Shown one piece after another: positions 1 through 64,000 of a stretch of DNA of 64,000 bases (positions are counted from its first letter, which is position 1; each line of letters starts with the position of its first letter). Both the position numbers and the translations under genes were made by a program. Under the pieces are notes generated by a model. The model searched no databases and had not been told where the DNA came from. It was given only the letters and a program-made list of their open reading frames with translations. This DNA comes from Dyadobacter sp. (GTDB lineage Bacteria > Bacteroidota > Bacteroidia > Cytophagales > Spirosomataceae): NCBI RefSeq assembly GCF_017744695.1, contig NZ_JAGIAS010000004.1, positions 143,303 to 207,302 on the forward strand, in the 5' to 3' direction.

Positions 1-3000
1 GGTTGCTGGGTAATGAGCGAGTATGGCCCGATAGAACGCGCGTGCATTTTATCGTCAACCAAGTGGCCCAGTTTCATCATATACATCAGACCGACTGTTA
101 CCGGTTGGTCGAACTGCTCACCAGTGAGACCATTGTACAGATAAGTACGTCCCCAATCCGGAAGCCCTGCTTCTTTCAACTCAGCAGCAACTTCCGCTTC
201 CGTAGCACCGTCGAAGATCGGTGTTGCGTAGCGACGGCCGAGTTTCAAACCAGCCCAAGCCAGAATTGTTTCGTAAATCTGACCGATGTTCATACGTGAA
301 GGTACCCCAAGTGGGTTCAACACGATGTTTACCGGAGTTCCGTCTTCCAGGAATGGCATATCTTCGTCACGAACAATCCGGGCAACAACCCCTTTGTTAC
401 CGTGGCGACCCGCCATTTTATCACCCACTTTCAGCTTGCGCTTTTTAGCGATGTAAACTTTCGCGAGTTTCACGATACCTGCCGGCAATTCATCACCTAC
501 TTCCAATGCGAAACGATCGCGTTTGAAGCGGCCCATTACTTCGCTGCGGGCATTGAGGTAGTTTTTCAATACCAGAGAGATCTGCCGGTTGGTGTCAGCG
601 TCTTCTGTCCATGAGTCGGTCAATACGTCACCAATGAGGTTTACTTCTTCGGGAACTGCGTACTGGCTTTCGTCGCGGTACGGGTTATTGGCAGGGAACA
701 GGTTCTCGGAGATGTTTCTCACGTTGAACTTCATTCCTTTGCTGATCAGTTCGTCACCGAATTTGTGCTTCACGCCTGAGCTAGTTTTGCCATCCGTCAA
801 TGTCACCAGCTTGTCGATCACACGACCGCGCAATGCAGTCAGGTCACGGCTGTATTTTTTCATTAACAGACGAAGCTCGTCTTTATGTTTTGCACGCTCT
901 TCTTTGGTTGGGCGGGAGAAAAGTTTGGTATCGATTACCACACCTTTCATGGATGGTGGTGCTTTTTTAGAAGCATCCTTCACGTCACCAGCCTTATCAC
1001 CGAAGATTGCACGAAGGAGTTTTTCCTCCGGAGTTGGATCAGATTCTCCTTTTGGAGTGATCTTACCGATCAGGATATCGCCTTCTTTTACTTCTGTACC
1101 TACTTGTACGATACCGTTTTCGTCGAGGTTTTTAACTGTTTCCTCGCTTACGTTCGGGATCTCAGCGGTCAATTCTTCTTCTCCGCGTTTAGTATCACGC
1201 ACTTCGAGTTCGAATTCCTCGATGTGGATCGAAGTAAAGATATCGTCGCGTACTACTTTCTCAGAGATTACAATCGCATCCTCGAAGTTGTATCCTTGCC
1301 AAGGCATGAATGCAACCAACAAGTTACGGCCCAATGCAAGCTCACCACCTTCGGTACCATAACCCTGGCAAAGCGGCTCGCCTTTTTTCACTTTCTGGCC
1401 TTTCAACACCATTGGTTGAAGGTTCAGGCAAGTGTCCTGGTTGGTACGACGGAATTTCACGAGGTCGTAAGAAACGCTGTCGTCGATGAAGCTAACCAGA
1501 CGATCTTCATCGGTACGGTCGTACTTCACAACGATTTTCTTCGCATCTACGAATTCGATTTCACCATCGCCTTCCGCTACGACCAATGCACGTGAGTCCA
1601 TGGCTACGCGGCGTTCGAGGCCGGTTCCAACGATAGGAGCCTGAGGACGCAACAAAGGCACACCTTGGCGCTGCATGTTCGATCCCATCAATGCACGGTT
1701 CGCATCATCGTGTTCGAGGAACGGAATCAGCGAAGCTGCTACCGATACGATCTGGTTCGCAGCAACGTCCATATATGACGCTTGCGAAGGGTCTACCATC
1801 GGGAAGTCACCTTCGAAACGTGTTTTGATTTTTTCAACGGTGAAGTTTCCCTCTTTATCGACAGAAGCATTTGCCTGTGCGATGTATTTGGAATCTTCTT
1901 CCTCCGCCGTCATGTAGATCAGCTCGTCGGTCAGCTTACCTGCGCTATCGATCACCCGGTAAGGTGTTTCGATGAAGCCCATTCCATTCACTTTCGCGAA
2001 TACGCAAAGTGACGAGATCAGACCGATGTTCGGACCTTCCGGTGTTTCGATCGTACACAGACGCCCGTAGTGGGTGTAGTGAACGTCACGAACCTCGAAA
2101 CCTGCACGTTCGCGGGAAAGACCACCAGGCCCTAATGCCGACATACGGCGTTTGTGGGTAATCTCAGCCAATGGGTTAGTTTGGTCCATGAACTGAGAAA
2201 GCTGGTTTGTACCGAAGAACGAGTTGATAACCGATGACAATGTACGAGCATTGATCAGGTCAACCGGTTTGAAATCTTCGTTGTCACGTACGTTCATACG
2301 CTCCTTGATGGTACGCGCCATACGTGCAAGACCTACGCCGAACTGTGCATAAAGCTGCTCGCCCACGGTACGTACACGACGGTTTGACAAGTGGTCGATA
2401 TCATCGACTACCGCTTTCGCATTGATCAGACCAATGAGGTATTTCACGATGGAAACGATATCACCGGTGGTCAGTACGCGCACGTCGAGGCTGGTATCCG
2501 ATCCCAATTTCTTGTTGATGCGGTAACGGCCTACATCGCCCAGATCGTAACGCTTATCCGAGAAGAACAAGCTCTGGATCACGTCGCGTGCAGTTTGCTC
2601 ATCGGGAGCCTCTGCATTACGCAATTGACGGTAAATTTGCTCAACAGCTTCCTTGTCGGAGTTTGAGCTATCTTTTTGAAGCGTGTTATAAATGATGTTA
2701 TAATCCGCTACGTTCATGTCCTCTTTGTGCATGATGATCGACTTCTGACCTGATTCCAGGATCACATCGATATCATCCGCAGAAATAGTAGAGTCACGTT
2801 CCAGCAACACTTCGTTACGCTGGATAGAAACTACTTCACCGGTATCCTCATCCACGAAGTCCTCAGTCCATGTACGGAGAACCCTTGCCGCCAACCGGCG
2901 CCCTACTGCCTTTTTCAGGTTAGCAGGTGTTGCGCTGATTTCTTCCGAAAGGCCGAACAGGTCGAGGATATCTTTATCAGATCCGAAACCGATCGCTCTC

Positions 3001-3617
3001 AAAAGGGTTGTTACCGGGAACTTCTTCTTACGGTCGATGTAGGCGTACATCACGTTGTTCACGTCCGTAGAGAATTCGATCCAGGAACCTTTGAATGGAA
3101 TAATCCGCGCAGAATATAGTTTGGAACCATTGGTGTGTTTGCTCATCGAGAAGAACACGCCTGGTGAACGGTGAAGCTGAGATACGATTACGCGCTCAGC
3201 ACCATTGATCACGAACGAACCGCGTTCGGTCATGTACGGAATGTTTCCGAGGAACACTTCCTGCTCAATGGTTTCAAATTCTTCATGATCGGCGTCGTTA
3301 CAAATCAGACGCAGTTTCGCCTTCAAAGGCACTGCGTAAGTCAGACCGCGATCGATGGATTCGTCGACTGAATACTTCGGTGGTTCAAGGAGGTAATCGA
3401 TGAACTCGAGAACGAAGTTCTCACGAGAGTCGGCGATGGGGAAGTTTTCAGCGAAAACTTTGTAAAGTCCTTCTCCGGAACGGTCTTCAACCGATGTATC
3501 CAGACTAAAGAAATCACGGAACGATTGTACCTGGATTCCCAAAAGATCGGGATAATCGATAATCTGATTAATCCTTGAGAAGTTCTTTCTTGGTGTTTTT
3601 GGATTAATAGTAGCCAA
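1..3617 (-). CDS. rpoB: DNA-directed RNA polymerase subunit beta (3' end runs off the window)
   Basis: Manual translation from TTG at 3617: [26 protein letters not shown]...; contains [52 protein letters not shown] and [17 protein letters not shown]. Not in the ORF track because it has no stop inside the window. Follows rplL. Confidence 0.98.
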
Positions 3618-3822
3618 GGCTATGTGTGATTTGGGTTAGCAGAAAAACTAATTAGTTTTAACCTAATCTATTGCCTCGTAGAGAAAGGTTAACCGTCCCT
3701 GTTCTTCCATTCTACGAGTAAGGAAGTGTTTCGGACAAAGTGAACCGGAAGGGGATTTTGGCAGTAAACCCGTTACCGCCTCTAACCAGAACGACAAAAA
3801 AGGACTTTTCGTTTGGTTTTTA

Positions 3823-3864
3823 TAAAAAACAGGAAAAGACCTGACGGTTGTCAGGCCTATTCCT
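3823..3864 (-). terminator. Intrinsic terminator/attenuator between rplL and rpoB
   Basis: Stem AGGAAAAGACCTGAC / GTCAGGCCTATTCCT with a 4-nt loop, followed by a U-tract on the minus strand. Confidence 0.7.
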
Positions 3865-3895
3865 ATGAATTTATCTTCTAATGCTGTGGAGCAAA

Positions 3896-4279
3896 TTACT
3901 TCACCTCAACTTCTGCACCAGCTTCTTCAAGTTGCTTTTTCAGAGCGTCAGCTTCGTCTTTGGCAACACCTTCTTTTACAGGTTTTGGAGCGCCGTCAAC
4001 GAGTTCTTTCGCTTCTTTCAGGCCAAGACCAGTCAGGTCTTTAACCAATTTCACAACAGCCAATTTACCAGCACCAGCTGATTTCAAGATTACATCGAAA
4101 GATGTTTTCTCTTCAACTGCAGGAGCATCAGTACCGCCACCAGCAGGACCTGCTACCACTACTGCACCAGCAGCTGCTGGCTCAATACCGTACTCGTCTT
4201 TAAGAATTGTAGCCAATTCGTTCACTTCTTTAACCGTAAGGTTAACAAGCTGTTCTGCGAAAGCTTTCAAATCTGCCAT
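3896..4279 (-). CDS. rplL: 50S ribosomal protein L7/L12
   Basis: [19 protein letters not shown]...[27 protein letters not shown]; operon position. Confidence 0.98.
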
Positions 4280-4369
4280 TTCTATTTTGATTTTTTTGAT
4301 TATACAATAAGATGATTTTAAAAAGGCTCCTTTAATTATTAAACCGGAGAGCTAAGCCTGTTTAGTTAA

Positions 4370-4900
4370 TTAGTCTTCTTTTTCAGACAAAGTTTTCAAG
4401 ATACCAGCCAGGTTCTGTCCGCCGCTTGTAAGAGCGCCGATAACATTTTTGGCAGGCGATTGCAACAATCCGATCACTTCGCCGATGAGTTCTTGTTTCG
4501 ATTTCAGTGAAATCAGAACATCAAGCTGGCTTTCTCCAACGAAAAGGGCAGTGTCGACAGAAGCTCCTTTGAACTTCAATTTGTCGCTACCTGATTTCTT
4601 TTTGAAGTCTTTAATCAGTTGTGCAGGAACTTTACCTGACTCCGGGTGAAACATTACTCCGGAAAATCCTTTCAACACGTCGTCGAAAGAAGAATAGTCC
4701 GTATCTAATGTCTCGAGCGCTTTTTTAATCAATGTATTCTTCACAACACGATACTCAACACCACGCTCGAAGCAAAGGCCTCTGAGGGTATTTACCTCGC
4801 TCACGGTCATACCGGTTGCGTTGGTAATGTAGAAGTATGGCGTGCTGGCGAATTTCTGACTTAATTCGTCAATAATTACTGCTTTTTCTTCCCGTGTCAT
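4370..4900 (-). CDS. rplJ: 50S ribosomal protein L10
   Basis: MTREEKAVIIDEL...RVVKNTL...; ATG at 4900, 1 nt after the rplA stop (ORF-track start at 4939 overlaps rplA). Confidence 0.96.
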   Translation of the reverse strand: MTREEKAVIIDELSQKFASTPYFYITNATGMTVSEVNTLRGLCFERGVEYRVVKNTLIKKALETLDTDYSSFDDVLKGFSGVMFHPESGKVPAQLIKDFKKKSGSDKLKFKGASVDTALFVGESQLDVLISLKSKQELIGEVIGLLQSPAKNVIGALTSGGQNLAGILKTLSEKED

Positions 4901-4901
4901 A

Positions 4902-5600
4902 TTACAATCCTGGAATCGTGTTTTTGTCAATAATAACACCCGGGCTCATCGTGCTTGACAAGTGAATGCTCTTTACGTAAGTACCTTTCGCCGATGAAGG
5001 CTTAAGGCGAACCAAGGTATTGATAACCTCCGTTGCGTTCTGTGCAAGCTGGTCAGTTCCGAAAGAAACTTTTCCAATGCTGGTGTGGATGATACCGGTT
5101 TTGTCAACCTTGAAGTCGATTTTACCAGCTTTCACTTCCTTCACAGCTTTTGCTACATCCGGTGTTACAGTTCCCGACTTAGGGTTTGGCATCAGACCAC
5201 GAGGACCCAATACTTTACCAAGTCTACCTACTTTTGCCATTACACTAGGCATTGTAATAATCACGTCGATGTCTGTCCAGCCTTGCTCGATTTTTGTAAT
5301 GTATTCGTCAAGACCAACGTAATCCGCTCCTGCCTCTTTCGCTTCTGCCTCCTTGTCGGGAGTACACAGCACCAATACACGAACTTCTTTTCCGGTTCCG
5401 TGTGGCAATGTTACCACGCCACGCACCATTTGGTCAGCTTTGCGAGGATCTACGCCCAAACGAACGTCGATATCTACGGAAGCATCAAATTTGGTATAGG
5501 AAATCGTTTTCAGAACATCCGCAGCTGCTTCCAGGGTATAAGCCTGGGTTGCGTCGTATTTTGAAAGAGCTTCTTTTTGCTTTTTGGTCAATTTTCCCAT
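4902..5600 (-). CDS. rplA: 50S ribosomal protein L1
   Basis: [51 protein letters not shown]. Confidence 0.99.
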
Positions 5601-5636
5601 GTTCTTTGTTTCTTTGGCGTATCTATAAATCTACGC

Positions 5637-6086
5637 TCAGTTGTTTTCTTCCCATGGGGCCTTGCCAGCCACGGTGATACCCATACTACGAGCCGTTCCC
5701 GCGATCATTTTCATAGCAGACTCTACGGTGAAGCAGTTCAGGTCGGGCATTTTAGTTTCGGCGATCGTTTTAACTTGATCCCATGAAACTGATCCTACCT
5801 TTACACGGTTTGGCTGAGCCGAACCTGTCTTTACTTTTGAGGCTTCCAGAAGAAGAATAGCGGCCGGGGGGGTTTTGATGACGAAGTCGAAAGACTTGTC
5901 TTTGTAGTATGTAATAACTACCGGCAATACCACACCCATTTTATCCTGGGTACGGCCATTGAACTGCTTGCAAAACTCCATGATATTCAAACCCTTCGAT
6001 CCTAGTGCAGGACCAATCGGAGGTGATGGGTTGGCTTGGCCACCTTTCACCTGCAGTTTGACGTATCCACCTATTTCTTTTGCCAT
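5637..6086 (-). CDS. rplK: 50S ribosomal protein L11
   Basis: [29 protein letters not shown]...[10 protein letters not shown]; start at ATG 6086. Confidence 0.98.
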
Positions 6087-6161
6087 TGTTTTGGAATTTG
6101 TCGGTTCATCGATTGACCAGCGGCTCACATGCAGTTGGAAGCCTACCTGCCCGCTATTCGC

Positions 6162-6716
6162 TCAACTATCCTTTTCTACTTGTGCGTAACTGAGTTCCAC
6201 GGGTGTATTACGCCCGAATATTTTTACAACTACATTGAGTTTTTTCTTCTCATCGAATACTTCTTCCACCAGACCGATGAATCCGCTGAACGGACCATCT
6301 ACGACTTTCACAGTCTCGCCTTTGATGAAAGACATGCTTGGCGCTTCTTCGTGCTGCTCTGCTTCGTCGACTTTACCGAGGATACGGTTAATTTCCGACT
6401 GGCGCAGGGGAACTGGCACTTTGGAATTTCCTTCGGCATTGCCCAGGAAACCGATTACGCCGGGAATACTTGTAATAATGTGCAAAACCTCCCCTTTGGA
6501 CAGATCGGCTGAAATGATAATATACCCGGGAAAGAAGTTCTTTTCCCGTACACGCTTCTTACCGTTACGCATTTCGTAAATCTTCTCCGAAGGGATCAGG
6601 ATTTGCGGAACGAATTCATTTAGCTTCTGGCGTGTGATTTCATTTTCAATGTAGGACTTGATTTTTTTCTCTTGCCCGGACACTGCCCTTAATACAAACC
6701 AATTTAGACTACTCAT
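6162..6716 (-). CDS. nusG: Transcription termination/antitermination factor NusG
   Basis: WFVLRAVSGQEKK, FFPGYI, KOW motif GETVKVVDGPFSGFIG, VKIFGRNTPVEL. Confidence 0.98.
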   Translation of the reverse strand: MSSLNWFVLRAVSGQEKKIKSYIENEITRQKLNEFVPQILIPSEKIYEMRNGKKRVREKNFFPGYIIISADLSKGEVLHIITSIPGVIGFLGNAEGNSKVPVPLRQSEINRILGKVDEAEQHEEAPSMSFIKGETVKVVDGPFSGFIGLVEEVFDEKKKLNVVVKIFGRNTPVELSYAQVEKDS

Positions 6717-6749
6717 ACCTTTCAGGGGGTTATCTTTACTAAAATAGCC

Positions 6750-6941
6750 TTAGAAAGACTGGTAAAACAGTTTCAGTGCGTTCTCGAACACGAGATCCAT
6801 CACACCTACCACGAAGGCAAAAATGAGCGAACCTACAAGCACCAGTGTGGTATTGGCTTGCAGCTCGTTGAAAGGCGGCCATGTAACGTGTTGGGTCATT
6901 TCTTCCCAGGACGCTTTCAAAAAAGAAGTAAATTTTTCCAT
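6750..6941 (-). CDS. secE: Preprotein translocase subunit SecE
   Basis: 63 aa, 'VTWP' motif plus one TM helix, between tRNA-Trp and nusG. Confidence 0.95.
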   Translation of the reverse strand: MEKFTSFLKASWEEMTQHVTWPPFNELQANTTLVLVGSLIFAFVVGVMDLVFENALKLFYQSF

Positions 6942-6960
6942 TTCACCTTTTCGATTTATG

Positions 6961-7031
6961 CACGGGTGGAGAGATTCGAACTCCCATCAACGGTTTTGGA
7001 GACCGCTATTCTACCCTTGAACTACACCCGT
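6961..7031 (-). tRNA. tRNA-Trp (CCA)
   Basis: Acceptor ACGGGTG/CACCCGT, anticodon arm GCGGT-CTCCAAA-ACCGT, TTCGAAT T-loop; CCA end not encoded. Confidence 0.97.
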
Positions 7032-7059
7032 TTATCGTGCAATTGCCCATTCGGGGCTG

Positions 7060-7067
7060 CAAAGATA
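7060..7067 (-). promoter_or_regulatory. Bacteroidota housekeeping promoter -7 element upstream of tRNA-Trp
   Basis: TATCTTTG matches TAnnTTTG, about 30 nt upstream of the tRNA 5' end. Confidence 0.65.
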
Positions 7068-7080
7068 CGACTTTTTTATA

Positions 7081-7118
7081 AAAAACAAGTGCATTCCGAA
7101 AGAAATGCACTTGTTTTA
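7081..7118 (-). terminator. Intrinsic terminator after tuf
   Basis: AAAACAAGTGCATT / AATGCACTTGTTTT inverted repeat. Confidence 0.75.
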
Positions 7119-7133
7119 ATATTGCTATCTTGA

Positions 7134-8321
7134 TTAGTCAAGAATTTCAGTTACCTGACCAGCACCTACGGTACGTCCACCTTCGCGAATCGCGAAACGA
7201 AGACCTTTTTCCATAGCGATTTTGTTGATCAGTTTCACTTCGATAGTGATGTTGTCACCTGGCATAACCATTTCAACACCGGCAGGAAGTGTGATTTCAC
7301 CTGTCACGTCAGTGGTACGGAAGTAGAACTGAGGACGGTATTTGTTAAAGAATGGAGTGTGACGTCCACCTTCTTCTTTCGACAGCACGTAAACTTCACC
7401 TTTGAAGTGTTGGTGAGGCTTAACTGAACCTGGCTTACAGATTACCATACCACGACGGATCTCTTCTTTGTCAATACCGCGAAGCAACAAACCTACGTTG
7501 TCACCAGCTTCACCGCGGTCGAGGATCTTACGGAACATCTCAACACCTGTTACAGTTGATTTGAGACCTTCTGCACCCATACCGAGGATATCAACAGGAT
7601 CACCAGAGTTGATCACACCACGCTCGATACGACCAGTTGCAACAGTACCACGACCAGTGATCGAGAATACGTCTTCAACAGGCATCAAGAAAGGAAGATC
7701 AGTCATACGTGGAGGAATTGGAATCCAAGTATCAACAGCTTCCATCAGGTCTTCGATAGTTTTAACCCACTTAGGCTCGCCGTTAAGACCACCCAAAGCA
7801 GATCCCTGGATTACAGGAATGTTATCGCCATCGAATTCGTAGAAGCTCAGAAGCTCGCGGATTTCCATCTCAACGAGTTCAAGAAGTTCCGGATCATCAA
7901 CCATGTCCACTTTGTTCATGAACACAACAAGCTGAGGAACACCTACCTGACGAGCAAGAAGGATGTGCTCACGAGTTTGTGGCATAGGACCGTCAGTAGC
8001 AGCAACCACGATGATTGCGCCGTCCATCTGAGCAGCACCAGTTACCATGTTCTTCACGTAGTCAGCGTGACCTGGGCAGTCAACGTGCGCATAGTGACGG
8101 TTGGCTGTCTGGTATTCTACGTGAGAAGTGTTGATTGTGATACCGCGCTCTTTTTCTTCAGGAGCATTGTCGATTGAAGAAAAGTCGCGTTTCTGTGCAA
8201 AACCTTTATCAGCCAACACAGTTGTAATCGCCGCTGTAAGGGTAGTTTTACCGTGGTCAACGTGCCCGATAGTACCAATATTTACGTGGGGTTTCGAGCG
8301 GTCAAACGTCTCTTTTGCCAT
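7134..8321 (-). CDS. tuf: Elongation factor Tu
   Basis: [35 protein letters not shown]; 395 aa. Confidence 0.99.
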
Positions 8322-8464
8322 GACTTAAGTACGCTTAAAATTAAAAGTTATTACGAATTTATTATACACTACTAATTGATCCTGCTGGCTTTACTGCAAT
8401 CAAACACCGCAATCGTCTACCAAACCAGGATCAAAACCAATGCAGGGACACATCCTGCTTTCTG

Positions 8465-8536
<72 letters not shown>

Positions 8537-8564
8537 ATTGTTACTTCTTTTTTCTCTCATCTTC

Positions 8565-8622
8565 CCAAGGAAGTGCTCTACCGCATCGGCGGACCGCCCT
8601 GAGCTACAAAAGCATTGTTACT
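8565..8622 (-). pseudogene. Duplicated 5' half of tRNA-Thr(GGT) with a 15-bp insertion in the D-loop
   Basis: Identical to 8503-8545 except for GCATCGGCGGACCGC inserted at 8583-8597; stops within the anticodon, no T-arm or 3' acceptor. Confidence 0.9.
8583..8597. repeat. 15-bp GC-rich micro-insertion, copy 1 (variant)
   Basis: Minus strand reads GCGGTCCGCCGATGC(GGT); the empty site is visible in the intact tRNA-Thr. Confidence 0.8.
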
Positions 8623-8646
8623 AAAAGCATTGTTCTTAGAACCAAA

Positions 8647-8692
8647 AAGCGATTAGCGAAAGTTATCTATTGAATGTTTTCGCTAATCGCTT
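8647..8692 (-). terminator. Terminator-like hairpin between tRNA-Gly and tRNA-Thr
   Basis: Perfect 15-bp stem AAGCGATTAGCGAAA / TTTCGCTAATCGCTT, followed by Ts on the minus strand. Confidence 0.6.
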
Positions 8693-8710
8693 CGATGATG
8701 CTTCTAATTG

Positions 8711-8783
8711 AGCGGAAGACGAGGTTCGAACTCGCGACCTATAGCTTGGAAGGCTATCGCTCTACCAGCTGAGCTACTTCCGC
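8711..8783 (-). tRNA. tRNA-Gly (TCC)
   Basis: Acceptor GCGGAAG/CTTCCGC, anticodon arm ATAGC-CTTCCAA-GCTAT. Confidence 0.97.
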
Positions 8784-8846
8784 ATTTGTTTTCGTCTTTA
8801 CCTCAAGAACTGGCCTTAATTGAAGCATTTTTTCAGACTCAAACTG

Positions 8847-8929
8847 TGGGGGCGGATGGATTCGAACCACCGAAGACATAAGTCAGCAGATTTACAGTCT
8901 GCCCCATTTGGCCACTCTGGTACACCCCC
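8847..8929 (-). tRNA. tRNA-Tyr (GTA)
   Basis: Acceptor GGGGGTG/CGCCCCC, anticodon arm GCAGA-CTGTAAA-TCTGC, long variable arm. Confidence 0.97.
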
Positions 8930-8982
8930 AGACAACATTTCAACACAAGCGTGAAAACCGTTTGTTTCACAATTTGGAGTCG

Positions 8983-9013
8983 CAAAATTATACCCATTTT
9001 TTATATTCTCAAA
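8983..9013 (-). promoter_or_regulatory. Housekeeping promoter of the tRNA-tuf operon
   Basis: TTTG (9013-9010) - N19 - TAATTTTG (8990-8983): full Bacteroidota consensus. Confidence 0.8.
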
Positions 9014-9030
9014 TTCTTTTGAAAAAAAAT

Positions 9031-9077
9031 TAAAAAAAAATGTGGCCTGGAATCAAAAACGTCGATTCCAGGCCACA
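9031..9077 (-). terminator. Intrinsic terminator of the ECF/OMP triplet
   Basis: TGTGGCCTGGAATC / GATTCCAGGCCACA stem plus a long U-tract. Confidence 0.8.
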
Positions 9078-9093
9078 CGGGCACTTTTTTGAC

Positions 9094-10215
9094 TTAAAAC
9101 AATCTTACCCCAAAACTCAGCATCCGGACCGAAGGCCCCCGGTTGGCTTCGAAAAGATAGTTCAAATCATAGTTCACAAAGAAGTCAGGAAAGTTACGGA
9201 TACCAATTTCAGCAGCTAAACCGTAGCGCAAATCTTCGATGTAAAAGTTACGCCGGTCGTGGTCCACATCCTTCGTACCGACCTTGCGTACCTTGGTATA
9301 ACTGCCAATTCGATAACCACCGTAAGCACCCGCGCTGATGTACGATATGAATGAGTGTGAAAAACTCAGCGTAGGCATAATGGACAGGTTGACATAGGGC
9401 ACCACGAGCTTCGACTTTCTCACTTCCACCGGCTTACCCTGGTCATCGACAACTTGCCTGAACTCGACGCCGTCGTCGGTTTTGGCAATCGTATTATCGC
9501 CATCGTACATCATATTGTACCACGAAAAGTCGATGCCGAAGTCCAGATGAAGCCGGGCATCTTTTCCTTTGATCACATTGGCGCTGGCCACATAACCGAG
9601 GCTCACAAAACGCGATCCGAATGGTTTCAGGTCATAGTCCGATTTATTGAAGCCATTGGTAGCCTCATTGGTACCATAAGTATTCAATCCCAATGCGACA
9701 TTGAAACCCTTACGCGGGCTCGACCCGCCCCATGATTTTCCGTGAAACCGCTTACCGATGCGCCGGTAGGTCGAATCCGACCCGACGACGGCATCACCTT
9801 CCTTCACTTCCACGCCCGAGCCATCGATAGAAACCTTCGTGTCCCCATCCTTGATATGAATACCGCGGAGTCCAATTCTTACATAATCCTTATCGGCAGG
9901 CTGATCCGGGTTTTTCAAATACTTATTTCCGTTGAATTCCTCCCGCAGAAACGTCGTATCGGCCTGGGTACTGTCCAATCTTACTTTCAGATCTTTCAGT
10001 AATGCATTCAAATCATACTTCATGATCTTTTCCAGCTCCTGGCGGTTTTCGCCGTAAATGATTAGCCTCGTCTTATCACCGAATGTGACGATAATCGAAT
10101 CCTTATCCCGGCCGCCGGGCCATTCAAACTGATCATTGGATTTCAATGAACCAGCGCGCGCGCCAATGGCAACCAGCAGTACCAGCATTGCCATTGCATA
10201 TATTTTACTTTTCAT
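9094..10215 (-). CDS. Outer-membrane beta-barrel (porin-family) protein
   Basis: Signal peptide; C-terminal amphipathic strands ending in ...SFGVRLF; third gene of a sigma/anti-sigma/OMP triplet. Confidence 0.7.
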   Translation of the reverse strand: MKSKIYAMAMLVLLVAIGARAGSLKSNDQFEWPGGRDKDSIIVTFGDKTRLIIYGENRQELEKIMKYDLNALLKDLKVRLDSTQADTTFLREEFNGNKYLKNPDQPADKDYVRIGLRGIHIKDGDTKVSIDGSGVEVKEGDAVVGSDSTYRRIGKRFHGKSWGGSSPRKGFNVALGLNTYGTNEATNGFNKSDYDLKPFGSRFVSLGYVASANVIKGKDARLHLDFGIDFSWYNMMYDGDNTIAKTDDGVEFRQVVDDQGKPVEVRKSKLVVPYVNLSIMPTLSFSHSFISYISAGAYGGYRIGSYTKVRKVGTKDVDHDRRNFYIEDLRYGLAAEIGIRNFPDFFVNYDLNYLFEANRGPSVRMLSFGVRLF

Positions 10216-10226
10216 GGCACAAGAGA

Positions 10227-11063
10227 TTACAGTTTTGTCTTGTTTTTAGGGTGATCTTTTTCTGTACTTCTGTCTTCCTTGTTACGCAGGCGATCGTCCA
10301 CACGTGCTACAAGGTTTTTTGGATTAAATCCCACTTCATCCCAATCGACTTTCTCGCCTGCCCTCGCATTTTTGAGCTGGCGGAAAACCCTTGCAAACCG
10401 GGTATTACGTGGTTTCTCTTCCGCTTCACTAGGACCGGTCTCCACGGCAACGACAATCGTTCTTGTCGGCTCGGGCTCCGGCTTGTTTACCCGACTAACA
10501 GCTGGCTCATCGGGCAAAGTCTTAATACCCTGTGCAACAGGGATATTTGTAGATTCCGGCTGTATGGCATTCACCGGTATCTCCGGCTTTTCTGTAATTG
10601 CCACTGCCGGCGCATTCTGTATAAGTTCGGGGGTAGCGACAGGTGTCTCGATTACCTGTTTCGGAGCCTGACGCACCTCGGCTACATGGACGACTGGTTT
10701 AAGATTCCCTTGATTACTAGTAACCACTCCATTACTTTTCCCCTCCGCTGCCGCTAATTGTTCCACCGGTGCTTTTGAATTTTCAACCGGAGCAGTCATG
10801 GAATCTTTTTGAATCGGCTTGGCAGCTGCAATAGTTTGTTGCGGTTTAATACTTTCCGGCGAATTAACCTGCTGATTCTTCCAAACCAGGTAACCTCCCA
10901 TCACCGCCGCAGCCACACCGGCGGCGGCATACCAACCCCACACAGCCGGGCGACGTTTTACCGGCTGCTTTTCCTGAATTTTCAGCCACGCATTTTCCGA
11001 AGGTGTTCTTTGCGCTCCTTCGAGTTTGCGTTTGAAAAGATCATCAACAGGATGCTTTTTCAT
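10227..11063 (-). CDS. Putative anti-sigma factor module (own ATG at 11063)
   Basis: MKKHPVDDLFKRKL...W.KI N-terminus, one TM helix (WYAAAGVAAAVMGGYLVW), Pro/Ala/Glu-rich periplasmic part. Confidence 0.65.
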   Translation of the reverse strand: MKKHPVDDLFKRKLEGAQRTPSENAWLKIQEKQPVKRRPAVWGWYAAAGVAAAVMGGYLVWKNQQVNSPESIKPQQTIAAAKPIQKDSMTAPVENSKAPVEQLAAAEGKSNGVVTSNQGNLKPVVHVAEVRQAPKQVIETPVATPELIQNAPAVAITEKPEIPVNAIQPESTNIPVAQGIKTLPDEPAVSRVNKPEPEPTRTIVVAVETGPSEAEEKPRNTRFARVFRQLKNARAGEKVDWDEVGFNPKNLVARVDDRLRNKEDRSTEKDHPKNKTKL

Positions 11064-11633
11064 AGTCTTTTTTTTTTTATAATCATTCTGCCATTCCGCG
11101 ACCATTTTCTGCAACAATGCCCGGGCGCGGTGCAACTGTGATTTCGACGTACTTTCGGTAATGCCCAGCATTTGGGCTATTTCAATGTGTGCGTAGCCTT
11201 CGATGGCGTAGAGGTTAAAAACCGTCCGGTAACCTACCGGCAGCGCTTCGATCAATGCCATTAGCTCTTCGGTTTCCAGGTTTTGGTCAGCGTGGGTGTA
11301 ATCGGGAATGTTGTTAGCCTCATCCGAAAGGTTATCCTCCAGAATCCGCTTTTGTTTCCTCAGATAGCCCAGCGATTCGTTCACCATGATCCGCCTGATC
11401 CACCCTTCGAAACTTCCTTCGCTATTGAATTGATCTATTTTTTCAAATACCCTTAAAAAACCCTCTACCATCACATCCTCGGCCGCCATTTCATCGCATA
11501 CATAGCGGAAGCACAAAGCCAGCATCCGATGGCTGTACTTGTCGTAAAGCTGTCGCTGCGCCTTCGGATCTTCCTTCCTGAGAGCTTTGACGAGCTGTGC
11601 TTCCTGGCTAAATAGTGCTAAAATTCGACCCAT
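10227..11633 (-). CDS. ECF sigma-70 factor fused in-frame, through an A11 tract, to the downstream membrane anti-sigma-like protein
   Basis: Region 2 (AEDVMVEGFLRVF, FEGWIRRIMVNESL) and region 4 (LPVGYRTVFNLYAIEGYAHIEIAQMLGITESTSKSQLHRAR), then ...NDYKKKKT-MKKHPVDDLF with no stop; likely start ATG 11633. Confidence 0.85.
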   Translation of the reverse strand: MGRILALFSQEAQLVKALRKEDPKAQRQLYDKYSHRMLALCFRYVCDEMAAEDVMVEGFLRVFEKIDQFNSEGSFEGWIRRIMVNESLGYLRKQKRILEDNLSDEANNIPDYTHADQNLETEELMALIEALPVGYRTVFNLYAIEGYAHIEIAQMLGITESTSKSQLHRARALLQKMVAEWQNDYKKKKTMKKHPVDDLFKRKLEGAQRTPSENAWLKIQEKQPVKRRPAVWGWYAAAGVAAAVMGGYLVWKNQQVNSPESIKPQQTIAAAKPIQKDSMTAPVENSKAPVEQLAAAEGKSNGVVTSNQGNLKPVVHVAEVRQAPKQVIETPVATPELIQNAPAVAITEKPEIPVNAIQPESTNIPVAQGIKTLPDEPAVSRVNKPEPEPTRTIVVAVETGPSEAEEKPRNTRFARVFRQLKNARAGEKVDWDEVGFNPKNLVARVDDRLRNKEDRSTEKDHPKNKTKL

Positions 11634-11657
11634 TCTAATTGGTGGTTTCGACAGCAA

Positions 11658-11685
11658 GATGCGCATTCCTCTGCGTGAGGTTGCA
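11658..11685 (-). promoter_or_regulatory. ECF-type promoter upstream of the ECF sigma (autoregulatory candidate)
   Basis: TGCAAC-N16-CGCATC. Confidence 0.5.
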
Positions 11686-11765
11686 TGTGCCGGAAAAGTT
11701 TTTTGATATTATTTTTAGCTTTGATGCGAATATCACTCATTGATCACCAAAAGGACTTTTCTTCA

Positions 11766-12575
11766 ATGCTCGACTCCTCTGCGCCCATCGGAATTTTTGA
11801 CAGCGGAATCGGCGGTATGACCGTCGCCAGTGCTGTAACCCGGTTGCTTCCCCAGGAAAACACCATTTATTTCGGCGACACGGCGCATTTGCCTTACGGC
11901 GATAAATCCACAGCTGCCATTCAGGCGTATTCGATCAAAATCTGCAATATGCTCTTGCAGCAAAACTGCAAGCTGATCCTCATCGCCTGTAACTCCGCGT
12001 CCGCGGCCGCCTACGAGCTCGTACGCGAGTATGTAGGAAGCAAAGCGAAAGTCCTGAATGTGATCGATCCGGTGGTGGATTATGTGAAAGAGCATTATGA
12101 AGGGAAAACCATCGGCCTGATCGGTACCAAGCAGACCGTCCTCTCCAATGTATATAAAAAAAAGGTGGACGCGCTCGACAGGAATATTCACCTGAAATCA
12201 CTGGCTACCCCATTACTTGCCCCGATGATCGAGGAAGGTTTTTTTGATAATAATATCAGTGAAAGCGTAATTGCCAATTACCTCTCCGATCCATCTCTGA
12301 ATGGCATTGAGGCATTAATCCTCGGTTGCACGCACTATCCGTTAATCAAAACACAGATCCGAAAATTCTATGGCGATACCGTGGAGACGCTCGACACCTC
12401 CGAAATCGTCGCGCGTTCTCTGAAAGCCTGGCTCGAACAACATTACCTCATCAATGAGAAAGGCGAAGGCAAGCGGCAATTCTATGTGTCGGATTACACG
12501 TTGTCATTTGAGCAATCCACCAACATATTCTTCGGCCGGCAAATCCAGCTCGAACATTACCCGCTCTGGGAATAA
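11766..12575 (+). CDS. murI: Glutamate racemase
   Basis: IGIFDSGIGG, YFGDTAHLPYGDK, IACNSAS, LGCTHYP; start ATG 11766, with TAGCTTTG -7 element at 11716-11723. Confidence 0.97.
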   Translation: MLDSSAPIGIFDSGIGGMTVASAVTRLLPQENTIYFGDTAHLPYGDKSTAAIQAYSIKICNMLLQQNCKLILIACNSASAAAYELVREYVGSKAKVLNVIDPVVDYVKEHYEGKTIGLIGTKQTVLSNVYKKKVDALDRNIHLKSLATPLLAPMIEEGFFDNNISESVIANYLSDPSLNGIEALILGCTHYPLIKTQIRKFYGDTVETLDTSEIVARSLKAWLEQHYLINEKGEGKRQFYVSDYTLSFEQSTNIFFGRQIQLEHYPLWE

Positions 12576-12579
12576 GACA

Positions 12580-15102
12580 TTAATAGACCAACTTCACCGG
12601 ACCAAGCAAGCCTGAGGGCATGGGCTGCCAGCGTGTCGCGTCAAATTTTTTATAGGTAATGTCGACTATGTTGATATCGTAAAATTTCTTCCAGTCGGGC
12701 TGCTGCTGGTCACGGAGGCGCATGTAGTTGGCCGAAAGGTTGGTTACCTCGATTTCTAGAACATTGCCTTTTGATTTTAATGCCTCACCTGCGTACAATT
12801 GAAAGGGAATATGCCAAACGGTTCCAAGATCCTTCCCATTCAGTTTGACACTCGCCACTTCACGAACATCGCCCAGACTAATTCCAGCTCCTTCATATTG
12901 CTTTAATGGGCCTTTCAAATCGAAAACGATCCGATAGCGAGCCTTTCCCGAAAAGTATTCGGCAGAATCGGGTAATGTCGTCCAGGATTTGAGAGCCGTA
13001 AGTTTTGCGGGAGCTGGCAATGAAGGTTTACCGGTAATAAATGTGACCTCCCAATTTCCTTTAATTTCCAATTCTTTCACTACACCATCCACCATTGGGA
13101 TATCGGAACCGTCGGCAGCGCCTTCCAGGAAACAGGATTCTCCCGGGGGAAGGTCTAAATATACCTCATCGTGGCCGCCCACCGTCCGGATTTGCATCAG
13201 TGACTCTCCCCGAAGCGGCGTATTCCGCGACATCATTTCGCCCTTCCCGATTCGCACCCAACCGCCTTTGAACGTATTCCCAAGGTTTGACACAAAATAC
13301 AAAGGCAGGCCATTTTCACTCTTCTTCCTGATAAATGTGAGCCCTTTCTCCGCCAATTGCTCTTTCACCACGTCGTTTGCCGCCAAATCTGCATTCAAAT
13401 CTGTGGAAACTTTTACATTGCCAAGTTTTGAAATGCCTGCCAGCTTTTGCGTAAACGCGTTCTGCCGGGCCTCGTGATCCGCATTACCTGTTACAATTTT
13501 GGGCAATTGCTTATCAAAAATGATTTTAGCGCCCGCGTTTGCAAGCCGCAGAAGTTCTGCCAAGGTTTCATCCGGGAAATAGGTTGTCGAAGGGATCACC
13601 AAAGTCTTGTAGCTAGCATTCCCGGAACTTAGCAACCCGTTTGTATCGACCGTAAATTTCTTCAACTGCAAATCCGACACAAAATCGAATGCATATCCTT
13701 CCTTCCAAAGCCTTTCTGATAGCTTTCCAAAGGGCAGATCCAACAACCAGCGATCGACGTGGTGTACTTCCAGCAAATGTACGCCGCCACCCGATTTGGC
13801 TTTCGTAGCCCACAAATCATGGATCGGGAAATAGACCAGCACATCGTTGTCCGGCTTACTATCCTGCAATAGCGCCTGGCACCATTCGACATATCGGTTC
13901 AGGAGTGGAAAGTGTTCGGAGAAATGGGAGGTTTTGCCAAAATTGGTAGAAGCGTAAAACAGCCAGCCGGGAAAGCTTTCCTTTTCGGGGGAATAGGTAG
14001 TGCCGTGATAAAAAATGTGGTTGATCCCCGCTGTAAAAAGCTCGTCGATCTGCGGTTTGATTTGAGATAACGAAACCTTGAAATGATTGGCAAGCCAGGT
14101 ACCGGTCTCTGAACTTACCAATTTCTTGCCCGACAAATTTGCAGCCGACGAAGCGAACTTCATCGCCAGCGGATTCGGCGTACCGAATTGGTCGATCGAA
14201 TAATCGGGATCGACGCGCAGGCCTGGGATATTGAAACGGCTGGTACCAAATGATTCCGTTTCGGGAATGTCGGCCGCCTCGTAAAGATCCAGGAGGTTAC
14301 CCGGCGAACCGTGCGCCTGGTAGCGCGTCACAAATCCGTGCGCACGGCTCCACTCGGTCCAGGGTTTGGCATAGCGTTCGAAAAGCAGTTCGGCAAGCGT
14401 CTGGTGATAATCTATTTTGACTAATGTGGCCTCCGGGGTTCCGGTCGAGTCATTCAATAATGACAGCTTGGCCAGCAGGTCATATTTCCGGCGTGATTGA
14501 AACTGTTTTGCAAAATCGTCCGTCCAATTAGCGCCATAGGCTTCATAGGAATCATTATACATCGCCCTTGGCTTCGCGGAAGTCTTGCTGAATACCGAAT
14601 CAAACCGCGAAAGATATTGCTGCATTCCATTTGCACTGAACGGATCCAGCACCAACCCTTCCCCGCCAGGAGCGGCACGCTTCACTTTCTGGCCAGTTGG
14701 TTTTACCACCGGTTTCCCATCCACGACAGTCATACTTTGTGCCGCAATTGCCGCCGTCACATTCGGACCACCGAACGGCCAGCCGGTCCCTGTGGTCATG
14801 TCCACGCCCAATCCGAGACGTTTCCCTTCCCGCACGGTATATTCCATGACATCGAGCCATTGAGCTCCCAGGAAAGAGAGCGCCGCTTTTTCATACCCTT
14901 TCGCCCCGTAAATTGGAATAATATGTACGCCACCGAGCCCCGATTTGCTGAAATATTCCAGCTGGGCGGTGATATCCGCTTTGGTGACCGCGCTGCCCAT
15001 CCACCACCAGTAAGTCCAGGGTTTGGAGGTCGAAAGCTTTTGTGCATTGCTATGGGCAAACAGTGCGAATATCAGAAGGACAGCGAGTAGAATCCGGCGC
15101 AT
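12580..15102 (-). CDS. Glycoside hydrolase, GH106 (alpha-L-rhamnosidase)-like
   Basis: KPWTYWWWMGSAVT, GLGGVHIIPIYG, DMTTGTGWPFGGP, DSYE, C-terminal LGDVREVASVKLNGKDLGTVW...SGLLGPV; signal peptide. Confidence 0.75.
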   Translation of the reverse strand: MRRILLAVLLIFALFAHSNAQKLSTSKPWTYWWWMGSAVTKADITAQLEYFSKSGLGGVHIIPIYGAKGYEKAALSFLGAQWLDVMEYTVREGKRLGLGVDMTTGTGWPFGGPNVTAAIAAQSMTVVDGKPVVKPTGQKVKRAAPGGEGLVLDPFSANGMQQYLSRFDSVFSKTSAKPRAMYNDSYEAYGANWTDDFAKQFQSRRKYDLLAKLSLLNDSTGTPEATLVKIDYHQTLAELLFERYAKPWTEWSRAHGFVTRYQAHGSPGNLLDLYEAADIPETESFGTSRFNIPGLRVDPDYSIDQFGTPNPLAMKFASSAANLSGKKLVSSETGTWLANHFKVSLSQIKPQIDELFTAGINHIFYHGTTYSPEKESFPGWLFYASTNFGKTSHFSEHFPLLNRYVEWCQALLQDSKPDNDVLVYFPIHDLWATKAKSGGGVHLLEVHHVDRWLLDLPFGKLSERLWKEGYAFDFVSDLQLKKFTVDTNGLLSSGNASYKTLVIPSTTYFPDETLAELLRLANAGAKIIFDKQLPKIVTGNADHEARQNAFTQKLAGISKLGNVKVSTDLNADLAANDVVKEQLAEKGLTFIRKKSENGLPLYFVSNLGNTFKGGWVRIGKGEMMSRNTPLRGESLMQIRTVGGHDEVYLDLPPGESCFLEGAADGSDIPMVDGVVKELEIKGNWEVTFITGKPSLPAPAKLTALKSWTTLPDSAEYFSGKARYRIVFDLKGPLKQYEGAGISLGDVREVASVKLNGKDLGTVWHIPFQLYAGEALKSKGNVLEIEVTNLSANYMRLRDQQQPDWKKFYDINIVDITYKKFDATRWQPMPSGLLGPVKLVY

Positions 15103-15187
15103 GATTTGGACAGTGTTTTTCTTTAAAGACGCACGCAGCATTATCTACGCCACTACAAGGGAATATTTTGTCAAACCCCAAAACATC

Positions 15188-15218
15188 AAAAAGGCAGGAC
15201 CGCATTGGCCCTGCCTTT
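15188..15218 (-). terminator. Terminator of the ACIII/oxidase operon
   Basis: AAAGGCAGG / CCTGCCTTT stem plus U-tract. Confidence 0.65.
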
Positions 15219-15237
15219 GAATATCTTGCTTTGTAAA

Positions 15238-15519
15238 TCAGTTCTCGTACGCCGACCGCACGCGCGCCGCTACGAACTGGCGCTCGGCTTGCGCCCGTTT
15301 CGAGTTGCGGTACCAAAGGTAACCGATCACTGCTACGAGGATGTAGGGAATCACAAACAGGAACATGATACCGGTGTTCAAACCTACACCTACATTATTC
15401 CGTCCGTTCCCCATGGAGCTTTCCACCGACCCGCGACACATCGCGCATTGTGCAAATGCACCCGCGCTATTCATGACGAACATGATTACCAATCCGGATA
15501 TTGCCAAAAACTTTTTCAT
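15238..15519 (-). CDS. Small membrane protein with a CAMC motif, oxidase-cluster associated
   Basis: Signal-like N-terminus, AQCAMC, one TM helix; 4-nt overlap with the DUF420 stop. Confidence 0.7.
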   Translation of the reverse strand: MKKFLAISGLVIMFVMNSAGAFAQCAMCRGSVESSMGNGRNNVGVGLNTGIMFLFVIPYILVAVIGYLWYRNSKRAQAERQFVAARVRSAYEN

Positions 15520-16055
15520 ACGTAATAAGGACTAATCATCAAGTAAACGATCACACCCGTAACACTCACATAAAGCCAGATCGGCATTGCCCATTTCACG
15601 GCCTTCCGGTGTTCGGCAATCTGGTTGGTATATCCAAAATACACTGCCCGCAATACAAACCAAACGACTCCGATTGATAACACAATATGCGAAATCAACA
15701 AAAAGTAGTAAACAGGCCGGATAAGTCCGGTGCCACCGAACGGCGTAGCCTCGTTTGAAATGTGGTAAAGTACATAGCAAACCAGGAAAAACGCTCCGAG
15801 CACGAATGCGCCGGTCATTGTTTTCCTGTGCGCAGATATGTTCTTTTGTTTGATAAAATAAAAGCCCATGATCAGCAGCAAGGAAGTCAGGGTATTGATC
15901 GCACCAATAATATGGGGTAATACCTTCGTCCAGGCGCCCAGGTCGATCTTCTGCCGGATTCCCAGCAACAATGCAACCACCACAGGAATGGCGACTGCCA
16001 GAATGTTAATAATACGTTCGTATTTCGGTTTTCTTTCGATTGTTAATGTAGCCAT
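15516..16055 (-). CDS. DUF420 family membrane protein
   Basis: LPHIIGAIN, HRKTM, FLVCYVLYH, LLISHIVLS, PIWLYVSVTGVIVYLM. Confidence 0.85.
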   Translation of the reverse strand: MATLTIERKPKYERIINILAVAIPVVVALLLGIRQKIDLGAWTKVLPHIIGAINTLTSLLLIMGFYFIKQKNISAHRKTMTGAFVLGAFFLVCYVLYHISNEATPFGGTGLIRPVYYFLLISHIVLSIGVVWFVLRAVYFGYTNQIAEHRKAVKWAMPIWLYVSVTGVIVYLMISPYYV

Positions 16056-16061
16056 ACCCAC

Positions 16062-16658
16062 TTATTTCTCATTCTTCTTTTCATAATCGAGGATTTTGAG
16101 CTCGGCCATCAGCCGGTCAGTCTCTTCCCCATCTCCGGCTTTATAAAAGCCTCTCACGTATTTTTTACGATCTATCAGGACAATTTGTCCCGCCCGACCA
16201 TTCAAAGCGTCGCTCCCCTTGACAGCATCCGTCAATTCTCTCGAAAAACAGTTTGCGATCGTCACACTATCCGTCTTTACCGATTGCCATTCTCCATGTC
16301 TCACAGTGTCCACCGCAATCGACAATACCTGTAACTCCGGAATCATTGATTTCAATGTTGCAATGCGGCCCATCTCATCAATGGCTATATCGCAGGGTTC
16401 TCCGCATTTCGAAGGCATCCGGTGCACGACCGTCAATCGTCCATCCAGGTTTACACCTCCAAAAACGCCGCAATCCGCTGAAACCTGATGAAATACCGTA
16501 TCGCCGTTTTGGACGATAATCGAGCCGTTGCCATCCTTCGACGCCACGAAATAAGGCAGATCGTAATGGTTCGTCCCGAACAGTTTCAGTAAAGCAAAAA
16601 TCAAAGCCGGTATTACTAATGTGACAATCAGTAATCCGGCTTTGGGAAATTTCTTCAT
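16062..16658 (-). CDS. Divergent SCO-like copper chaperone
   Basis: N-terminal TM anchor, CxxxC (CGEPC), 'IVLIDRKKYVRGFY' C-terminus, oxidase operon context; the usual His ligand is not evident. Confidence 0.6.
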   Translation of the reverse strand: MKKFPKAGLLIVTLVIPALIFALLKLFGTNHYDLPYFVASKDGNGSIIVQNGDTVFHQVSADCGVFGGVNLDGRLTVVHRMPSKCGEPCDIAIDEMGRIATLKSMIPELQVLSIAVDTVRHGEWQSVKTDSVTIANCFSRELTDAVKGSDALNGRAGQIVLIDRKKYVRGFYKAGDGEETDRLMAELKILDYEKKNEK

Positions 16659-16667
16659 TCTATTCTA

Positions 16668-17003
16668 TTATCCGAAAATCGCCTCGAAAATCGCATTTCC
16701 TTCGAGCATAAGTGCCAGGATCAACCAGGCGACGAATATGACCGGTACAAGGATAGACCATATCAGCGTTTTTGTTTCATGTTTCAAGTGCATGAATTCC
16801 CCAACGATGTAGAATGCTTTCACGATCGTCATCACGATGAAGATCGTAATCTTCAAAATGCCGTGAGGGACTGTAAATGCGATCAAGAACTCGAGTGAGG
16901 TGATGATCAGAAGAATCCAAAAGGTTTTCCAGATCGCTTTACGCTGCTCTGCTCCTGCCTCGGGATCCTGGTTATGTACGTGGTGATGATGTACTTCCGC
17001 CAT
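16668..17003 (-). CDS. Cytochrome c oxidase subunit IV
   Basis: Three TM helices; KAFYIVGEFMHLKHE. Confidence 0.88.
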   Translation of the reverse strand: MAEVHHHHVHNQDPEAGAEQRKAIWKTFWILLIITSLEFLIAFTVPHGILKITIFIVMTIVKAFYIVGEFMHLKHETKTLIWSILVPVIFVAWLILALMLEGNAIFEAIFG

Positions 17004-17034
17004 TTTACTTCAATTTTAAATATTGTCCTATAAT

Positions 17035-17805
17035 TTAAACCAGGTAGAAGAATGTAAATACAAACACCCAAACCAGATCCACAAAGTGCCAGTAAAGACC
17101 TACTTTTTCCACCATTTCGTAGCTTCCTCTCTTGTCGTAGAAACCTGTTGCAGCGCGGAAGAAGATCAGAATGTTCAGGATCACACCTGAGAATACGTGG
17201 GTTCCGTGGAAACCGGTGATGAAAAAGAAGAAGTCAGCGAAAGCCGGAGGGCCGTACTGGTTTTCCGTCAGGTTAGCACCAAAAATTGTTTTCTCAACCC
17301 AGGTACCATTTTCGATCACTTTCATGACAGTACCTGCATCGGTTCCGTGGATGAAGTGGCTCCATTCCCAAGCCTGGCAACCAAGGAAGGTAAAACCGCC
17401 GAGGATTGTCCAAAGCATATATTTTTCAACATTCGCGCGGTCCATGCGGTGACCGGCTTCCACAGCGAGTACCATTGTAACGGAGCTCGCGATGAGAATG
17501 AATGTCATGATACCAACGAATACCAGCGGCAGCGAAACACCGTGCAGGAATGGTACGGCTTCGTAAACCCTCTCAGGTACCGGCCAGTACATGTTGGAGA
17601 ATGTAAAATCTTCGTGCTTTCCGGTGAATGCGGGGAAACTAAACCGGGCTGTACCATATGCCACCAGCAAGGCAGAGAAAGTAAAGGTATCCGAGATGAG
17701 GAAGAACCACATCATCAGTTTACCGTAACTTGCTTTCATAGGCTCAATACCCCCCAACCACATTTTGGGTTCTACCGCGCCGGGTGTTGTTACATGTGCC
17801 GCCAT
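17035..17805 (-). CDS. Cytochrome c oxidase subunit III family
   Basis: MMWFFLISDTFTF, FFFITGFHGTHV, GLYWHFVDLVWVF. Confidence 0.92.
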   Translation of the reverse strand: MAAHVTTPGAVEPKMWLGGIEPMKASYGKLMMWFFLISDTFTFSALLVAYGTARFSFPAFTGKHEDFTFSNMYWPVPERVYEAVPFLHGVSLPLVFVGIMTFILIASSVTMVLAVEAGHRMDRANVEKYMLWTILGGFTFLGCQAWEWSHFIHGTDAGTVMKVIENGTWVEKTIFGANLTENQYGPPAFADFFFFITGFHGTHVFSGVILNILIFFRAATGFYDKRGSYEMVEKVGLYWHFVDLVWVFVFTFFYLV

Positions 17806-17819
17806 TGATAAAAAAATTA

Positions 17820-18413
17820 TTAATTAAAGGTCAATAAAAAAACAAAAAGGTATAACCAGAGTATGTCCAAAAAGTGCCAGTAAGTAGCACTGATCTGAAT
17901 TCTTCTCAGATTTTTGGAATGCACATTCAGCTTAAATGCCGAAAACAGCGCGAATACCAAAACAATCAGGCCGGTAATGATGTGGAATCCGTGCAGTCCT
18001 GTAAACACGTAAAAGAACGAGCCGGACGGGTTTCCCACAAAATATACATTCATCGCCACCAGCTCTTTCCAGCCCTGAAATTGCATATAAAGGAAGATCA
18101 GGCCGAGTACAAAAGTAATAGAAATTGCTATTTTCAATTGTTGGAACTGATCTTTTTTTGCCGAAAAGTAGGCCCATTGCATGGCTACACTGCTCATTAA
18201 CAACACCACGGTGCTGTACCAGAAAATCTGCGGCATCTCGAATTCAAGCCAGTTGCCTTCGGCCCTACGCACCAGGTATGCACTGCTCTGAGACGCAAAA
18301 AGCATGATGATCGTCACAAGGAACAACCAAAGAATAAACTTCTTCGGGTCCATCGCCAACGTCTCCTGCGGCTCTCTTTCCAATTTATATTGCTGAACGT
18401 TTTCCATTTTCAC
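17820..18413 (-). CDS. Cytochrome c oxidase subunit III family (second copy)
   Basis: FYVFTGLHGFHI, TYWHFLDILWLYLF. Confidence 0.9.
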   Translation of the reverse strand: MKMENVQQYKLEREPQETLAMDPKKFILWLFLVTIIMLFASQSSAYLVRRAEGNWLEFEMPQIFWYSTVVLLMSSVAMQWAYFSAKKDQFQQLKIAISITFVLGLIFLYMQFQGWKELVAMNVYFVGNPSGSFFYVFTGLHGFHIITGLIVLVFALFSAFKLNVHSKNLRRIQISATYWHFLDILWLYLFVFLLTFN

Positions 18414-18424
18414 TCGATTCTATT

Positions 18425-19318
18425 TCACAATTTATCCAACAAAAAAGCAATCTGTACGATAGGCAGGTAAATGAACGATCCGAACATCAGCTGCTTCGCG
18501 GTCTTGTCGGTGCACGTACGCATAAGATGGAACGTCTGTGCGAGGAACAATACTCCGAAAACGGTCGCGATGAATGCGGAATTGATGCCTGTCATTCCCA
18601 GTTCGTACGGCAACCAGCCGATCGGAAGCAGGAACAGGGTATAGATCATGATCTGCAAAGTCGTATCAGAGTCTTTCAAACCATTGGCGGGCAACAATTT
18701 GAAACCCGCTCTTTTGTAATCTTCATCCAATACCCATGCAATAGCCCAGAAATGCGGGAATTGCCAGAAAAACTGGATCGCAAACAGGATACCAGGTTCC
18801 AGACCAAAATGGTTGGTAGCTGCTACCCAGCCGATCATCGGAGGAAATGCGCCGGGGAATGCTCCCACGAATACCGCAATCGGACCGACGCGCTTTAACG
18901 GGGTGTAAACAAACCCGTAAAGCACAAGCGACAGCAGGGAAATAAGCCCCGTTGTCAGGTTAAAAACCATTACAAATATCGCCAGCGACGCTACACCTAG
19001 GATCACAGCCCATAATGCAGCTTGTTCCACGGTAATTCTTCCGCTTGGCAACGGCCGTGAAGCCGTTCTTTTCATCATTTTATCCAGGTCCTTTTCCAGG
19101 ATCTGGTTGATAATGTTCGCTGCACCGGTAATACCGATTGAAGCCAACACGAAAAGCACCATATCGCCAGCTTTCACGTCGCGCGAACCCAGGCAATATC
19201 CCATAGCTCCGGAGAACGCGATCAACGACGCTAACCGGAATTTGAGTAATTCAAATAAAACCCCTAATCTCTCTCTGATCTTCCCAACCCCGCTTACACT
19301 TTCCTCTACTGAAATCAT
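18425..19318 (-). CDS. cyoE: Protoheme IX farnesyltransferase (heme O synthase)
   Basis: NQILEKDLDKMMKRTASRPLPSGR, YTPLKR, FFWQFPHFWAIAW. Confidence 0.95.
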   Translation of the reverse strand: MISVEESVSGVGKIRERLGVLFELLKFRLASLIAFSGAMGYCLGSRDVKAGDMVLFVLASIGITGAANIINQILEKDLDKMMKRTASRPLPSGRITVEQAALWAVILGVASLAIFVMVFNLTTGLISLLSLVLYGFVYTPLKRVGPIAVFVGAFPGAFPPMIGWVAATNHFGLEPGILFAIQFFWQFPHFWAIAWVLDEDYKRAGFKLLPANGLKDSDTTLQIMIYTLFLLPIGWLPYELGMTGINSAFIATVFGVLFLAQTFHLMRTCTDKTAKQLMFGSFIYLPIVQIAFLLDKL

Positions 19319-19338
19319 TATTACAGAAATTGAAAATT

Positions 19339-20367
19339 CTAAAACAGGCTACCAGCCGTCGCGGCCACGCCTTTGTACTTCAAATACTTCTTTCCATTCA
19401 CAACCAGCCAAACGATAAACTGAAGGCCGATCAGAAGAATCGCGAATGTGAGGTGAATAGGCTGAGCAAATGCCGGAACTCCGAAATATGCCATGATTAC
19501 GCCCGTTGCAATCTCCGCGATCAGGATCCAGAGGCAAGCTATTGCAATTTTGCCCGCTGCGGTTCCCTTGTTTCCGGTTTTCAAAACCTTGTTGATCCAG
19601 ATTGCATTCACAACAAAGACCAGAATTGAAAATGACCGGTGTATATAAAAGTTGGCTCCAAGTTCATCGATCCATTCCGACCGCGCCCCGTAACCGAGCT
19701 TCATAATCACTACATCCATTGCTTCACGAACTTGCGTTCCGAGGAGGATCTGGAACAACGACAGCGCCATTACCAAGATCCCTATTCCACTGAGTACTTT
19801 CTCACTGCCTTCACGTAATGTGAGCACCTTCTCGACATAGCCGGCCCAAGTAAACACATAGAGCACGATAAAAATGATCACGATGGCGAGCAGCATGTGT
19901 ACTGTGACAATCAACGGGTGCAACTCGAAAGAAACTACTTTCGCACCGAGCCACCCCTGGAAGCCAGTCAGCAAAAAAGCCGCAAGGCTCAAAAAGAATA
20001 TCGGCTTGTTTCCGGATTTCAGGAAAGGTATGGAGGCAAGCAGCATCAGAAAAATAACGATGCCCGTAATCGCTCCTACAAGCCTGTTTACGTACTCAGT
20101 CCAGGTTTTCGTCGCATTAAACTCGACTTCTCCTTTCAGCTTCGCACCGTAAATCTCCTTGTAATTGGGAGGAAGTTGTGATGCTTCGGTTGGAGGGACC
20201 CATCTGCCGAAGCATTTAGGCCAGTCGGGACAGCCCATTCCTGAGCCTGTACTTCTCACGACGCCACCTGCTATCACTACCAGGTACAGCGAAATGAGTG
20301 TATTTAAAGCAAATCGCCGGAACCGGCGATTCGCTTTAAGATCAATGATGTGTTTTGAACTGGTCAT
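19339..20367 (-). CDS. ctaA: Heme A synthase (COX15/CtaA)
   Basis: GGVVRSTGSGMGCPDWPKC, TWTEYVNRLVG, HMLLA, HRSFS, HLTFA. Confidence 0.92.
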   Translation of the reverse strand: MTSSKHIIDLKANRRFRRFALNTLISLYLVVIAGGVVRSTGSGMGCPDWPKCFGRWVPPTEASQLPPNYKEIYGAKLKGEVEFNATKTWTEYVNRLVGAITGIVIFLMLLASIPFLKSGNKPIFFLSLAAFLLTGFQGWLGAKVVSFELHPLIVTVHMLLAIVIIFIVLYVFTWAGYVEKVLTLREGSEKVLSGIGILVMALSLFQILLGTQVREAMDVVIMKLGYGARSEWIDELGANFYIHRSFSILVFVVNAIWINKVLKTGNKGTAAGKIAIACLWILIAEIATGVIMAYFGVPAFAQPIHLTFAILLIGLQFIVWLVVNGKKYLKYKGVAATAGSLF

Positions 20368-22225
20368 TGAAGTTTTGGGACTCAATCACCTTTTCCGTTG
20401 CGATCAACTCATTCTCATGAGGGAAGTTCGATTCAGGTGTTTGAGAATACGGGATGTTCTGAGGGATGAAGTCCTCTTTGGCACCCGGTTTGCTGTAATC
20501 ATATGACCACCGATATACCGCAGGAATTTCGCCTTCCCAGTTTCCGTGACCCGGAATGATAGGTGCAGTCCATTCGAGCGTGTTTGAACGCCATGGATTT
20601 TGCGGGGCTTTTCTTCCTTTGAAAATGCTGTAAAAGAAGTTCCAGAGGAATATGAACTGTGCAAGGAACGTGAATATCGCCGCGATGGAGATAAACATGT
20701 TCATATCCATGAACTTATGTGTAAAGTCGTAGCTGGTGAACTGATAGTAACGACGAGGGAAGCCCGCGATACCCACGTAGTGCATTGGGATAAACACCAG
20801 GTAAATTCCGATGAAAGTCAACCAGAAGTGCGCCTGCCCCAGTGAGGTATTCATCATGCGGCCGAACATCTTAGGGAACCAGTGGTAAACCCCTGCGAAA
20901 AGACCGAACGCTGACGCCGCACCCATTACCAGGTGGAAGTGAGCTACTACGAAGTATGTATCGTGCAACTGAATATCCAATGCACTGTTACCCAGGATAA
21001 TACCGGTCAAACCACCTGATACGAACAGGGAAACCAGACCGATAGAGAACAACATACCAGGGGTAAACACGATGTTACCTTTCCAGAGTGTTGTGATGTA
21101 GTTAAAGCCTTTCACCGCAGAAGGTACCGCGATAATCAGCGTCAGGAACATGAAGACCGATCCGAGGAATGGGTTCATACCTGTTACGAACATGTGGTGC
21201 GCCCATACGATAAATGCGAGGAATGCAATACCGAGCATGGAAGCGATCATCGCACGGTAACCGAAGATCGGCTTGCGTGAGTTCGTCGCGATTACTTCGG
21301 ATGTGATACCCAAAGCTGGCAAGAGTACGATGTATACCTCAGGGTGACCGAGGAACCAGAACAAGTGCTGGAACAAGATCGGGCTACCACCCACGTTTGG
21401 CAGCGCTTCACCATTAATATAAATGTCAGAAAGATAGAAGCTGGTGCCGAAGTGACGGTCGAAGATCAGCAGCAATACAGACGAAAGCAATACAGGGAAA
21501 GAGATCAAACCCAGTACGGCAGTGATCAGGAATGACCAGATCGTCAGAGGCAGACGGTCGAAAGACATACCTCTTGTACGCAGGTTGATAACCGTAGTAA
21601 TGTAGTTGATACCACCCAACAGCTGCGACACGATAAAGAATGCCATACTAGCCAACCATAATGTCATACCCATGCCTGAGCCCGGGTGCGCCTGTGGCAA
21701 TGCGCTCAATGGAGGGTAAATTACCCAACCGCCGGCAGCAGGCCCTTGTTGCAGGAACAGAGAAGCGAACATGATCACGCTGGCCAGGAAGAAGAACCAG
21801 TAAGAAAGCATGTTCATAAAGCCCGACGCCATATCGCGTGCTCCCACTTGAAGAGGGATCAGGAAGTTACTGAAAGTACCGCTCAAACCGGCCGTCAATA
21901 CAAAGAATACCATGATGGTACCGTGCATTGTAACCAGAGCCAGGTAGAAGTTCGGGTCAAGCTTACCTGCATCGCTGATCCAGCCACCGAGGATTGGCTT
22001 CAACCAGGACAGGTTAGAATCGGGCAAACCGAGCTGGATACGGAAAATCACCGACATGGTAATCCCGACAACAGCCCACAAGATACCCGTGATCAGATAC
22101 TGCTTGGCAATTACCTTGTGATCTTCACAAAATATATATTTCTGCCAAAAGCTTTGTGCTTCGTGGTGGTGGGCATGCTCATCTGCGTGGTGGTGAGCTG
22201 TTTCCAATCCTTCAATAGCTGACAT
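20342..22225 (-). CDS. ctaD: Cytochrome c oxidase subunit I (A1-type heme-copper oxidase)
   Basis: HGTIMVFF, FWFLGHPEVY, WAHH, HDTYFVVAHFH, PRRY. Confidence 0.97.
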   Translation of the reverse strand: MSAIEGLETAHHHADEHAHHHEAQSFWQKYIFCEDHKVIAKQYLITGILWAVVGITMSVIFRIQLGLPDSNLSWLKPILGGWISDAGKLDPNFYLALVTMHGTIMVFFVLTAGLSGTFSNFLIPLQVGARDMASGFMNMLSYWFFFLASVIMFASLFLQQGPAAGGWVIYPPLSALPQAHPGSGMGMTLWLASMAFFIVSQLLGGINYITTVINLRTRGMSFDRLPLTIWSFLITAVLGLISFPVLLSSVLLLIFDRHFGTSFYLSDIYINGEALPNVGGSPILFQHLFWFLGHPEVYIVLLPALGITSEVIATNSRKPIFGYRAMIASMLGIAFLAFIVWAHHMFVTGMNPFLGSVFMFLTLIIAVPSAVKGFNYITTLWKGNIVFTPGMLFSIGLVSLFVSGGLTGIILGNSALDIQLHDTYFVVAHFHLVMGAASAFGLFAGVYHWFPKMFGRMMNTSLGQAHFWLTFIGIYLVFIPMHYVGIAGFPRRYYQFTSYDFTHKFMDMNMFISIAAIFTFLAQFIFLWNFFYSIFKGRKAPQNPWRSNTLEWTAPIIPGHGNWEGEIPAVYRWSYDYSKPGAKEDFIPQNIPYSQTPESNFPHENELIATEKVIESQNFNDQFKTHH

Positions 22226-22253
22226 ATACTTTATTGTATTTTAATTAATAGAA

Positions 22254-23363
22254 TTATCGTAGACTAGAACTTGCTCCGGCACCGCCAGCTGATGTTGCTG
22301 AGCTGTCGGCCGCAGGCGTTGCCGCTTCGGCAGGCACATATTTCATCGCCTTCGCTTTCAGGTTCTCAGGAACTTTCGCAAGATACTCTGGGTAAGTCGA
22401 CAGGAACGTAGCCTGTTCGGAAACCCATTTTTTGTATGTAGCCTCGTCGTCTACGATCAATCTCATTTTCATTGAAAAGTGACCTTGTCCACATACCTCC
22501 GTACAAGCAATCTCGTAGTCAAATTTCGGGTTACCGGTTTCGGCGCGCATGTCTGCGGTCGTTTTGTCCGGTACGAACCAGAATTTGGTTGGCATACCTG
22601 GCACCGCATCCATTTTCACACGCATGTGAGGAATGAACACGCTGTGCAACACGTCGCGGGCACGGATTTTCAACAGTACCGGACGGCCTACCGGAATGTG
22701 CATTTCAGAAGGGTTGGTAAAGTCGTCGAAAGAGTTTTCATCCGATAAGTCGATACCTACTTCGTTTTGTGCGTCAATCAGTTTATAATTGTAATCACCC
22801 AGCTTGTTATTATCAACGCCGCCGTAACGTGCGATCCAGTTGAACTGCTTACCGGTGATCTCGATCACTTCAGCGTCGCGTGGGGCCTCCGCAGTAATAT
22901 CCGACCATGCTTTCCAGCCTGTGAATACCAGCAATGCCATTACGATGGCGGGGATGATAGTCCAAACCAATTCAAGCTTATGGTTTTCAGGATAGAATGT
23001 CGCTCTGTGCCCTTTCTTGTGTTGATATTTCCAGGCGAAGAAAAACACCAGGAAGTTCACGATGATGAAAGGAATGGTAAGGATTCCCATTGAGAACCAG
23101 AACAGGTCGTCGGTTCTTCTACCGTGTATCGAAGACGCTTCGGGAAGGAAGAATTCACGTGCATGCAGGTATGACCAGGTAATGGAAACAGCGCCTCCAA
23201 TCAGGATCACGATAAACATGGCACCATTGAATTTATTACCAGAAGTTTCAACCTCCTCTGAATCGGTTTTGTTGATACTCTTCAAAACACCCTGCAGCCT
23301 GGATATCACAACCCCGGTGAGGACAATAAATACAAGAGCAACTAATGCGATAATAATATACAT
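22254..23363 (-). CDS. ctaC: Cytochrome c oxidase subunit II (CuA; no fused cytochrome c)
   Basis: LELVWTIIP, DVLHS, CTEVCGQGHFSM CuA motif. Confidence 0.95.
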   Translation of the reverse strand: MYIIIALVALVFIVLTGVVISRLQGVLKSINKTDSEEVETSGNKFNGAMFIVILIGGAVSITWSYLHAREFFLPEASSIHGRRTDDLFWFSMGILTIPFIIVNFLVFFFAWKYQHKKGHRATFYPENHKLELVWTIIPAIVMALLVFTGWKAWSDITAEAPRDAEVIEITGKQFNWIARYGGVDNNKLGDYNYKLIDAQNEVGIDLSDENSFDDFTNPSEMHIPVGRPVLLKIRARDVLHSVFIPHMRVKMDAVPGMPTKFWFVPDKTTADMRAETGNPKFDYEIACTEVCGQGHFSMKMRLIVDDEATYKKWVSEQATFLSTYPEYLAKVPENLKAKAMKYVPAEAATPAADSSATSAGGAGASSSLR

Positions 23364-23384
23364 GATGATTTACTGGTTTTGCAA

Positions 23385-24761
23385 TTAGGCGATATCGTGA
23401 TGCAGTGATTCCTCCAACATCGGGTGATTTCTCGGGATCAGATTTGCCTTGGTCAACTGGTTTGCGATTGAATATGCAAAGGCACAAAGGAAGATCAGGA
23501 AGAAGCCCCACTCCAATGGTCCAAGCTCAGCGCTGGCACCTACCGTTCCCGGCATAACGTTCGTGTAGAAATCGAACCAGTGTCCGACGATCACACTCCA
23601 GCAAGCCACTTTCAGGATCGAATGTGTGAACTTCGCGTCGCGGGTCATCAATACCAGGAACGGAAAGAAGAAGTTCAGGAACAATGTAATAAAGAAAGGC
23701 GCTTTGAAGAATCCACCGTGTCCGCGGAAACGCTCGATGAAATAGATCGTTTCTTCCGGAAGGTTAGCATAGTAGATCAAAAGGAATTGTGCGAACCACA
23801 CATATGTCCAGAAAATACTGAATGCAAATACAAACTTGCCAAGGTCGCGAAGGTGGCTTGAGTTAACAGCTCTCAGGTAACCTCTTTCTCGCAATGTTAC
23901 GATCGTCAGGGTGATTACCGCCAGACCAGCCACGTGCCAGCTTGCGAGCGTATACCAACCGAACATGGTGCTGAACCAGTGCGTATCGATTGACATCACG
24001 AAATCCCATGCAGATGTAGAAGATGTTACACCGAATACCACCAGGAACGCTGTTCCCAAACGGATCGATTTTTCGTAGAACTCAGTTCCGCCGATTTCAT
24101 CTTCCTGCAAGGATAGTGTACGGATCTTTCTCCACATCAGGTACCATACTGCAAAATACACAACCAGACGCCCCAGGAAGAAAGGTGTATTCAAATAGCC
24201 GTGTTTGCCGGCGATGATTTTGTCGTATTCAGGACCACCTACTTCGTAAAGGCCTTCGTGCGTCCAGTGGAACAAGTCATGACCACCCAAAAGGAACGTA
24301 ATGATCATCACTGCACCTGTTACAGGAAGGAATGCCGGTAATGCCTCAGGTACTCTTTTGAATACCGCCGACCAGCCAGCTTGTGCCAGGTAGTTATAAG
24401 AAAGGAAGAACATCCCTACAACGGACATTCCGGTAAAATATACACCATTTACCCAAAGGTTAGCCCAAATGCGCGCCACCCAGCTCTTCGCATGGTGACC
24501 GCCTTCTGCCGCAGCGCCGTGAGCGTCTGCGCCATGTGCCGCAGCTGCTGCTCCGTGCTCAGCCGCCGCATGGCCTGCTGCCGCTGCATGTTCTGCTCCG
24601 TGCGCAGCCACTTCATGACCACCACCGCCATTGGCTGCGAGGTATGCTCCTAATAGTACAAGAGCCAGTCCTACACCGCCACCAATGAGCAAACTTCTCT
24701 TAGCTCCCGATGTAAATTCAAACCGTTCTTCAATAGAAGGAATCGAATGTCCTGATGCCAT
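23385..24761 (-). CDS. actF: Alternative complex III membrane subunit ActF
   Basis: Polytopic NrfD-like; WDFVMSIDTHWFSTMFG, FSIFWTYVWFAQFLLIYYANLPEET; operon position. Confidence 0.88.
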   Translation of the reverse strand: MASGHSIPSIEERFEFTSGAKRSLLIGGGVGLALVLLGAYLAANGGGGHEVAAHGAEHAAAAGHAAAEHGAAAAAHGADAHGAAAEGGHHAKSWVARIWANLWVNGVYFTGMSVVGMFFLSYNYLAQAGWSAVFKRVPEALPAFLPVTGAVMIITFLLGGHDLFHWTHEGLYEVGGPEYDKIIAGKHGYLNTPFFLGRLVVYFAVWYLMWRKIRTLSLQEDEIGGTEFYEKSIRLGTAFLVVFGVTSSTSAWDFVMSIDTHWFSTMFGWYTLASWHVAGLAVITLTIVTLRERGYLRAVNSSHLRDLGKFVFAFSIFWTYVWFAQFLLIYYANLPEETIYFIERFRGHGGFFKAPFFITLFLNFFFPFLVLMTRDAKFTHSILKVACWSVIVGHWFDFYTNVMPGTVGASAELGPLEWGFFLIFLCAFAYSIANQLTKANLIPRNHPMLEESLHHDIA

Positions 24762-24795
24762 TATTTAAAATATTTCTCTGTTTTCAAAATTGTAC

Positions 24796-25419
24796 TTAAG
24801 CCCCTTTCTGCAATTTCTGTACGTAGTGTACGATCTTCCAGCGTTCCTCAGGGTTGATCTGGGATCCGTGAGGCCACATGCGTGCTTTCCCGTGTGTGAT
24901 CACGTGGAAAATATGTCCTTCATTCAGGTTTTTATAAGCATCGCTCGCATAGTTGGGAACACCTTTATACATTGCTCCCACTTTTCCGTCACCGGCACCG
25001 GAAGCGCCGTGGCAATGCTGGCAATATCTGTCATAAAGTACTTTTCCCTCCGCCAGTGTTTTCTCGTTCAGAGGAACCGGGTTTTTAAGTACTCTTTCCG
25101 AAATCTCGATGCTATCGGCCGGAATGTTGTAAACCATCAGGTCAACAACTGCCGAATCCGAAGATCCGAAGCTTGTGTGGTAGTTACGTCTCGCAACAGT
25201 ACCAGCCACCGGCAAACGCATCGTCAATCCCTGCGGGTTGATCGGGTTGGCCTTTTCCTGCTTGTATGGTTCATAACCTACGGGCAGGTACATGTTTGGT
25301 GCATATTCCTTCCCTGGATTGTTGGGATCCTTTTTGCAACCAGCAGCGGCAGTAAGCAATACGGCAGCAACCAATAGAGATCTATATAAACTTTTCAATT
25401 TCATTGCTTTAAACGCCAT
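24796..25419 (-). CDS. actE: Alternative complex III monoheme cytochrome c lipoprotein ActE
   Basis: Lipobox AAAG-C, CQHCH heme motif, distal Met region HGKARMWPHG. Confidence 0.9.
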   Translation of the reverse strand: MAFKAMKLKSLYRSLLVAAVLLTAAAGCKKDPNNPGKEYAPNMYLPVGYEPYKQEKANPINPQGLTMRLPVAGTVARRNYHTSFGSSDSAVVDLMVYNIPADSIEISERVLKNPVPLNEKTLAEGKVLYDRYCQHCHGASGAGDGKVGAMYKGVPNYASDAYKNLNEGHIFHVITHGKARMWPHGSQINPEERWKIVHYVQKLQKGA

Positions 25420-25949
25420 TAGAATTGCTTAATGTTGACTTCTTCCGCGCCGCTGTCTTTCAACGCTCTCGCTATCTCTTCTTCGCTCATTGAGTTTCTG
25501 CTCATCTCGATCGCCATCACAAACTTGTTGTCTGTGGCTCGTACGTCGAATCTTGGATGGAAATGCGTACCAGGTCCGAGCCCATTCGAAATGAAGAAGG
25601 TGATCACCATACCGAATGCAGTGAAAAGCACTGTTCCTTCGAATGTGATGGGGATATAGTTAGGAATCGAGATCGGATCTTTACCACCAATGATCATCGG
25701 CCAATCAAATCCCATTGTCCAGATCATCAGCGTCAGCACGCAGCAGCATCCTGTCACGCCAAACATAAAGGCAGCAATACCAATACGCGTTCTTGGGTGA
25801 CCTAGTGCTTCGTCCAACCCGTGGATAGGGAATGGAGAGTATACTTCTTTGATTTTCACACCGGCTTTTCTCAGTTTAGGAACCGCGTGAAGAACAGTAT
25901 CGTCATCGTCGTAAACTCCGACCAAATATTTACCAGATAATTCTGCCAT
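25419..25949 (-). CDS. actD: Alternative complex III subunit ActD (DUF3341)
   Basis: YSPFPIHGLDEALG, PITFEGTVLF; two TM helices. Confidence 0.9.
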   Translation of the reverse strand: MAELSGKYLVGVYDDDDTVLHAVPKLRKAGVKIKEVYSPFPIHGLDEALGHPRTRIGIAAFMFGVTGCCCVLTLMIWTMGFDWPMIIGGKDPISIPNYIPITFEGTVLFTAFGMVITFFISNGLGPGTHFHPRFDVRATDNKFVMAIEMSRNSMSEEEIARALKDSGAEEVNIKQF

Positions 25950-25996
25950 ACTATTACTTAATTATAATCTCTATAATTCGCTTTTTCGCAATGCTT

Positions 25997-27430
25997 TTAT
26001 TCCTGATCCTTATTGTAAACCGGCTCAGCAGTTCCACGCTGTCTTACTTTCGCAACTCCGGCGATTTTAGCTGGCAACTGTGCAGAAGTCGAACGCAATA
26101 CCGCTTTTACTTCCGCCATGTTTACTACCGGCAGGTATTTCGAGAACAGGAGGAACAATGTGAAGAACAAACCGAAGGAGAAAATGTAATCCCCGATATC
26201 GTATCTCGTTGGCGAGAACATCGACCAGCTTGAAGGAACGTAGTCACGGTGCAGGGAGGTTACGATAATTACGAAACGCTCGAACCACATACCGATGTTT
26301 ACAACCACAGAGATGAAGAATGTAAACGTGATGTTGCGACGCAGTTTTCTTGACCAGAAAAGCTGCGGAGAGATTACGTTACAGGTCATCATCGCCCAGT
26401 ATGCCCACCAGTAAGGACCGGTCATACGGTTGAAGAATGCGTAGTATTCGTATTCAACACCACCGTACCATGCGATGAAGAACTCAGTGATATAGGCCAC
26501 ACCCACGACAGAACCTGTCAGCGTAATAACCTTATTCATTGTTTCGATGTGCTCCAATGTAATGTAGTCTTCCAATTTGTAAACTACACGTGTGATCAGC
26601 ATCAGGTTTTGTACCATCGCGAATCCGGAGAAGATCGCACCCGCAACGAAGTACGGAGGGAAGATCGTTGTATGCCATCCCGGAATTACCGAGGTAGCAA
26701 AGTCCATACTTACAATGGTGTGTACCGAAAGTACGAGTGGCGTAGAAAGACCCGCAAGGATCAATGAAATGTATTCGTAACGTGCCCAGGTCTTAGCTGA
26801 ACCGTCCCAGCCCATGGCAAATGTTCCGTACATGAATTTCGAAACTTTGCTGGTAGCGCGGTCGCGGATCGTAGCGAGGTCAGGGATCAGACCGATGTAC
26901 CAGAAAACCAACGATACGGAGAAATAAGTACTGATCGCAAATACGTCCCAAACGAGTGGTGAGTTGAAGTTAACCCAAAGTGAACCGAACGCGTTTGGCA
27001 ATGGAAGAGCCCAGTAAGCCATCCAGGGACGACCCATGTGCATCAAAATAAATGAAGCAGCACAAATAACGGCGAAGATCGTCATCGCTTCCGCTGCGCG
27101 GTTGATGGAAGTTCTCCATTTCTGACGGAAGAGCAAGAGGATCGCGGAGATCAGCGTTCCCGCGTGACCGATACCTACCCACCATACGAAGTTGGTGATG
27201 TCCCAGGCCCAACCTACTGTTTTATTCAAACCCCAAACTCCGAGGCCTTCCCACCAGGTCCAGGCAAGACATGCGGATCCATACGCCAGAACGATAAGCG
27301 AAAGTCCGAAAGCGATCTTCCATTCTTTCGTTGGAGTTGCCTCCACGTGACGACATATGTCTTCCGTTACGTCCGCGTACGTTTTCCCACCTTGGATCAG
27401 CGGTTCTCTTACAGGTGAAGTAACATGCAT
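25997..27430 (-). CDS. actC: Alternative complex III NrfD/PsrC-family subunit ActC
   Basis: WDITNFVWWVGIGHAGTLISA, HMGRPW, LSVHTIVS, WFERFVII. Confidence 0.93.
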   Translation of the reverse strand: MHVTSPVREPLIQGGKTYADVTEDICRHVEATPTKEWKIAFGLSLIVLAYGSACLAWTWWEGLGVWGLNKTVGWAWDITNFVWWVGIGHAGTLISAILLLFRQKWRTSINRAAEAMTIFAVICAASFILMHMGRPWMAYWALPLPNAFGSLWVNFNSPLVWDVFAISTYFSVSLVFWYIGLIPDLATIRDRATSKVSKFMYGTFAMGWDGSAKTWARYEYISLILAGLSTPLVLSVHTIVSMDFATSVIPGWHTTIFPPYFVAGAIFSGFAMVQNLMLITRVVYKLEDYITLEHIETMNKVITLTGSVVGVAYITEFFIAWYGGVEYEYYAFFNRMTGPYWWAYWAMMTCNVISPQLFWSRKLRRNITFTFFISVVVNIGMWFERFVIIVTSLHRDYVPSSWSMFSPTRYDIGDYIFSFGLFFTLFLLFSKYLPVVNMAEVKAVLRSTSAQLPAKIAGVAKVRQRGTAEPVYNKDQE

Positions 27431-27481
27431 ACTACTATTTATTTATAATGATTGGATCGTCAATAATTCTAAACTCTGATA

Positions 27482-30400
27482 TTAGGCGTGCTCTTTCTCA
27501 ACCTTCTCTACTTTCGCAGCTGCATCCTTGTTACGGATTTTGGTGAGGTAAGAGATCTGCGGACGAACGTTGATTTCTTCCAGCATATGGAATGCACGTC
27601 CTTCTCTTTCGACTTCGAGCAATTTCGAAATGCGGCTTTCAGGATCGTTCATGTCTCCAAAAGTAATTGCGTTGGTCGGGCATGAAGATGCGCAAGCCAC
27701 GTTTACTTCACCGTCGACGATACGTCTTCTTTCCTTCTTCGCAGTAAGCTTAGCCTCCTGGATTCTGTGAACACACATCGAGCATTTTTCGATAACCCCT
27801 CTTGAACGTACTGTCACATCAGGGTTAATGACCATTTTACCGAGGTCATTGTTGAATGCGTAATCGAAGTTGTCGTTATCGAAATATTTGAACCAGTTGA
27901 AACGACGTACTTTATATGGGCAGTTGTTTGCGCAATATCTTGTACCTACGCAACGGTTGTAAGTCATTTGGTTCAAGCCCTCGGAGCTGTGGGTGGTAGC
28001 CAATACCGGACATACCGTCTCGCAAGGAGCATTGTTACAGTGCTGGCAAAGCATCGGCTGGAATGTAACTTCCGGATTTTCAGAAGCAATTTCCAATCCG
28101 CGAAGATCCTCTACATCCGCATCGCTGCTGTAATAGCGGTCGATACGCAGCCAGTGCATTTCACGGGCATTGATGATTTCCTGGCGGCCAACAACCGGAA
28201 TGTTGTTCTCGTTCTGACAGCTGATCACGCAAGATCCGCAACCGAAGCAGGTGTTCAGGTCGATCACCATACCCCACGAGTGGTTTTTGTATTTGTGACC
28301 GTTCCAAAGCGATAGGTCAGTTGCATCAACTTCTCCCTCCGAAGTCTGGATTTTCGGAACGAAACGTCCGGCCATCGGATCTTTCTGGAAGTGAGCGAGT
28401 ACAGTCTCTTGCAGAACCGACTTACGGTTCATTACGGTATTGTGCGTCTGAGTCTGAGCAATTTCGCGGGTTTCACCTGTTTTTGAAACAGTTACTTCGC
28501 CCGGAGTGAAGTTCAGGAAGCCGTCGGTGAAAGTAGCAAACGGGAATACGTTTTTACCTACACCATTGGCTGATTTACCAGCTTTTTCACGACCGAAACC
28601 AATCGCAACCGCAACGGTTCCTTGCGCAAGACCTGGTTGAATAATCACCGGCAATTCTACTGATTTGCCTTTCAGGTCTACCTTCACAACATCACCTTGT
28701 GCAAGGCCAAGTTCCTTTGCAGTCTTTTGTGAAAGACCCGCGTGGTTATCCCAGCAAGCTTTCGTGATCGGATCGGGATTTTCCTGCAACCAAGGATTGT
28801 TTGCAGCGAAACCAGTACCCATACCTACGTTTTCGAAGATCGCCAGTTCAAGACCTGATGACGATGCTTTGTATCTTTTCGCAATACCGGCAGCAGCAGC
28901 AGCGATGTTTCCGGTGAATGCAGCACCCGTAGCAGCCGATGCCGAAGCTACATCGAATACACCGTCGTGCAGGGACTTAATCCAGAATTTCTCGAAGTCA
29001 CCACCTGCGCTTTGCGGATAGATGTTCTTTCTCCAATATGCCTTTACATATTCATGGTAGTCAGCCGAAGCCCCTGCCCATTTCAAAAGGCTTGCTTGTG
29101 CCTGGCGCGTGCTGAAAATCAGGCTTATCGCCGGCTGCATCAAGCTGTATGACCCTGCAACCGGTTCTGCATCACCCCATGATTCGAGGTAGTGCGGCGC
29201 AGGAAGGATGTATTTCAAAAGGGAAGATGTTTCATCTGCACGGTCGTTGAACGACACGCTCAATGAAACCTGTGGCAATGCAGCAGCCAGTTCCGCACCG
29301 CGTGGGTGATCGTAAACCGGGTTAGCACCCCACAAAATCAATGCAGAAACTTTACCGCCTTTGATCTCATCGATCAGTTGGTTGGTAGCGATGTCGTTAC
29401 CCTGACGGTAGTTCGCAGGTTTGTCAAGATTGATAGTTGAACCGTAGCTTCCCAGCAGGCTGTTCAGCGCGTTTACGATCACCTGTACCGAAGGGTCGTT
29501 TACACCAGAAACAACTACTGCCTGTCCTTTCGCAGCTACGAGGTCCGCAGCAGCTTTGTCCAGGTTGTCGATGTTCAATGCCGGTGTAGCAACCGGAGCA
29601 CCGCCCAGTTTCGCTGCTACCTTGTTATAAAGTGCAGCCGCTACCAGACCGATCTGCGAAGGTTTCACCGAAGTACGGTAATCCGCATTAGCACCGGTCA
29701 GTGAAAGTGTTGATTCGAATTGGTACAAACGGGACATTTCCTTATTACCCTCTTTCTCGCTGCTCACGCGACGGGTGTCCGCGAATTGCTTAGAGAATGT
29801 ATCAGGCGCAAGCCATGTTCCGAGGAAGTCGCCATCAATACCTACGACTACTTTTGCTTTGCTGAAATCGTAAGAAGGGATTACAGCTTTGCCGAATGAC
29901 AACTCGTTACCTTTTACAATAGCGTAAGATGAGTTGGCATCGTAAACCACATGGGTAGTGGTTGGATATTTCGCAGTGAAGTCTGCAATTACCGCCTTGG
30001 TCGACGGGCTCAGAATGGTTGAAGTAAGAATACGGATCGCTCCGCCTTTTGCTGCGATTGCCCCAAGTTGATCAGCGATCTCCTTGTCAACAGCTTCCCA
30101 GCTTACTTTTGTATCTTCTCCTTTTTTAGGACCTTTCAGTTTCTCATTGTCGTACAGGCCGAGCAACGAAGCGTGTGCACGTGAGCTCACACCGTAAGAT
30201 ACTTTTGAAAGGGAATTGCTTTCTATTTTAATAGGTCGGCCCTCGCGGGTTTTGACCAGGATACTCGCGTAATCTCCACCTTCTGCGTAAGTGGAGGCAT
30301 ACCAGTTAGATATAGTCGGGAATTCGCCCTCCGGCTTGTTAACGTAAGGGATCGCCTTCTTAACCGGGGTCTCGCAAGCAGCCAGGGATACCGCCGCCAT

Positions 30401-30577
30401 TCCAAAGCCCAATACTTTAAGGAAATCACGACGATGAGTGCCTACGCCATCCACCAGGCTTTCATACTGACTTTCGGTCGGTGCGCTTGGGAACTCTGAA
30501 CTTGCATCCTTTACAAACTTCTCGTCATTCCTCAGCTCTTCAAGTCCCCGCCAGTATCTTTTATTAGTATTTTCCAT
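27482..30577 (-). CDS. actB: Alternative complex III subunit ActB (molybdopterin-oxidoreductase-like + Fe-S domain)
   Basis: YWRGLEEL start, RRDFLK Tat-like motif, Fe-S motifs CFGCGSC, CQHCNNAPCETVCP, CVGTRYCANNCPYK, CSMC. Confidence 0.93.
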   Translation of the reverse strand: MENTNKRYWRGLEELRNDEKFVKDASSEFPSAPTESQYESLVDGVGTHRRDFLKVLGFGMAAVSLAACETPVKKAIPYVNKPEGEFPTISNWYASTYAEGGDYASILVKTREGRPIKIESNSLSKVSYGVSSRAHASLLGLYDNEKLKGPKKGEDTKVSWEAVDKEIADQLGAIAAKGGAIRILTSTILSPSTKAVIADFTAKYPTTTHVVYDANSSYAIVKGNELSFGKAVIPSYDFSKAKVVVGIDGDFLGTWLAPDTFSKQFADTRRVSSEKEGNKEMSRLYQFESTLSLTGANADYRTSVKPSQIGLVAAALYNKVAAKLGGAPVATPALNIDNLDKAAADLVAAKGQAVVVSGVNDPSVQVIVNALNSLLGSYGSTINLDKPANYRQGNDIATNQLIDEIKGGKVSALILWGANPVYDHPRGAELAAALPQVSLSVSFNDRADETSSLLKYILPAPHYLESWGDAEPVAGSYSLMQPAISLIFSTRQAQASLLKWAGASADYHEYVKAYWRKNIYPQSAGGDFEKFWIKSLHDGVFDVASASAATGAAFTGNIAAAAAGIAKRYKASSSGLELAIFENVGMGTGFAANNPWLQENPDPITKACWDNHAGLSQKTAKELGLAQGDVVKVDLKGKSVELPVIIQPGLAQGTVAVAIGFGREKAGKSANGVGKNVFPFATFTDGFLNFTPGEVTVSKTGETREIAQTQTHNTVMNRKSVLQETVLAHFQKDPMAGRFVPKIQTSEGEVDATDLSLWNGHKYKNHSWGMVIDLNTCFGCGSCVISCQNENNIPVVGRQEIINAREMHWLRIDRYYSSDADVEDLRGLEIASENPEVTFQPMLCQHCNNAPCETVCPVLATTHSSEGLNQMTYNRCVGTRYCANNCPYKVRRFNWFKYFDNDNFDYAFNNDLGKMVINPDVTVRSRGVIEKCSMCVHRIQEAKLTAKKERRRIVDGEVNVACASSCPTNAITFGDMNDPESRISKLLEVEREGRAFHMLEEINVRPQISYLTKIRNKDAAAKVEKVEKEHA

Positions 30578-30622
30578 AAAACTATTCAATACAATGAGTT
30601 GTATCCGGTATTATTTTCTTGA

Positions 30623-31915
30623 TTAATAGTGGCACTTAGAACATTCCAAACCACCAATATCCGCAACTTTCAAAGCCTCTTTGCTTTCAGAAGCGTGCAA
30701 CTGTACCAGCTTATCGTAGTACTGATTGTCTTTGGTATTTACCTCAGTTTTACGGTGACAATCAATACACCATCCCATCGTCAGTGACGAACGTTGCTGT
30801 ATTACTTCCATTTTCTCAACTTCGCCGTGGCAGTTCTGACACTCCAGGCCACCCACGTTTACGTGCTGTGCGTGGTTAAAATAAGCCAGGTCAGGCAGGT
30901 TGTGAACGCGCACCCATTCGATAGGCTGGTTGTTCTCGATAGAAGTATAAATCTTTTGAATTTCAGGAGATTCCTTTTTGATAACACCGTGGCAGTTCAT
31001 GCAGATGTTAGCAGAAGGGATGTGTGCCGACTTACCGCGGTTAACGCCGGTGTGGCAATAGTTACAGTCGATTTTGTACTCGCCTGCGTGCAATTTGTGA
31101 GAGAATGAAATAGGCTGCTTAGGAGCGTATCCCTGCTGAACGCCTACATTAAACGCTCCGTCCAAAGTAGATTTCAAAACGAGCAGGACGAAGATCCAGA
31201 GTGTCGCAGAGCGGATCGCAGGATCAACTGTCAATTTCTTAAGAATACTACCGAAACCCTCGCCGGCAGCTTCCTCAGTTTCAGCACCGCCGCCTTTAAC
31301 AGCTTTCGAAAGAAGCGATACGATCACGAGCAGAACGCCTAGTACCAATACCATTACCACGACCAATGCAACCAATACGATCACGAACAGATCGGAAGGA
31401 CCGCTACCCTTTGCATCCCCCGCCGCAGCCGCAGGAGCTCCGGCAGCGCCAGCCGCCGCAGCAGCAGGAGCAGCACCAGCCTTGTCGACATAAGCGAAGA
31501 TCGCTTTGATATCATCATCCGAAAGGTTCGGGAAGCTCGTCATCTGAGCTTTCGAATACTCGTTGTAAATCTTGACAGCGTAAGGATCGCCGGAAGCGAT
31601 CACCGCCGAAGAGTTACGTACCCACTTGGTAAGCCATGCAAAATCGTGGCGGGAACTTGCTCCCTTCAACCCGGGACCAACCACACGTTCGTCTGTCGGA
31701 GCGTGGCACTGGGCGCAGTTGTTTTTGAAGATCGACTCACCTTTCGCAGCGTCGCCGCCCCCAGCAGGTGCCGCAGCGCCTGCGGCAGCAGTGCTATCCT
31801 GAGCAGATACTAAAGTGGGGACGCTTAATAAGATAGCTAAGAGGATAGCTACAAAGGTTTTTGAGTAATTAAAGAAGGAACAAAACTTAGCGTCCATTCG
31901 GAATGGTATATTCAT
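30623..31915 (-). CDS. actA: Alternative complex III multiheme cytochrome c ActA (6 CxxCH)
   Basis: CAQCH plus CNYCH, CMNCH, CQNCH, CIDCH, CSKCH; exact start uncertain (31915 or 31897). Confidence 0.92.
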   Translation of the reverse strand: MNIPFRMDAKFCSFFNYSKTFVAILLAILLSVPTLVSAQDSTAAAGAAAPAGGGDAAKGESIFKNNCAQCHAPTDERVVGPGLKGASSRHDFAWLTKWVRNSSAVIASGDPYAVKIYNEYSKAQMTSFPNLSDDDIKAIFAYVDKAGAAPAAAAAGAAGAPAAAAGDAKGSGPSDLFVIVLVALVVVMVLVLGVLLVIVSLLSKAVKGGGAETEEAAGEGFGSILKKLTVDPAIRSATLWIFVLLVLKSTLDGAFNVGVQQGYAPKQPISFSHKLHAGEYKIDCNYCHTGVNRGKSAHIPSANICMNCHGVIKKESPEIQKIYTSIENNQPIEWVRVHNLPDLAYFNHAQHVNVGGLECQNCHGEVEKMEVIQQRSSLTMGWCIDCHRKTEVNTKDNQYYDKLVQLHASESKEALKVADIGGLECSKCHY

Positions 31916-31943
31916 AATCAACTATTCATTATTCTTCAACAGA

Positions 31944-31974
31944 CAAAACTAGCTTACGATTTTTTATCCACAAA
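31944..31974 (-). promoter_or_regulatory. Housekeeping promoter of the ACIII/oxidase operon
   Basis: TTTG (31974-31971) - N19 - TAGTTTTG (31951-31944); a second TACTTTTG at 31978-31971. Confidence 0.7.
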
Positions 31975-32085
31975 AGTATTTCAGGGATATTTTACCCCAC
32001 CTTCTTATTTATAATTTGTCTAATTTGCTAGACCAAGTTAACAGGAGTTACAAAATTTTTAATATCTGATTTTCAAGCAACTAGC

Positions 32086-32139
32086 AAAAAAAATACCATT
32101 TGGAGCTCGTTCAAAAAGCTTGTTCCAAATGGTATTTTT
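32086..32139 (-). terminator. Terminator downstream of tRNA-Cys
   Basis: 16-bp stem AAAAATACCATTTGGA / TCCAAATGGTATTTTT. Confidence 0.7.
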
Positions 32140-32191
32140 CAGGCATTTAATTGTGTCCGGAATCTGGGGAAAATGACCACAATTCCAGGTG

Positions 32192-32262
32192 AGGTTCCGA
32201 GCGGATTCGAACCGCTGTACGAGGTTTTGCAGACCTCTGCCTAGCCACTCGGCCACGGAACC
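32192..32262 (-). tRNA. tRNA-Cys (GCA)
   Basis: Acceptor GGTTCCG/CGGAACC, anticodon arm GAGGT-CTGCAAA-ACCTC; TACTTTTG promoter element at 32319-32312. Confidence 0.97.
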
Positions 32263-32349
32263 ATTTCTAAAAATCAGCTGCCTGCACAAGGCTGGCAGCT
32301 GATTCCGGGTGCAAAAGTATTAAAAAATTCTTCCGCACCATATTTTATT

Positions 32350-34146
32350 TTACTTTTTTCCTTTTTTCTCGCTCTCTTCCAACTGCTCTTTCAAAGCAGA
32401 CAGAACGCTAAGGTCTCCGAAAGTAGATTTTTCTACTTCTTTGTTCACTGATTCCGCAGCAGGAGCTTTGGCAGCTTTTGCTTCTTTCTTTTCCTCAGCA
32501 GGAACACCTTTTACTTTAGAGTGAGTCAGAACGATCTTCTTCTCGTCTTTCAGGAATTCAAGAACAGTGAAGTCAAGGCTCTCACCTACCTCAGCAAATG
32601 TTCCGTCTTCTTTCGCAAGGTTTTTGATAGACGCAACACCTTCGATTCCGTAAGGAAGTTCGAGTGTAGCGAATTTATCACCTTTCGCAACGATCGTCGA
32701 TTTATGTACTGAACCTACTTCGAAAATGCTCTCGAAAGTATCCCATGGGTTTTCTTCAAGCTGCTTGTGGCCCAAAGCAAGACGACGGTTTTCTGCGTCA
32801 AGTTCAAGTACAACTACTTCCAGCTCGTCGTTTACTTTCACGAAGTCGGAAGGATGCTTGATTTTCTTAGTCCATGAAAGGTCAGAAACGTGTACCAGAC
32901 CGTCGATACCTTCTTCCAGCTCGATGAAGAGACCGAAGTTCGTCAGGTTACGAACAACACCTTTGTGACGGGTACCGATCGCATATTTCTCTTTCAGTGA
33001 ACCTTGAGTCCAAGGATCTTCGGTAAGTTGTTTGATACCCAGAGACATTTTGCGCTCCTGACGGTCAAGCGTCAATACAACCGCGCTGATCTCGTCGTTC
33101 ACATTCATGAACTCCTGTGGATTGCGCAGGTGCTGAGACCATGACATTTCAGAAACGTGGATCAGACCTTCAACACCTGGTTTGATCTCCAAGAAAGCGC
33201 CGTAGTCAGCAACGTTCACGATGCGACCTGTAACTTTCGATCCAACCTGGATTGACTCGTCCAGAGAATCCCATGGGTGAGACTGAAGTTGTTTCAGACC
33301 CAAAGAAATACGTTTTTTCTCTTCGTCGAAGTCGAGAACAACCACGTTCAGTTTCTGATCCAGTGAAAGGAGGTCAGATGGGTGGTTGATACGGCCCCAA
33401 GAGATATCCGTGATGTGCAACAGACCGTCAACACCACCCAAGTCGATGAACACACCGAAGTTGGTCATGTTTTTGATCACACCTTCCAGTACCTGACCTT
33501 TTTCAAGGTTGTTCAGGATTTGCTGACGTTGCGCTTCGAGGTCTTTCTCGATCAGGATTTTGTGAGATACGACTACGTTATCGTTAGCGTAGTTGATTTT
33601 CACAACTTTTACTTCCATGCGCTTTCCAACGAAAACGTCGAAGTCGCGGATTGGCTTCACATCGATTTGTGAACCTGGCAAGAAGGCTTCAATGCCGAAA
33701 ATATCAACGATAAGACCACCTTTGGTTCTTCTCTTAACATTTGCATCGATAACAACATCCTCGTCGAATGATTTCTGGATGTTATCCCATGCAGTGATAA
33801 CTTTCGCTTTTTTGCGTGAAAGTACCAGCTGACCTTGTGCGTCTTCCTGGTTCTCTACGTAAACTTCCACTTCGTCGCCGATTTTCAAACCTGGCAGGTC
33901 GCGGAATTCATTGGATGAAACGATACCATCAGATTTGAAACCGATGTTCAGGATCACCTCGCGGTCTGTAATACCTACTACAACACCTTTAACTACTTCT
34001 TTTTCCGAAACCGGAGAAAGGGTAGTTTCATACATTTGTTCCAGACGGCTACGGTCAGCTGATGAATAAGCAGTTCCGAAACCTTTGTCCGATGCTTTAT
34101 CCCAATCGAATTCGGGAAGTGGTTGATTTTGTTTTTCCTTAGACAT
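32350..34146 (-). CDS. rpsA: 30S ribosomal protein S1
   Basis: Six S1 repeats (GVIKNMTNFGVFIDLGGVDGLLHITDISW, etc.); TAATTTTG promoter element at 34243-34236. Confidence 0.98.
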   Translation of the reverse strand: MSKEKQNQPLPEFDWDKASDKGFGTAYSSADRSRLEQMYETTLSPVSEKEVVKGVVVGITDREVILNIGFKSDGIVSSNEFRDLPGLKIGDEVEVYVENQEDAQGQLVLSRKKAKVITAWDNIQKSFDEDVVIDANVKRRTKGGLIVDIFGIEAFLPGSQIDVKPIRDFDVFVGKRMEVKVVKINYANDNVVVSHKILIEKDLEAQRQQILNNLEKGQVLEGVIKNMTNFGVFIDLGGVDGLLHITDISWGRINHPSDLLSLDQKLNVVVLDFDEEKKRISLGLKQLQSHPWDSLDESIQVGSKVTGRIVNVADYGAFLEIKPGVEGLIHVSEMSWSQHLRNPQEFMNVNDEISAVVLTLDRQERKMSLGIKQLTEDPWTQGSLKEKYAIGTRHKGVVRNLTNFGLFIELEEGIDGLVHVSDLSWTKKIKHPSDFVKVNDELEVVVLELDAENRRLALGHKQLEENPWDTFESIFEVGSVHKSTIVAKGDKFATLELPYGIEGVASIKNLAKEDGTFAEVGESLDFTVLEFLKDEKKIVLTHSKVKGVPAEEKKEAKAAKAPAAESVNKEVEKSTFGDLSVLSALKEQLEESEKKGKK

Positions 34147-34320
34147 AAATAGGAATAATGGCCCTTCGATACATCAGCCGCCGGGCTAATCGGCTGAAAA
34201 TTAGTTCAACAAGTATTTTTTAAAAAATCAGGACGCAAAATTACGCGATTCGAAAGCAATATCCGAACGGTTGGGCGATTTAATTTTACGCAAGGGGAAG
34301 AAGGTGCCGTTTGGGTGTAA

Positions 34321-34580
34321 AATGGTCAGGGTTAGTCAGGTATTGTCAGGAAGTAGCGGTCCGCCGCGCGGTCAAGTGTTGTCGGGAGATAGTCGAACGT
34401 TGTCAGGTGTAGTCAGGAGGTGGTCAAGTATATTCAGGTATGGCCAGAGATAGTCGGGGAATAAAATCGGAGAAGACTTGATCCAGGTATCGAAAGAGTA
34501 CGTGTGACAACCAATGACTATTCCTGACCACACCTGACACCTCCTTCAACCTCCTGACAATACCTGACCACAAATAACAA
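34321..34580. repeat. Inverted array of degenerate 10-bp tandem repeats (GTCAGG arm / CCTGAC arm)
   Basis: GTC cores at 34325, 34335, 34345, (34371), 34381, 34392, 34402, 34412, 34423, 34453; TGAC cores at 34505, 34515, 34525, 34535, 34555, 34565. Confidence 0.9.
34356..34370. repeat. 15-bp GC-rich micro-insertion, copy 2
   Basis: GCGGTCCGCCGCGCG splits a repeat unit, AAGTA|GTCAAG. Confidence 0.8.
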
Positions 34581-34610
34581 CCCACAAACCGGTGCCATAC
34601 CGAACGGACG

Positions 34611-35120
34611 TTAACAGTGCCGCTCCTTCGATCCGAGGTAAGGCAGCCATTCATCATCGGCCATGCCTGAAAAATCACGAATGAACATTAAAAAAGAAGG
34701 CCGGAACGGTCGCTGCTTTAACGGCATGTCAACCTCTTCCGGCGTATGGTCTCCTTTGCGGGAGTTGCATCTTTTACAGGCGGTGGCCAAATTGTCCCAG
34801 GTGGTCTTCCCGCCCCTACTTTTCGGCAACACATGGTCCAGCGTCAGATTATCGTGGGTTCCGCAATACTGGCACCTGTTGCCGTCCCGCTTGAAGAGGT
34901 TTTGCCTGGTCATGACTACGCCCCTGTACGGTATATGTATGTAACGATGGAGGCGTATCACGACGGGCATGGGATACCTGTCGTTGACAGTCCTGAGATG
35001 CTCCTGCTGAGACTCGGCGAGCATTTCAGCTTTCTTCATATAAACCAGCAGAAACGCCTTCGGAACTGTGCAAACACTTAGTGCGCTATAATCTTGATTC
35101 AGAACCAGTACTTTACCCAT
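34611..35120 (-). CDS. HNH endonuclease family protein
   Basis: VLVLNQDY N-terminus; CQYCG...LTLDHVLPKSRGGKTTWDNLATACKRCNSRKG. Confidence 0.92.
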   Translation of the reverse strand: MGKVLVLNQDYSALSVCTVPKAFLLVYMKKAEMLAESQQEHLRTVNDRYPMPVVIRLHRYIHIPYRGVVMTRQNLFKRDGNRCQYCGTHDNLTLDHVLPKSRGGKTTWDNLATACKRCNSRKGDHTPEEVDMPLKQRPFRPSFLMFIRDFSGMADDEWLPYLGSKERHC

Positions 35121-35267
35121 GAGCCCTGTGGTAGTTAATTCCCACAATATAAGAATATTTCACCAGAAAAAACGCTCCGGTATTTTCAAATATTGTTGAA
35201 AGAATTTAACAGAAAGTCCCGAGGATCACTGGATTAGCACATTTTGTATATCAAACCCTCCGGGTGC

Positions 35268-35726
35268 TCAGTAACCCGCCCTGTCATTCTCCCGTTTTAC
35301 ATCTCGCTCTTTTATACTATCGCGCTTATCATAAAGCTTTTTCCCTTTGGCTAATGCAATATGCAGTTTCGCCAAACCACGGTCGCTCGTGAATAACCGG
35401 ACCGGTATAATCGTAAGCCCGACATCCTTCAAGCCTTCGATTAACTTCTTGCGCTCTCGCTTGGTAATCAATAGCTTGCGATCGCGCATGGGCTCGTGGT
35501 TGTAATGCGTGCCTTCGGTGTACGGCGAAATGTGTAAACTGCGGATAAACAACTCGCCGTCCATAAAAAGGCAGTAAGCATCCTGAAAATTAACCTTCCC
35601 CTGCCTGATCGACTTGATTTCGGTACCCGTAAGCACCATACCGGTCGTGAACTCTTCCAGAAAGAAATACTCGAATGAAGCCCGCCTGTTCCTTATATCT
35701 ACTTTTTTAACTATTTTTTCCGACAT
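35268..35726 (-). CDS. smpB: SsrA-binding protein
   Basis: NRRASFEY, GMVLTGTEIKSIRQGK, ALAKGKKLYDKRDSIKERD; TAATTTTG at 35763-35756. Confidence 0.98.
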   Translation of the reverse strand: MSEKIVKKVDIRNRRASFEYFFLEEFTTGMVLTGTEIKSIRQGKVNFQDAYCLFMDGELFIRSLHISPYTEGTHYNHEPMRDRKLLITKRERKKLIEGLKDVGLTIIPVRLFTSDRGLAKLHIALAKGKKLYDKRDSIKERDVKRENDRAGY

Positions 35727-35785
35727 ATCGATTCCCAAAATTTTACAAAGGGGCTCAAAATTAAGTTTTTGTTAAAACTATACCA

Positions 35786-36289
35786 ATGAAACGCATTAGC
35801 CATTTCCTGACACTGATTTTGCTCACGACCGCCATTACCTCCGCAGACACCCGTGCCCTCGCACAGGCCGCGTCCACAGTCGCCGGCTCGGTAGCGCCCG
35901 ACGCCGCAACCGCGCGTGAGACGGTCGACAAACTATTCACCGGCATGCGCAACGGCGATTCAACTGCCGTCAGGAGCGTATTTACCAAAACTGCCGCATT
36001 GACTTCCATTTCCAAGAACGCCGCCGATTCGGTCGTTACCCATAAAGGAAGCGTCGACGGGTTCGTAAAAGCCGTTGGCACACCGCACAAGGAGCAATGG
36101 GACGAACGCATTTACGACGTGAAAATTTCCATCGACAGACCAATGGCGGTCGTTTGGGCGCCTTACAAGTTTTACCTCGGCGGCAAGTTCTCGCACTGCG
36201 GCGTCAATGTATTTAATCTCCTCAAAACCAGCGCCGGCTGGAAGATCAACGACATTACAGACACGCGTCGAAAAGACGCTTGCCCCTGA
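35786..36289 (+). CDS. Secreted NTF2/SnoaL-like fold protein
   Basis: Signal peptide; LFTGMRNGDS, MAVVWAPYKFYLGGKFSHCGVNVFNLLKTSAGWKI. Confidence 0.75.
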   Translation: MKRISHFLTLILLTTAITSADTRALAQAASTVAGSVAPDAATARETVDKLFTGMRNGDSTAVRSVFTKTAALTSISKNAADSVVTHKGSVDGFVKAVGTPHKEQWDERIYDVKISIDRPMAVVWAPYKFYLGGKFSHCGVNVFNLLKTSAGWKINDITDTRRKDACP

Positions 36290-36313
36290 TCCATGCATTT
36301 GAAACTATAAATA

Positions 36314-36350
36314 CAAAGCGGCCCGCCAGATAACCTGACGGGCCGCTTTG
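36314..36350. terminator. Hairpin terminator between convergent genes
   Basis: CAAAGCGGCCC / GGGCCGCTTTG. Confidence 0.65.
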
Positions 36351-36364
36351 CTAAATGCTATTGC

Positions 36365-37207
36365 TTATGCGAGCATATTCAGCAGGCTTGTCAATTTATC
36401 TTTCAAATCCTTGCGGTCGACGATAAAGTCGAGGAAACCGTGTTCCAAAACGAATTCGGCACTCTGGAAGCCTTTCGGCAGATCCTTACCGATCGTCTCG
36501 CGGATTACGCGTGGGCCGGCGAAACCGATCAAAGCTTCGGGCTCCGAAATGTTGAAGTCACCGAGCATGGCGTAAGAAGCTGTGACACCGCCGGTTGTAG
36601 GGTCGGTTAACAGCGAAATATAGGGCACTTTGGCCTCTGACAATTGCGCCAGGCGTGCTGAGGTCTTAGCCATCTGCATCAGTGAAAACCCTGCCTCCAT
36701 CATACGTGCGCCTCCCGACTTCGAAATCATCAGGAATGGGATCTTCTTTTCGAGCGAGTACGAAATCGCGCGGGCGATTTTCTCACCTACTACCGAGCCC
36801 ATGGAGCCGCCGATGAAACTGAAATCCATACAAGCGATCACCAGATCCAACCCATTCATTTTACCGTGACCGGTACGAACCGCATCTTTCAATCCGGTTT
36901 TCTTCATGGTCGACTTAATACGGTCCGGATACGCTTTGGTATCTACAAAACCCAATGGGTCGCCGGAAACAAGGTTGGCATCGAGCTCGATAAACTCATT
37001 GTCATCGAAAAGCAGGTTGAAATACACATCCGAACCCACTTTCTCGTGGTAGTTGCAATGCGGGCAGGTAAAAGCATTCTGCTTATGTTCCCTGGTAGGA
37101 GTGATTTTTTTGCAATTAGGACATTGATACCATAAACCGTCCGGCGCTTCACGCTTCATTTCAGTCGGTGTATTGATACCTTTTTCTTTCCGAATAAACC
37201 AGGACAT
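36365..37207 (-). CDS. accD: Acetyl-CoA carboxylase carboxyltransferase beta subunit
   Basis: Zn finger CPNC...[37 protein letters not shown]; TATATTTG at 37292-37285. Confidence 0.98.
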
Positions 37208-37426
37208 ATTTGTATGTGGGTTGATTTATATATAATAATCTGAAAATCAGATAATTATTGAAGTTTCATGATAAATAACGGGCTCAAATATAACAATAAT
37301 TGTTGGGTATCATGAAAACTGCCTGGTAACGTGTCGGTTTGGCGGTTAGTTTTGCTGCCAGTAACGGCGTCGTTAGAACAATTTCAAACATTATTTGTTA
37401 CTAGTGACAAGAACATTAACCGGCAC

Positions 37427-37969
37427 ATGACTCCATCCACATCGCCTATAGTGATCATCGTTGGCACCAACCGGCCCAACTCAATGTCCAGGAAAATAGC
37501 GGAATACTATCAGGAAATCCTCCAACAACTGCACACCCCCAGCATTATCCTCGATCTGGTGAACTTACCCGACGACTTCACTGTCTCGGCACTATATGCC
37601 AATACCGGCAAGAATGAGGCTTTCAACAACCTGAAATCGTTATTGGAGCAGACCGACAAATTCGTCTTTATCGTGCCTGAATACAATGGCTCCTACCCGG
37701 GCGTGCTTAAAGCATTTATCGACGGGCTTCCGTATCCCAATAGTTTTTCCAATAAAAAGGCAGCATTGGTGGGCTTATCATCCAACATGCAGGGAGCGGC
37801 CATTGCGTTGAGCCATCTGAACGACGTTTTCAGTTACCTGGGCATGAATACGCTGGCGCTGCGCGTGAAGCTTGGGCAGATACGCTCACATTACAACGAA
37901 AATGTGATTTCAAACGCATTGTATAAAGAACTGCTCGAAATACAGGCCGGGCAGATTATCCACTTTTAG
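37427..37969 (+). CDS. NADPH-dependent FMN reductase family
   Basis: IVGTNRPNS, VPEYNGSYPGVLKAFID; TAGTTTTG at 37347-37354 supports ATG 37427. Confidence 0.9.
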   Translation: MTPSTSPIVIIVGTNRPNSMSRKIAEYYQEILQQLHTPSIILDLVNLPDDFTVSALYANTGKNEAFNNLKSLLEQTDKFVFIVPEYNGSYPGVLKAFIDGLPYPNSFSNKKAALVGLSSNMQGAAIALSHLNDVFSYLGMNTLALRVKLGQIRSHYNENVISNALYKELLEIQAGQIIHF

Positions 37970-37975
37970 CATATC

Positions 37976-38000
37976 AAAAAAGGGAGCTCTTCGCTCCCTT
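37976..38000. terminator. Hairpin between convergent FMN reductase and ftsZ
   Basis: AAGGGAGC / GCTCCCTT with A-tract (U-tract on the minus strand). Confidence 0.6.
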
Positions 38001-38004
38001 CTTA

Positions 38005-39444
38005 CTATTTCAGCCAGTGCTGTTCCATTTCATGTGCTGGAATCGCAGGACGCTTCCAGAGCTCTACCCTGCTTCGGCGGTAAGCCGGCCCTTCCAGGTC
38101 GGAGTATTTTACCAGCCCATCGCGGAAAGACTTCACCATCATTTCCATTTTCAGTGCATCTTCATCCGTCCAGTCGTTCGTCGGTTCGATTTCCGTCAGC
38201 GAAATATTGATAGGATCGAAGCCATGCGTCACCCTTTCATCTTCCAGGACGAGGTCGATCGAGCTGGTTGGGGTATTTTCTTCCAGTTCACCAGTTAATA
38301 CCAGCTCATCTTCCTCCACGGCAAGAGGAGGTAGCTCTTCTTTCGGCTCTTCCACCACTACGGGGCTTGGCTCCGGTTGCCCTTTGACGCCTTTAAGCTG
38401 AATACCTGGGATAGGCGACTCGATGCTATCGAAACCGGCCGCCACGACGGTCACACGCAGCTTATCGCCCAGTGAATCGTCGGTGATGGTACCCAGTTTG
38501 AACATACGAGCTTCGCCACCCACTTGTGAAAGCACATATTGCCAGATTTCGCGCTGCTCCCGCATCGTAGCCTCTTTTTTCTTGCTGGTCGCAAGCGTTA
38601 CGAGGATGCGCTTAGCACCGCGAATGTCGCGGTCGTTCAGCAACGGCGAATCCAATGCTTCCTTGATCGCATTCTGCGCACGGTCGGCTCCGGTGGATTC
38701 CGAAGTTCCCATTACAGACTGCCCGGCGCTTTTCAACACTTTCTCCACATCTTTGAAGTCCGTGTTGATATTACCGTTCGTGGTAATGATTTCGGAGATA
38801 CTTTTCACCGCATTGAGCAAAATGCCATCCGCTTCCGCGAATGCCTGCGTCAATGTCATATCCTCATAGAGTTCTTCGAGCTTGTCGTTGAGAACCACTA
38901 GGACCGTATCGCTATATTCTTTCAGTTGCTCGATACCTTCGAGCGCCTGCTCTTTCTTGTCCAATCCTTCCCAGGTATAAGGCGCTGTTACCACGGCCAC
39001 GGTCAGTTTGCCCATTTCTTTGGCCAACTGCGCGATCACCGGCGCGGCACCTGTTCCGGTTCCACCACCCATACCAGCGGTGATAAATACCATTTGCGTG
39101 GAACCTCCCAGGAGACCTTTGATCTCCTCGATTGTTTCCAAAGCCGCTTCCTTACCTTTGGTGGCATCGGTACCGGCTCCCAGGCCTTGTGTCAAAGTTG
39201 CTCCCAACTGGATTTTGACAGGTACAGGGCTATTTGCTAACGCCTGCCTGTCTGTATTACAAACCGCAAATTCTACATCTTTGATCTTCTTCTCAAACAT
39301 GTAGTTCACAGCATTGCTACCACCCCCGCCGACACCAATCACCTTGATGATAGCCGGTTCACCGTGGCCTTCTCCGTTTGGGTCTTTGATGATTTCGTTC
39401 ACTATATAGTCCTGATCTAATGCGTGCAACAAGCTATTGTTCAT
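38005..39444 (-). CDS. ftsZ: Cell division protein FtsZ
   Basis: IKVIGVGGGGSNAV, GMGGGTGTG tubulin signature, INTDFKDV. Confidence 0.98.
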   Translation of the reverse strand: MNNSLLHALDQDYIVNEIIKDPNGEGHGEPAIIKVIGVGGGGSNAVNYMFEKKIKDVEFAVCNTDRQALANSPVPVKIQLGATLTQGLGAGTDATKGKEAALETIEEIKGLLGGSTQMVFITAGMGGGTGTGAAPVIAQLAKEMGKLTVAVVTAPYTWEGLDKKEQALEGIEQLKEYSDTVLVVLNDKLEELYEDMTLTQAFAEADGILLNAVKSISEIITTNGNINTDFKDVEKVLKSAGQSVMGTSESTGADRAQNAIKEALDSPLLNDRDIRGAKRILVTLATSKKKEATMREQREIWQYVLSQVGGEARMFKLGTITDDSLGDKLRVTVVAAGFDSIESPIPGIQLKGVKGQPEPSPVVVEEPKEELPPLAVEEDELVLTGELEENTPTSSIDLVLEDERVTHGFDPINISLTEIEPTNDWTDEDALKMEMMVKSFRDGLVKYSDLEGPAYRRSRVELWKRPAIPAHEMEQHWLK

Positions 39445-39482
39445 ATTCTTTCCGGGGTTGAGTATGCGTGATGATATTCCTG

Positions 39483-40829
39483 TTAATAGTCTCCCAGACT
39501 CTCGTCTTTTTTACCAATAATGCCGGTAATATTGTCCCAAAACGTTCCGTTGCGTTTTGGTTGCTCTTTGGCTTCTTTTACGGGTTCTTTCTGCACGACA
39601 TTGCCGGTATTGAAAGCCGATGCAGGTTTGCAAACCGATTTCACCCGTGGATCCACTGACTTCAATCCGGCCCAGGCCAGTCCGATAGCAGTATTGAACG
39701 AAGCATTGCTTACCGCATCCGCTTTCGCCGTCCGGTCCAGGTTTTCGGGATAGCCTACGCGTACCGACATGTCAGTGATCCTTTCGAACAATGCCTCGAT
39801 TTCCGGGATATTCGCCGAACCGCCTGTCAGCACGAGTCCGCCGATCAGTCTGTCGGCGTAACCCGATTTAATGATCTCCGCATAAACCATCGCCGCGATT
39901 TCCTTCAAACGCTCTTCGATGATCAATGCCACATTCTTTTTCAAAACCGGCTTCGGTTGGCGGCCTGCCAGGTAATTGATCAGGATTTCGACATTCAAAG
40001 GAACATCTGCGGACACCGCCACACCATATTCTTTTTTCAAATGCTCCGCATTCTCGAACTGAATGCCACAGCCTACCTCCAAGTCGGAAGTAATGTGCCG
40101 TCCGCCGATCGGGAATGATGCAATATGACGCACAATGCGGTCGTGATAAATGATCACGTCCGTAGTATGGTCGCCGATATCCACCATCGCAATACCGGCT
40201 TTCATTTCATTGTCGGTCAATACAGCCAGGCTGGTTGCCAGTGGAGCTAATACCAGCTTATCGCATTTTAGCGCCTGGTCCGCTTCGGCAAGGCTTTTCT
40301 TGGTACGCAATACCGACTGGCTGTTCGCAGACACCACCAGGAAGTTACCTCCCAGTTTAATACCCGTGCGGCCTACCGGCTCGCGTACGCCCGTCGAGTT
40401 ATCGACCGTGAAATCCATCGGTAGTACATGCAGCACGTCGAAATTCGGTTCGATTTTCGCCCGGTACATGTCATCAACCAGTTGGTCTACATCCCGCTGC
40501 GTTACTTCCTCGCCCGATGACGCCGAAGGCCGGATCACCCCGTCGCTCTGCGCGCTCACCTTCACGTGCGTGCCCCCGAAGCTTACATTGACTATACCAA
40601 TATCGAGATCCGAACGTGAACCAGCTTCCGCCAGTGCTTCCTTGATCGCGCTGCCAACCTGTTTAATGTTTTCAACGGAGCCGTTTACTACTGCTCCCGA
40701 CGGCACAGGGACTTCGCTGAAGCCCAAAATCTCGATATTGTTCCGGCGCGTCGCTGAGCCTTGCGCAGCCACCACCGTTATTTTAGTACTTCCAATATCT
40801 ACCCCAACTACAATCTTATCGTGTGCCAT
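39483..40829 (-). CDS. ftsA: Cell division protein FtsA
   Basis: VGVDIGSTKI, VDIGDHTTD, GLVLTGGSA. Confidence 0.97.
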   Translation of the reverse strand: MAHDKIVVGVDIGSTKITVVAAQGSATRRNNIEILGFSEVPVPSGAVVNGSVENIKQVGSAIKEALAEAGSRSDLDIGIVNVSFGGTHVKVSAQSDGVIRPSASSGEEVTQRDVDQLVDDMYRAKIEPNFDVLHVLPMDFTVDNSTGVREPVGRTGIKLGGNFLVVSANSQSVLRTKKSLAEADQALKCDKLVLAPLATSLAVLTDNEMKAGIAMVDIGDHTTDVIIYHDRIVRHIASFPIGGRHITSDLEVGCGIQFENAEHLKKEYGVAVSADVPLNVEILINYLAGRQPKPVLKKNVALIIEERLKEIAAMVYAEIIKSGYADRLIGGLVLTGGSANIPEIEALFERITDMSVRVGYPENLDRTAKADAVSNASFNTAIGLAWAGLKSVDPRVKSVCKPASAFNTGNVVQKEPVKEAKEQPKRNGTFWDNITGIIGKKDESLGDY

Positions 40830-40844
40830 GCTGATGGTGAATTA

Positions 40845-41621
40845 TTATTCACAAACTATTTGATCTTGAAACTTAACACTAATTCTTTTGTACCGCCCCC
40901 AATCCTTGCTCAACACCTTGTCATAAAAGATGCGCAATTTTTTGAACTTGGCCTCGAAATCTTCCGCCATTCCCAGTTCGACCCGTTGGTCGCCCAGTAA
41001 TGTCGTAAGGTCTATCTCACCATCCTTGTCCACATTCATTTGCGTAACCTGCGCTTTCCAGAACGGGTCGGTGTTCAGAAAACGCAATAACTCCAAAACC
41101 TGAGCGCCCTTTTCGGACCTCAGCTTTTGAGGGTTCTGGAAATACGCCCCTGAAACCAGTAACGTTCTTGCTGAATAACTTTCTGATAGAGGAAAAAAAA
41201 CGCCCTCATGGTTGATATAGTATCCCGATGTGTTCCGCATTTCCCCATTATCCGAAGTGTTAATCCAGCGCGCAAGCGGTTTCTCCTGCTCTACTTCGAC
41301 TACTATATTGCCCCTGAGGTCACGAAAAACCTGACATTTCTTGATCAATTTGTTGCGGCTGACACGGTTTTCCAGATCGTGCAAGGCCACATCTTTAAGC
41401 CTGCTTCCGATCAGCGGATCACCGCCGTTTTCGGTCAGCAGCATTTGCACATCCATTTGGTTCAGGAATCTTGTACCCGAATCCCCTTGAATCGATATTA
41501 CGAGATTTGTGCAACGCTGTTGACCGAGCTTGCTTTCCGCCATGCCGATGCCGGCGATGGGCAGAATAAGCCACAAACTACGCTTCAACAAAGTCCATGA
41601 ATAGTCAAATTTACGTAACAT
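40845..41621 (-). CDS. ftsQ: Cell division protein FtsQ/DivIB
   Basis: TM helix + POTRA-like region, C-terminal ISVKFQDQIVC; between murC and ftsA; start uncertain. Confidence 0.88.
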   Translation of the reverse strand: MLRKFDYSWTLLKRSLWLILPIAGIGMAESKLGQQRCTNLVISIQGDSGTRFLNQMDVQMLLTENGGDPLIGSRLKDVALHDLENRVSRNKLIKKCQVFRDLRGNIVVEVEQEKPLARWINTSDNGEMRNTSGYYINHEGVFFPLSESYSARTLLVSGAYFQNPQKLRSEKGAQVLELLRFLNTDPFWKAQVTQMNVDKDGEIDLTTLLGDQRVELGMAEDFEAKFKKLRIFYDKVLSKDWGRYKRISVKFQDQIVCE

Positions 41622-41646
41622 CTTAGTAATATTAAAAATGCTTTGA

Positions 41647-43059
41647 CTAATTATTCGCAACGGTATTTTGCAGCAAATCGCGTATCGGGCCTACCAAAGT
41701 ATCGATATCCCCGGCGCCTATCGTGACTACAATATCCGTATTTAATTCTTTTAAAAGTTGTAAAACTTCTTCTTTTGCAACCAGTTGTTTATCATCCAAG
41801 GTCACTTTGTCCAGGATCATTTTCGAATTAACACCCTCTATCGGCAATTCGCGCGCCGGGTAAATATCCAGAAGCAAGAGGCGGTCCGCCAGCGATAAAC
41901 TTTCTGCGAAACCGTCCGCAAAGTCTCGCGTGCGGGTGAACAGGTGCGGCTGGAAGATCGCCGTCACGTGGCGGCCGGGATACAACCCCTTCACCGACGA
42001 CAAAAAAGCCTCGATTTCCGTCGGATGGTGCGCATAATCGTCGATATACACATTTCCTTCTTCCTCTACCTGGTATTCAAATCGGCGTTTCACACCTCCG
42101 TAACTTTCCAGCGCCTCCTTGATTTTTGCGGGTTCCACGCCGATGTATAATGCCACCGCGCTCGCAGCAATCGAGTTTTCTATATTATGATAACCCGGGA
42201 TTTTCATCGCAATACCTTCAATCACACCTCCGGGGTAGATCAGGTCAAATACGAACCGGGCATTCTCGATACGGATATTCTCCGAATGATATGGTCCGCT
42301 ATTTAATGAGTAGGTAAATACCTGAGCCTTGCTGCTATCCGCGATTTCCAAACCTTCGCGCATGAATAATGCCCCGTTTTCGTCGATCTGGCTCACGTAA
42401 TCCCGGAAAGATTCGAGCACAGCTTCGTGCTTGCCGTAAATATCGAGGTGATCGGCGTCGGTTGATGTCACAATCGCAATTTCCGGAAACAATGTGAGGA
42501 AAGAGCGGTCGAATTCATCTGCCTCTACCACACAGAAAACCTCTTCCAGCTTGTCGGTAGGCTCATTGAGGAGCAGGTTAGTACCGTAGTTTTGGGTAAT
42601 ACCTCCCAAAAACGCCGTGCTGTTCACGTGCGCGTGGCGCAGGATGTGCGCTACCAGCGAAGACGTGGTCGTTTTCCCGTGTGTACCCGCGACGCCGATT
42701 GTCCGCAGGTTTTTAGTTAAAATGCCTAAAACCTGCGAGCGTTTCAGGATCAAAAAGTTTTCGTCCCGGAAGTAAAGCATTTGCTTATGCTGCACCGGAA
42801 CGGCAGGCGTATAAATGACGAGCGTTTGTTGCGGATCGGCGGTAAAGGCTGCCGGAATAGTCGAAACCTCATCTTCGAGCGTCACCGGAATGCCTTCTTC
42901 AATGAGTTTGCCTACCAGCGGGGTCATCGTTTTGTCATAACCGGCCACGTCAAAGCCATTAGCTTTAAACCAACGGGCCAGCGCACTCATTCCGATCCCG
43001 CCTATTCCTACAAAATAGATATATTTCCAATTTGTCACAGAGGATGACATCATATTCAA
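41647..43059 (-). CDS. murC: UDP-N-acetylmuramate--L-alanine ligase
   Basis: YFVGIGGIGMSALA, AGTHGKTTTS, EADEFDRSFL, DDYAHHPTEI, FQPHLFTRT. Confidence 0.98.
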   Translation of the reverse strand: MNMMSSSVTNWKYIYFVGIGGIGMSALARWFKANGFDVAGYDKTMTPLVGKLIEEGIPVTLEDEVSTIPAAFTADPQQTLVIYTPAVPVQHKQMLYFRDENFLILKRSQVLGILTKNLRTIGVAGTHGKTTTSSLVAHILRHAHVNSTAFLGGITQNYGTNLLLNEPTDKLEEVFCVVEADEFDRSFLTLFPEIAIVTSTDADHLDIYGKHEAVLESFRDYVSQIDENGALFMREGLEIADSSKAQVFTYSLNSGPYHSENIRIENARFVFDLIYPGGVIEGIAMKIPGYHNIENSIAASAVALYIGVEPAKIKEALESYGGVKRRFEYQVEEEGNVYIDDYAHHPTEIEAFLSSVKGLYPGRHVTAIFQPHLFTRTRDFADGFAESLSLADRLLLLDIYPARELPIEGVNSKMILDKVTLDDKQLVAKEEVLQLLKELNTDIVVTIGAGDIDTLVGPIRDLLQNTVANN

Positions 43060-43068
43060 ATCTTGGGG

Positions 43069-44166
43069 TTACTGAATCAAATTAAAAACTTCTGCGGCAA
43101 TGTCGTCGGCCGCGCTCGGACGCGCCAGTTTATTGATATTCGTCTGCAATTCACGTTGGCGCGTCACATCGTCGAGCAGGGCCAATGCCTGGTCCACCAG
43201 CTTCGTCCGCGCTTCCGAGTCCCTTACCAGAATGGCCGCATTGCTATCGACAAGGTTCATCGCATTCTTGGTCTGATGGTCTTCCGAAGCATACGGAAAC
43301 GGCACCAGGATGGCAGGTTTAGCAGCAAGGCACAGTTCTGAAACCGACAATGCGCCAGCGCGTGAAACCACCACATCGGCAACCGCATAGGCGAGATCCA
43401 TGGTATATATGAAGTCAAATGCTTTTACCCGGTCGGTTCCCAGTTTTTCGATAGCGGCTTTCGCCTTGTCGATATCGTTCTTGCCGGTTTGCCATAATAT
43501 CTGATACCCGGCTTCCACCAACCTGCCCAGTCCTTCCGTGATACTTTCGTTGATCGAACGCGCACCGAGGCTACCTCCCATTACAAACAGTGTTTTGGAA
43601 CCTTCGCTTAATTCAAAATGCTCCAAACCAGCGGCGCGCTTCAAATGCACGTACGTAATGTCGCTCCGGACGGGGTTTCCCAGCATCGTAATTTTCTCTT
43701 TCGGAAAAAACGCTTCCATACCCGGGTAAGCCACACAAATTCTGGCGGCCTTTTTAGCAAGAAATTTATTGGTAATGCCTGCGTAGGAATTCTGTTCCTG
43801 GATCAAAGTCGGAATACCGGCCATGGACGCCATCATCAGCAACGGCCCGCTGGCAAAACCGCCGACCCCCACTGCTACGTCGGGTTTGAATTCTTTGATC
43901 ACCTCCCGGGCTTTCATCAGGCTTCGCAGCATTTTGAAAGGGAGCGCCAGGTTTTCCAGCGAAAGGCTTCTTTTGATTCCCGCAATGGGGAGACCCACGA
44001 TTTTATAACCTGCGCGGGGTACTTTTTCCATTTCCATTTTTCCCAAAGCACCTACAAACAGGATCTCCGTGTCCGGCTCCTTGTGCTGCAATGCATTGGC
44101 AATGGCGATAGCCGGGTAAATATGCCCGCCGGTCCCTCCTCCGCTGATAATGATTCTTTTTGCCAT
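43069..44166 (-). CDS. murG: Lipid II GlcNAc transferase
   Basis: SGGGTGGHIYPA, GVGGFAS, EQNSYAG, GGSLGA, SRAGA. Confidence 0.98.
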   Translation of the reverse strand: MAKRIIISGGGTGGHIYPAIAIANALQHKEPDTEILFVGALGKMEMEKVPRAGYKIVGLPIAGIKRSLSLENLALPFKMLRSLMKAREVIKEFKPDVAVGVGGFASGPLLMMASMAGIPTLIQEQNSYAGITNKFLAKKAARICVAYPGMEAFFPKEKITMLGNPVRSDITYVHLKRAAGLEHFELSEGSKTLFVMGGSLGARSINESITEGLGRLVEAGYQILWQTGKNDIDKAKAAIEKLGTDRVKAFDFIYTMDLAYAVADVVVSRAGALSVSELCLAAKPAILVPFPYASEDHQTKNAMNLVDSNAAILVRDSEARTKLVDQALALLDDVTRQRELQTNINKLARPSAADDIAAEVFNLIQ

Positions 44167-44167
44167 G

Positions 44168-45322
44168 TTAAATGCGTTTTTCCTCCACGATTTCCCCCCG
44201 GCTCACGCTGAGGATCATGCCCATTGCAATACCCGTGAAAAGCAGCGACGTTCCACCCTGACTAAAAAACGGCAGCGTTTGCCCCGTTACCGGCACTAAA
44301 CCTACGGTTACCGCCATCGCAGAAAATGCCTGGCTCACCACGATAAATGTCAGTCCGGCCGATAGCAACCCGCCAAACGGCCGCTTCGTCGCTTCGATCG
44401 CTTTCAGACCCCGGTACAACAGGATCAGGTACAGGATGATCAACGCGGTACCACCCAGCGTGCCGTACTCCTCCACCGCGACCGCGAAAATGAAGTCTTT
44501 CTGAGGCTCCGGAAGAAAGCGGCGTTGGCGGCTTTTGGAAACACCTTCCCCGTACAATCCACCGCGGGCCATTGCCATATAGGATTGCTGCGATTGGTAA
44601 ACCACTACGTCCTTGTCAAAAAACGTAGATATCCGGCTTTGCGCCGTTCCGGAACGCTGTGTGGAGTTAAGCAAAATGGCGATCGTCGCAAAAAACACCA
44701 GGCCGAGCGCCGTGAATGCCAGGTAATGCAGCGGAACTTTGCCTACGAACATCAGCAAAAAGCAAATACCCGCCAGCATTACGGCCGTCGATACGTTACT
44801 CACGAAAATCAGCCCGCATACGACACCTACGAGCGCGAGCGGTTCCATGAAGAGCTCACGGGTATTCCAGCCGCCTTTGATATGCCGCGCAAGAATCAGC
44901 GACAAATGCGCTACCAGCGCCACCTTGGCCCATTCCGAAGGCTGGAAGCGCTGGCCGATCACCGGGATCTCAATCCAGCGGGCTGCATCATTCACCGATC
45001 TCCCGAAAAACATCGTGAATATCAAAAGCAGAATGGAGCTCCAGACCGCAAGCCGCGTTACATACACGAATTTGATATAAGGCACCCGGTGGACGAAATA
45101 CATCACGCCGAGCGACAGCACGCACAGCAATGCATGTTTATAAAGGTAATATTCGGTATTACCGTCCATCTGGCTGTAAGCGTCCTTCACCGAAGCACTG
45201 TACACCACCACAATGCTCCACATCAGCATGATAATGCATATCCCCCATATCCAGGGGTCACCTTTGAGGTTTTTGCTAAACCATGCCTGGGTATCTTCCC
45301 TTGTTTTGTTCAGGAAATCCAT
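44168..45322 (-). CDS. ftsW: SEDS family peptidoglycan glycosyltransferase FtsW
   Basis: ARWI, FQPSEWAK, LPEPQKDFIFAVAVEEYG, TGQTLPFFSQGGTS. Confidence 0.95.
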   Translation of the reverse strand: MDFLNKTREDTQAWFSKNLKGDPWIWGICIIMLMWSIVVVYSASVKDAYSQMDGNTEYYLYKHALLCVLSLGVMYFVHRVPYIKFVYVTRLAVWSSILLLIFTMFFGRSVNDAARWIEIPVIGQRFQPSEWAKVALVAHLSLILARHIKGGWNTRELFMEPLALVGVVCGLIFVSNVSTAVMLAGICFLLMFVGKVPLHYLAFTALGLVFFATIAILLNSTQRSGTAQSRISTFFDKDVVVYQSQQSYMAMARGGLYGEGVSKSRQRRFLPEPQKDFIFAVAVEEYGTLGGTALIILYLILLYRGLKAIEATKRPFGGLLSAGLTFIVVSQAFSAMAVTVGLVPVTGQTLPFFSQGGTSLLFTGIAMGMILSVSRGEIVEEKRI

Positions 45323-45354
45323 ATTGTTTGGCGGCTAATATTGGATTGTTGAGT

Positions 45355-45395
45355 TATTGTCAAGTATAGTCAGGGATTGTCAGGAAAGAGTCATG
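45355..45395. repeat. Four-unit 10-bp GTCA(G/A)G tandem repeat, same family as 34321-34580
   Basis: TATTGTCAAG TATAGTCAGG GATTGTCAGG AAAGAGTCATG, directly after the murD stop. Confidence 0.75.
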
Positions 45396-46734
45396 AAAGT
45401 AGATTTCTGACAGCAGCTTTGAACTGATCACCCCGGTCTTCATAGTTTTTGAACAAATCAAAACTCGCGCAGGCGGGCGAAAGCAGAACGATATCTCCCG
45501 GCACGCCCCATTCCCGCCCTTTGTTGACGGCATCCTGGACGTCCTCGGTCGCGTAAATTTGCGGGACTTTGCCTGAAAAATAGTTTTCAAGCTTCGCCGG
45601 GTCCTTCCCCAGCACGATCAGTCCTTTCACTTTATTCTTTACCAGCTCTTCAATTTGTGAATAATCATTCCCTTTATCCACACCACCGGCAATCAGGATC
45701 ACCGGCTGGTTGAAGCTGCCCAATGCGTAGAAAACGGAATCCACATTGGTAGCCTTGGAATCATTGATATAGGTTACCCCATTGATCACTTCCACCTGTT
45801 CGAGTCGGTGGGGCGCATTGGTGAACGACTTCAATCCTTCGCTGATCTTTTCCGCATCGACGCCCAGCAACTGTGCAACCGAAATCGCCGCCAGCGCATT
45901 GATCGCATTATGCGGACCTTTGATCGGCAATTCACCGAATGCCTGCGCAAATGCACGGCCATTAATACTGGAAATCAACTGCCCGTTTTCAAGGTACGAA
46001 CCTGAGTCCAATGCATTTTCCAGCGAAACTTGCACCTTCCCAACCGTCGGGTTTCGCTTTTCGAGCTCCTTCTCAATCACTTCACTCTCCTTATAGTAAA
46101 TGAAATGATCTGAGGCCGTCTGGTTACGGATAATATTGAATTTGGAATTCACATAATTCTGGAAATCATACCCATAACGATCGAGGTGATCGGGAGTGAT
46201 ATTCAGGAGAACGGAAATATAAGGGTGGAAATCAACAATATTATCCAGTTGGAAACTACTGATTTCCAATACATAATAATCAAAATGCTTTTCGGAAACG
46301 GCCCAGGCGAAGCTGTCGCCGATATTGCCTGCCAAGCCTACATTCAGCCCTGCGGTTTTGAGCAAATGATAGGTAAGTAAGGTGGTAGTGGTCTTGCCGT
46401 TACTACCCGTAATCGCAATCAGTTTCGCATCCGTATAGCGCGAGGCGAACTCGATTTCGGAGATCACCGGAATGCCCTTTTCTTTCAATGCGACGATCAG
46501 AGGCACTTTATCGGGAATGCCCGGACTCTTTACCACGAGGTCGCTTTCGAGGATGCGTCCCTCCGAATGCTGCCCCTGTTCAAATGGAATATTTTTACTG
46601 TTCAGAATGTCCGCGTACTTCTGATGCAACTGGCCCTTATCCGATAAAAAAACTTCAAAACCTTTGGATTTCGCGAGGATCGCCGCGCCTGCGCCGCTTT
46701 CTCCGCCACCCAGAATCGTCACCTTTTTTTGCAC
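45391..46734 (-). CDS. murD: UDP-MurNAc-L-Ala--D-glutamate ligase
   Basis: ILGGGESG, ITGSNGKTTTT, LEISSFQL, PHRLE, NDSKATN, LLSPACASFD; start GTG 46734 preferred (TTG 46767 possible). Confidence 0.97.
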   Translation of the reverse strand: MQKKVTILGGGESGAGAAILAKSKGFEVFLSDKGQLHQKYADILNSKNIPFEQGQHSEGRILESDLVVKSPGIPDKVPLIVALKEKGIPVISEIEFASRYTDAKLIAITGSNGKTTTTLLTYHLLKTAGLNVGLAGNIGDSFAWAVSEKHFDYYVLEISSFQLDNIVDFHPYISVLLNITPDHLDRYGYDFQNYVNSKFNIIRNQTASDHFIYYKESEVIEKELEKRNPTVGKVQVSLENALDSGSYLENGQLISSINGRAFAQAFGELPIKGPHNAINALAAISVAQLLGVDAEKISEGLKSFTNAPHRLEQVEVINGVTYINDSKATNVDSVFYALGSFNQPVILIAGGVDKGNDYSQIEELVKNKVKGLIVLGKDPAKLENYFSGKVPQIYATEDVQDAVNKGREWGVPGDIVLLSPACASFDLFKNYEDRGDQFKAAVRNLLS

Positions 46735-46800
46735 TAGAATCGAATTAAAGCGTTGAACAATCTGCAATAACCACGAAGGTAAATCATTTGCCGAATGGAT

Positions 46801-46834
46801 AAAAAAAGAGGCACACGAAATATGCCTCTCTTTT
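46801..46834 (-). terminator. Terminator after mscL
   Basis: AGAGGCA / TGCCTCT with U-tract. Confidence 0.65.
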
Positions 46835-46859
46835 GTTATTTATGAACCTTAAAGCAGTT

Positions 46860-47189
46860 CTACTCCTTCTTCAACGATTCGGATAATTTCAATCGATTGG
46901 CTGCTTTTACAATCAGGAAGATCACCCAGGCGATGAGCAGGAACTGAATCATGGTCTGGATAAAGTTTCCGTATCGGATCGCTACTTCCGGGGTTTCACC
47001 GACGGCTTCTTTCAGCACAACCTTAAGTTGTGTAAAATCCACTCCGCCGAGGATCAGCCCGAGGATCGGGTTGATAATGTCCTCTACCAACGAAGTAGTG
47101 ATTTTCCCGAACGCCGCACCGATAACGACACCGACTGCAAGATCCAGCACGTTGCCCTGGGCAATGAATGTTTTAAATTCTTTTAGCAT
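46860..47189 (-). CDS. mscL: Large-conductance mechanosensitive channel
   Basis: [36 protein letters not shown]. Confidence 0.96.
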
Positions 47190-47214
47190 AACAAGATGAG
47201 GTTAGTTGATTAGA

Positions 47215-48147
47215 TTAAAAAGCAAATAAAAAGCCTATGCTGAGGGCCTGAGCAAACTGGATTTTGTTGCTCTGGTCTTCGTCGTAAACCATAATGGCGC
47301 CGAGATTGACATTGACATACTTGTTGATCTTCGCTGTCAGCTGGGCGTCCAGACGGTTATCTATATTCAAAGGGTGCTTGAAGCTGGAAAACATCAGATA
47401 CCGGAATTTCAGATTGACGTCCTTCGCGATATCCTTGTCAAAATTGGCTACCAGCTGGATCAGGGCCGCTTCCGTACGCACGCGCTTGCCGATGGGTACG
47501 CCATAATTCTTCTGGTCGGGCGTATTAACGTACAAATCCTTGTCGACGACGATCGTCTGCCGCAATGCCCCGGGCGCAAGGTCAACAAAGAAATACGGAA
47601 CGGGACGGTATTCGATACCGATCGCCTCGGTCAGGTAGGCAGGAGCAAGAATGCCCGAGACCTTCTTTTTGAACTTCACCGTATCCTTCTCCGACGAATA
47701 TTCATAACCGTTGCCAAACTGCGAAAGGAAGTTGACATTGGCGAAAAGGCTCCATTTAGCTGTCAGTTCGCGGTTGTACTTGGTATCGAAGAAGATCCGG
47801 TCGACGTTTTTGCGACTTTGCTGGCCCTTGTTACGGACGATACCATACTGTCCCTGGAAGTCATTTCTCCACGAATTCTTACCCACTTTCTTCTCGCTCA
47901 ATGCGTTCAGAAAAAGGCCCAGTGCGATCGAGTTGACGCCACCACCCGTCCAGTTGGAACTGAATGAGCCCTGGTTCAGGTTGGCGCCGAATTCGATTTT
48001 GTGCCAGGCGGTGTCATTAGCGGTTTTCAACCGGCCTGAATTGATCGAATTGGTGAGATCAACTTTGTTTTGGGAAACGGCCGGGAATGTCAGAAGTGCG
48101 AGTAAAGTTAAGGCAATAAAGGATGTGCGTTGAAGTTTTTGGCTCAT
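47215..48147 (-). CDS. DUF3078 family outer-membrane protein
   Basis: Signal peptide; LNQGSFSSNWTGGG, RKNVDRI, APAYL, C-terminal F. Confidence 0.8.
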   Translation of the reverse strand: MSQKLQRTSFIALTLLALLTFPAVSQNKVDLTNSINSGRLKTANDTAWHKIEFGANLNQGSFSSNWTGGGVNSIALGLFLNALSEKKVGKNSWRNDFQGQYGIVRNKGQQSRKNVDRIFFDTKYNRELTAKWSLFANVNFLSQFGNGYEYSSEKDTVKFKKKVSGILAPAYLTEAIGIEYRPVPYFFVDLAPGALRQTIVVDKDLYVNTPDQKNYGVPIGKRVRTEAALIQLVANFDKDIAKDVNLKFRYLMFSSFKHPLNIDNRLDAQLTAKINKYVNVNLGAIMVYDEDQSNKIQFAQALSIGFLFAF

Positions 48148-48192
48148 TGTCAATGTGTTTAGTGGACCATACTCATTAAATTTCCATGGTTT

Positions 48193-48218
48193 TACGACTA
48201 ACAAATGAGGAGGTTGCG
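48193..48218 (-). promoter_or_regulatory. ECF-type promoter upstream of DUF3078-mscL
   Basis: CGCAAC-N16-CGTA, between the ECF sigma stop and the DUF3078 start. Confidence 0.5.
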
Positions 48219-48245
48219 GTCAAAGTAAAGCAATTTCCGACGCTT

Positions 48246-48848
48246 TCAAAAAAAATTGCCACCTTCTGAAAGTTTATGATACCACTTGCGGAGCTTCCTT
48301 CTCGAACGCATCAGGCGCATCTTAACTGCACTTTCGGTAATCCGGAAGAGGCTTGCAATGTCACGGATACTGCGGTCGTCGAGGTAGCGGAGGTAAATCA
48401 TCGCCTTGTCTTCCAGGCCGAGCAAATCGAGTGCTTCTTTGAGCATCACCAGATTTACATCTTCCTCAAATAAGCCTTGCAGGCAAAATTCTTCTTTCCC
48501 TGCGCCTTCGGGCGTTTCAGCCTCGAGCACAAGAACGACCCGGCGTTTACTGCCGCGTGCGAGGTCCATGCAATGATTATGCGTGATGGTAAAAAGCCAG
48601 GTGGAGAATTTGGAACCGGTCTTAAATGAGCTCATTTTATGGATCAGTTTAAGAAAGACATCGTGCATAATGTCTTCGGCGCGGGTGGCGTCCTTGGTGA
48701 GCGTGACGCATTTTTGATAAACCTTGACGGCATAACGCTCGTAAAGTTTCTGAAAATGACGATTGTCCCTTGATTCGAGGAAGAATCTAACTAATTCTTC
48801 ATCTGTCGAATTATGCTCCGAACAGGAATTACTCCGTAAATCAACCAT
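48246..48848 (-). CDS. ECF sigma-70 factor (no adjacent anti-sigma)
   Basis: AEDIMHDVFLKL, FSTWLFTITHNHC, SIRDIASLFRITESAVKMRLMRSR. Confidence 0.9.
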   Translation of the reverse strand: MVDLRSNSCSEHNSTDEELVRFFLESRDNRHFQKLYERYAVKVYQKCVTLTKDATRAEDIMHDVFLKLIHKMSSFKTGSKFSTWLFTITHNHCMDLARGSKRRVVLVLEAETPEGAGKEEFCLQGLFEEDVNLVMLKEALDLLGLEDKAMIYLRYLDDRSIRDIASLFRITESAVKMRLMRSRRKLRKWYHKLSEGGNFF

Positions 48849-48917
48849 TCTGCCTGATGAAATGCCGCCGATAGCGTGTGTCGAAAATTAAATTGCATTT
48901 AACTTTCTGTAAATATG

Positions 48918-48959
48918 AAAAAACAACGCCTGGTATACAAATTAGATACCAGGCGTTGT
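48918..48959 (-). terminator. Terminator after tsf
   Basis: ACAACGCCTGGTAT / ATACCAGGCGTTGT plus U-tract. Confidence 0.8.
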
Positions 48960-48984
48960 CAATATATTTTGTTGCTGAAAAGGC

Positions 48985-49821
48985 TTATCCGCCGATCGCT
49001 ACGCGTTTGAAGGTAGTAACAGTCAAACCTTTTGAAGTTTTCTCAAGCAGCTGACGGATAGTCAGTGAAGAATCTTTCACGAACTCCTGGTTCAACAGGG
49101 TGCTGTCTTTGTAGAACTTCTGCAATTTACCCTGAGCGATTTTCTCAAGCATTGCCTCAGGCTTGCCTTCTGCACGTGCCTGCTCTTTACCCACTTCGAT
49201 TTCGCGCTCGATAGTAGCAGCGTCGATACCGTCTTTATCCAGAGCTACTGGCTTCATCGCTGCAATTTGCATCGCTACGTCTTTACCCAGTTCAGAAACA
49301 TCCGTTCCGTTAACGCCGGCGAATGCTACCAACACACCCAGTTTACCGTTTGAGTGGATGTAAGGAACCACTTTATCCGCTGAAACGCTTTCGTAAGCAG
49401 TGATTTCCAGTTTCTCTCCCAACTTACCTGTCAGTTCCACCATGTGCTCTGACACAGGACGACCGTCAGCCAAAGTTGCAGCCAAAAGGGCATCTTTGTC
49501 AGCGATGTTATCCGCTACTGCTTTGTCAAGGATAGATTGTGCAAGGTTTTTGAAATCTTCCACGTTCGATACAGGCTCAGTTTCGCAAGCCAACGCAACG
49601 AGTTTACCATTGGTGCCGTCAGCGCTGATGTTGATCAGAACAGTTCCTTCTGATACAGCATTGTCAGCACGTTTTGCAGCTACTTTCTGTCCTTGTTTAC
49701 GGAGAATATCAACGGCCTTGTCGAAATCGCCATCTGCTTCCTGCAGGGCTTTTTTACAATCCATCATGCCCGCGCCGGTCATTTGGCGGAGTTTGTTTAC
49801 ATCTTGTGCGGTAATTGCCAT
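48985..49821 (-). CDS. tsf: Elongation factor Ts
   Basis: KLRQMTGAGMMDCKKALQE, CETEPV, MQIAAM, LLNQEFVKD. Confidence 0.98.
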   Translation of the reverse strand: MAITAQDVNKLRQMTGAGMMDCKKALQEADGDFDKAVDILRKQGQKVAAKRADNAVSEGTVLINISADGTNGKLVALACETEPVSNVEDFKNLAQSILDKAVADNIADKDALLAATLADGRPVSEHMVELTGKLGEKLEITAYESVSADKVVPYIHSNGKLGVLVAFAGVNGTDVSELGKDVAMQIAAMKPVALDKDGIDAATIEREIEVGKEQARAEGKPEAMLEKIAQGKLQKFYKDSTLLNQEFVKDSSLTIRQLLEKTSKGLTVTTFKRVAIGG

Positions 49822-49915
49822 GATCGTGATAAATATTATGTATTAATGTTTTGTAGTGAAAGGGCCGTTAACCGGGGATGATCAAATGGTTAAGGAATCC
49901 CTTCGCAAGAATTTT

Positions 49916-49952
49916 AAAAAAACGTAGCCCATAGCAAGAGGCTATGGGCTAC
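49916..49952 (-). terminator. Terminator/attenuator between rpsB and tsf
   Basis: GTAGCCCATAGC / GCTATGGGCTAC plus U-tract. Confidence 0.75.
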
Positions 49953-50004
49953 CGTATATGTCAAGTATGGCGAGTTATTTAAAAACTACACCATATTGCC
50001 CTTT

Positions 50005-50823
50005 TTACTCTTCGTCGGATTCAGCAACTTCTGCTTCTGCCGCAACTTCGGCGCGAGGGGCTGCCTCTTCACCTTTGTCAGCTGCGCGTTTTGCTTCTTC
50101 TTCCTCTACCAGGCGCTGATCGTCTTTATCTTGTTTGCGTTCCATCAAACCTTCTTCGATAGCCTTACCGATCGCCAGGGTGATCAACGAGATTGCTTTG
50201 TAAGCATCGTCGTTAGATGGGATAGGGAAGTCAACCAATTCAGGGTTTGAGTTGGTATCGCAGATCGCAAAAATAGGGATGTTCAATCTTTTTGCTTCTG
50301 CAACCGCAATGTGCTCGCGTTTTACATCAACGATGAAAAGTGCCGCTGGAAGGCGAGTAAGGTCCGCTACACCACCTAGTACTCTTTCCAGTTTCTCCTT
50401 TTCACGTGTAAGCATCAGGCGTTCTCTTTTCGCAATATTGCTAACCGTGGCTTCGTCTTTCAGCATCTTCTCGAGAGTCTGCATTTTTTTCAAAGACTTG
50501 CGAATTGTGCCAAAGTTTGTCAGCATACCACCCAACCAACGATCAGTCACGTAAGGCATTTTAAGGCGTTTCGCCTCTTCCGTTACGATTTCCTGCGCTT
50601 GTTTTTTAGTAGCAACAAACATGATCTTACGTCCTGAACGAACGATCTGTTTCAGCGCAGCTTCCGCTTCGCCAAGGCAGCTCAAAGTTTTGTTCAGGTC
50701 AATGATGTGGATCCCGTTCTTCTCCATGAAGATATACGGAGCCATCCGTGGATCCCACTTGCGGGTAAGGTGACCAAAGTGGACACCTGCATCCAATAGT
50801 TCTTTATATTCTATTTGTGCCAT
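50005..50823 (-). CDS. rpsB: 30S ribosomal protein S2
   Basis: LLDAGVHFGH, RWLGGMLTNF, DTNSNP...PIPSNDD. Confidence 0.98.
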   Translation of the reverse strand: MAQIEYKELLDAGVHFGHLTRKWDPRMAPYIFMEKNGIHIIDLNKTLSCLGEAEAALKQIVRSGRKIMFVATKKQAQEIVTEEAKRLKMPYVTDRWLGGMLTNFGTIRKSLKKMQTLEKMLKDEATVSNIAKRERLMLTREKEKLERVLGGVADLTRLPAALFIVDVKREHIAVAEAKRLNIPIFAICDTNSNPELVDFPIPSNDDAYKAISLITLAIGKAIEEGLMERKQDKDDQRLVEEEEAKRAADKGEEAAPRAEVAAEAEVAESDEE

Positions 50824-50900
50824 TGCCAAATTTGATTTAAAATATTTTTAGACTTGTTACGCAGCACGAAGCATCGGGCACGATAAGCGACGTCTGGACT

Positions 50901-51000
50901 TGTGGAGTTCAAAGTTTATGAGTAAATGAGTTGAAAGTGATAAAATAAACACTGAACTCATGGACTCTAAACTCATGCACCGCGCGGCGGACCGCTCATT
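50901..51000. repeat. Inverted array of degenerate 7-8-bp repeats (GAGT arm / ACTC arm) between rpsI and rpsB
   Basis: RAGT cores at 50905, 50912, 50920, 50928, 50935; ACTC cores at 50956, 50964, 50971, and 50979 (split). Confidence 0.8.
50981..50995. repeat. 15-bp GC-rich micro-insertion, copy 3
   Basis: CGCGCGGCGGACCGC, the exact reverse complement of 34356-34370; splits GCAC|TCATT. Confidence 0.8.
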
Positions 51001-51385
51001 AACGTTTCGAGAACTGGAATCTTCTGCGTGCCTTAGCGCGTCCGTATTTCTTACGCTCAACCATACGTGGGTCACGGGTAAGGAATCCTTCTTTTTTCAA
51101 TGCGCCGCGGAATTCGCCGTTGTATTGAACCAGTGCACGTGAAACCGCCATACGGATAGCTTCCGCCTGGCCTGAGATTCCACCACCTCTTACGTTTACT
51201 TTGATATCGTAACCATTTCCACCTGAGATTGTTGCAAACGGTTGTTGCAATACGATCTGGTGTACTTCAAATGGGAAATATTCTTTGTAATCACGACCGT
51301 TAACTTTGATATCGCCTTTACCAGGTGTAAGGTAAATACGAGCAACGGCTGTTTTTCTTCTACCTATTGTGTTGATCACTTCCAT
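50999..51385 (-). CDS. rpsI: 30S ribosomal protein S9
   Basis: GRRKTAVAR, GGGISGQAEAIR, RKKYGRAKARRRFQFSKR. Confidence 0.99.
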   Translation of the reverse strand: MEVINTIGRRKTAVARIYLTPGKGDIKVNGRDYKEYFPFEVHQIVLQQPFATISGGNGYDIKVNVRGGGISGQAEAIRMAVSRALVQYNGEFRGALKKEGFLTRDPRMVERKKYGRAKARRRFQFSKR

Positions 51386-51388
51386 GAA

Positions 51389-51832
51389 TTACAATTGGAT
51401 TTGCTTTGGTTGCTGTGCGCTGTGCGGGTGTTCTGCGGCAGCGTAAACAAACAGGTTTGTAAATAAACGACGTCCCAAACGGTTCTTTGGAAGCATGCCT
51501 TTCACGGCTTTCTCGATCACACGCTCAGGGTGTTTTTCGAGCAACTCGCGAGGAGTCTGAAAACGTTGACCTCCCGGGTAACCTGTGTGGCGAACATAAA
51601 CTTTGTCCGTCATTTTCTTACCTGTCAACTTGATCTTATCGGCGTTGATAACGATAACGTTATCACCACAATCCACATGAGGAGTGTAGCTTGCTTTGTG
51701 TTTGCCTCTGATAATTTTAGCAACTTCGCTGGCCAAACGACCAAGAACTGCATTTTCAGCATCCACAACAATCCACTCCTTGTTTACTGTGTTTTTGTTC
51801 GCCGAGATGGTTTTGTAGCTTAACGTATCCAC
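51389..51832 (-). CDS. rplM: 50S ribosomal protein L13
   Basis: GTG start (MDTLSYKT), [27 protein letters not shown]; TATATTTG at 51912-51905. Confidence 0.98.
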
Positions 51833-51957
51833 GATTAACAAAAAATTAAATTGATTTTCAATAATTTACACTGTAACAAGACAGTCCATCGCAAAATGGG
51901 AGTGCAAATATAGAGTTTAACAAATTGAATTACAAGTATGTTTGTGAAATTCATTTG

Positions 51958-52659
51958 TCAATTCCCTAATGCAAAGGCTAATGCGACGTACGGAAGACCG
52001 TAAATTTTGGACACATGTCGCTGGCTGTTATCAAGGTAAACATTGAAATCATCACTTTTTTTGGTCGTGTAAGTAAGCCTGGTGTAAGTGTAGCCGAGCT
52101 TGACACCGATCTGCCGGCTTACCTTGAAACGCACAAATGCTTCCGACTGCCCGGTGTTCCTGCGCAGGGCGAGCGGCAACGCATTGAATACCGTCGGCTT
52201 ACTGGCTAACCATTGGTTGTAATTGGGCATGCCCGTACCGTTTGTGGGAACGGTTTTCTCATAATACCCGTGCCTTTTCGAGCCATAGGTCAGCCCGAGT
52301 AAATCGGTATTCACACCCATATCGAGTTTCCAGAAGCTCACATTCACGCCTGCGAGGAAGCTCAGGCCGTTGACGGACACATCCCGGTATTCCAGATAGT
52401 CCTTGATGCCCGCAATGCGTTCGGTATACAGATTTGCCCTACCTCCATAGAGCCCCCACACCCTGAACCCGATGCCAAACCGCAGCCAGGGAAGCTTTTG
52501 CGAACCTATTTCCTCGTGATACATAATAGAAGGTGCCCAGGAGTCGCGCCCCAGGCTGGCACCTACATCCACACCGCCAGCGATAGGGGTAGTATATTGT
52601 GCGTGTGTAAGAGTGGCATTCAGTAATAAAATGGCCAATAGTCCTTTTAAAATTTTCAT
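51958..52659 (-). CDS. Hypothetical secreted/outer-membrane protein
   Basis: Signal peptide (AQ cleavage), alternating strands, aromatic C-terminal strand; no family recognised. Confidence 0.6.
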   Translation of the reverse strand: MKILKGLLAILLLNATLTHAQYTTPIAGGVDVGASLGRDSWAPSIMYHEEIGSQKLPWLRFGIGFRVWGLYGGRANLYTERIAGIKDYLEYRDVSVNGLSFLAGVNVSFWKLDMGVNTDLLGLTYGSKRHGYYEKTVPTNGTGMPNYNQWLASKPTVFNALPLALRRNTGQSEAFVRFKVSRQIGVKLGYTYTRLTYTTKKSDDFNVYLDNSQRHVSKIYGLPYVALAFALGN

Positions 52660-52677
52660 GAATGAACCCATAGTTAG

Positions 52678-53430
52678 ATGATGAATTCTACAATAATAAC
52701 CTATCCCCGAAAGAAATCACGGGTTATCCGTTTGCAAGCGGTTATATTGCTACTTTGTGGGTTATCCGGGAGCAATTTGTATGCACAAAGCAACGATCAT
52801 CTGGGATTTGTACCGCTTTTCAACGGCAAAAACCTGAACGGGTGGGTCGATGTGAACACCTCCAAAGAAACCTGGAAAGTCAAAAACAGCACATTAATAT
52901 GCTCCGGCAAACCGATTGGCGTGATGCGCTCCGACCGGCAATACGAAAACTTCATCCTCGAAGTAGAATGGAAGCACATGGAAGCCGGTGGTAACTCGGG
53001 GATATTCATATGGAGCGAGGGCACCCCGCAGGAGCACGACCCGCTCACAAAAGCCATTGAAGTACAAATGCTCGAACTCGAATATGCCCCGCAACATAAT
53101 GCTACCGAAGACTACGTGCACGGCGAGCTCTTCCCCACTATGGGCATGACCGCCATCCCCGACAACCCCCGTGGTATCCGTAGCAAATCCCTCGAAAAAC
53201 GCTGCAAGGGCAAAGGCGAATGGAACAAATATGTGGTCGTGGCGGTCGATGGTACGGTAAAACTTTCAGTGAACGGCAAGTTCGTGAACGGCCTCCGTGC
53301 CTCCGAGCGCAAGAAGGGCTACATCTGCCTCGAAGCCGAAGGCGCCGAAATCCATTTCCGGAACATGCGCATCATGGAGCTGCCGGGAGGGATTACCACG
53401 CCGGAGCAGGTGGCGCCGGTGGTTCATTGA
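52678..53430 (+). CDS. DUF1080 (3-keto-disaccharide hydrolase-like) protein
   Basis: [43 protein letters not shown]. Confidence 0.88.
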
Positions 53431-53494
53431 CGGTATTTGAATGGGTATGCGCAGGCAAAATATTATATTAGCATAATAACCAACTGAAAATGCC

Positions 53495-53737
53495 ATGCAA
53501 CAAACATTTCAGGTAAACGCATCGGATCTTGATAACCGTTTTATAAAATCGGTTCAGGACATTTTTGGCGACAGAAAATTAAAGATCGTAGTGGAAGATA
53601 TTGCGGAGAGCAATGAACACAAAGACGCGCTCTTGGACAGCTTATTCGGCAGTTGGGAAAGTGAGGAAACTGGGGAAGAATTGGTAAAAATGATATATTC
53701 AAATCGAAATGATTCACCAAGGGACATTGAACTATGA
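53495..53737 (+). CDS. Putative antitoxin (VapB-type)
   Basis: 80-aa acidic protein ending ...LFGSWES...SNRNDSPRDIEL; ATGA overlap with a PIN-toxin remnant. Confidence 0.6.
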   Translation: MQQTFQVNASDLDNRFIKSVQDIFGDRKLKIVVEDIAESNEHKDALLDSLFGSWESEETGEELVKMIYSNRNDSPRDIEL

Positions 53738-53863
53738 GTCAATATCTACTGGATATCAATATTTGCATACGCATTGAGATATGATCTTACCTTAGTGACC
53801 CGAAACACAAAAGATTTTACACATCTGGCTGGTATTCAGCTGGAAAATTGGATAGATCATTGA
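53734..53863 (+). pseudogene. Internally deleted, frameshifted VapC (PIN) toxin
   Basis: Frame 1 MSQYLLDINICI (stop at 53782); another frame YALRYDLTLVTRNTKDFTHLAGIQLENWIDH*; both match VapC termini. Confidence 0.8.
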
Positions 53864-54663
53864 AAATCTCCTTCATTGGCGCTGGTAACGTCGCCTGGCA
53901 CTTGGCGCAGGCGTTCGAGGACGCAGGACACTGGATTTGCGAGGTGTACAGCCGCGACACGCAGAAAGCGCGTCAGCTGGCTTCGTCGTTGTATGATACC
54001 AATATCCAGCCCGACCTCAATTTCTCGGATAGCGAAGCCGAGGTGATCGTGATCGCGGTGACCGACGACGCGATCGAAAGCGTGATCCAGCGCGTGGTAC
54101 TCCCCGAGGGCGTCATACTCGTGCATACGTCGGGTACGCGCTCGCTCGCTGAATTCCAGAAACTTGTGGAGATTTATAGCGACGTATATGTCCACACGGG
54201 TGTGTTCTATCCTTTACAGACTTTCACCAGGGACGTCGAAATGGATTACAGTGAATTGCCGTTCTGTATTGAATCCCGGAACGAACTTATTGAAGGCAAA
54301 CTCATGCAGCTGGCATCGAGCGTGAGCAATAATGTAACCCGAATGGATTCCGACGAACGCTTCATTCTGCATGTTGCAGCCGTTTTTGCGAGCAACTTTA
54401 CCAACTATATGCTCACGATCTCCCATGATCTCCTCGAACGGGAACAGCTCAACTTCGACCTGCTGAAACCGCTCATCCAGACAACCATTTATAAAGCCAT
54501 GGCATCCGACGATCCTTCGATCGGCCAGACCGGCCCGGCCCGACGCGGCGACTGGAAAACCACGGCCCGCCACCTTGAATATTTGCAGGAAACCAATGAG
54601 GACTACACCGAAATATACCGCCTGCTCACCGACAAGATCCGGAACCTCTACATTTCAAAATAA
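53860..54663 (+). CDS. Rossmann-like + DUF2520 domain protein
   Basis: KISFIGAGNVAWHLA, HTSG, GVFYPLQTF, HVAAVFASNF, QTGPARRGD; TTG start overlapping the vapC stop. Confidence 0.88.
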   Translation: MKISFIGAGNVAWHLAQAFEDAGHWICEVYSRDTQKARQLASSLYDTNIQPDLNFSDSEAEVIVIAVTDDAIESVIQRVVLPEGVILVHTSGTRSLAEFQKLVEIYSDVYVHTGVFYPLQTFTRDVEMDYSELPFCIESRNELIEGKLMQLASSVSNNVTRMDSDERFILHVAAVFASNFTNYMLTISHDLLEREQLNFDLLKPLIQTTIYKAMASDDPSIGQTGPARRGDWKTTARHLEYLQETNEDYTEIYRLLTDKIRNLYISK

Positions 54664-54727
54664 TAAGTAGCCGCACCGTCACGAAAAAAGTTAGGCTATA
54701 TTTGCAGGATTCACAATTCTGCTATTC

Positions 54728-55249
54728 ATGAATTCGACTTTAACGGAACGTTTCAAGCGCATTACTACCTTCATTTTTGATATCGACGGCGTCATGACCG
54801 ACGGCAGTGTCATCGCACTCGAAACCGGCGAGCAACCCCGCATTTTCAATGTGCGCGACGGGTACGGCATTAACCGGGCGATCAGAATGGGTTACCGTGT
54901 GGCAATTATCTCCGCGCAAAGCCAGGTAGGCGTACGCAAACGGCTCGAATATCTCGGTGTTACCGATATCTTCATCGGCACTTCACCGGATGGCAAACTG
55001 CCTGTTTTCAAGAAGTACCTTGCAGAAACCGGCCTCACCGAAGATGAAATCGTATTTATGGGCGACGACCTGCCCGACTACGAAGTCATGCGCACGAGCG
55101 TGATGGGCGCATGCCCGGCCGATTCTGCCGACGAAATCCTCGCTATCGCTGATTATGTTTCCCCAAAAAACGGCGGCCGCGGTGCCGTTCGCGACCTGAT
55201 CGAACAGGTAATGAAAGTACAGGGAAAATGGATGGCCTGGTTTGAATAA
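54728..55249 (+). CDS. kdsC: KDO 8-phosphate phosphatase (HAD, YrbI/KdsC family)
   Basis: FDIDGVMTDG, FNVRDGYGI, MGDDLPD, GGRGAVRDLIE; TATATTTG at 54697-54704. Confidence 0.9.
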   Translation: MNSTLTERFKRITTFIFDIDGVMTDGSVIALETGEQPRIFNVRDGYGINRAIRMGYRVAIISAQSQVGVRKRLEYLGVTDIFIGTSPDGKLPVFKKYLAETGLTEDEIVFMGDDLPDYEVMRTSVMGACPADSADEILAIADYVSPKNGGRGAVRDLIEQVMKVQGKWMAWFE

Positions 55250-55254
55250 AGAGC

Positions 55255-56379
55255 TTGGTGGTGGATAAGAAAAAGCGCTATTTCCCAAATCTGAACGGTA
55301 TCCGTGCCATTGCGGCATCGCTGGTGGTATTTCACCACCTCGAACAGGCCAAGCATGCATTGGGCATTGCCAACGTGTATGATATGCCCATTATCCAGCA
55401 TGCGGGCCGGCTCGGCGTAGGGTTATTCTTCGTCCTCAGCGGATTTCTGATTACTTATTTGCTGCTGGAAGAACGCGGACGGTTCGGGAATGTCGACGCT
55501 AAAAAATTCTATCTGCGCCGCGTGTTCCGCATTTGGCCCATTTACTTTCTCATCATAGGGTTATCATTCTTCGTTTTTCCCCACATTCCGATATTCGATT
55601 ACCCGGGCATTGAAGAAAAGCTGACCGTAAACCTGCCCGAGCGCCTCACGTTGCTGCTTTTGGTACTGCCTAACTTTGCATTTGTCCTCTATGACCTACC
55701 ATACTGGTGCGCGCAAACCTGGTCGATCGGCGTAGAAGAGCAGTTTTACTATCTCTGGCCATGGTTAATCAAATATCCCAAAAAGCGCATTCCCATTCTG
55801 GTATTCTTCCTTTTATTAACAGCCGGCCTGCTCTACCTGGGGCTTGAAATGGCTGATCCGTCGGAAGAGACCCGGAAATCGATGATCACGACATTCCTCG
55901 GCCAGTTCCGCATTCAGACGATGGCTTTGGGCGGCCTGTGCGCATGGCTCGTTTACAATGATAAAATGAAGTTCCTCGACTTCATTTTCCGGAAAGACGT
56001 GCAGATCATCGCCTATGTGCTGTTACTTGCACTATTTTTCTCAGGCGTACATTTCTTCGGATTCCTGGAAATATATGCGCTGTTCTTCGCATTCTTCGTA
56101 CTGAATGTCTCGTGCAACCCGAAAACGATTGTGCATTTGGGACATCCGGTGATGGATCATCTGGGCAAAATCTCTTACGGGCTTTACATTTACCACGTAG
56201 CCGTGATTGTCGTGATCATCAACCTTTTCGAAATGTACGCGCCGGGTTGGCGGGATGGAAGCTATCAGGCGGTTCTATATGTACTCAGCTTCGTCGGCTC
56301 GGTGGCAGTGGCTACGTTTTCTTTCAATTATATTGAAAAACCACTCCTCGCATACAAGGACCGGAAGTTCGGCCGCTAG
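55255..56379 (+). CDS. Acyltransferase-3 family membrane O-acyltransferase
   Basis: LNGIRAIAASLVVFHH, GVGLFFVLSGFLIT, FYLRRVFRIWP, WSIGVEEQFY. Confidence 0.92.
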   Translation: MVVDKKKRYFPNLNGIRAIAASLVVFHHLEQAKHALGIANVYDMPIIQHAGRLGVGLFFVLSGFLITYLLLEERGRFGNVDAKKFYLRRVFRIWPIYFLIIGLSFFVFPHIPIFDYPGIEEKLTVNLPERLTLLLLVLPNFAFVLYDLPYWCAQTWSIGVEEQFYYLWPWLIKYPKKRIPILVFFLLLTAGLLYLGLEMADPSEETRKSMITTFLGQFRIQTMALGGLCAWLVYNDKMKFLDFIFRKDVQIIAYVLLLALFFSGVHFFGFLEIYALFFAFFVLNVSCNPKTIVHLGHPVMDHLGKISYGLYIYHVAVIVVIINLFEMYAPGWRDGSYQAVLYVLSFVGSVAVATFSFNYIEKPLLAYKDRKFGR

Positions 56380-57207
56380 CTATTGGAACTTCGGCAGTTC
56401 GGACATCGTATAGAATTTCAGTTTCTCCTTATCAGCCTCGCGTAAAATCGCGGCCAGGAAACTCACATTAAAGCCATACTTCCCATTCTGAGGCGCGCTG
56501 TACAACGGCTCGTGCCCGAAAATCATCAATGCGGTACCATTTTCTTTCGCTTCCAGGATGGCCTCCGCCACCTCTTCCTCCGTTACCTCGTCATAATCGA
56601 CCATCAGCGCATCCACTTTTTGCGCACCGTCGAATGCATAATAAATCGAATTCATCCAGCGCGGCGGCCAGGCGTAGAGCTGAAAACCTTTGTATTTCCT
56701 TCTTGAAATGGCCACGTCCCTTAAAATTGTAAAACCTTTCGCCAAAAGGACTGAATCGACGCGATCGTTATGATTCCCGCCCGGGTGGGCGTAGGAAGTG
56801 GGCTTGAAACCTGCCGCGTTCATATGCCGCAGGCCTGGTCCAAGCTCGGTTTCTATATATCCTTTCGGGCCGCCGGCGGCCATCAGTTCGGTAGATTTGG
56901 CGTGAACAGTGCCGTGGAAACCTATTTCATGCCCTTCTTTTTCAAGCTGTTTCAGCATCGATACTTCTTCCGCATTCAGGCTGTCCGGGCAGGTAATGAA
57001 GAAGGTCGCTTTCGCATTGTATTTCTGGAATAATGGCCTCAGTTCATACCATTCTTTGATAAAATGATCATCGAACGAAATAGCGATACCGCCTGCATTG
57101 GGTTTACCGGACGGGCTTCCACAGCCCGCAAAAGCGACCGCCATCACTGCTACGAGTAGCGAGAAGAATCCGTTTAATGCCTTCAAGGCGGTTTTAATGT
57201 ATTTCAA
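56380..57207 (-). CDS. Polysaccharide deacetylase (NodB-like) lipoprotein
   Basis: Lipobox FAG-C; ISFDD, HEIGFHGTVH, YAHPGG. Confidence 0.85.
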   Translation of the reverse strand: MKYIKTALKALNGFFSLLVAVMAVAFAGCGSPSGKPNAGGIAISFDDHFIKEWYELRPLFQKYNAKATFFITCPDSLNAEEVSMLKQLEKEGHEIGFHGTVHAKSTELMAAGGPKGYIETELGPGLRHMNAAGFKPTSYAHPGGNHNDRVDSVLLAKGFTILRDVAISRRKYKGFQLYAWPPRWMNSIYYAFDGAQKVDALMVDYDEVTEEEVAEAILEAKENGTALMIFGHEPLYSAPQNGKYGFNVSFLAAILREADKEKLKFYTMSELPKFQ

Positions 57208-57243
57208 AACTGATCTGTTATTTTCGCTAAATTAACGACACGG

Positions 57244-58464
57244 ATGAAAATACTGCACACCGCCGACTGGCATATCGGCAAAAAACTCGACAACTTTTCC
57301 CGCCTCGACGAACAACGCCTCGTCCTGGAAGAAATCTGCGAAATCGCGGAGCGCGAGGCTGTCGATGCCATCGTCGTTGCCGGAGACCTCTTCGACAATT
57401 TTAACCCATCGTCGGAAGCGACCGAGCTTTTATACAGCACATTACACCGCTTGTCGGCCAACGGCACCCGTGCGGTCATCGCCATTGCGGGCAACCACGA
57501 CTCCCCCGAGCGTATTCAGGTACCCGACGCGCTCGCCAAAGTTTGCGGCATTCTTTTCGTTGGGTTCCCCAATACCGAGGTCAAACCATTTTGCACGCAG
57601 GGACAGGTAGATATTGTCAAAACGGCACCCGGATTTATCGAAATCAATCTCCCTAATGCTGCATTTCCCCTGCGCGTATTGCACACGCCTTACGCGAACG
57701 AGCAACGCCTGAAAACCTTCCTGGGTGTAGAGGAATCGGAAGAAGCATTACGCGTGCATTTGCAGGAACATTGGCAAAATCTCGCGGACCAATATCTGGA
57801 CAATAACGGCTTCAACCTGCTGGCAACGCACTTGTTTGTGATGCAAAAAGGCGGAGAAATGCCCGAGGAGCCCGACGACGAGCGCCCGATCCTACATATC
57901 GGCGGTGCGCAAGCCATTTATACCGAAAACTTCCCGAAACAGGTGCATTACATTGCGTTAGGGCATTTACACCGTTTTCATCAGGTCGATAAAGTGCCTG
58001 CTCCCGCAGTGTATTCCAGCAGCCCGCTGGCTTACAGCTTTTCCGAAGCCAATCAGACTAAATATGTGATCCTGATCGAAGCCGAGGCCGGCAAATTGAC
58101 TGGCTACAAACCTATTGAATTGTTGAAAGGCAAAAAACTGCGCCGGAAAAGCTTTCATAGTATCGACGAAGCGGTCGAATGGCTCGGCGGACATCAGGAA
58201 GACTTGATTGAGCTGACCATTATTTCCGATAATTACCTCGAAGCATCCGACAAAAAGCGGTTAATGGAAGCGCATTCGGGCATTATCCAGATCATTCCGC
58301 AGATTAAGAAGAACGAAGTGGCGGATACGTCGTCGGAGGTTGACCTTTCGCTGAGCATGGAGAAGTTGTTCCAGGAGTATTTCAAAAGTAGAAACAAAGG
58401 CCAAGAGCCCTCAGAAGGGCTAATGGAGGTTTTTCGCGAGGTATTAGGCAGCGAAGCGGAGTAA
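57244..58464 (+). CDS. sbcD: Exonuclease SbcCD subunit D
   Basis: HTADWHIGK, AGDLFD, GNHDS, ALGHLH, YSSSPLAYSFSE. Confidence 0.95.
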   Translation: MKILHTADWHIGKKLDNFSRLDEQRLVLEEICEIAEREAVDAIVVAGDLFDNFNPSSEATELLYSTLHRLSANGTRAVIAIAGNHDSPERIQVPDALAKVCGILFVGFPNTEVKPFCTQGQVDIVKTAPGFIEINLPNAAFPLRVLHTPYANEQRLKTFLGVEESEEALRVHLQEHWQNLADQYLDNNGFNLLATHLFVMQKGGEMPEEPDDERPILHIGGAQAIYTENFPKQVHYIALGHLHRFHQVDKVPAPAVYSSSPLAYSFSEANQTKYVILIEAEAGKLTGYKPIELLKGKKLRRKSFHSIDEAVEWLGGHQEDLIELTIISDNYLEASDKKRLMEAHSGIIQIIPQIKKNEVADTSSEVDLSLSMEKLFQEYFKSRNKGQEPSEGLMEVFREVLGSEAE

Positions 58465-58542
58465 AAGCTCCGGAGAGGCACCCTGTTTGTAGCAAATCGA
58501 TCTGCCTAACTGAGCTGGCACGAAGGTCTTCCTTCGAGCAAA

Positions 58543-58618
58543 CTATTCGCAGGTCTCCGGCCGGTCCATACCGCGAAGGCCGTAGTACATTATCGACCGG
58601 CCGGAGGCCTGCCAATAG
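58543..58618. repeat. 24-bp inverted repeat (22/24 match) with a 28-nt loop; REP-like or structured RNA
   Basis: CTATTCGCAGGTCTCCGGCCGGTC / GACCGGCCGGAGGCCTGCCAATAG. Confidence 0.75.
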
Positions 58619-58696
58619 CGCGTGCAAAGCAGGAGATTTGCACTATCGCACAACAAACATTCCATAAACAGAAGGCGGCCCTGCGACCGCATTAAA

Positions 58697-58732
58697 CAAA
58701 CGAGGCTACTCCTTCCGGAATAGCCTCGTTTG
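58697..58732. terminator. Hairpin terminator between convergent sbcD and dksA
   Basis: CAAACGAGGCTA / TAGCCTCGTTTG. Confidence 0.7.
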
Positions 58733-58756
58733 CGTTTTATCTGATCTTGTGACGAT

Positions 58757-59140
58757 TTAGCTAGCTCTTTTCAGCTTCGCTTCGATAGTCTGCTGAGTAT
58801 GCGGTACAATGCGCAGGCGCTCTTTCGGGATCAGTTTGCCCGTGTCAATGCAAATACCGTAAGTACCGTTTTTAATGCGGATCAGCGCGTTTTCGAGCTG
58901 TACCGAATATTTTTGAAGACGTGCGGCCAACTGGCTCAAATTCTCACGCTCACTGGCATCTGCCCCATCCTCCACTAATTTGGCCGCTCCGGCTGTTACG
59001 TCCGTGCCGCTATCGTTTTTTTTACTCAATCCCGTTTTGATGTATTCGAGCTCACTTCTTGTCGCTTCCAGTTTCCCACGGATCAGCTCTTCAAACTCCT
59101 TTAATTCTTCCTCTGAATATCTTGTTCGTTCTTCTTGCAT
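58757..59140 (-). CDS. TraR/DksA family transcription factor
   Basis: Coiled coil with acidic tip (EDGADAS); ALIRIKNGTYGICIDTGKLIPKERL; TACTTTTG at 59193-59186. Confidence 0.9.
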   Translation of the reverse strand: MQEERTRYSEEELKEFEELIRGKLEATRSELEYIKTGLSKKNDSGTDVTAGAAKLVEDGADASERENLSQLAARLQKYSVQLENALIRIKNGTYGICIDTGKLIPKERLRIVPHTQQTIEAKLKRAS

Positions 59141-59333
59141 AATCTGAATTGATTTGTTAGTCTACATCAAGGAGCGTTCAAAGCACAAAAGTACTAGTAT
59201 TCTGCCTATTTCGGAATAGTATTTAATTAATAACCACTTTCAAATGAGAAACTTACTAACACTGACATCAGGGGCTATAATCAACAAAGCCAAAACCTGG
59301 GTCGGTAATGGCTTCGCTGTGAATCTCTGAAGA

Positions 59334-60314
59334 TTATTTATAAAGCACCGATTTCACGGCCTCCACTGTGCGCTTCACGCTAGGCAGGATCTCTTCGATC
59401 AGCGTTGGCGCATATGGAAGAGGTACATCGCGGCTGTTTACACGGATCACCGGCGCATCCATATAATCAAATGCATGGCGCTGGATATGGTAAGCGAGTT
59501 CCGAAGAAATAGCAGCCAGTGGCCAGGCTTCTTCCACTACCACGCAGCGATTTGTTTTCTTCACTGATTCGATCACAGTAGCATAGTCGATAGGGCGAAC
59601 GGTGCGCAAATCAACCACTTCCACGTCGATACCTTCTTTTTCGAGTTGAAGCACCGCCGGCATTACCACGCGGGGAATCATCTTACCGAAAGAAACGATA
59701 GTTACGTCTTTACCCTGGCGTTTGATATCAGCCTTCCCCAGTGGAATAAGGTATTCTTCCTCGGGAACAGCCATTTTATCACCGTACATCACCTCCGATT
59801 CCATGAAGATCACCGGGTTGTTGTCGCGGATGGACGATTTCAGCAAGCCTTTTGCGTCGTAAGGGTTCGAAGGAACCACCACTTTCAAACCAGGCGTATT
59901 GGCAAACCAGTTTTCGAAGTTCTGGGAGTGCTGTGCGCCTAGCTGACCTGCATTACCGGTCGGCCCGCGGAACACGATCGGGCAACCGTACTGGCCGCCT
60001 GACATCGAAAGAATTTTCGCCGCACTGTTGATGATCTGGTCGATCGCCACGAGTGAGAAGTTGAATGTCATGAACTCGACGATCGGGCGCAGGCCGTTTC
60101 CGGCAGCCCCTACCGCAATCCCCGCAAAGCCAAGCTCCGCGATAGGCGTATCGATCACGCGCTCAGGGCCGAACTCATCGAGCATTCCCTGACTCGCCTT
60201 ATAAGCACCGTTGTATTCCGCAACCTCTTCCCCCATCAAAAAAATACTCTTGTCAAGGCGCATCTCTTCCGACATAGCGTCGCGAATGGCATCTCTAAAT
60301 GCTATTTCTTTCAT
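59334..60314 (-). CDS. pdhB: Pyruvate dehydrogenase E1 beta subunit
   Basis: GEEVAEYNGAYK, DTPIAELGFAG, EFMTFNFS, AQHSQ, DLRTVRP. Confidence 0.96.
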   Translation of the reverse strand: MKEIAFRDAIRDAMSEEMRLDKSIFLMGEEVAEYNGAYKASQGMLDEFGPERVIDTPIAELGFAGIAVGAAGNGLRPIVEFMTFNFSLVAIDQIINSAAKILSMSGGQYGCPIVFRGPTGNAGQLGAQHSQNFENWFANTPGLKVVVPSNPYDAKGLLKSSIRDNNPVIFMESEVMYGDKMAVPEEEYLIPLGKADIKRQGKDVTIVSFGKMIPRVVMPAVLQLEKEGIDVEVVDLRTVRPIDYATVIESVKKTNRCVVVEEAWPLAAISSELAYHIQRHAFDYMDAPVIRVNSRDVPLPYAPTLIEEILPSVKRTVEAVKSVLYK

Positions 60315-60522
60315 TCGTAATTCTGATAATTATTAATTCTTAGAAGAAACCACTGCAAAATCATTACATCTGACACAGACCGACCTGCGCGGTTACATTA
60401 AAAGAGGTTTTGTATACTTATTTCAAAATGATCTGGTAAAATTAGGCAACACCAGCCAATTCTCAAATTCTTTACCGGAACCATTCTGTTAAAAAATGGG
60501 GTAAATGCGGCGCATTCCGGTA

Positions 60523-61398
60523 TTAAATCGGGATCACGTCCACTTCTACTGAAAGCGTGTGTTTTCCGTAGCTGAAAATAATGCCTTTCAGCGGCGGCAC
60601 ATCACTGTAATCGCGGCCCCAGGCGGTGACAATATGGCGCTCGCCGGGAACGACATTATTGGTCGGGTCGAAGTCACACCAGCCGTAATCGGGAATAAAA
60701 ACCGAAATCCAGGCGTGCGAAGCGTCGGAGCCCTGCAACTTGGGTTTTCCCGGCGGCGGAAGTGTTTCGAGGTATCCGCTGACATACCGCGCTGCGAAGC
60801 CGAAACTCCGGATACAGGCAATGGCCAGATGCGAAAAGTCCTGACAAACGCCCTTTTTAGCCGCCAGCACTTCCTTGATAGGTGTGTTCACCGTCGTGAA
60901 ATCAGGCATGAATTTGAACTCCGTGAAAATTTTCCGGCAAAGTTTGGCAATGCATTCATACAATGGCACATGGTCGTCGAAACAATCGCTTGCATATGCC
61001 TTGATTTCCGCGTCCCATTTCACCAGCGGGCTCGGTAATGTGTACTCCAAAACTGAAATCTTCGTCGCGCGGTCGCCCGTGAGCCGCTGCCTGGCCTCTC
61101 CACTGGTTACCGACGAAGGAATGAACAACGATCCCGTACGTTCTTTCAAACGCTCGACGACCGCCGTCGTGAGCACGGTGAGTGCTTTATGGGGAGAATG
61201 CAGGGAAAAATAATGCGTGGTATTCCCGTAAAAATCAACCCGCTCACTGATCTGCGCTGGTTCCGGGGTGATTTTAATGCTAAAATCCTGACAAAGCTGG
61301 TCGGGTAACGTACGCGGCGTGAGGCACACGAGGCTGTGATAATTATTCACCGCCTCGGCGTACTTGTACTCGGTTTTATGGATCAGCTTATACTTCAT
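60523..61398 (-). CDS. Transglutaminase-like protein
   Basis: Catalytic triad context GVCQDFSH, ASHAW, FDPTN; GRDYSDVPP. Confidence 0.92.
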   Translation of the reverse strand: MKYKLIHKTEYKYAEAVNNYHSLVCLTPRTLPDQLCQDFSIKITPEPAQISERVDFYGNTTHYFSLHSPHKALTVLTTAVVERLKERTGSLFIPSSVTSGEARQRLTGDRATKISVLEYTLPSPLVKWDAEIKAYASDCFDDHVPLYECIAKLCRKIFTEFKFMPDFTTVNTPIKEVLAAKKGVCQDFSHLAIACIRSFGFAARYVSGYLETLPPPGKPKLQGSDASHAWISVFIPDYGWCDFDPTNNVVPGERHIVTAWGRDYSDVPPLKGIIFSYGKHTLSVEVDVIPI

Positions 61399-63946
61399 CC
61401 GTATCGTAGTCCATCGGTTCGAAAGAGTGGTGTATCAATGTGTGACTGAAATACTGGTTGGTCAGGTAAATGGATACCGAGCTCACCAGCCTGGCGACTT
61501 CCCCGAGCAGGGTAAAAAGCTCCTCCCGTTCCTCTTCGGCGTTGCATTTGCACAAATCCTGGATATTCGAGAGTTTGATGAGCGTCGATGCTTTCAACGC
61601 GAGCTTTTCAGCCTCATTCAGCCTCTCTCCGTGCGCGGTAGCCGGCAGTTCCGCGAGGTTTTTACCCAGCTCATCGAGCATATAAGTCAATGAATAGGGC
61701 AAACGCGGTTCAAGCAAAATCATATCCAGCATCGTCTCCACACTCAGGTGCGATTTGTAGATCTGCCTGTAATTCACCAGCATATGATGATTGATCAACG
61801 TTGCCTCAATCAGCTCGTTTTCCACCGCAGCCGTACGCCCAACACCAAAATTCGACTGGATCACGCTGATCCTTGACAATATCCTTTCAATCAGCTTCCC
61901 GGTTTCCAGCAGCAGGTAACTGTTATCCCGCGGCATACTTTCCGCAATCACGCCCAGGAACGTAAACATATTGTTGAACAGCTTGTCGAGCGTCCGCTGA
62001 ATGTTGGTGCTGTTCATATGCGAAGCATGGCGGATCTCGTGGTAGCCGTTATCAATCAGGTCCACGATCCGCCAGATTTCCAGCTCCCACTGGTTCCGCA
62101 CCGCACCAACGGCGTTCAGGAACGAGCCGATATTCGAAGCCACCGTCCCTGCGCGGCAGTTGTCGGAGATCAATGCGATGATTTCCTTGTAGGGATCATT
62201 CAGCTTCTCATCCGCATCCAAAAATCCGGGATAGGTAGCCGAAACATGCGTGAGCGACTGTAAAAGCACTTTAATATGTTCCTGCTTCGCCGATCCTCCG
62301 AAATTGCGGTCGAGGTTGAGCACATTGATGGTAATGTTCATGAACTTGATCACCGCCATTGTCCGCTCGCAGTACCGCCCTACCCAAAACAGGTTTTCGG
62401 CGCTCCGGCTCGGGAGCGAAACGTGCTTGTTCACCGCGGCAGGCGTATTCAGGACAATCCTTTCCTGCGGTTCATCAGACTTATCGGACACGATCCAGGT
62501 ATCTTTCGAAAACCCGCCCTGCTGGTTGGAGATCACGAACCGGTCCTTCACCGCCGAGCTGCGCGTAAGCCCGCCCTGCATAACGTGGTAGCCGTTTTCA
62601 TCCGCCACCATAAATGCCCGCAAAGCGGCATACCGGGGCTCTATCACCCCGTTGATCAACGAAGGCGTGGTGGAAAGGCTTACCTCCTGCTGCGCGATAA
62701 AATCGTGCGGTCGCTGGATAATCATCGCTTTCAGCTTTTCTTTTTCCTCCTTGCTCTGGGTTCGGCCATAAATCGAGGCAAACTTGGATTTTCGGTTGGC
62801 CTTTTTGATGATCAGTTCATCGATATTGTCGAGCACGTAGGTCAATTCTTTCTGATGGCCGCACCACCAGGTGGCCACATTGGGCATAATCAGCTTTTCG
62901 CCCAGAAAATACTGGCATATATTCTCCATGAATGCCAGAAAAGCATGGTTTTCCAGCACGCCTGATCCCGGCGGGTTCATTACCTGCACATTACCGAGAC
63001 GGATTGCCTGCAACAGGCCCGGCACGCCAAGACGCGAATCTTCCCGCAATTCCAGCGGGTCGCACCAGTCGTCGTCAACGCGGCGTACAATCACGTCCAC
63101 TTTTTGCAAACCATCGATGGATTTCAGCCACACGCTTCCGTTACGAACGAGCAGATCGTCGCCTTGCGCGAGTGTATAACCCAGGTACGAGGCCAGGTAG
63201 GCGTGTTCGAAATAGGCCTCGTTGCCGGGTCCCGGCGTCAGGTACACGATATTCGGGGCGTCGCGGGTTTTGTCCGAGAGCCTGAGTACGGTGTTTTGAA
63301 TGCTGTTAAAAAAAGGCGAGAGCTTGCTCACATACATGCCGTCGGCCAGTTCAGGCAGCAGCTTGCTCATCACAATTCGGTTTTCGAGCGTGTAGCCCGA
63401 GCCGGAGGGTGCCTGCGTGCGGCTGTCGAGCACCCACATTTGTCCATCCGGCCCCCGTGCCATATCAGCGGCAAACAGCGTCAGCTGCCTCGGTCCGGGA
63501 ACCTTAATATCGATGCAAGGCCTTAAAAACCCTGTGTTTTCAAATACGAGTTCCGCCGGAATGACTGCATCCTTTACGAGGTTTCTGGGTCCGTATATAT
63601 CCTTCAAAACGAGGTCGAGCAACAGGGCCCGCTGCTGCAAACCTTTCGAAATCTTCTCCCATTCGCGGTGTTCGATCAGGAAAGGGATCGGGTCGAGCTG
63701 CCAGGGGCGGTTCATGCCGTCGGGGCTTCCGTAAACGTTGTAAGTCACGCCATTCTCCCGCAGCCTGCTGATAATCTCCTGATTGCGGTTTTTGAGCTCC
63801 TCAATACCCAGTTTTTCCAGCGTGGCGAAAAGCGCCTGCCAGTGTGGCTTCAATTTTCCGTTGGGATCCAGCACCTCGTCGTAGGAAGTCAGGCCGGCTT
63901 GATAGGATTGTAACAGATTCACGGAAGCCTCGGTAAGCATATTCAA
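61388..63946 (-). CDS. Circularly permuted type-2 ATP-grasp protein fused to an alpha-E domain
   Basis: DMARGPDGQMWVLDSRTQAPSGSGY, LTPGPGNEAYFEHAYLA, RRVDD, GGLTR...SKDTW; then LPSRSAENLFWVGRYCER; TAGATTTG at 63970-63963. Confidence 0.9.
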   Translation of the reverse strand: MNMLTEASVNLLQSYQAGLTSYDEVLDPNGKLKPHWQALFATLEKLGIEELKNRNQEIISRLRENGVTYNVYGSPDGMNRPWQLDPIPFLIEHREWEKISKGLQQRALLLDLVLKDIYGPRNLVKDAVIPAELVFENTGFLRPCIDIKVPGPRQLTLFAADMARGPDGQMWVLDSRTQAPSGSGYTLENRIVMSKLLPELADGMYVSKLSPFFNSIQNTVLRLSDKTRDAPNIVYLTPGPGNEAYFEHAYLASYLGYTLAQGDDLLVRNGSVWLKSIDGLQKVDVIVRRVDDDWCDPLELREDSRLGVPGLLQAIRLGNVQVMNPPGSGVLENHAFLAFMENICQYFLGEKLIMPNVATWWCGHQKELTYVLDNIDELIIKKANRKSKFASIYGRTQSKEEKEKLKAMIIQRPHDFIAQQEVSLSTTPSLINGVIEPRYAALRAFMVADENGYHVMQGGLTRSSAVKDRFVISNQQGGFSKDTWIVSDKSDEPQERIVLNTPAAVNKHVSLPSRSAENLFWVGRYCERTMAVIKFMNITINVLNLDRNFGGSAKQEHIKVLLQSLTHVSATYPGFLDADEKLNDPYKEIIALISDNCRAGTVASNIGSFLNAVGAVRNQWELEIWRIVDLIDNGYHEIRHASHMNSTNIQRTLDKLFNNMFTFLGVIAESMPRDNSYLLLETGKLIERILSRISVIQSNFGVGRTAAVENELIEATLINHHMLVNYRQIYKSHLSVETMLDMILLEPRLPYSLTYMLDELGKNLAELPATAHGERLNEAEKLALKASTLIKLSNIQDLCKCNAEEEREELFTLLGEVARLVSSVSIYLTNQYFSHTLIHHSFEPMDYDTDEV

Positions 63947-64000
63947 AATCAGGGTTATACTGCAAATCTATCGCGATTTCCAGAATTTGCGTAAATCCAG

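Follow-up and report, generated by a model that had tools for sequence, protein, structure and literature searches.

A GC-rich hairpin of 15–16 nt is a discrete insertion unit, which enters its sites without target duplication and occurs three times in the analyzed stretch of Dyadobacter sp. DNA (64,000 nt of contig NZ_JAGIAS010000004.1, hereafter the window; Table 1). All three copies, first noticed in a preliminary description of the sequence, were found again at their places by motif search. They very probably belong to a genuine insertional repeat family, and among the bacterial insertion elements found described in the literature none is as small as this unit. As judged from sequence comparison, the family would be a very short hairpin element of REP-like, non-autonomous character, mobilized as single-stranded DNA by an enzyme acting in trans, a reading to which we assign a probability of roughly 45%.

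Table 1. Copies of the mini-insert in the window and the features that host or adjoin them.
Feature	Position	Strand	Remarks
Intact tRNA-Thr(GGT) gene	8464..8536	-	Paralogous "empty site" for copy 1
Partial tandem duplicate of tRNA-Thr(GGT) gene	8545..8634	-	Carries copy 1
Mini-insert copy 1	8580..8597	-	GCGGTCCGCCGATGCGGT; "AT" variant with 4-nt loop; in the D-loop of the tRNA-Thr pseudo-copy, directly 5′ of GTAG
Fold-back array hosting copy 2	34321..34580		Units of ~10 bp; GTCA in left arm, TGAC in right arm
Mini-insert copy 2	34356..34372	+	GCGGTCCGCCGCGCGGT; 3-nt loop; 15 nt between GGAAGTA and GTCAAG in GTCA-unit array
Fold-back array hosting copy 3, rpsI-rpsB spacer	50901..51001		Unit type and length vary by species
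Mini-insert copy 3	50979..50995	-	Same 17-mer as copy 2; 3-nt loop; 3 nt downstream of rpsI stop codon
rpsI (ribosomal protein S9)	50999..51385	-	Stop codon abuts array and copy 3

The element consists of a 5′-GCGGW leader, a 4-bp GC-rich stem, a loop of the type CGN or CGNN and a 3-nt return stem, the fourth base of which is supplied by the G of the target, usually within a G-T. This junction G is shared and can be assigned neither to the insert nor to the target. The net insert length is 15 nt with a 3-nt loop and 16 nt with a 4-nt loop. Among the copies from Dyadobacter and Cytophagales the loop positions vary and leader and stems are constant, and two compensatory stem changes set sister families apart, altering both sides of the stem (CCGC/GCGG, CGGC/GCCG, TCGC/GCGA). 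The GCGGT direct repeat, initially taken as part of the unit, is not essential, since the sister family GCGGA CGGC CGCT GCC/G lacks it and keeps the hairpin. At least eight loop variants exist, and their unchanged recurrence at many unrelated sites suggests spread from copy to copy. The constant sequence is built of the overlapping palindromes GCGGTCCGC and CCGCGCGG, contains CGGWCCG and allows two alternative hairpins. The predicted hairpin energy of −4 to −5.5 kcal/mol is not better than that of shuffled GC-rich controls.

The family is a non-random one, chance being ruled out by control patterns. By chance, the window should contain ~0.02 exact 11-mers, and in the Dyadobacter genome G000 (7.8 Mb) six exact and two near copies stand against ~0.0006 expected 17-mers. 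Across the genus, ~160 matches were found in 50 of 62 species genomes (0–11 copies per genome) and a single match to the reversed control pattern, which together with the empty sites bears out the early view of a very small inserted element with no transposase nearby. In Cytophagales, 26 of 301 genomes carry the motif; some other genera have 14–66 copies per genome, with the maximum in G204. As the same insert occurs in dozens of independent assemblies, an assembly artefact is very unlikely. The 11-mer has only ten matches in G000, none of them in an RNA-like gene. A CRISPR repeat or other longer source was dismissed for this genome, none of the ten matches lying in an array, and so was the GC-rich contig C8 (74% GC), which lacks the motif and looks like contamination. 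A literature search by motif string returned unrelated primer matches only.

In the window, copy 1 has a net length of 15 nt relative to the intact tRNA-Thr gene 77 bp away, and removal of these nucleotides restores the D-loop, as had been proposed. The partial duplicate carrying it comprises the 5′ flank, acceptor strand, D arm and a shortened anticodon arm. Of 29 Dyadobacter species, 17 lack this pseudo-copy between tRNA-Gly and tRNA-Thr, and the orthologous filled locus was found in ten species, with a decayed motif in two of them (G052, G071). An apparent 100% conservation of this copy was discarded as ascertainment bias, as the decayed orthologues surfaced once retrieval ignored the motif. 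The proposed insertion of copy 2 into a repeat unit is confirmed by the orthologous units of G002 and G064, which are empty by a clean 15 bp and read GGAAGTAG(C/T)CAAGTGTTGTC. Its array corresponds, without a gene, to the arms seen on either side of PF05635 genes at other places in the genome. Copy 3, which is the exact reverse complement of copy 2 over 18 nt if one flanking A is counted, sits at the start of an array of GAGTT/GTTCA units. It is missing from the closest relative G002 (flanks 93% identical), but a 6-bp indel at the 5′ junction means that this empty site is not clean. In G011, G014, G013 and G017 the rpsI-rpsB spacer carries the insert at other positions, and in G010 it contains no fold-back array at all. 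The three sites had been called unrelated, which does not hold, since two of them belong to arms of fold-back array elements of a single class. Two further matches with one mismatch (40097 and 41881) show none of the remaining motif and are probably fortuitous. The only known RNA families in the window are tRNAs.

Comparison of filled and empty sites revealed no target duplication. Four empty sites are well-defined, with precise junctions on both sides. In an ISL3 transposase gene, for example, gaagaa/GTT in G000 corresponds to gaagaa, a 16-nt insert and GTT in G041, and for inserts in tRNA-Lys, tRNA-Thr and tRNA-Val the adjacent intact copy represents the empty state. The target is G(T) with an A/T-rich 5′ side. 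The first search pattern demanded a final GT, and the next-base preference was therefore tallied separately: the base after the terminal GCGG is T in ~160 copies (~80%), C in 23, A in 11 and G in 7. A position just 5′ of GT, as described for the three window copies, is thus preferred and not obligatory.

As anticipated, the insertion sites are repetitive or able to form hairpins. Between genes, most copies are found in fold-back repeat arrays, the kind of sequence that makes up the arms of four-helix-bundle gene cassettes. Seven independent copies separate the spacer of a resident GGTGCNNNGCACC-N9-GTAG REP from its GTAG tag, at the exact boundary, some of them in REPs adjoining a RAYT gene (G055, G014). 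Among tRNA genes, duplicated copies are hit in the D, anticodon or T loop, and duplication junctions coincide with insertion hot spots; the tRNA-Thr D-loop site likewise lies 5′ of GTAG, beside a stem. Transposase genes of the IS3, IS66, ISL3 and IS1182 families are hit at at least 12 positions, and one integrase gene also carries an array-free insert. The suggestion that an insertion would keep the reading frame is correct for 15-nt inserts, but the 16-nt inserts shift the frame of the transposase genes. No IS with ends matching the element was seen.

Besides singletons, inverted doublets were observed. G204 contains ~15 of them, with arms 50–105 bp apart and the same loop variant in both arms, and others are present in G000 (contig C15) and G060. 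The doublet spacers are locus-specific.

Among known systems, the closest likeness is to REP/REPIN-RAYT systems (PMC3116915, PMC3333891, PMC8266576, PMC3733652). RAYTs cut and rejoin single-stranded REPs at dinucleotides set by the tag, and published REPs span ~20–40 nt, the smallest one cited being a 5-bp stem with 2 nt and GTAG (PMC8266576). Shared features are a short leader with a hairpin of conserved stem and variable loop, singletons together with inverted doublets (REPIN/BIME) that give long hairpins, the lack of target duplication, RAYT-rich host genomes, and a mostly extragenic position, often just after genes and occasionally within them. In contrast to REPs with their GTAG or CGTC leader, the element has the leader GCGGW and measures only 15–17 nt with a 4-bp stem, flanks no RAYT gene, reaches no more than 11 copies per Dyadobacter genome, and has many transposase genes, as well as tRNA loops and other REPs, among its insertion sites. 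IS200/IS605 elements likewise insert without duplication beside a short target and depend on DNA hairpins, but they have two sub-terminal hairpins instead of one and a target of 4–5 nt instead of 1–2 nt, and the element shows no replication-strand bias. From MITEs it differs by the lack of target-site duplications and of terminal inverted repeats matching an IS. The GC clusters or "byp" elements of yeast mitochondria are likewise short, palindromic and GC-rich inserts, lying in A/T-rich spacers and in genes, and byps cause documented translational bypass; these clusters are organellar, eukaryotic and 30–50 nt long, whereas the unit of 15–16 nt is bacterial. The small dispersed repeats (SDRs), reportedly treated by Elhai and co-workers in Genome Research in 2008 (18:1484), are said to be cyanobacterial and 21–27 nt long. 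They resemble the element in being very small modules with precise insertion at a short target, deduced from filled and empty sites, with no known enzyme; they differ from it in length, in its occurrence in Bacteroidota and in its target, which is limited to G(T) preceded by A/T-rich sequence. SDR5 of Nostoc inserts precisely between the third and fourth bases of HIP1 (PMC4390886), and Nostoc SDR4–6 are cited in PMC3116915. The early proposal of an undescribed system has to be narrowed: REP/REPIN elements and SDR modules are the nearest kinds in print, and the doublets in another genus are REPIN-like.

We infer a single-strand mechanism, and with it a class of enzyme. A trans-acting HUH Y1 enzyme (RAYT or IS200-type) would recognize leader and hairpin on single-stranded DNA, cut both element ends and join the unit into a different nick, opened 5′ of G(T). 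Landing sites would be DNA able to fold when single-stranded, i.e., fold-back arms, the tag boundary of resident REPs, tRNA loops and A/T-rich stretches of IS genes. A free 3′ end priming synthesis instead could give rise to local duplications, as at the tRNA loci. In this way the element may have spread from copy to copy, inside single genomes and from one genome to another, in Dyadobacter, other Spirosomataceae and some Cytophagales outside that family. That a Y1/RAYT enzyme is the mover is tentative, and somewhat less probable than the REP-like reading itself. In its favour are the seven copies at the GTAG tag of the resident REP, the tRNA-Thr site 5′ of GTAG and the presence of Y1_Tnp genes in 61 of 62 genomes. 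Against it, the number of Y1 genes does not follow the copy number of the motif (G041 has three genes and ten copies, G003 one gene and seven copies). The motif borders no RAYT gene; those RAYTs that were examined, in G000 and G204, have other REP families at their sides, and in G055 and G014, where a RAYT gene lies close to the motif, the motif has inserted into the REP belonging to that RAYT. The junction dinucleotides do not fit the published rule of complementarity between tag and cleavage site (PMC8266576). Copies of both orientations are interspersed along the 5.58-Mb chromosome of G204 (origin unmapped) and 100 kb of G000 contig C12, without replication-strand bias. For a REP, G000 has very few copies; this may weigh against a REP-like nature, as may the hairpin energies and the two alternative hairpins, and part of the spread may come from movement of, or conversion among, larger fold-back elements.

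This last point leads to an alternative that we regard as unlikely, yet as the strongest competitor: the motif could be a module of larger fold-back array elements (arms of PF05635 four-helix-bundle cassettes and their gene-less hairpin derivatives), not mobile alone and spread with them or by arm conversion. The many intergenic copies inside such arrays fit this idea, as does G204, where the motif is symmetric in both arms beside a conserved central hairpin, directly after stop codons. Particular loop variants accompany particular array types, and the PF05635 genes of G000 are bordered by the same types (GTCA, GTTTATGAG, GAATGA). These G000 cassettes contain no copy, however, and in orthologous arrays the insert comes or goes alone or occupies different units; the clean 15–16-nt inserts in transposase and integrase genes, tRNA loops and REPs bring no array sequence along. 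A PDDEXK_3 (PF13366) nuclease was considered as a partner and rejected, being absent from G000. Less probable again is a templated insertion, in which a polymerase or reverse transcriptase primes at a nick 3′ of AC, the complement of GT, and copies a short dedicated template before repair seals the far end. It would account for the constant sequence, for target homology on one side only (G/T) and for irregularities confined to the 5′ junction, namely a leading G missing in one sister-family copy, the 6-bp deletion at copy 3 and the duplications at tRNA loci. It would demand many templates for at least eight recurrent loop variants, each also found in both doublet arms, and conflicts with the four empty sites precise at both junctions; moreover, no longer motif-containing sequence was found in G000.

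We consider it very improbable that the unit is an excision footprint, in which the termini of a larger element (GCGGTCCG... and ...CGCGCG) were left joined. The absence of target duplication, the overlapping palindromes and the choice of sites where IS and integrative elements land, e.g., tRNA genes and REPs, agree with a footprint. Nevertheless, G000 showed no longer element with the two halves at its ends, and the candidate composite elements examined in G204 (motif pairs 3–9 kb apart) turned out to be separate terminator-like hairpins at gene ends. The differing doublet spacers and the compensatory stem changes, which argue for selection on the hairpin itself, also speak against it. Least credible of all is a functional motif under selection, e.g., a terminator GC clamp or a protein binding site with CGGWCCG, that is not mobile DNA. 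Although many copies lie in hairpins right after stop codons, an identical 17–18-mer cannot plausibly arise many times independently, old orthologous copies decay, and the insertions in tRNA pseudo-copies and frame-shifted transposase genes largely refute this explanation; a function at some sites after insertion may exist. On a par with the templated insertion in its low probability is the idea that an enzyme "writes" the fixed hairpin 5′ of G(T) on self-folding DNA as a system of insertional silencing or marking and not as a selfish transposon. Such a system would break repeated and mobile DNA, i.e., transposases of four IS families, an integrase, duplicated tRNAs and REP tags. In a putative variant of it, an IS remains active because the 16-nt insert in its gene is bypassed or read through.

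For genome annotation, the element matters as it frame-shifts transposase genes, adds five residues to proteins as a 15-nt copy, and marks tRNA pseudo-copies resembling integration scars that are not scars. It is not yet settled by what means very small repeats, REP-like ones included, propagate, and this is true even of the REPs of E. coli. The family offers clean material in this respect: a unit of 15–16 nt with exact empty sites, dozens of independent landings in tRNA genes and IS reading frames for which the sequence before insertion is precisely known, sister families that differ by compensatory stem changes, and genomes with 0 to 66 copies within one bacterial family. Owing to these clean copies and this range of copy numbers, the enzyme question is open to phylogenetic profiling and to in-vitro cleavage and joining assays.

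The window contains three copies of the mini-insert, a GC-rich hairpin unit of 15-16 nt, and both their positions and their sequences agree with the preliminary description (see the table). About 0.02 exact 11-mers are expected by chance in the window. Allowing a single mismatch gave five matches vs. a shuffle mean of 1.15, and the two additional ones occur without the remaining parts of the motif. The window lies within contig C12 of the 7.83 Mb assembly G000 (~50% GC), a Dyadobacter whose S9 protein shares 100% identity with that of 'Dyadobacter sp. 50-39'. G000 contains six exact copies, four of them on C12, as well as two near copies. A search of 62 Dyadobacter species gave about 160 occurrences of GCGGTCCGCCG-N1-3-GCGGT in 50 genomes, against one match for the same pattern read backwards, which agrees with the earlier proposal of a very small mobile or templated-insertion element. 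Of 301 sampled Cytophagales genomes, 26 carry the motif (14 of the 21 within the same family), with the highest copy numbers in G204 (66), G110 (36), and G099 (32); decayed copies are under-counted here, as the searches demanded exact stems.

Locations of mini-insert copies and related features (C, contig, of G000 unless G044, a relative, is named)
Feature	Location	Strand	Remark
Mini-insert copy 1, tRNA-Thr pseudo-copy	window 8580-8597	minus	GCGGTCCGCCG-AT-GCGGT
Mini-insert copy 2, GTCA array	window 34356-34372	plus	GCGGTCCGCCG-C-GCGGT
Mini-insert copy 3, rpsI-rpsB spacer	window 50979-50995	minus	17-mer identical to copy 2
Near copy	C12:253012
Near copy	C15:363581
Fold-back array	window 34321-34580		gene-less
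Fold-back array	window 50901-51001		gene-less
Block just upstream of rpsB	window 50840-50900	minus	GTCCAGAC(G/A)...CTTATCGTGCCCGATG...GTGCTGCGTAA
PF05635 gene	C12:393012-393326		outside window
PF05635 gene	C14:258327-258641		outside window
PF05635 gene	C15:204769-205083		outside window
PF05635 gene	C11:396246-396542		outside window
RAYT-like Y1 gene	C14:111586-111927		outside window
ISL3-family transposase gene	C3:252539-252688		uninterrupted frame (DILNFFNN)
Tandem run	C10:~314214-314270
Tandem run	C15:~57828-57860		minus-strand read numbering, not plus-strand coordinate
Tandem block (L031)	G044:C14:28000-30300		~400 bp

Tandem units of 15-16 nt resembling the mini-insert (CGGACCACCGCTGTGG three times, CGGWTCGCCGGGCGA twice) occur on C10 and C15; these runs possibly represent sister elements arranged head to tail. 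No denser cluster was seen in the genus than that of G044, where a tandemly repeated block of ~400 bp has four exact and several decayed copies inside GTTAAAAG-type arrays. Two contigs of G000 are C7 (605 bp) and C8 (556 bp); with 74% GC the latter does not match the base composition of the genome, and it probably stems from contamination.

Filled and empty sites identify the unit as a discrete insertion. Three ISL3 copies in G041 carry a 16-nt insert (gaagaa[16 nt]GTT) compared with the uninterrupted gene in G000, and copy 2 represents 15 nt added to an array unit that is uninterrupted in G002 and G064. Within the rpsI-rpsB spacer the position of the insert differs among G000, G011, G014, G013, and G017, whose relatives G002, G012, and others lack it there. 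In several species a disrupted tandem copy of tRNA-Lys(TTT), tRNA-Thr, or tRNA-Val adjoins an intact one, and exact before-and-after sequences are therefore available. No target-site duplication was found in any of the filled/empty comparisons (ISL3, GTCA array, tRNA genes). Inserts with a 3-nt loop had a net length of 15 nt and those with a 4-nt loop one of 16 nt, the rule being off by one base in copy 1 (4-nt loop, 15 nt) and in one sister copy; the fixed length of 15 bp described earlier thus has to be replaced by one depending on loop size.

The unit is composed of GCGGW, a 4-bp stem, a loop starting with CG, and a return stem, the last base of which is the target's own G. Loop variants (C, CC, CT, AT, CA, TT, TC, GG, and others) each recur unchanged at many sites. 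Sister families in tRNA copies keep the leader with both stem sides altered (CGGC/GCCG and TCGC/GCGA), and the sister insert GCGGA-CGGC-CGCT-GCC, joined to G, was found in the T-arms of three different tRNAs. The folding energy is modest and not better than that of shuffled controls, so that the structural case rests on covariation; an alternative hairpin GCGG-TCCG-CCGC can form, which excludes the first one. Insertion just 5′ of GT, initially described for each site, is a preference, as T follows GCGG in ~80% of copies. On its 5′ side the insert is bordered by A/T-rich sequence, and position -5 is occupied by T at 56 of 83 unique sites.

Landing sites were classified on ~84 unique sites picked from exact matches. 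The arms of fold-back arrays with 7-10-bp units (GTCA, GTTCA, GTTTATGA, GTTAAAG, CACGAAG, GTCGTAA, GAATGA) form one class, the loops of GTCACNCTGAGC...GTCGAAG hairpins another. The resident REP AGGTGCAGNGCACCGNAANANTTGTAGA hosts seven independent copies, each placed precisely at the boundary of TT and GTAG; two adjoin the conserved RAYT gene (G055, G014). In tRNA genes the insert occupies the D-loop (5′ of GTAG), the anticodon loop, or the T-arm (5′ of GTTC). Coding landings concern transposases in nearly all cases (IS3 orfA, two; IS3 orfB, three; IS66; ISL3, two; IS1182), besides one tyrosine recombinase and one T9SS-tail protein; 15 nt keep the frame and 16 nt give a +1 frameshift. In G003, the insert-bearing IS3 copies at contig ends are identical, which shows that this element multiplied after gaining the insert. 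In diverged IS3 elements of G003, G001, G006, and G008 (L013-L015, L020-L022), one and the same orfA codon (after ...FFNW-N) is hit by an identical 16-nt insert; either the IS transposes despite the frameshift, or the codon is a strong hot spot.

The array types hosting the insert also flank the four genes for the 23S rRNA IVS four-helix-bundle protein (PF05635) in G000, and the two fold-back arrays of the window are on this basis gene-less relatives of these cassettes. Each PF05635 gene is framed by inverted short-unit arrays, the unit differing by locus (TAGGC/AAGC, GTTTATGAG, GTCA, GAATGA). Species whose flanks are 87-93% identical differ in the array unit type of the rpsI-rpsB spacer, and in one species the array is missing. 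The block of ~45 nt upstream of rpsB is nearly invariant among Dyadobacter species (L001-L012) in variable surroundings; it matched no Rfam family, and a role as rpsB leader or as regulatory RNA is possible.

Roughly half of the 66 copies in G204, from another genus, are arranged as inverted doublets with a spacing of 50-105 bp, both arms carrying the same loop variant. These doublets lie inside fold-back arrays which begin a few bases from stop codons and enclose a conserved GCTCCGCC...GGCGGAGC hairpin. Singletons of both strands are intermixed along the entire chromosome.

REP/REPIN elements are cut and rejoined as single strands by the Y1 HUH enzymes called RAYTs (PMC3116915, PMC3333891, PMC8266576). 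The mini-insert resembles them in its leader and hairpin, in occurring as singletons and doublets, in lacking a target duplication, and in landing at the tag boundary of another REP and at GTAG beside a tRNA stem. Y1_Tnp genes are present in 61 of 62 Dyadobacter genomes, but gene number does not track copy number. Moreover, none of the RAYT genes examined in G000 and G204 is flanked by the motif, the leader differs from the REP tags GTAG and CGTC, and the published guide rule is not obeyed at the junctions. For these reasons, we assign a probability of about one in three to a Y1/RAYT enzyme as the mover. Spread of the unit as part of fold-back array elements, in which the G204 doublets lie, is rather unlikely; a templated, 'written' insertion is less probable still, and an excision footprint is the most doubtful of these readings.

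RAYT/Y1 genes of G000 are located at C14:111586, C11:726244, C15:403246, and C17:344562. The RAYT-like Y1 gene on C14 occupies a conserved locus with AGGTGCAGNGCACCGNAANANTTGTAGA REPs in the ~350 bp upstream. In these, GTAG follows the hairpin at a distance of 9 nt on its 3′ side, whereas GTAG precedes the hairpin in the textbook order, and the genome contains 37 hairpins of this type. Each of three other Y1 genes in G000 is flanked by hairpin repeats of a different kind (CGTCGACTNNAGTCGACG type and others).

Among published elements, REP/REPIN and the SDR modules of cyanobacteria come closest; SDR5 inserts precisely inside HIP1, according to a passage in PMC4390886 citing Elhai (2008). The mini-insert is shorter than the published sizes found, belongs to another phylum, and has another leader and no cognate gene. 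A literature text search by motif sequence gave nothing relevant. To our knowledge, the landing spectrum in transposase and tRNA genes is unreported.

The tRNA-Thr locus was compared in 29 species; the spacer between tRNA-Gly and tRNA-Thr is plain in 17, and 10 have the 5′-half pseudo-copy with the AT-loop insert, as in the window. The motif is decayed in G052 and G071 and is therefore not specially conserved. G009, G063, and G050 possess other duplicates, in which this D-loop position is occupied by an insert with a 3-nt loop and the T-arm by sister inserts. Relative to G060 and G040, the D-loop site of G000 shows a gain of 77 bp, consisting of the insert and a partial duplicate, and at the T-arm hot spot of G009 and G050 the duplication junctions start with sequence resembling the motif. 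Judged from these sequence comparisons, breakage at tRNA hot spots seems to end in an insertion in some cases and in a local duplication in others, and purifying selection would remove any event destroying the sole functional tRNA copy.

Follow-up and report, generated by a model that had tools for sequence, protein, structure and literature searches.

In the assembled genome of a Dyadobacter strain (7.83 Mb in 17 contigs), a run of eleven adenines places an ECF sigma factor gene in one frame with the anti-sigma-like membrane protein gene that follows it, at a junction where relatives keep nine adenines and two separate, overlapping genes. Judged from these orthologous junctions, A11 is a derived allele that is unique to this genome. 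On balance we consider it probable, if far from assured, that A11 is a genuine, recent and lineage-specific allele in a tract that is now hypermutable, as opposed to an evolved switch.

The window, by which we mean the whole stretch of 64,000 nucleotides analysed, corresponds to G000:C12:143303-207302. Its minus strand reads GAT TAT, the A11 and then G ACT ATG, with the run located at 11068-11078 (G000:C12:154370-154380). A single minus-strand open reading frame of 479 aa (10227-11666) crosses the run; its product is 468 aa long (10227-11633) if translation begins at the conserved start MGRILALF (11633). The preliminary description had reported exactly this in-frame joining of the sigma factor to a membrane protein gene, and it is confirmed in the assembly. 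The same 468-aa product is present in NCBI nr from one contig only, on which a 278-aa product has also been called, hence two annotations of one assembly disagree. A genome-wide count found A11 to be the only 11-base homopolymer and the longest single-base run of the genome, in which homopolymers of at least nine bases number only 33 and A/T runs of length 9 and 10 number 26 and 5, respectively. As the genome's sole 11-base run, placed at the very site where relatives keep an A9, it is more than a chance feature.

From its sequence, the fused frame is predicted to consist of an N-terminal ECF sigma factor followed by a single-pass, anti-sigma-like membrane protein. Pfam models place Sigma70_r2 at residues 40-107 and Sigma70_r4_2 at residues 133-185 of the fused chain, with the remainder devoid of any match. 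The sigma part (11064-11633, minus strand; 190 codons from MGRILALF) scores 55 bits with PF04542, 56 bits with PF08281 and 100 bits with TIGR02937 (cut-off 43). It contains regions 2 and 4 only, within the approximately 190-200 aa typical of ECF (group 4) sigma-70 factors, and its orthologues in the protein database are stand-alone proteins, nearly all of 196 aa. The partner (10227-11063, minus strand; 278 aa) has its own ATG at 11063-11061. An alignment of the partner family reveals a conserved N-terminus of 45 aa, one predicted transmembrane helix, a variable linker that is probably disordered, and a conserved C-terminal module of approximately 70 aa; the hydrophobic segment itself is conserved as WxWYAAA...GGYLVW. 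An AF2 model of the partner contains helices at residues 5-17, 23-32 and 40-66 and renders the conserved N-terminus as two short helices, with a mean pLDDT of only 54 and a pTM of 0.18 marking the model as low confidence.

The preliminary description had designated the partner an anti-sigma factor, and this stands in part. The partner gene directly follows the sigma gene and is translationally linked to it, with an overlap of 20 nt at the orthologous junctions (59 distinct junctions, described below). NF052375 matches the partner below threshold (21 bits against a cut-off of 100, E=2e-4), with a similarly weak match in 23 of 31 homologues. The partner sequence gave no Pfam match at E values up to 10 and no relative in the PDB, and no recognised anti-sigma domain (ZAS or any other curated model above its cut-off) was found in it. 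Position, overlap, predicted topology, the sub-threshold HMM match and the design of paralogous pairs thus point to an anti-sigma-like protein, while assignment to a curated anti-sigma family is not borne out. In the closest paralogous ECF sigma genes of this genome, the downstream ATG lies 8-14 nt before the sigma stop (ATGAAA......TGA). These paralogues, for example C16:318792-319398, C10:609008-609590 (reverse-strand index) and C10:980627-981299, carry only A4-A5 upstream and no A9.

The C-terminal module of the partner (residues ~200-278, window positions 10227-10460, minus strand; EPTRTIVVAVE ... FRQLKNARAGE.VDW.EVGFNPK.LVARVDD) is highly conserved, and no relative was found for it in Pfam, NCBIfam or the PDB. 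It may be the part that communicates with the protein encoded downstream, an outer-membrane beta-barrel protein of 373 aa (9094-10215, minus strand; OMP_b-brl_2, 28.1 bits against a cut-off of 27). A strong intrinsic terminator (9031-9078, minus strand), made up of a 17-bp stem and an adjoining T9 run (C12:152334-152342), closes the transcription unit, and the sigma, partner and barrel genes thus form a three-gene operon. At 7134-8929 (minus strand), downstream of the operon, genes for tRNA-Tyr, tRNA-Gly and tRNA-Thr are followed by tuf (EF-Tu, 395 aa); upstream, a glutamate-racemase-like gene occupies 11685-12575 on the other strand.

The equivalent junction was read at 48 congener loci, at 20 loci in the family's other genera and at 66 loci from a pattern scan (one genome per species); together these amount to 59 distinct orthologous junctions. 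Of these, 54 have an A9 tract, four an A10 and one an A7, and the spacer between tract and ATG measures 7 nt in 57/59 and 8 nt in 2/59, the usual form being A9 GTAGACT ATG. A9 junctions occur in Dyadobacter, Telluribacter, Rhabdobacter, Arundinibacter, Persicitalea and uncultured Cytophagales, and the 59 junctions cover at least six named genera. With the A9 GTAGACT arrangement, the sigma factor ends in KKKVDYEKASC-TGA, the stop (11044-11046 in the window, minus strand) lying 17 nt past the first base of the partner ATG, which leaves the two genes overlapping by 20 nt. Such an overlapping pair is kept in approximately 200 relatives. The partner frame is closed by TAG, TAA or TGA between tract and ATG in 53/59 junctions and the third frame stops at ATGA, with the result that all three frames of the relatives stop within ~20 nt. 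A slip into the partner frame would therefore end the sigma factor at once and cannot fuse the genes, and closure of the fusion frame in 53/59 junctions indicates a family built to prevent fusion. We also considered whether loss of one A by slippage would create the fusion in relatives; this is wrong for most, as GTAGA or GTAAA places TAG or TAA in that frame. The A7 junction was read at one congener locus (L037; G069:C1, ~3494338-3494847), where the sigma tail reads KKSRL and the genes meet in an ATGA overlap; this is a single-contig assembly, only 95% complete, and the A7 may reflect a homopolymer undercalled in long reads or else a genuine further variant in length.

No homologue spanning both halves was found among 216 protein matches, every one being confined to the partner (59% of the query) or to the sigma factor, and no fusion was detected in 146 family genomes or in 58 congeners. 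The open frame around the sigma match measures 183-270 aa in the 146 family genomes, as it does in the 58 congeners, and reaches 493 aa only here. A metagenome scan for any allele of the form A7+ ... GACTATG returned three matches, all A9GTAGACT, and the A11 allele was not found among them.

These observations bear directly on the slippage switch that had been suggested, in which slipped-strand changes in tract length would toggle between free and membrane-tethered sigma factor as adaptive bet-hedging. Runs of 10-12 As are unstable by nature, the set of products makes sense at any of these three lengths, and fused sigma/anti-sigma proteins can work, as IutY demonstrates (PMC5411451). However, the comparison of tract length across orthologues, which the preliminary description had itself proposed, reveals a tract that is A9 in 54/59 distinct junctions across at least six genera and not a variable one; the fusion frame is stopped in 53/59 relatives, no fused homologue exists among those searched, and the allele occurs in one genome only across the 216 homologues, 146 family genomes and metagenome scan. 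We therefore regard an evolved phase-variable switch as very unlikely. The locus displays neither the conserved fusion of a hybrid family nor the variable tract of a contingency locus, and we class it as a slippery junction, conserved in the family, at which this lineage carries a homopolymer allele of its own or the assembly an artefact.

Comparison with the relatives also shows how the A11 differs from its counterparts. The 12 bases A9 and GTA of these junctions correspond to eleven As in the window, and both G and T are gone. This replacement of GTA by AA leaves the site one base shorter, removes the TAG stop of the fusion frame and places sigma factor and partner in one frame. With both G and T lost, a simple homopolymer miscount of A9GTA cannot explain the site, which has really diverged. 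Possible routes from A9GTA include a GT deletion leading to A10, two substitutions leading to A12, and a G deletion leading to A9-TAG, and each of the three passes through an intact two-gene state. Read in the window, A10 gives two genes with a sigma tail of KKKRL-TGA and an ATGA overlap, the TGA of which (11060-11062, minus strand) only this version would use, whereas A12 restores two genes together with the ancestral sigma tail. The arithmetic given for A10 in the preliminary description is thus correct, but its use as the reference two-gene state does not hold: according to the orthologous sequences, the ancestral junction combines A9+GTA with genes that overlap by 20 nt, as opposed to A10 with ATGA.

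The exact count of eleven nevertheless deserves scrutiny, as it is possible, if less probable than a genuine allele, that the true tract is A10 or A12, that the strain has two ordinary genes, and that the fusion exists only in the deposited consensus. A11 is the longest homopolymer in 7.83 Mb and the site of the genome most prone to error. Two genes are the rule in all relatives, and here a tract one base shorter or longer (A10 or A12) would leave both genes intact. The sigma part carries no lineage-unique amino-acid change in 186 residues when compared with nine close relatives, and the partner has kept all family-invariant residues in the alignment; this lack of decay is a pattern that a miscounted functional locus would also display. 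In addition, the second annotation of the contig calls the 278-aa protein alone, and the A7 of the G069 assembly at the same site indicates that counts at this tract differ between assemblies.

Weighing against a miscount, no other homopolymer-linked frame break was found among the 402 runs of at least eight bases in the assembly. Approximately 99 of these runs fall within long open frames and leave them intact, examples being an A10 (frame of 657 aa) and a T9 (frame of 977 aa), and the junction-like run candidates, when read out, all proved to be ordinary gene junctions with normal starts of their own. The assembly contains N-runs of 10, 97 and 98 as well as contigs of 556-605 bases, and has a completeness of 99.98%. 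The N-runs and small contigs suggest scaffolded short reads, for which a consensus error at 11 bases is uncommon. Finally, the accompanying loss of G and T is a real change, and the site has mutated whatever the exact count.

If the A11 is real, several products can be expected. Translation from the sigma start would yield the 468-aa hybrid, in which a single membrane span would hold the sigma factor on its cytoplasmic side. The internal ATG retains an A-rich leader (-15 to -5), so that free partner should still be made. In Citrobacter rodentium, the A11 run of tssM1 gives rise to mRNAs with 10-15 As (PMC4256274). Similar slippage of RNA polymerase on the A11 here would supply a fraction of free sigma factor and hence a mixture of fused and free forms, with A12 transcripts encoding the ancestral sigma tail (KKKKDYEKASC) and A10 transcripts encoding KKKRL with the ATGA overlap. 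The A11 allele also creates an in-frame A_AAA_AAG -1 slippery heptamer, and a -1 ribosomal slip at this position would lead to the same ancestral tail, reaching the TGA at 11044-11046. As regards programmed -1 frameshifting, the heptamer is found without a conserved downstream RNA structure (28 sequences). ARAGORN identified 38 tRNA genes, with a single tRNA-Lys of anticodon UUU (C1:19751-19824); tRNA-Lys(CUU) was not found by ARAGORN in this draft assembly, which may miss tRNA genes. Should tRNA-Lys(CUU) indeed be lacking, AAG codons following A runs would be slippery. Ribosomes are also known to slide on runs of AAA Lys codons. The expected outcome of the A11 is thus a mixture of forms and not a clean on/off state.

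Another reading takes A11 as a null allele heading towards a pseudogene, with the sigma factor tethered and inhibited in cis following loss of selection on its regulon in this lineage. Homopolymer frameshifts are the commonest route of bacterial gene inactivation, but the sigma factor is without excess amino-acid change, the partner and barrel genes are intact, and slippage on an A11 should still supply some free sigma (PMC4256274). We judge this reading to be very unlikely.

Single-polypeptide sigma/anti-sigma hybrids are documented, as the preliminary description had correctly stated (PMC5411451, PMC8999054). In IutY from Pseudomonas putida (ECF243), a sigma/anti-sigma hybrid is activated by Prc and RseP (PMC5411451, PMC8999054). 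The fused frame resembles IutY in its predicted layout, a single polypeptide that begins with an ECF sigma domain, crosses the membrane once and ends in a periplasmic part, and IutY demonstrates that a hybrid of this sort can function as a regulator activated by proteolysis. However, IutY is an established cell-surface-signalling protein of the FecI/FecR type, whereas the fusion described here occurs in a single assembly, stems from a one-base frame change and has orthologues that are two genes, and its partner lacks a FecR or any other Pfam domain. The actinobacterial ECF48, ECF52 and ECF53 groups, for example SCO4117, likewise continue at the C-terminus into a membrane helix and an extracytoplasmic region, extensions that proteolysis presumably removes (PMC8999054). 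Their extensions contain a zinc-finger anti-sigma domain and are conserved across the groups, neither of which holds here. The tssM1 gene shares with our locus an A11 in coding DNA where two frames meet. For tssM1, transcripts of several lengths and two coexisting products have been reported, and both products as well as their ratio were shown to be needed (PMC4256274), whereas the conserved state of the present family is an A9 with all frames closed.

The mucA22 allele of Pseudomonas aeruginosa likewise differs by one base in a short homopolymer, and there too an ECF sigma module is rewired in a particular lineage; in mucA22, however, the anti-sigma factor is truncated and the sigma factor freed, whereas here the change ties the sigma factor to its partner. 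If real, the A11 would provide a natural test of whether a two-gene sigma/anti-sigma pair tolerates conversion to one tethered polypeptide, and would show how far transcriptional slippage on 11 As rescues separate products in Bacteroidota. If a miscount, nr contains a 468-aa 'fusion protein' that arose through annotation of an error and should not be cited as evidence for sigma/anti-sigma hybrids in this phylum.

The A9 kept by the relatives is itself under constraint. The lysine codons K186-188 are AAA in 26/26 distinct congener sigma genes, whereas other conserved Lys columns of these genes mix AAA and AAG (3/21, 10/16, 8/18 and 13/11). Within long frames genome-wide, KKK is spelled AAAAAAAAA in only 3/272 cases, against ~24% expected, with AAA accounting for 62% of Lys codons. 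Selection against slippery runs in coding DNA has been described previously and agrees with the avoidance of KKK runs seen here (PMC1088944). The invariant AAA codons, taken together with genome-wide run avoidance, argue that the A9 tract is held by selection at the nucleotide level.

The location of the tract suggests a role in initiation. In relatives, the A9 comprises the last Lys codons of the sigma gene and spans -16 to -8 of the partner ATG, with a further A at -3. The motif has been tested in Flavobacterium johnsoniae, where initiation is stimulated by adenines at -14 to -11 (above all -12 and -13), -3 and -6 (PMC6847099). In the present genome, too, the A content upstream of 2,991 starts is raised at -14 to -11, to 40-43% compared with ~30%. 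We propose that the A9 could act as an unusually strong A-rich initiation element for an overlapping partner start that lacks a Shine-Dalgarno sequence; it would be tolerated in coding DNA as the three frames stop within ~20 nt, rendering slippage at the extreme 3' end harmless. The arrangement shares adenines at -14 to -11 and at -3 with the A-rich initiation regions of Bacteroidota (PMC6847099), the tract covering the motif, although ordinary genes contain runs of 2-4 As, which the conserved A9 inside an upstream coding sequence far exceeds. No conserved RNA structure was found at the junction (28 sequences gave a consensus fold of only -2.8 kcal/mol without covarying pairs), which fits an open initiation region. 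Upstream of the 2,991 starts, A runs of at least nine occur in none and a run of eight in only two; with no ordinary start carrying such a run, the reading as an initiation element may be incomplete. The conserved A9, of a kind otherwise avoided in coding DNA, nonetheless offers a clean natural case in which to study how Bacteroidota select internal starts.

A further proposal assigns the conserved A9 a function in slippage and coupling, whereby slips of RNA polymerase or of the ribosome would shift the sigma stop relative to the partner ATG and so set the sigma-to-partner ratio, with the A11 variant adding a tethered hybrid, so that free and membrane-bound sigma factor would be expressed heterogeneously from a single locus. 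In line with transcriptional slippage, an A run of at least nine is conserved here at the nucleotide level. A conserved extended product in an alternative frame was not found, the relatives' frames stopping within ~20 nt and the fusion frame being closed in 53/59, and we consider this function unlikely. A second A9 occurs at a gene junction of the same genome (G000:C9:10781-10789), where a 176-aa frame ends in GKKKGNDMGRLAIHSYG-stop after the run and the next frame, MTWEDWRS, starts inside it. This suggests that the sigma operon is not alone in having an A9 run at an overlapping start.
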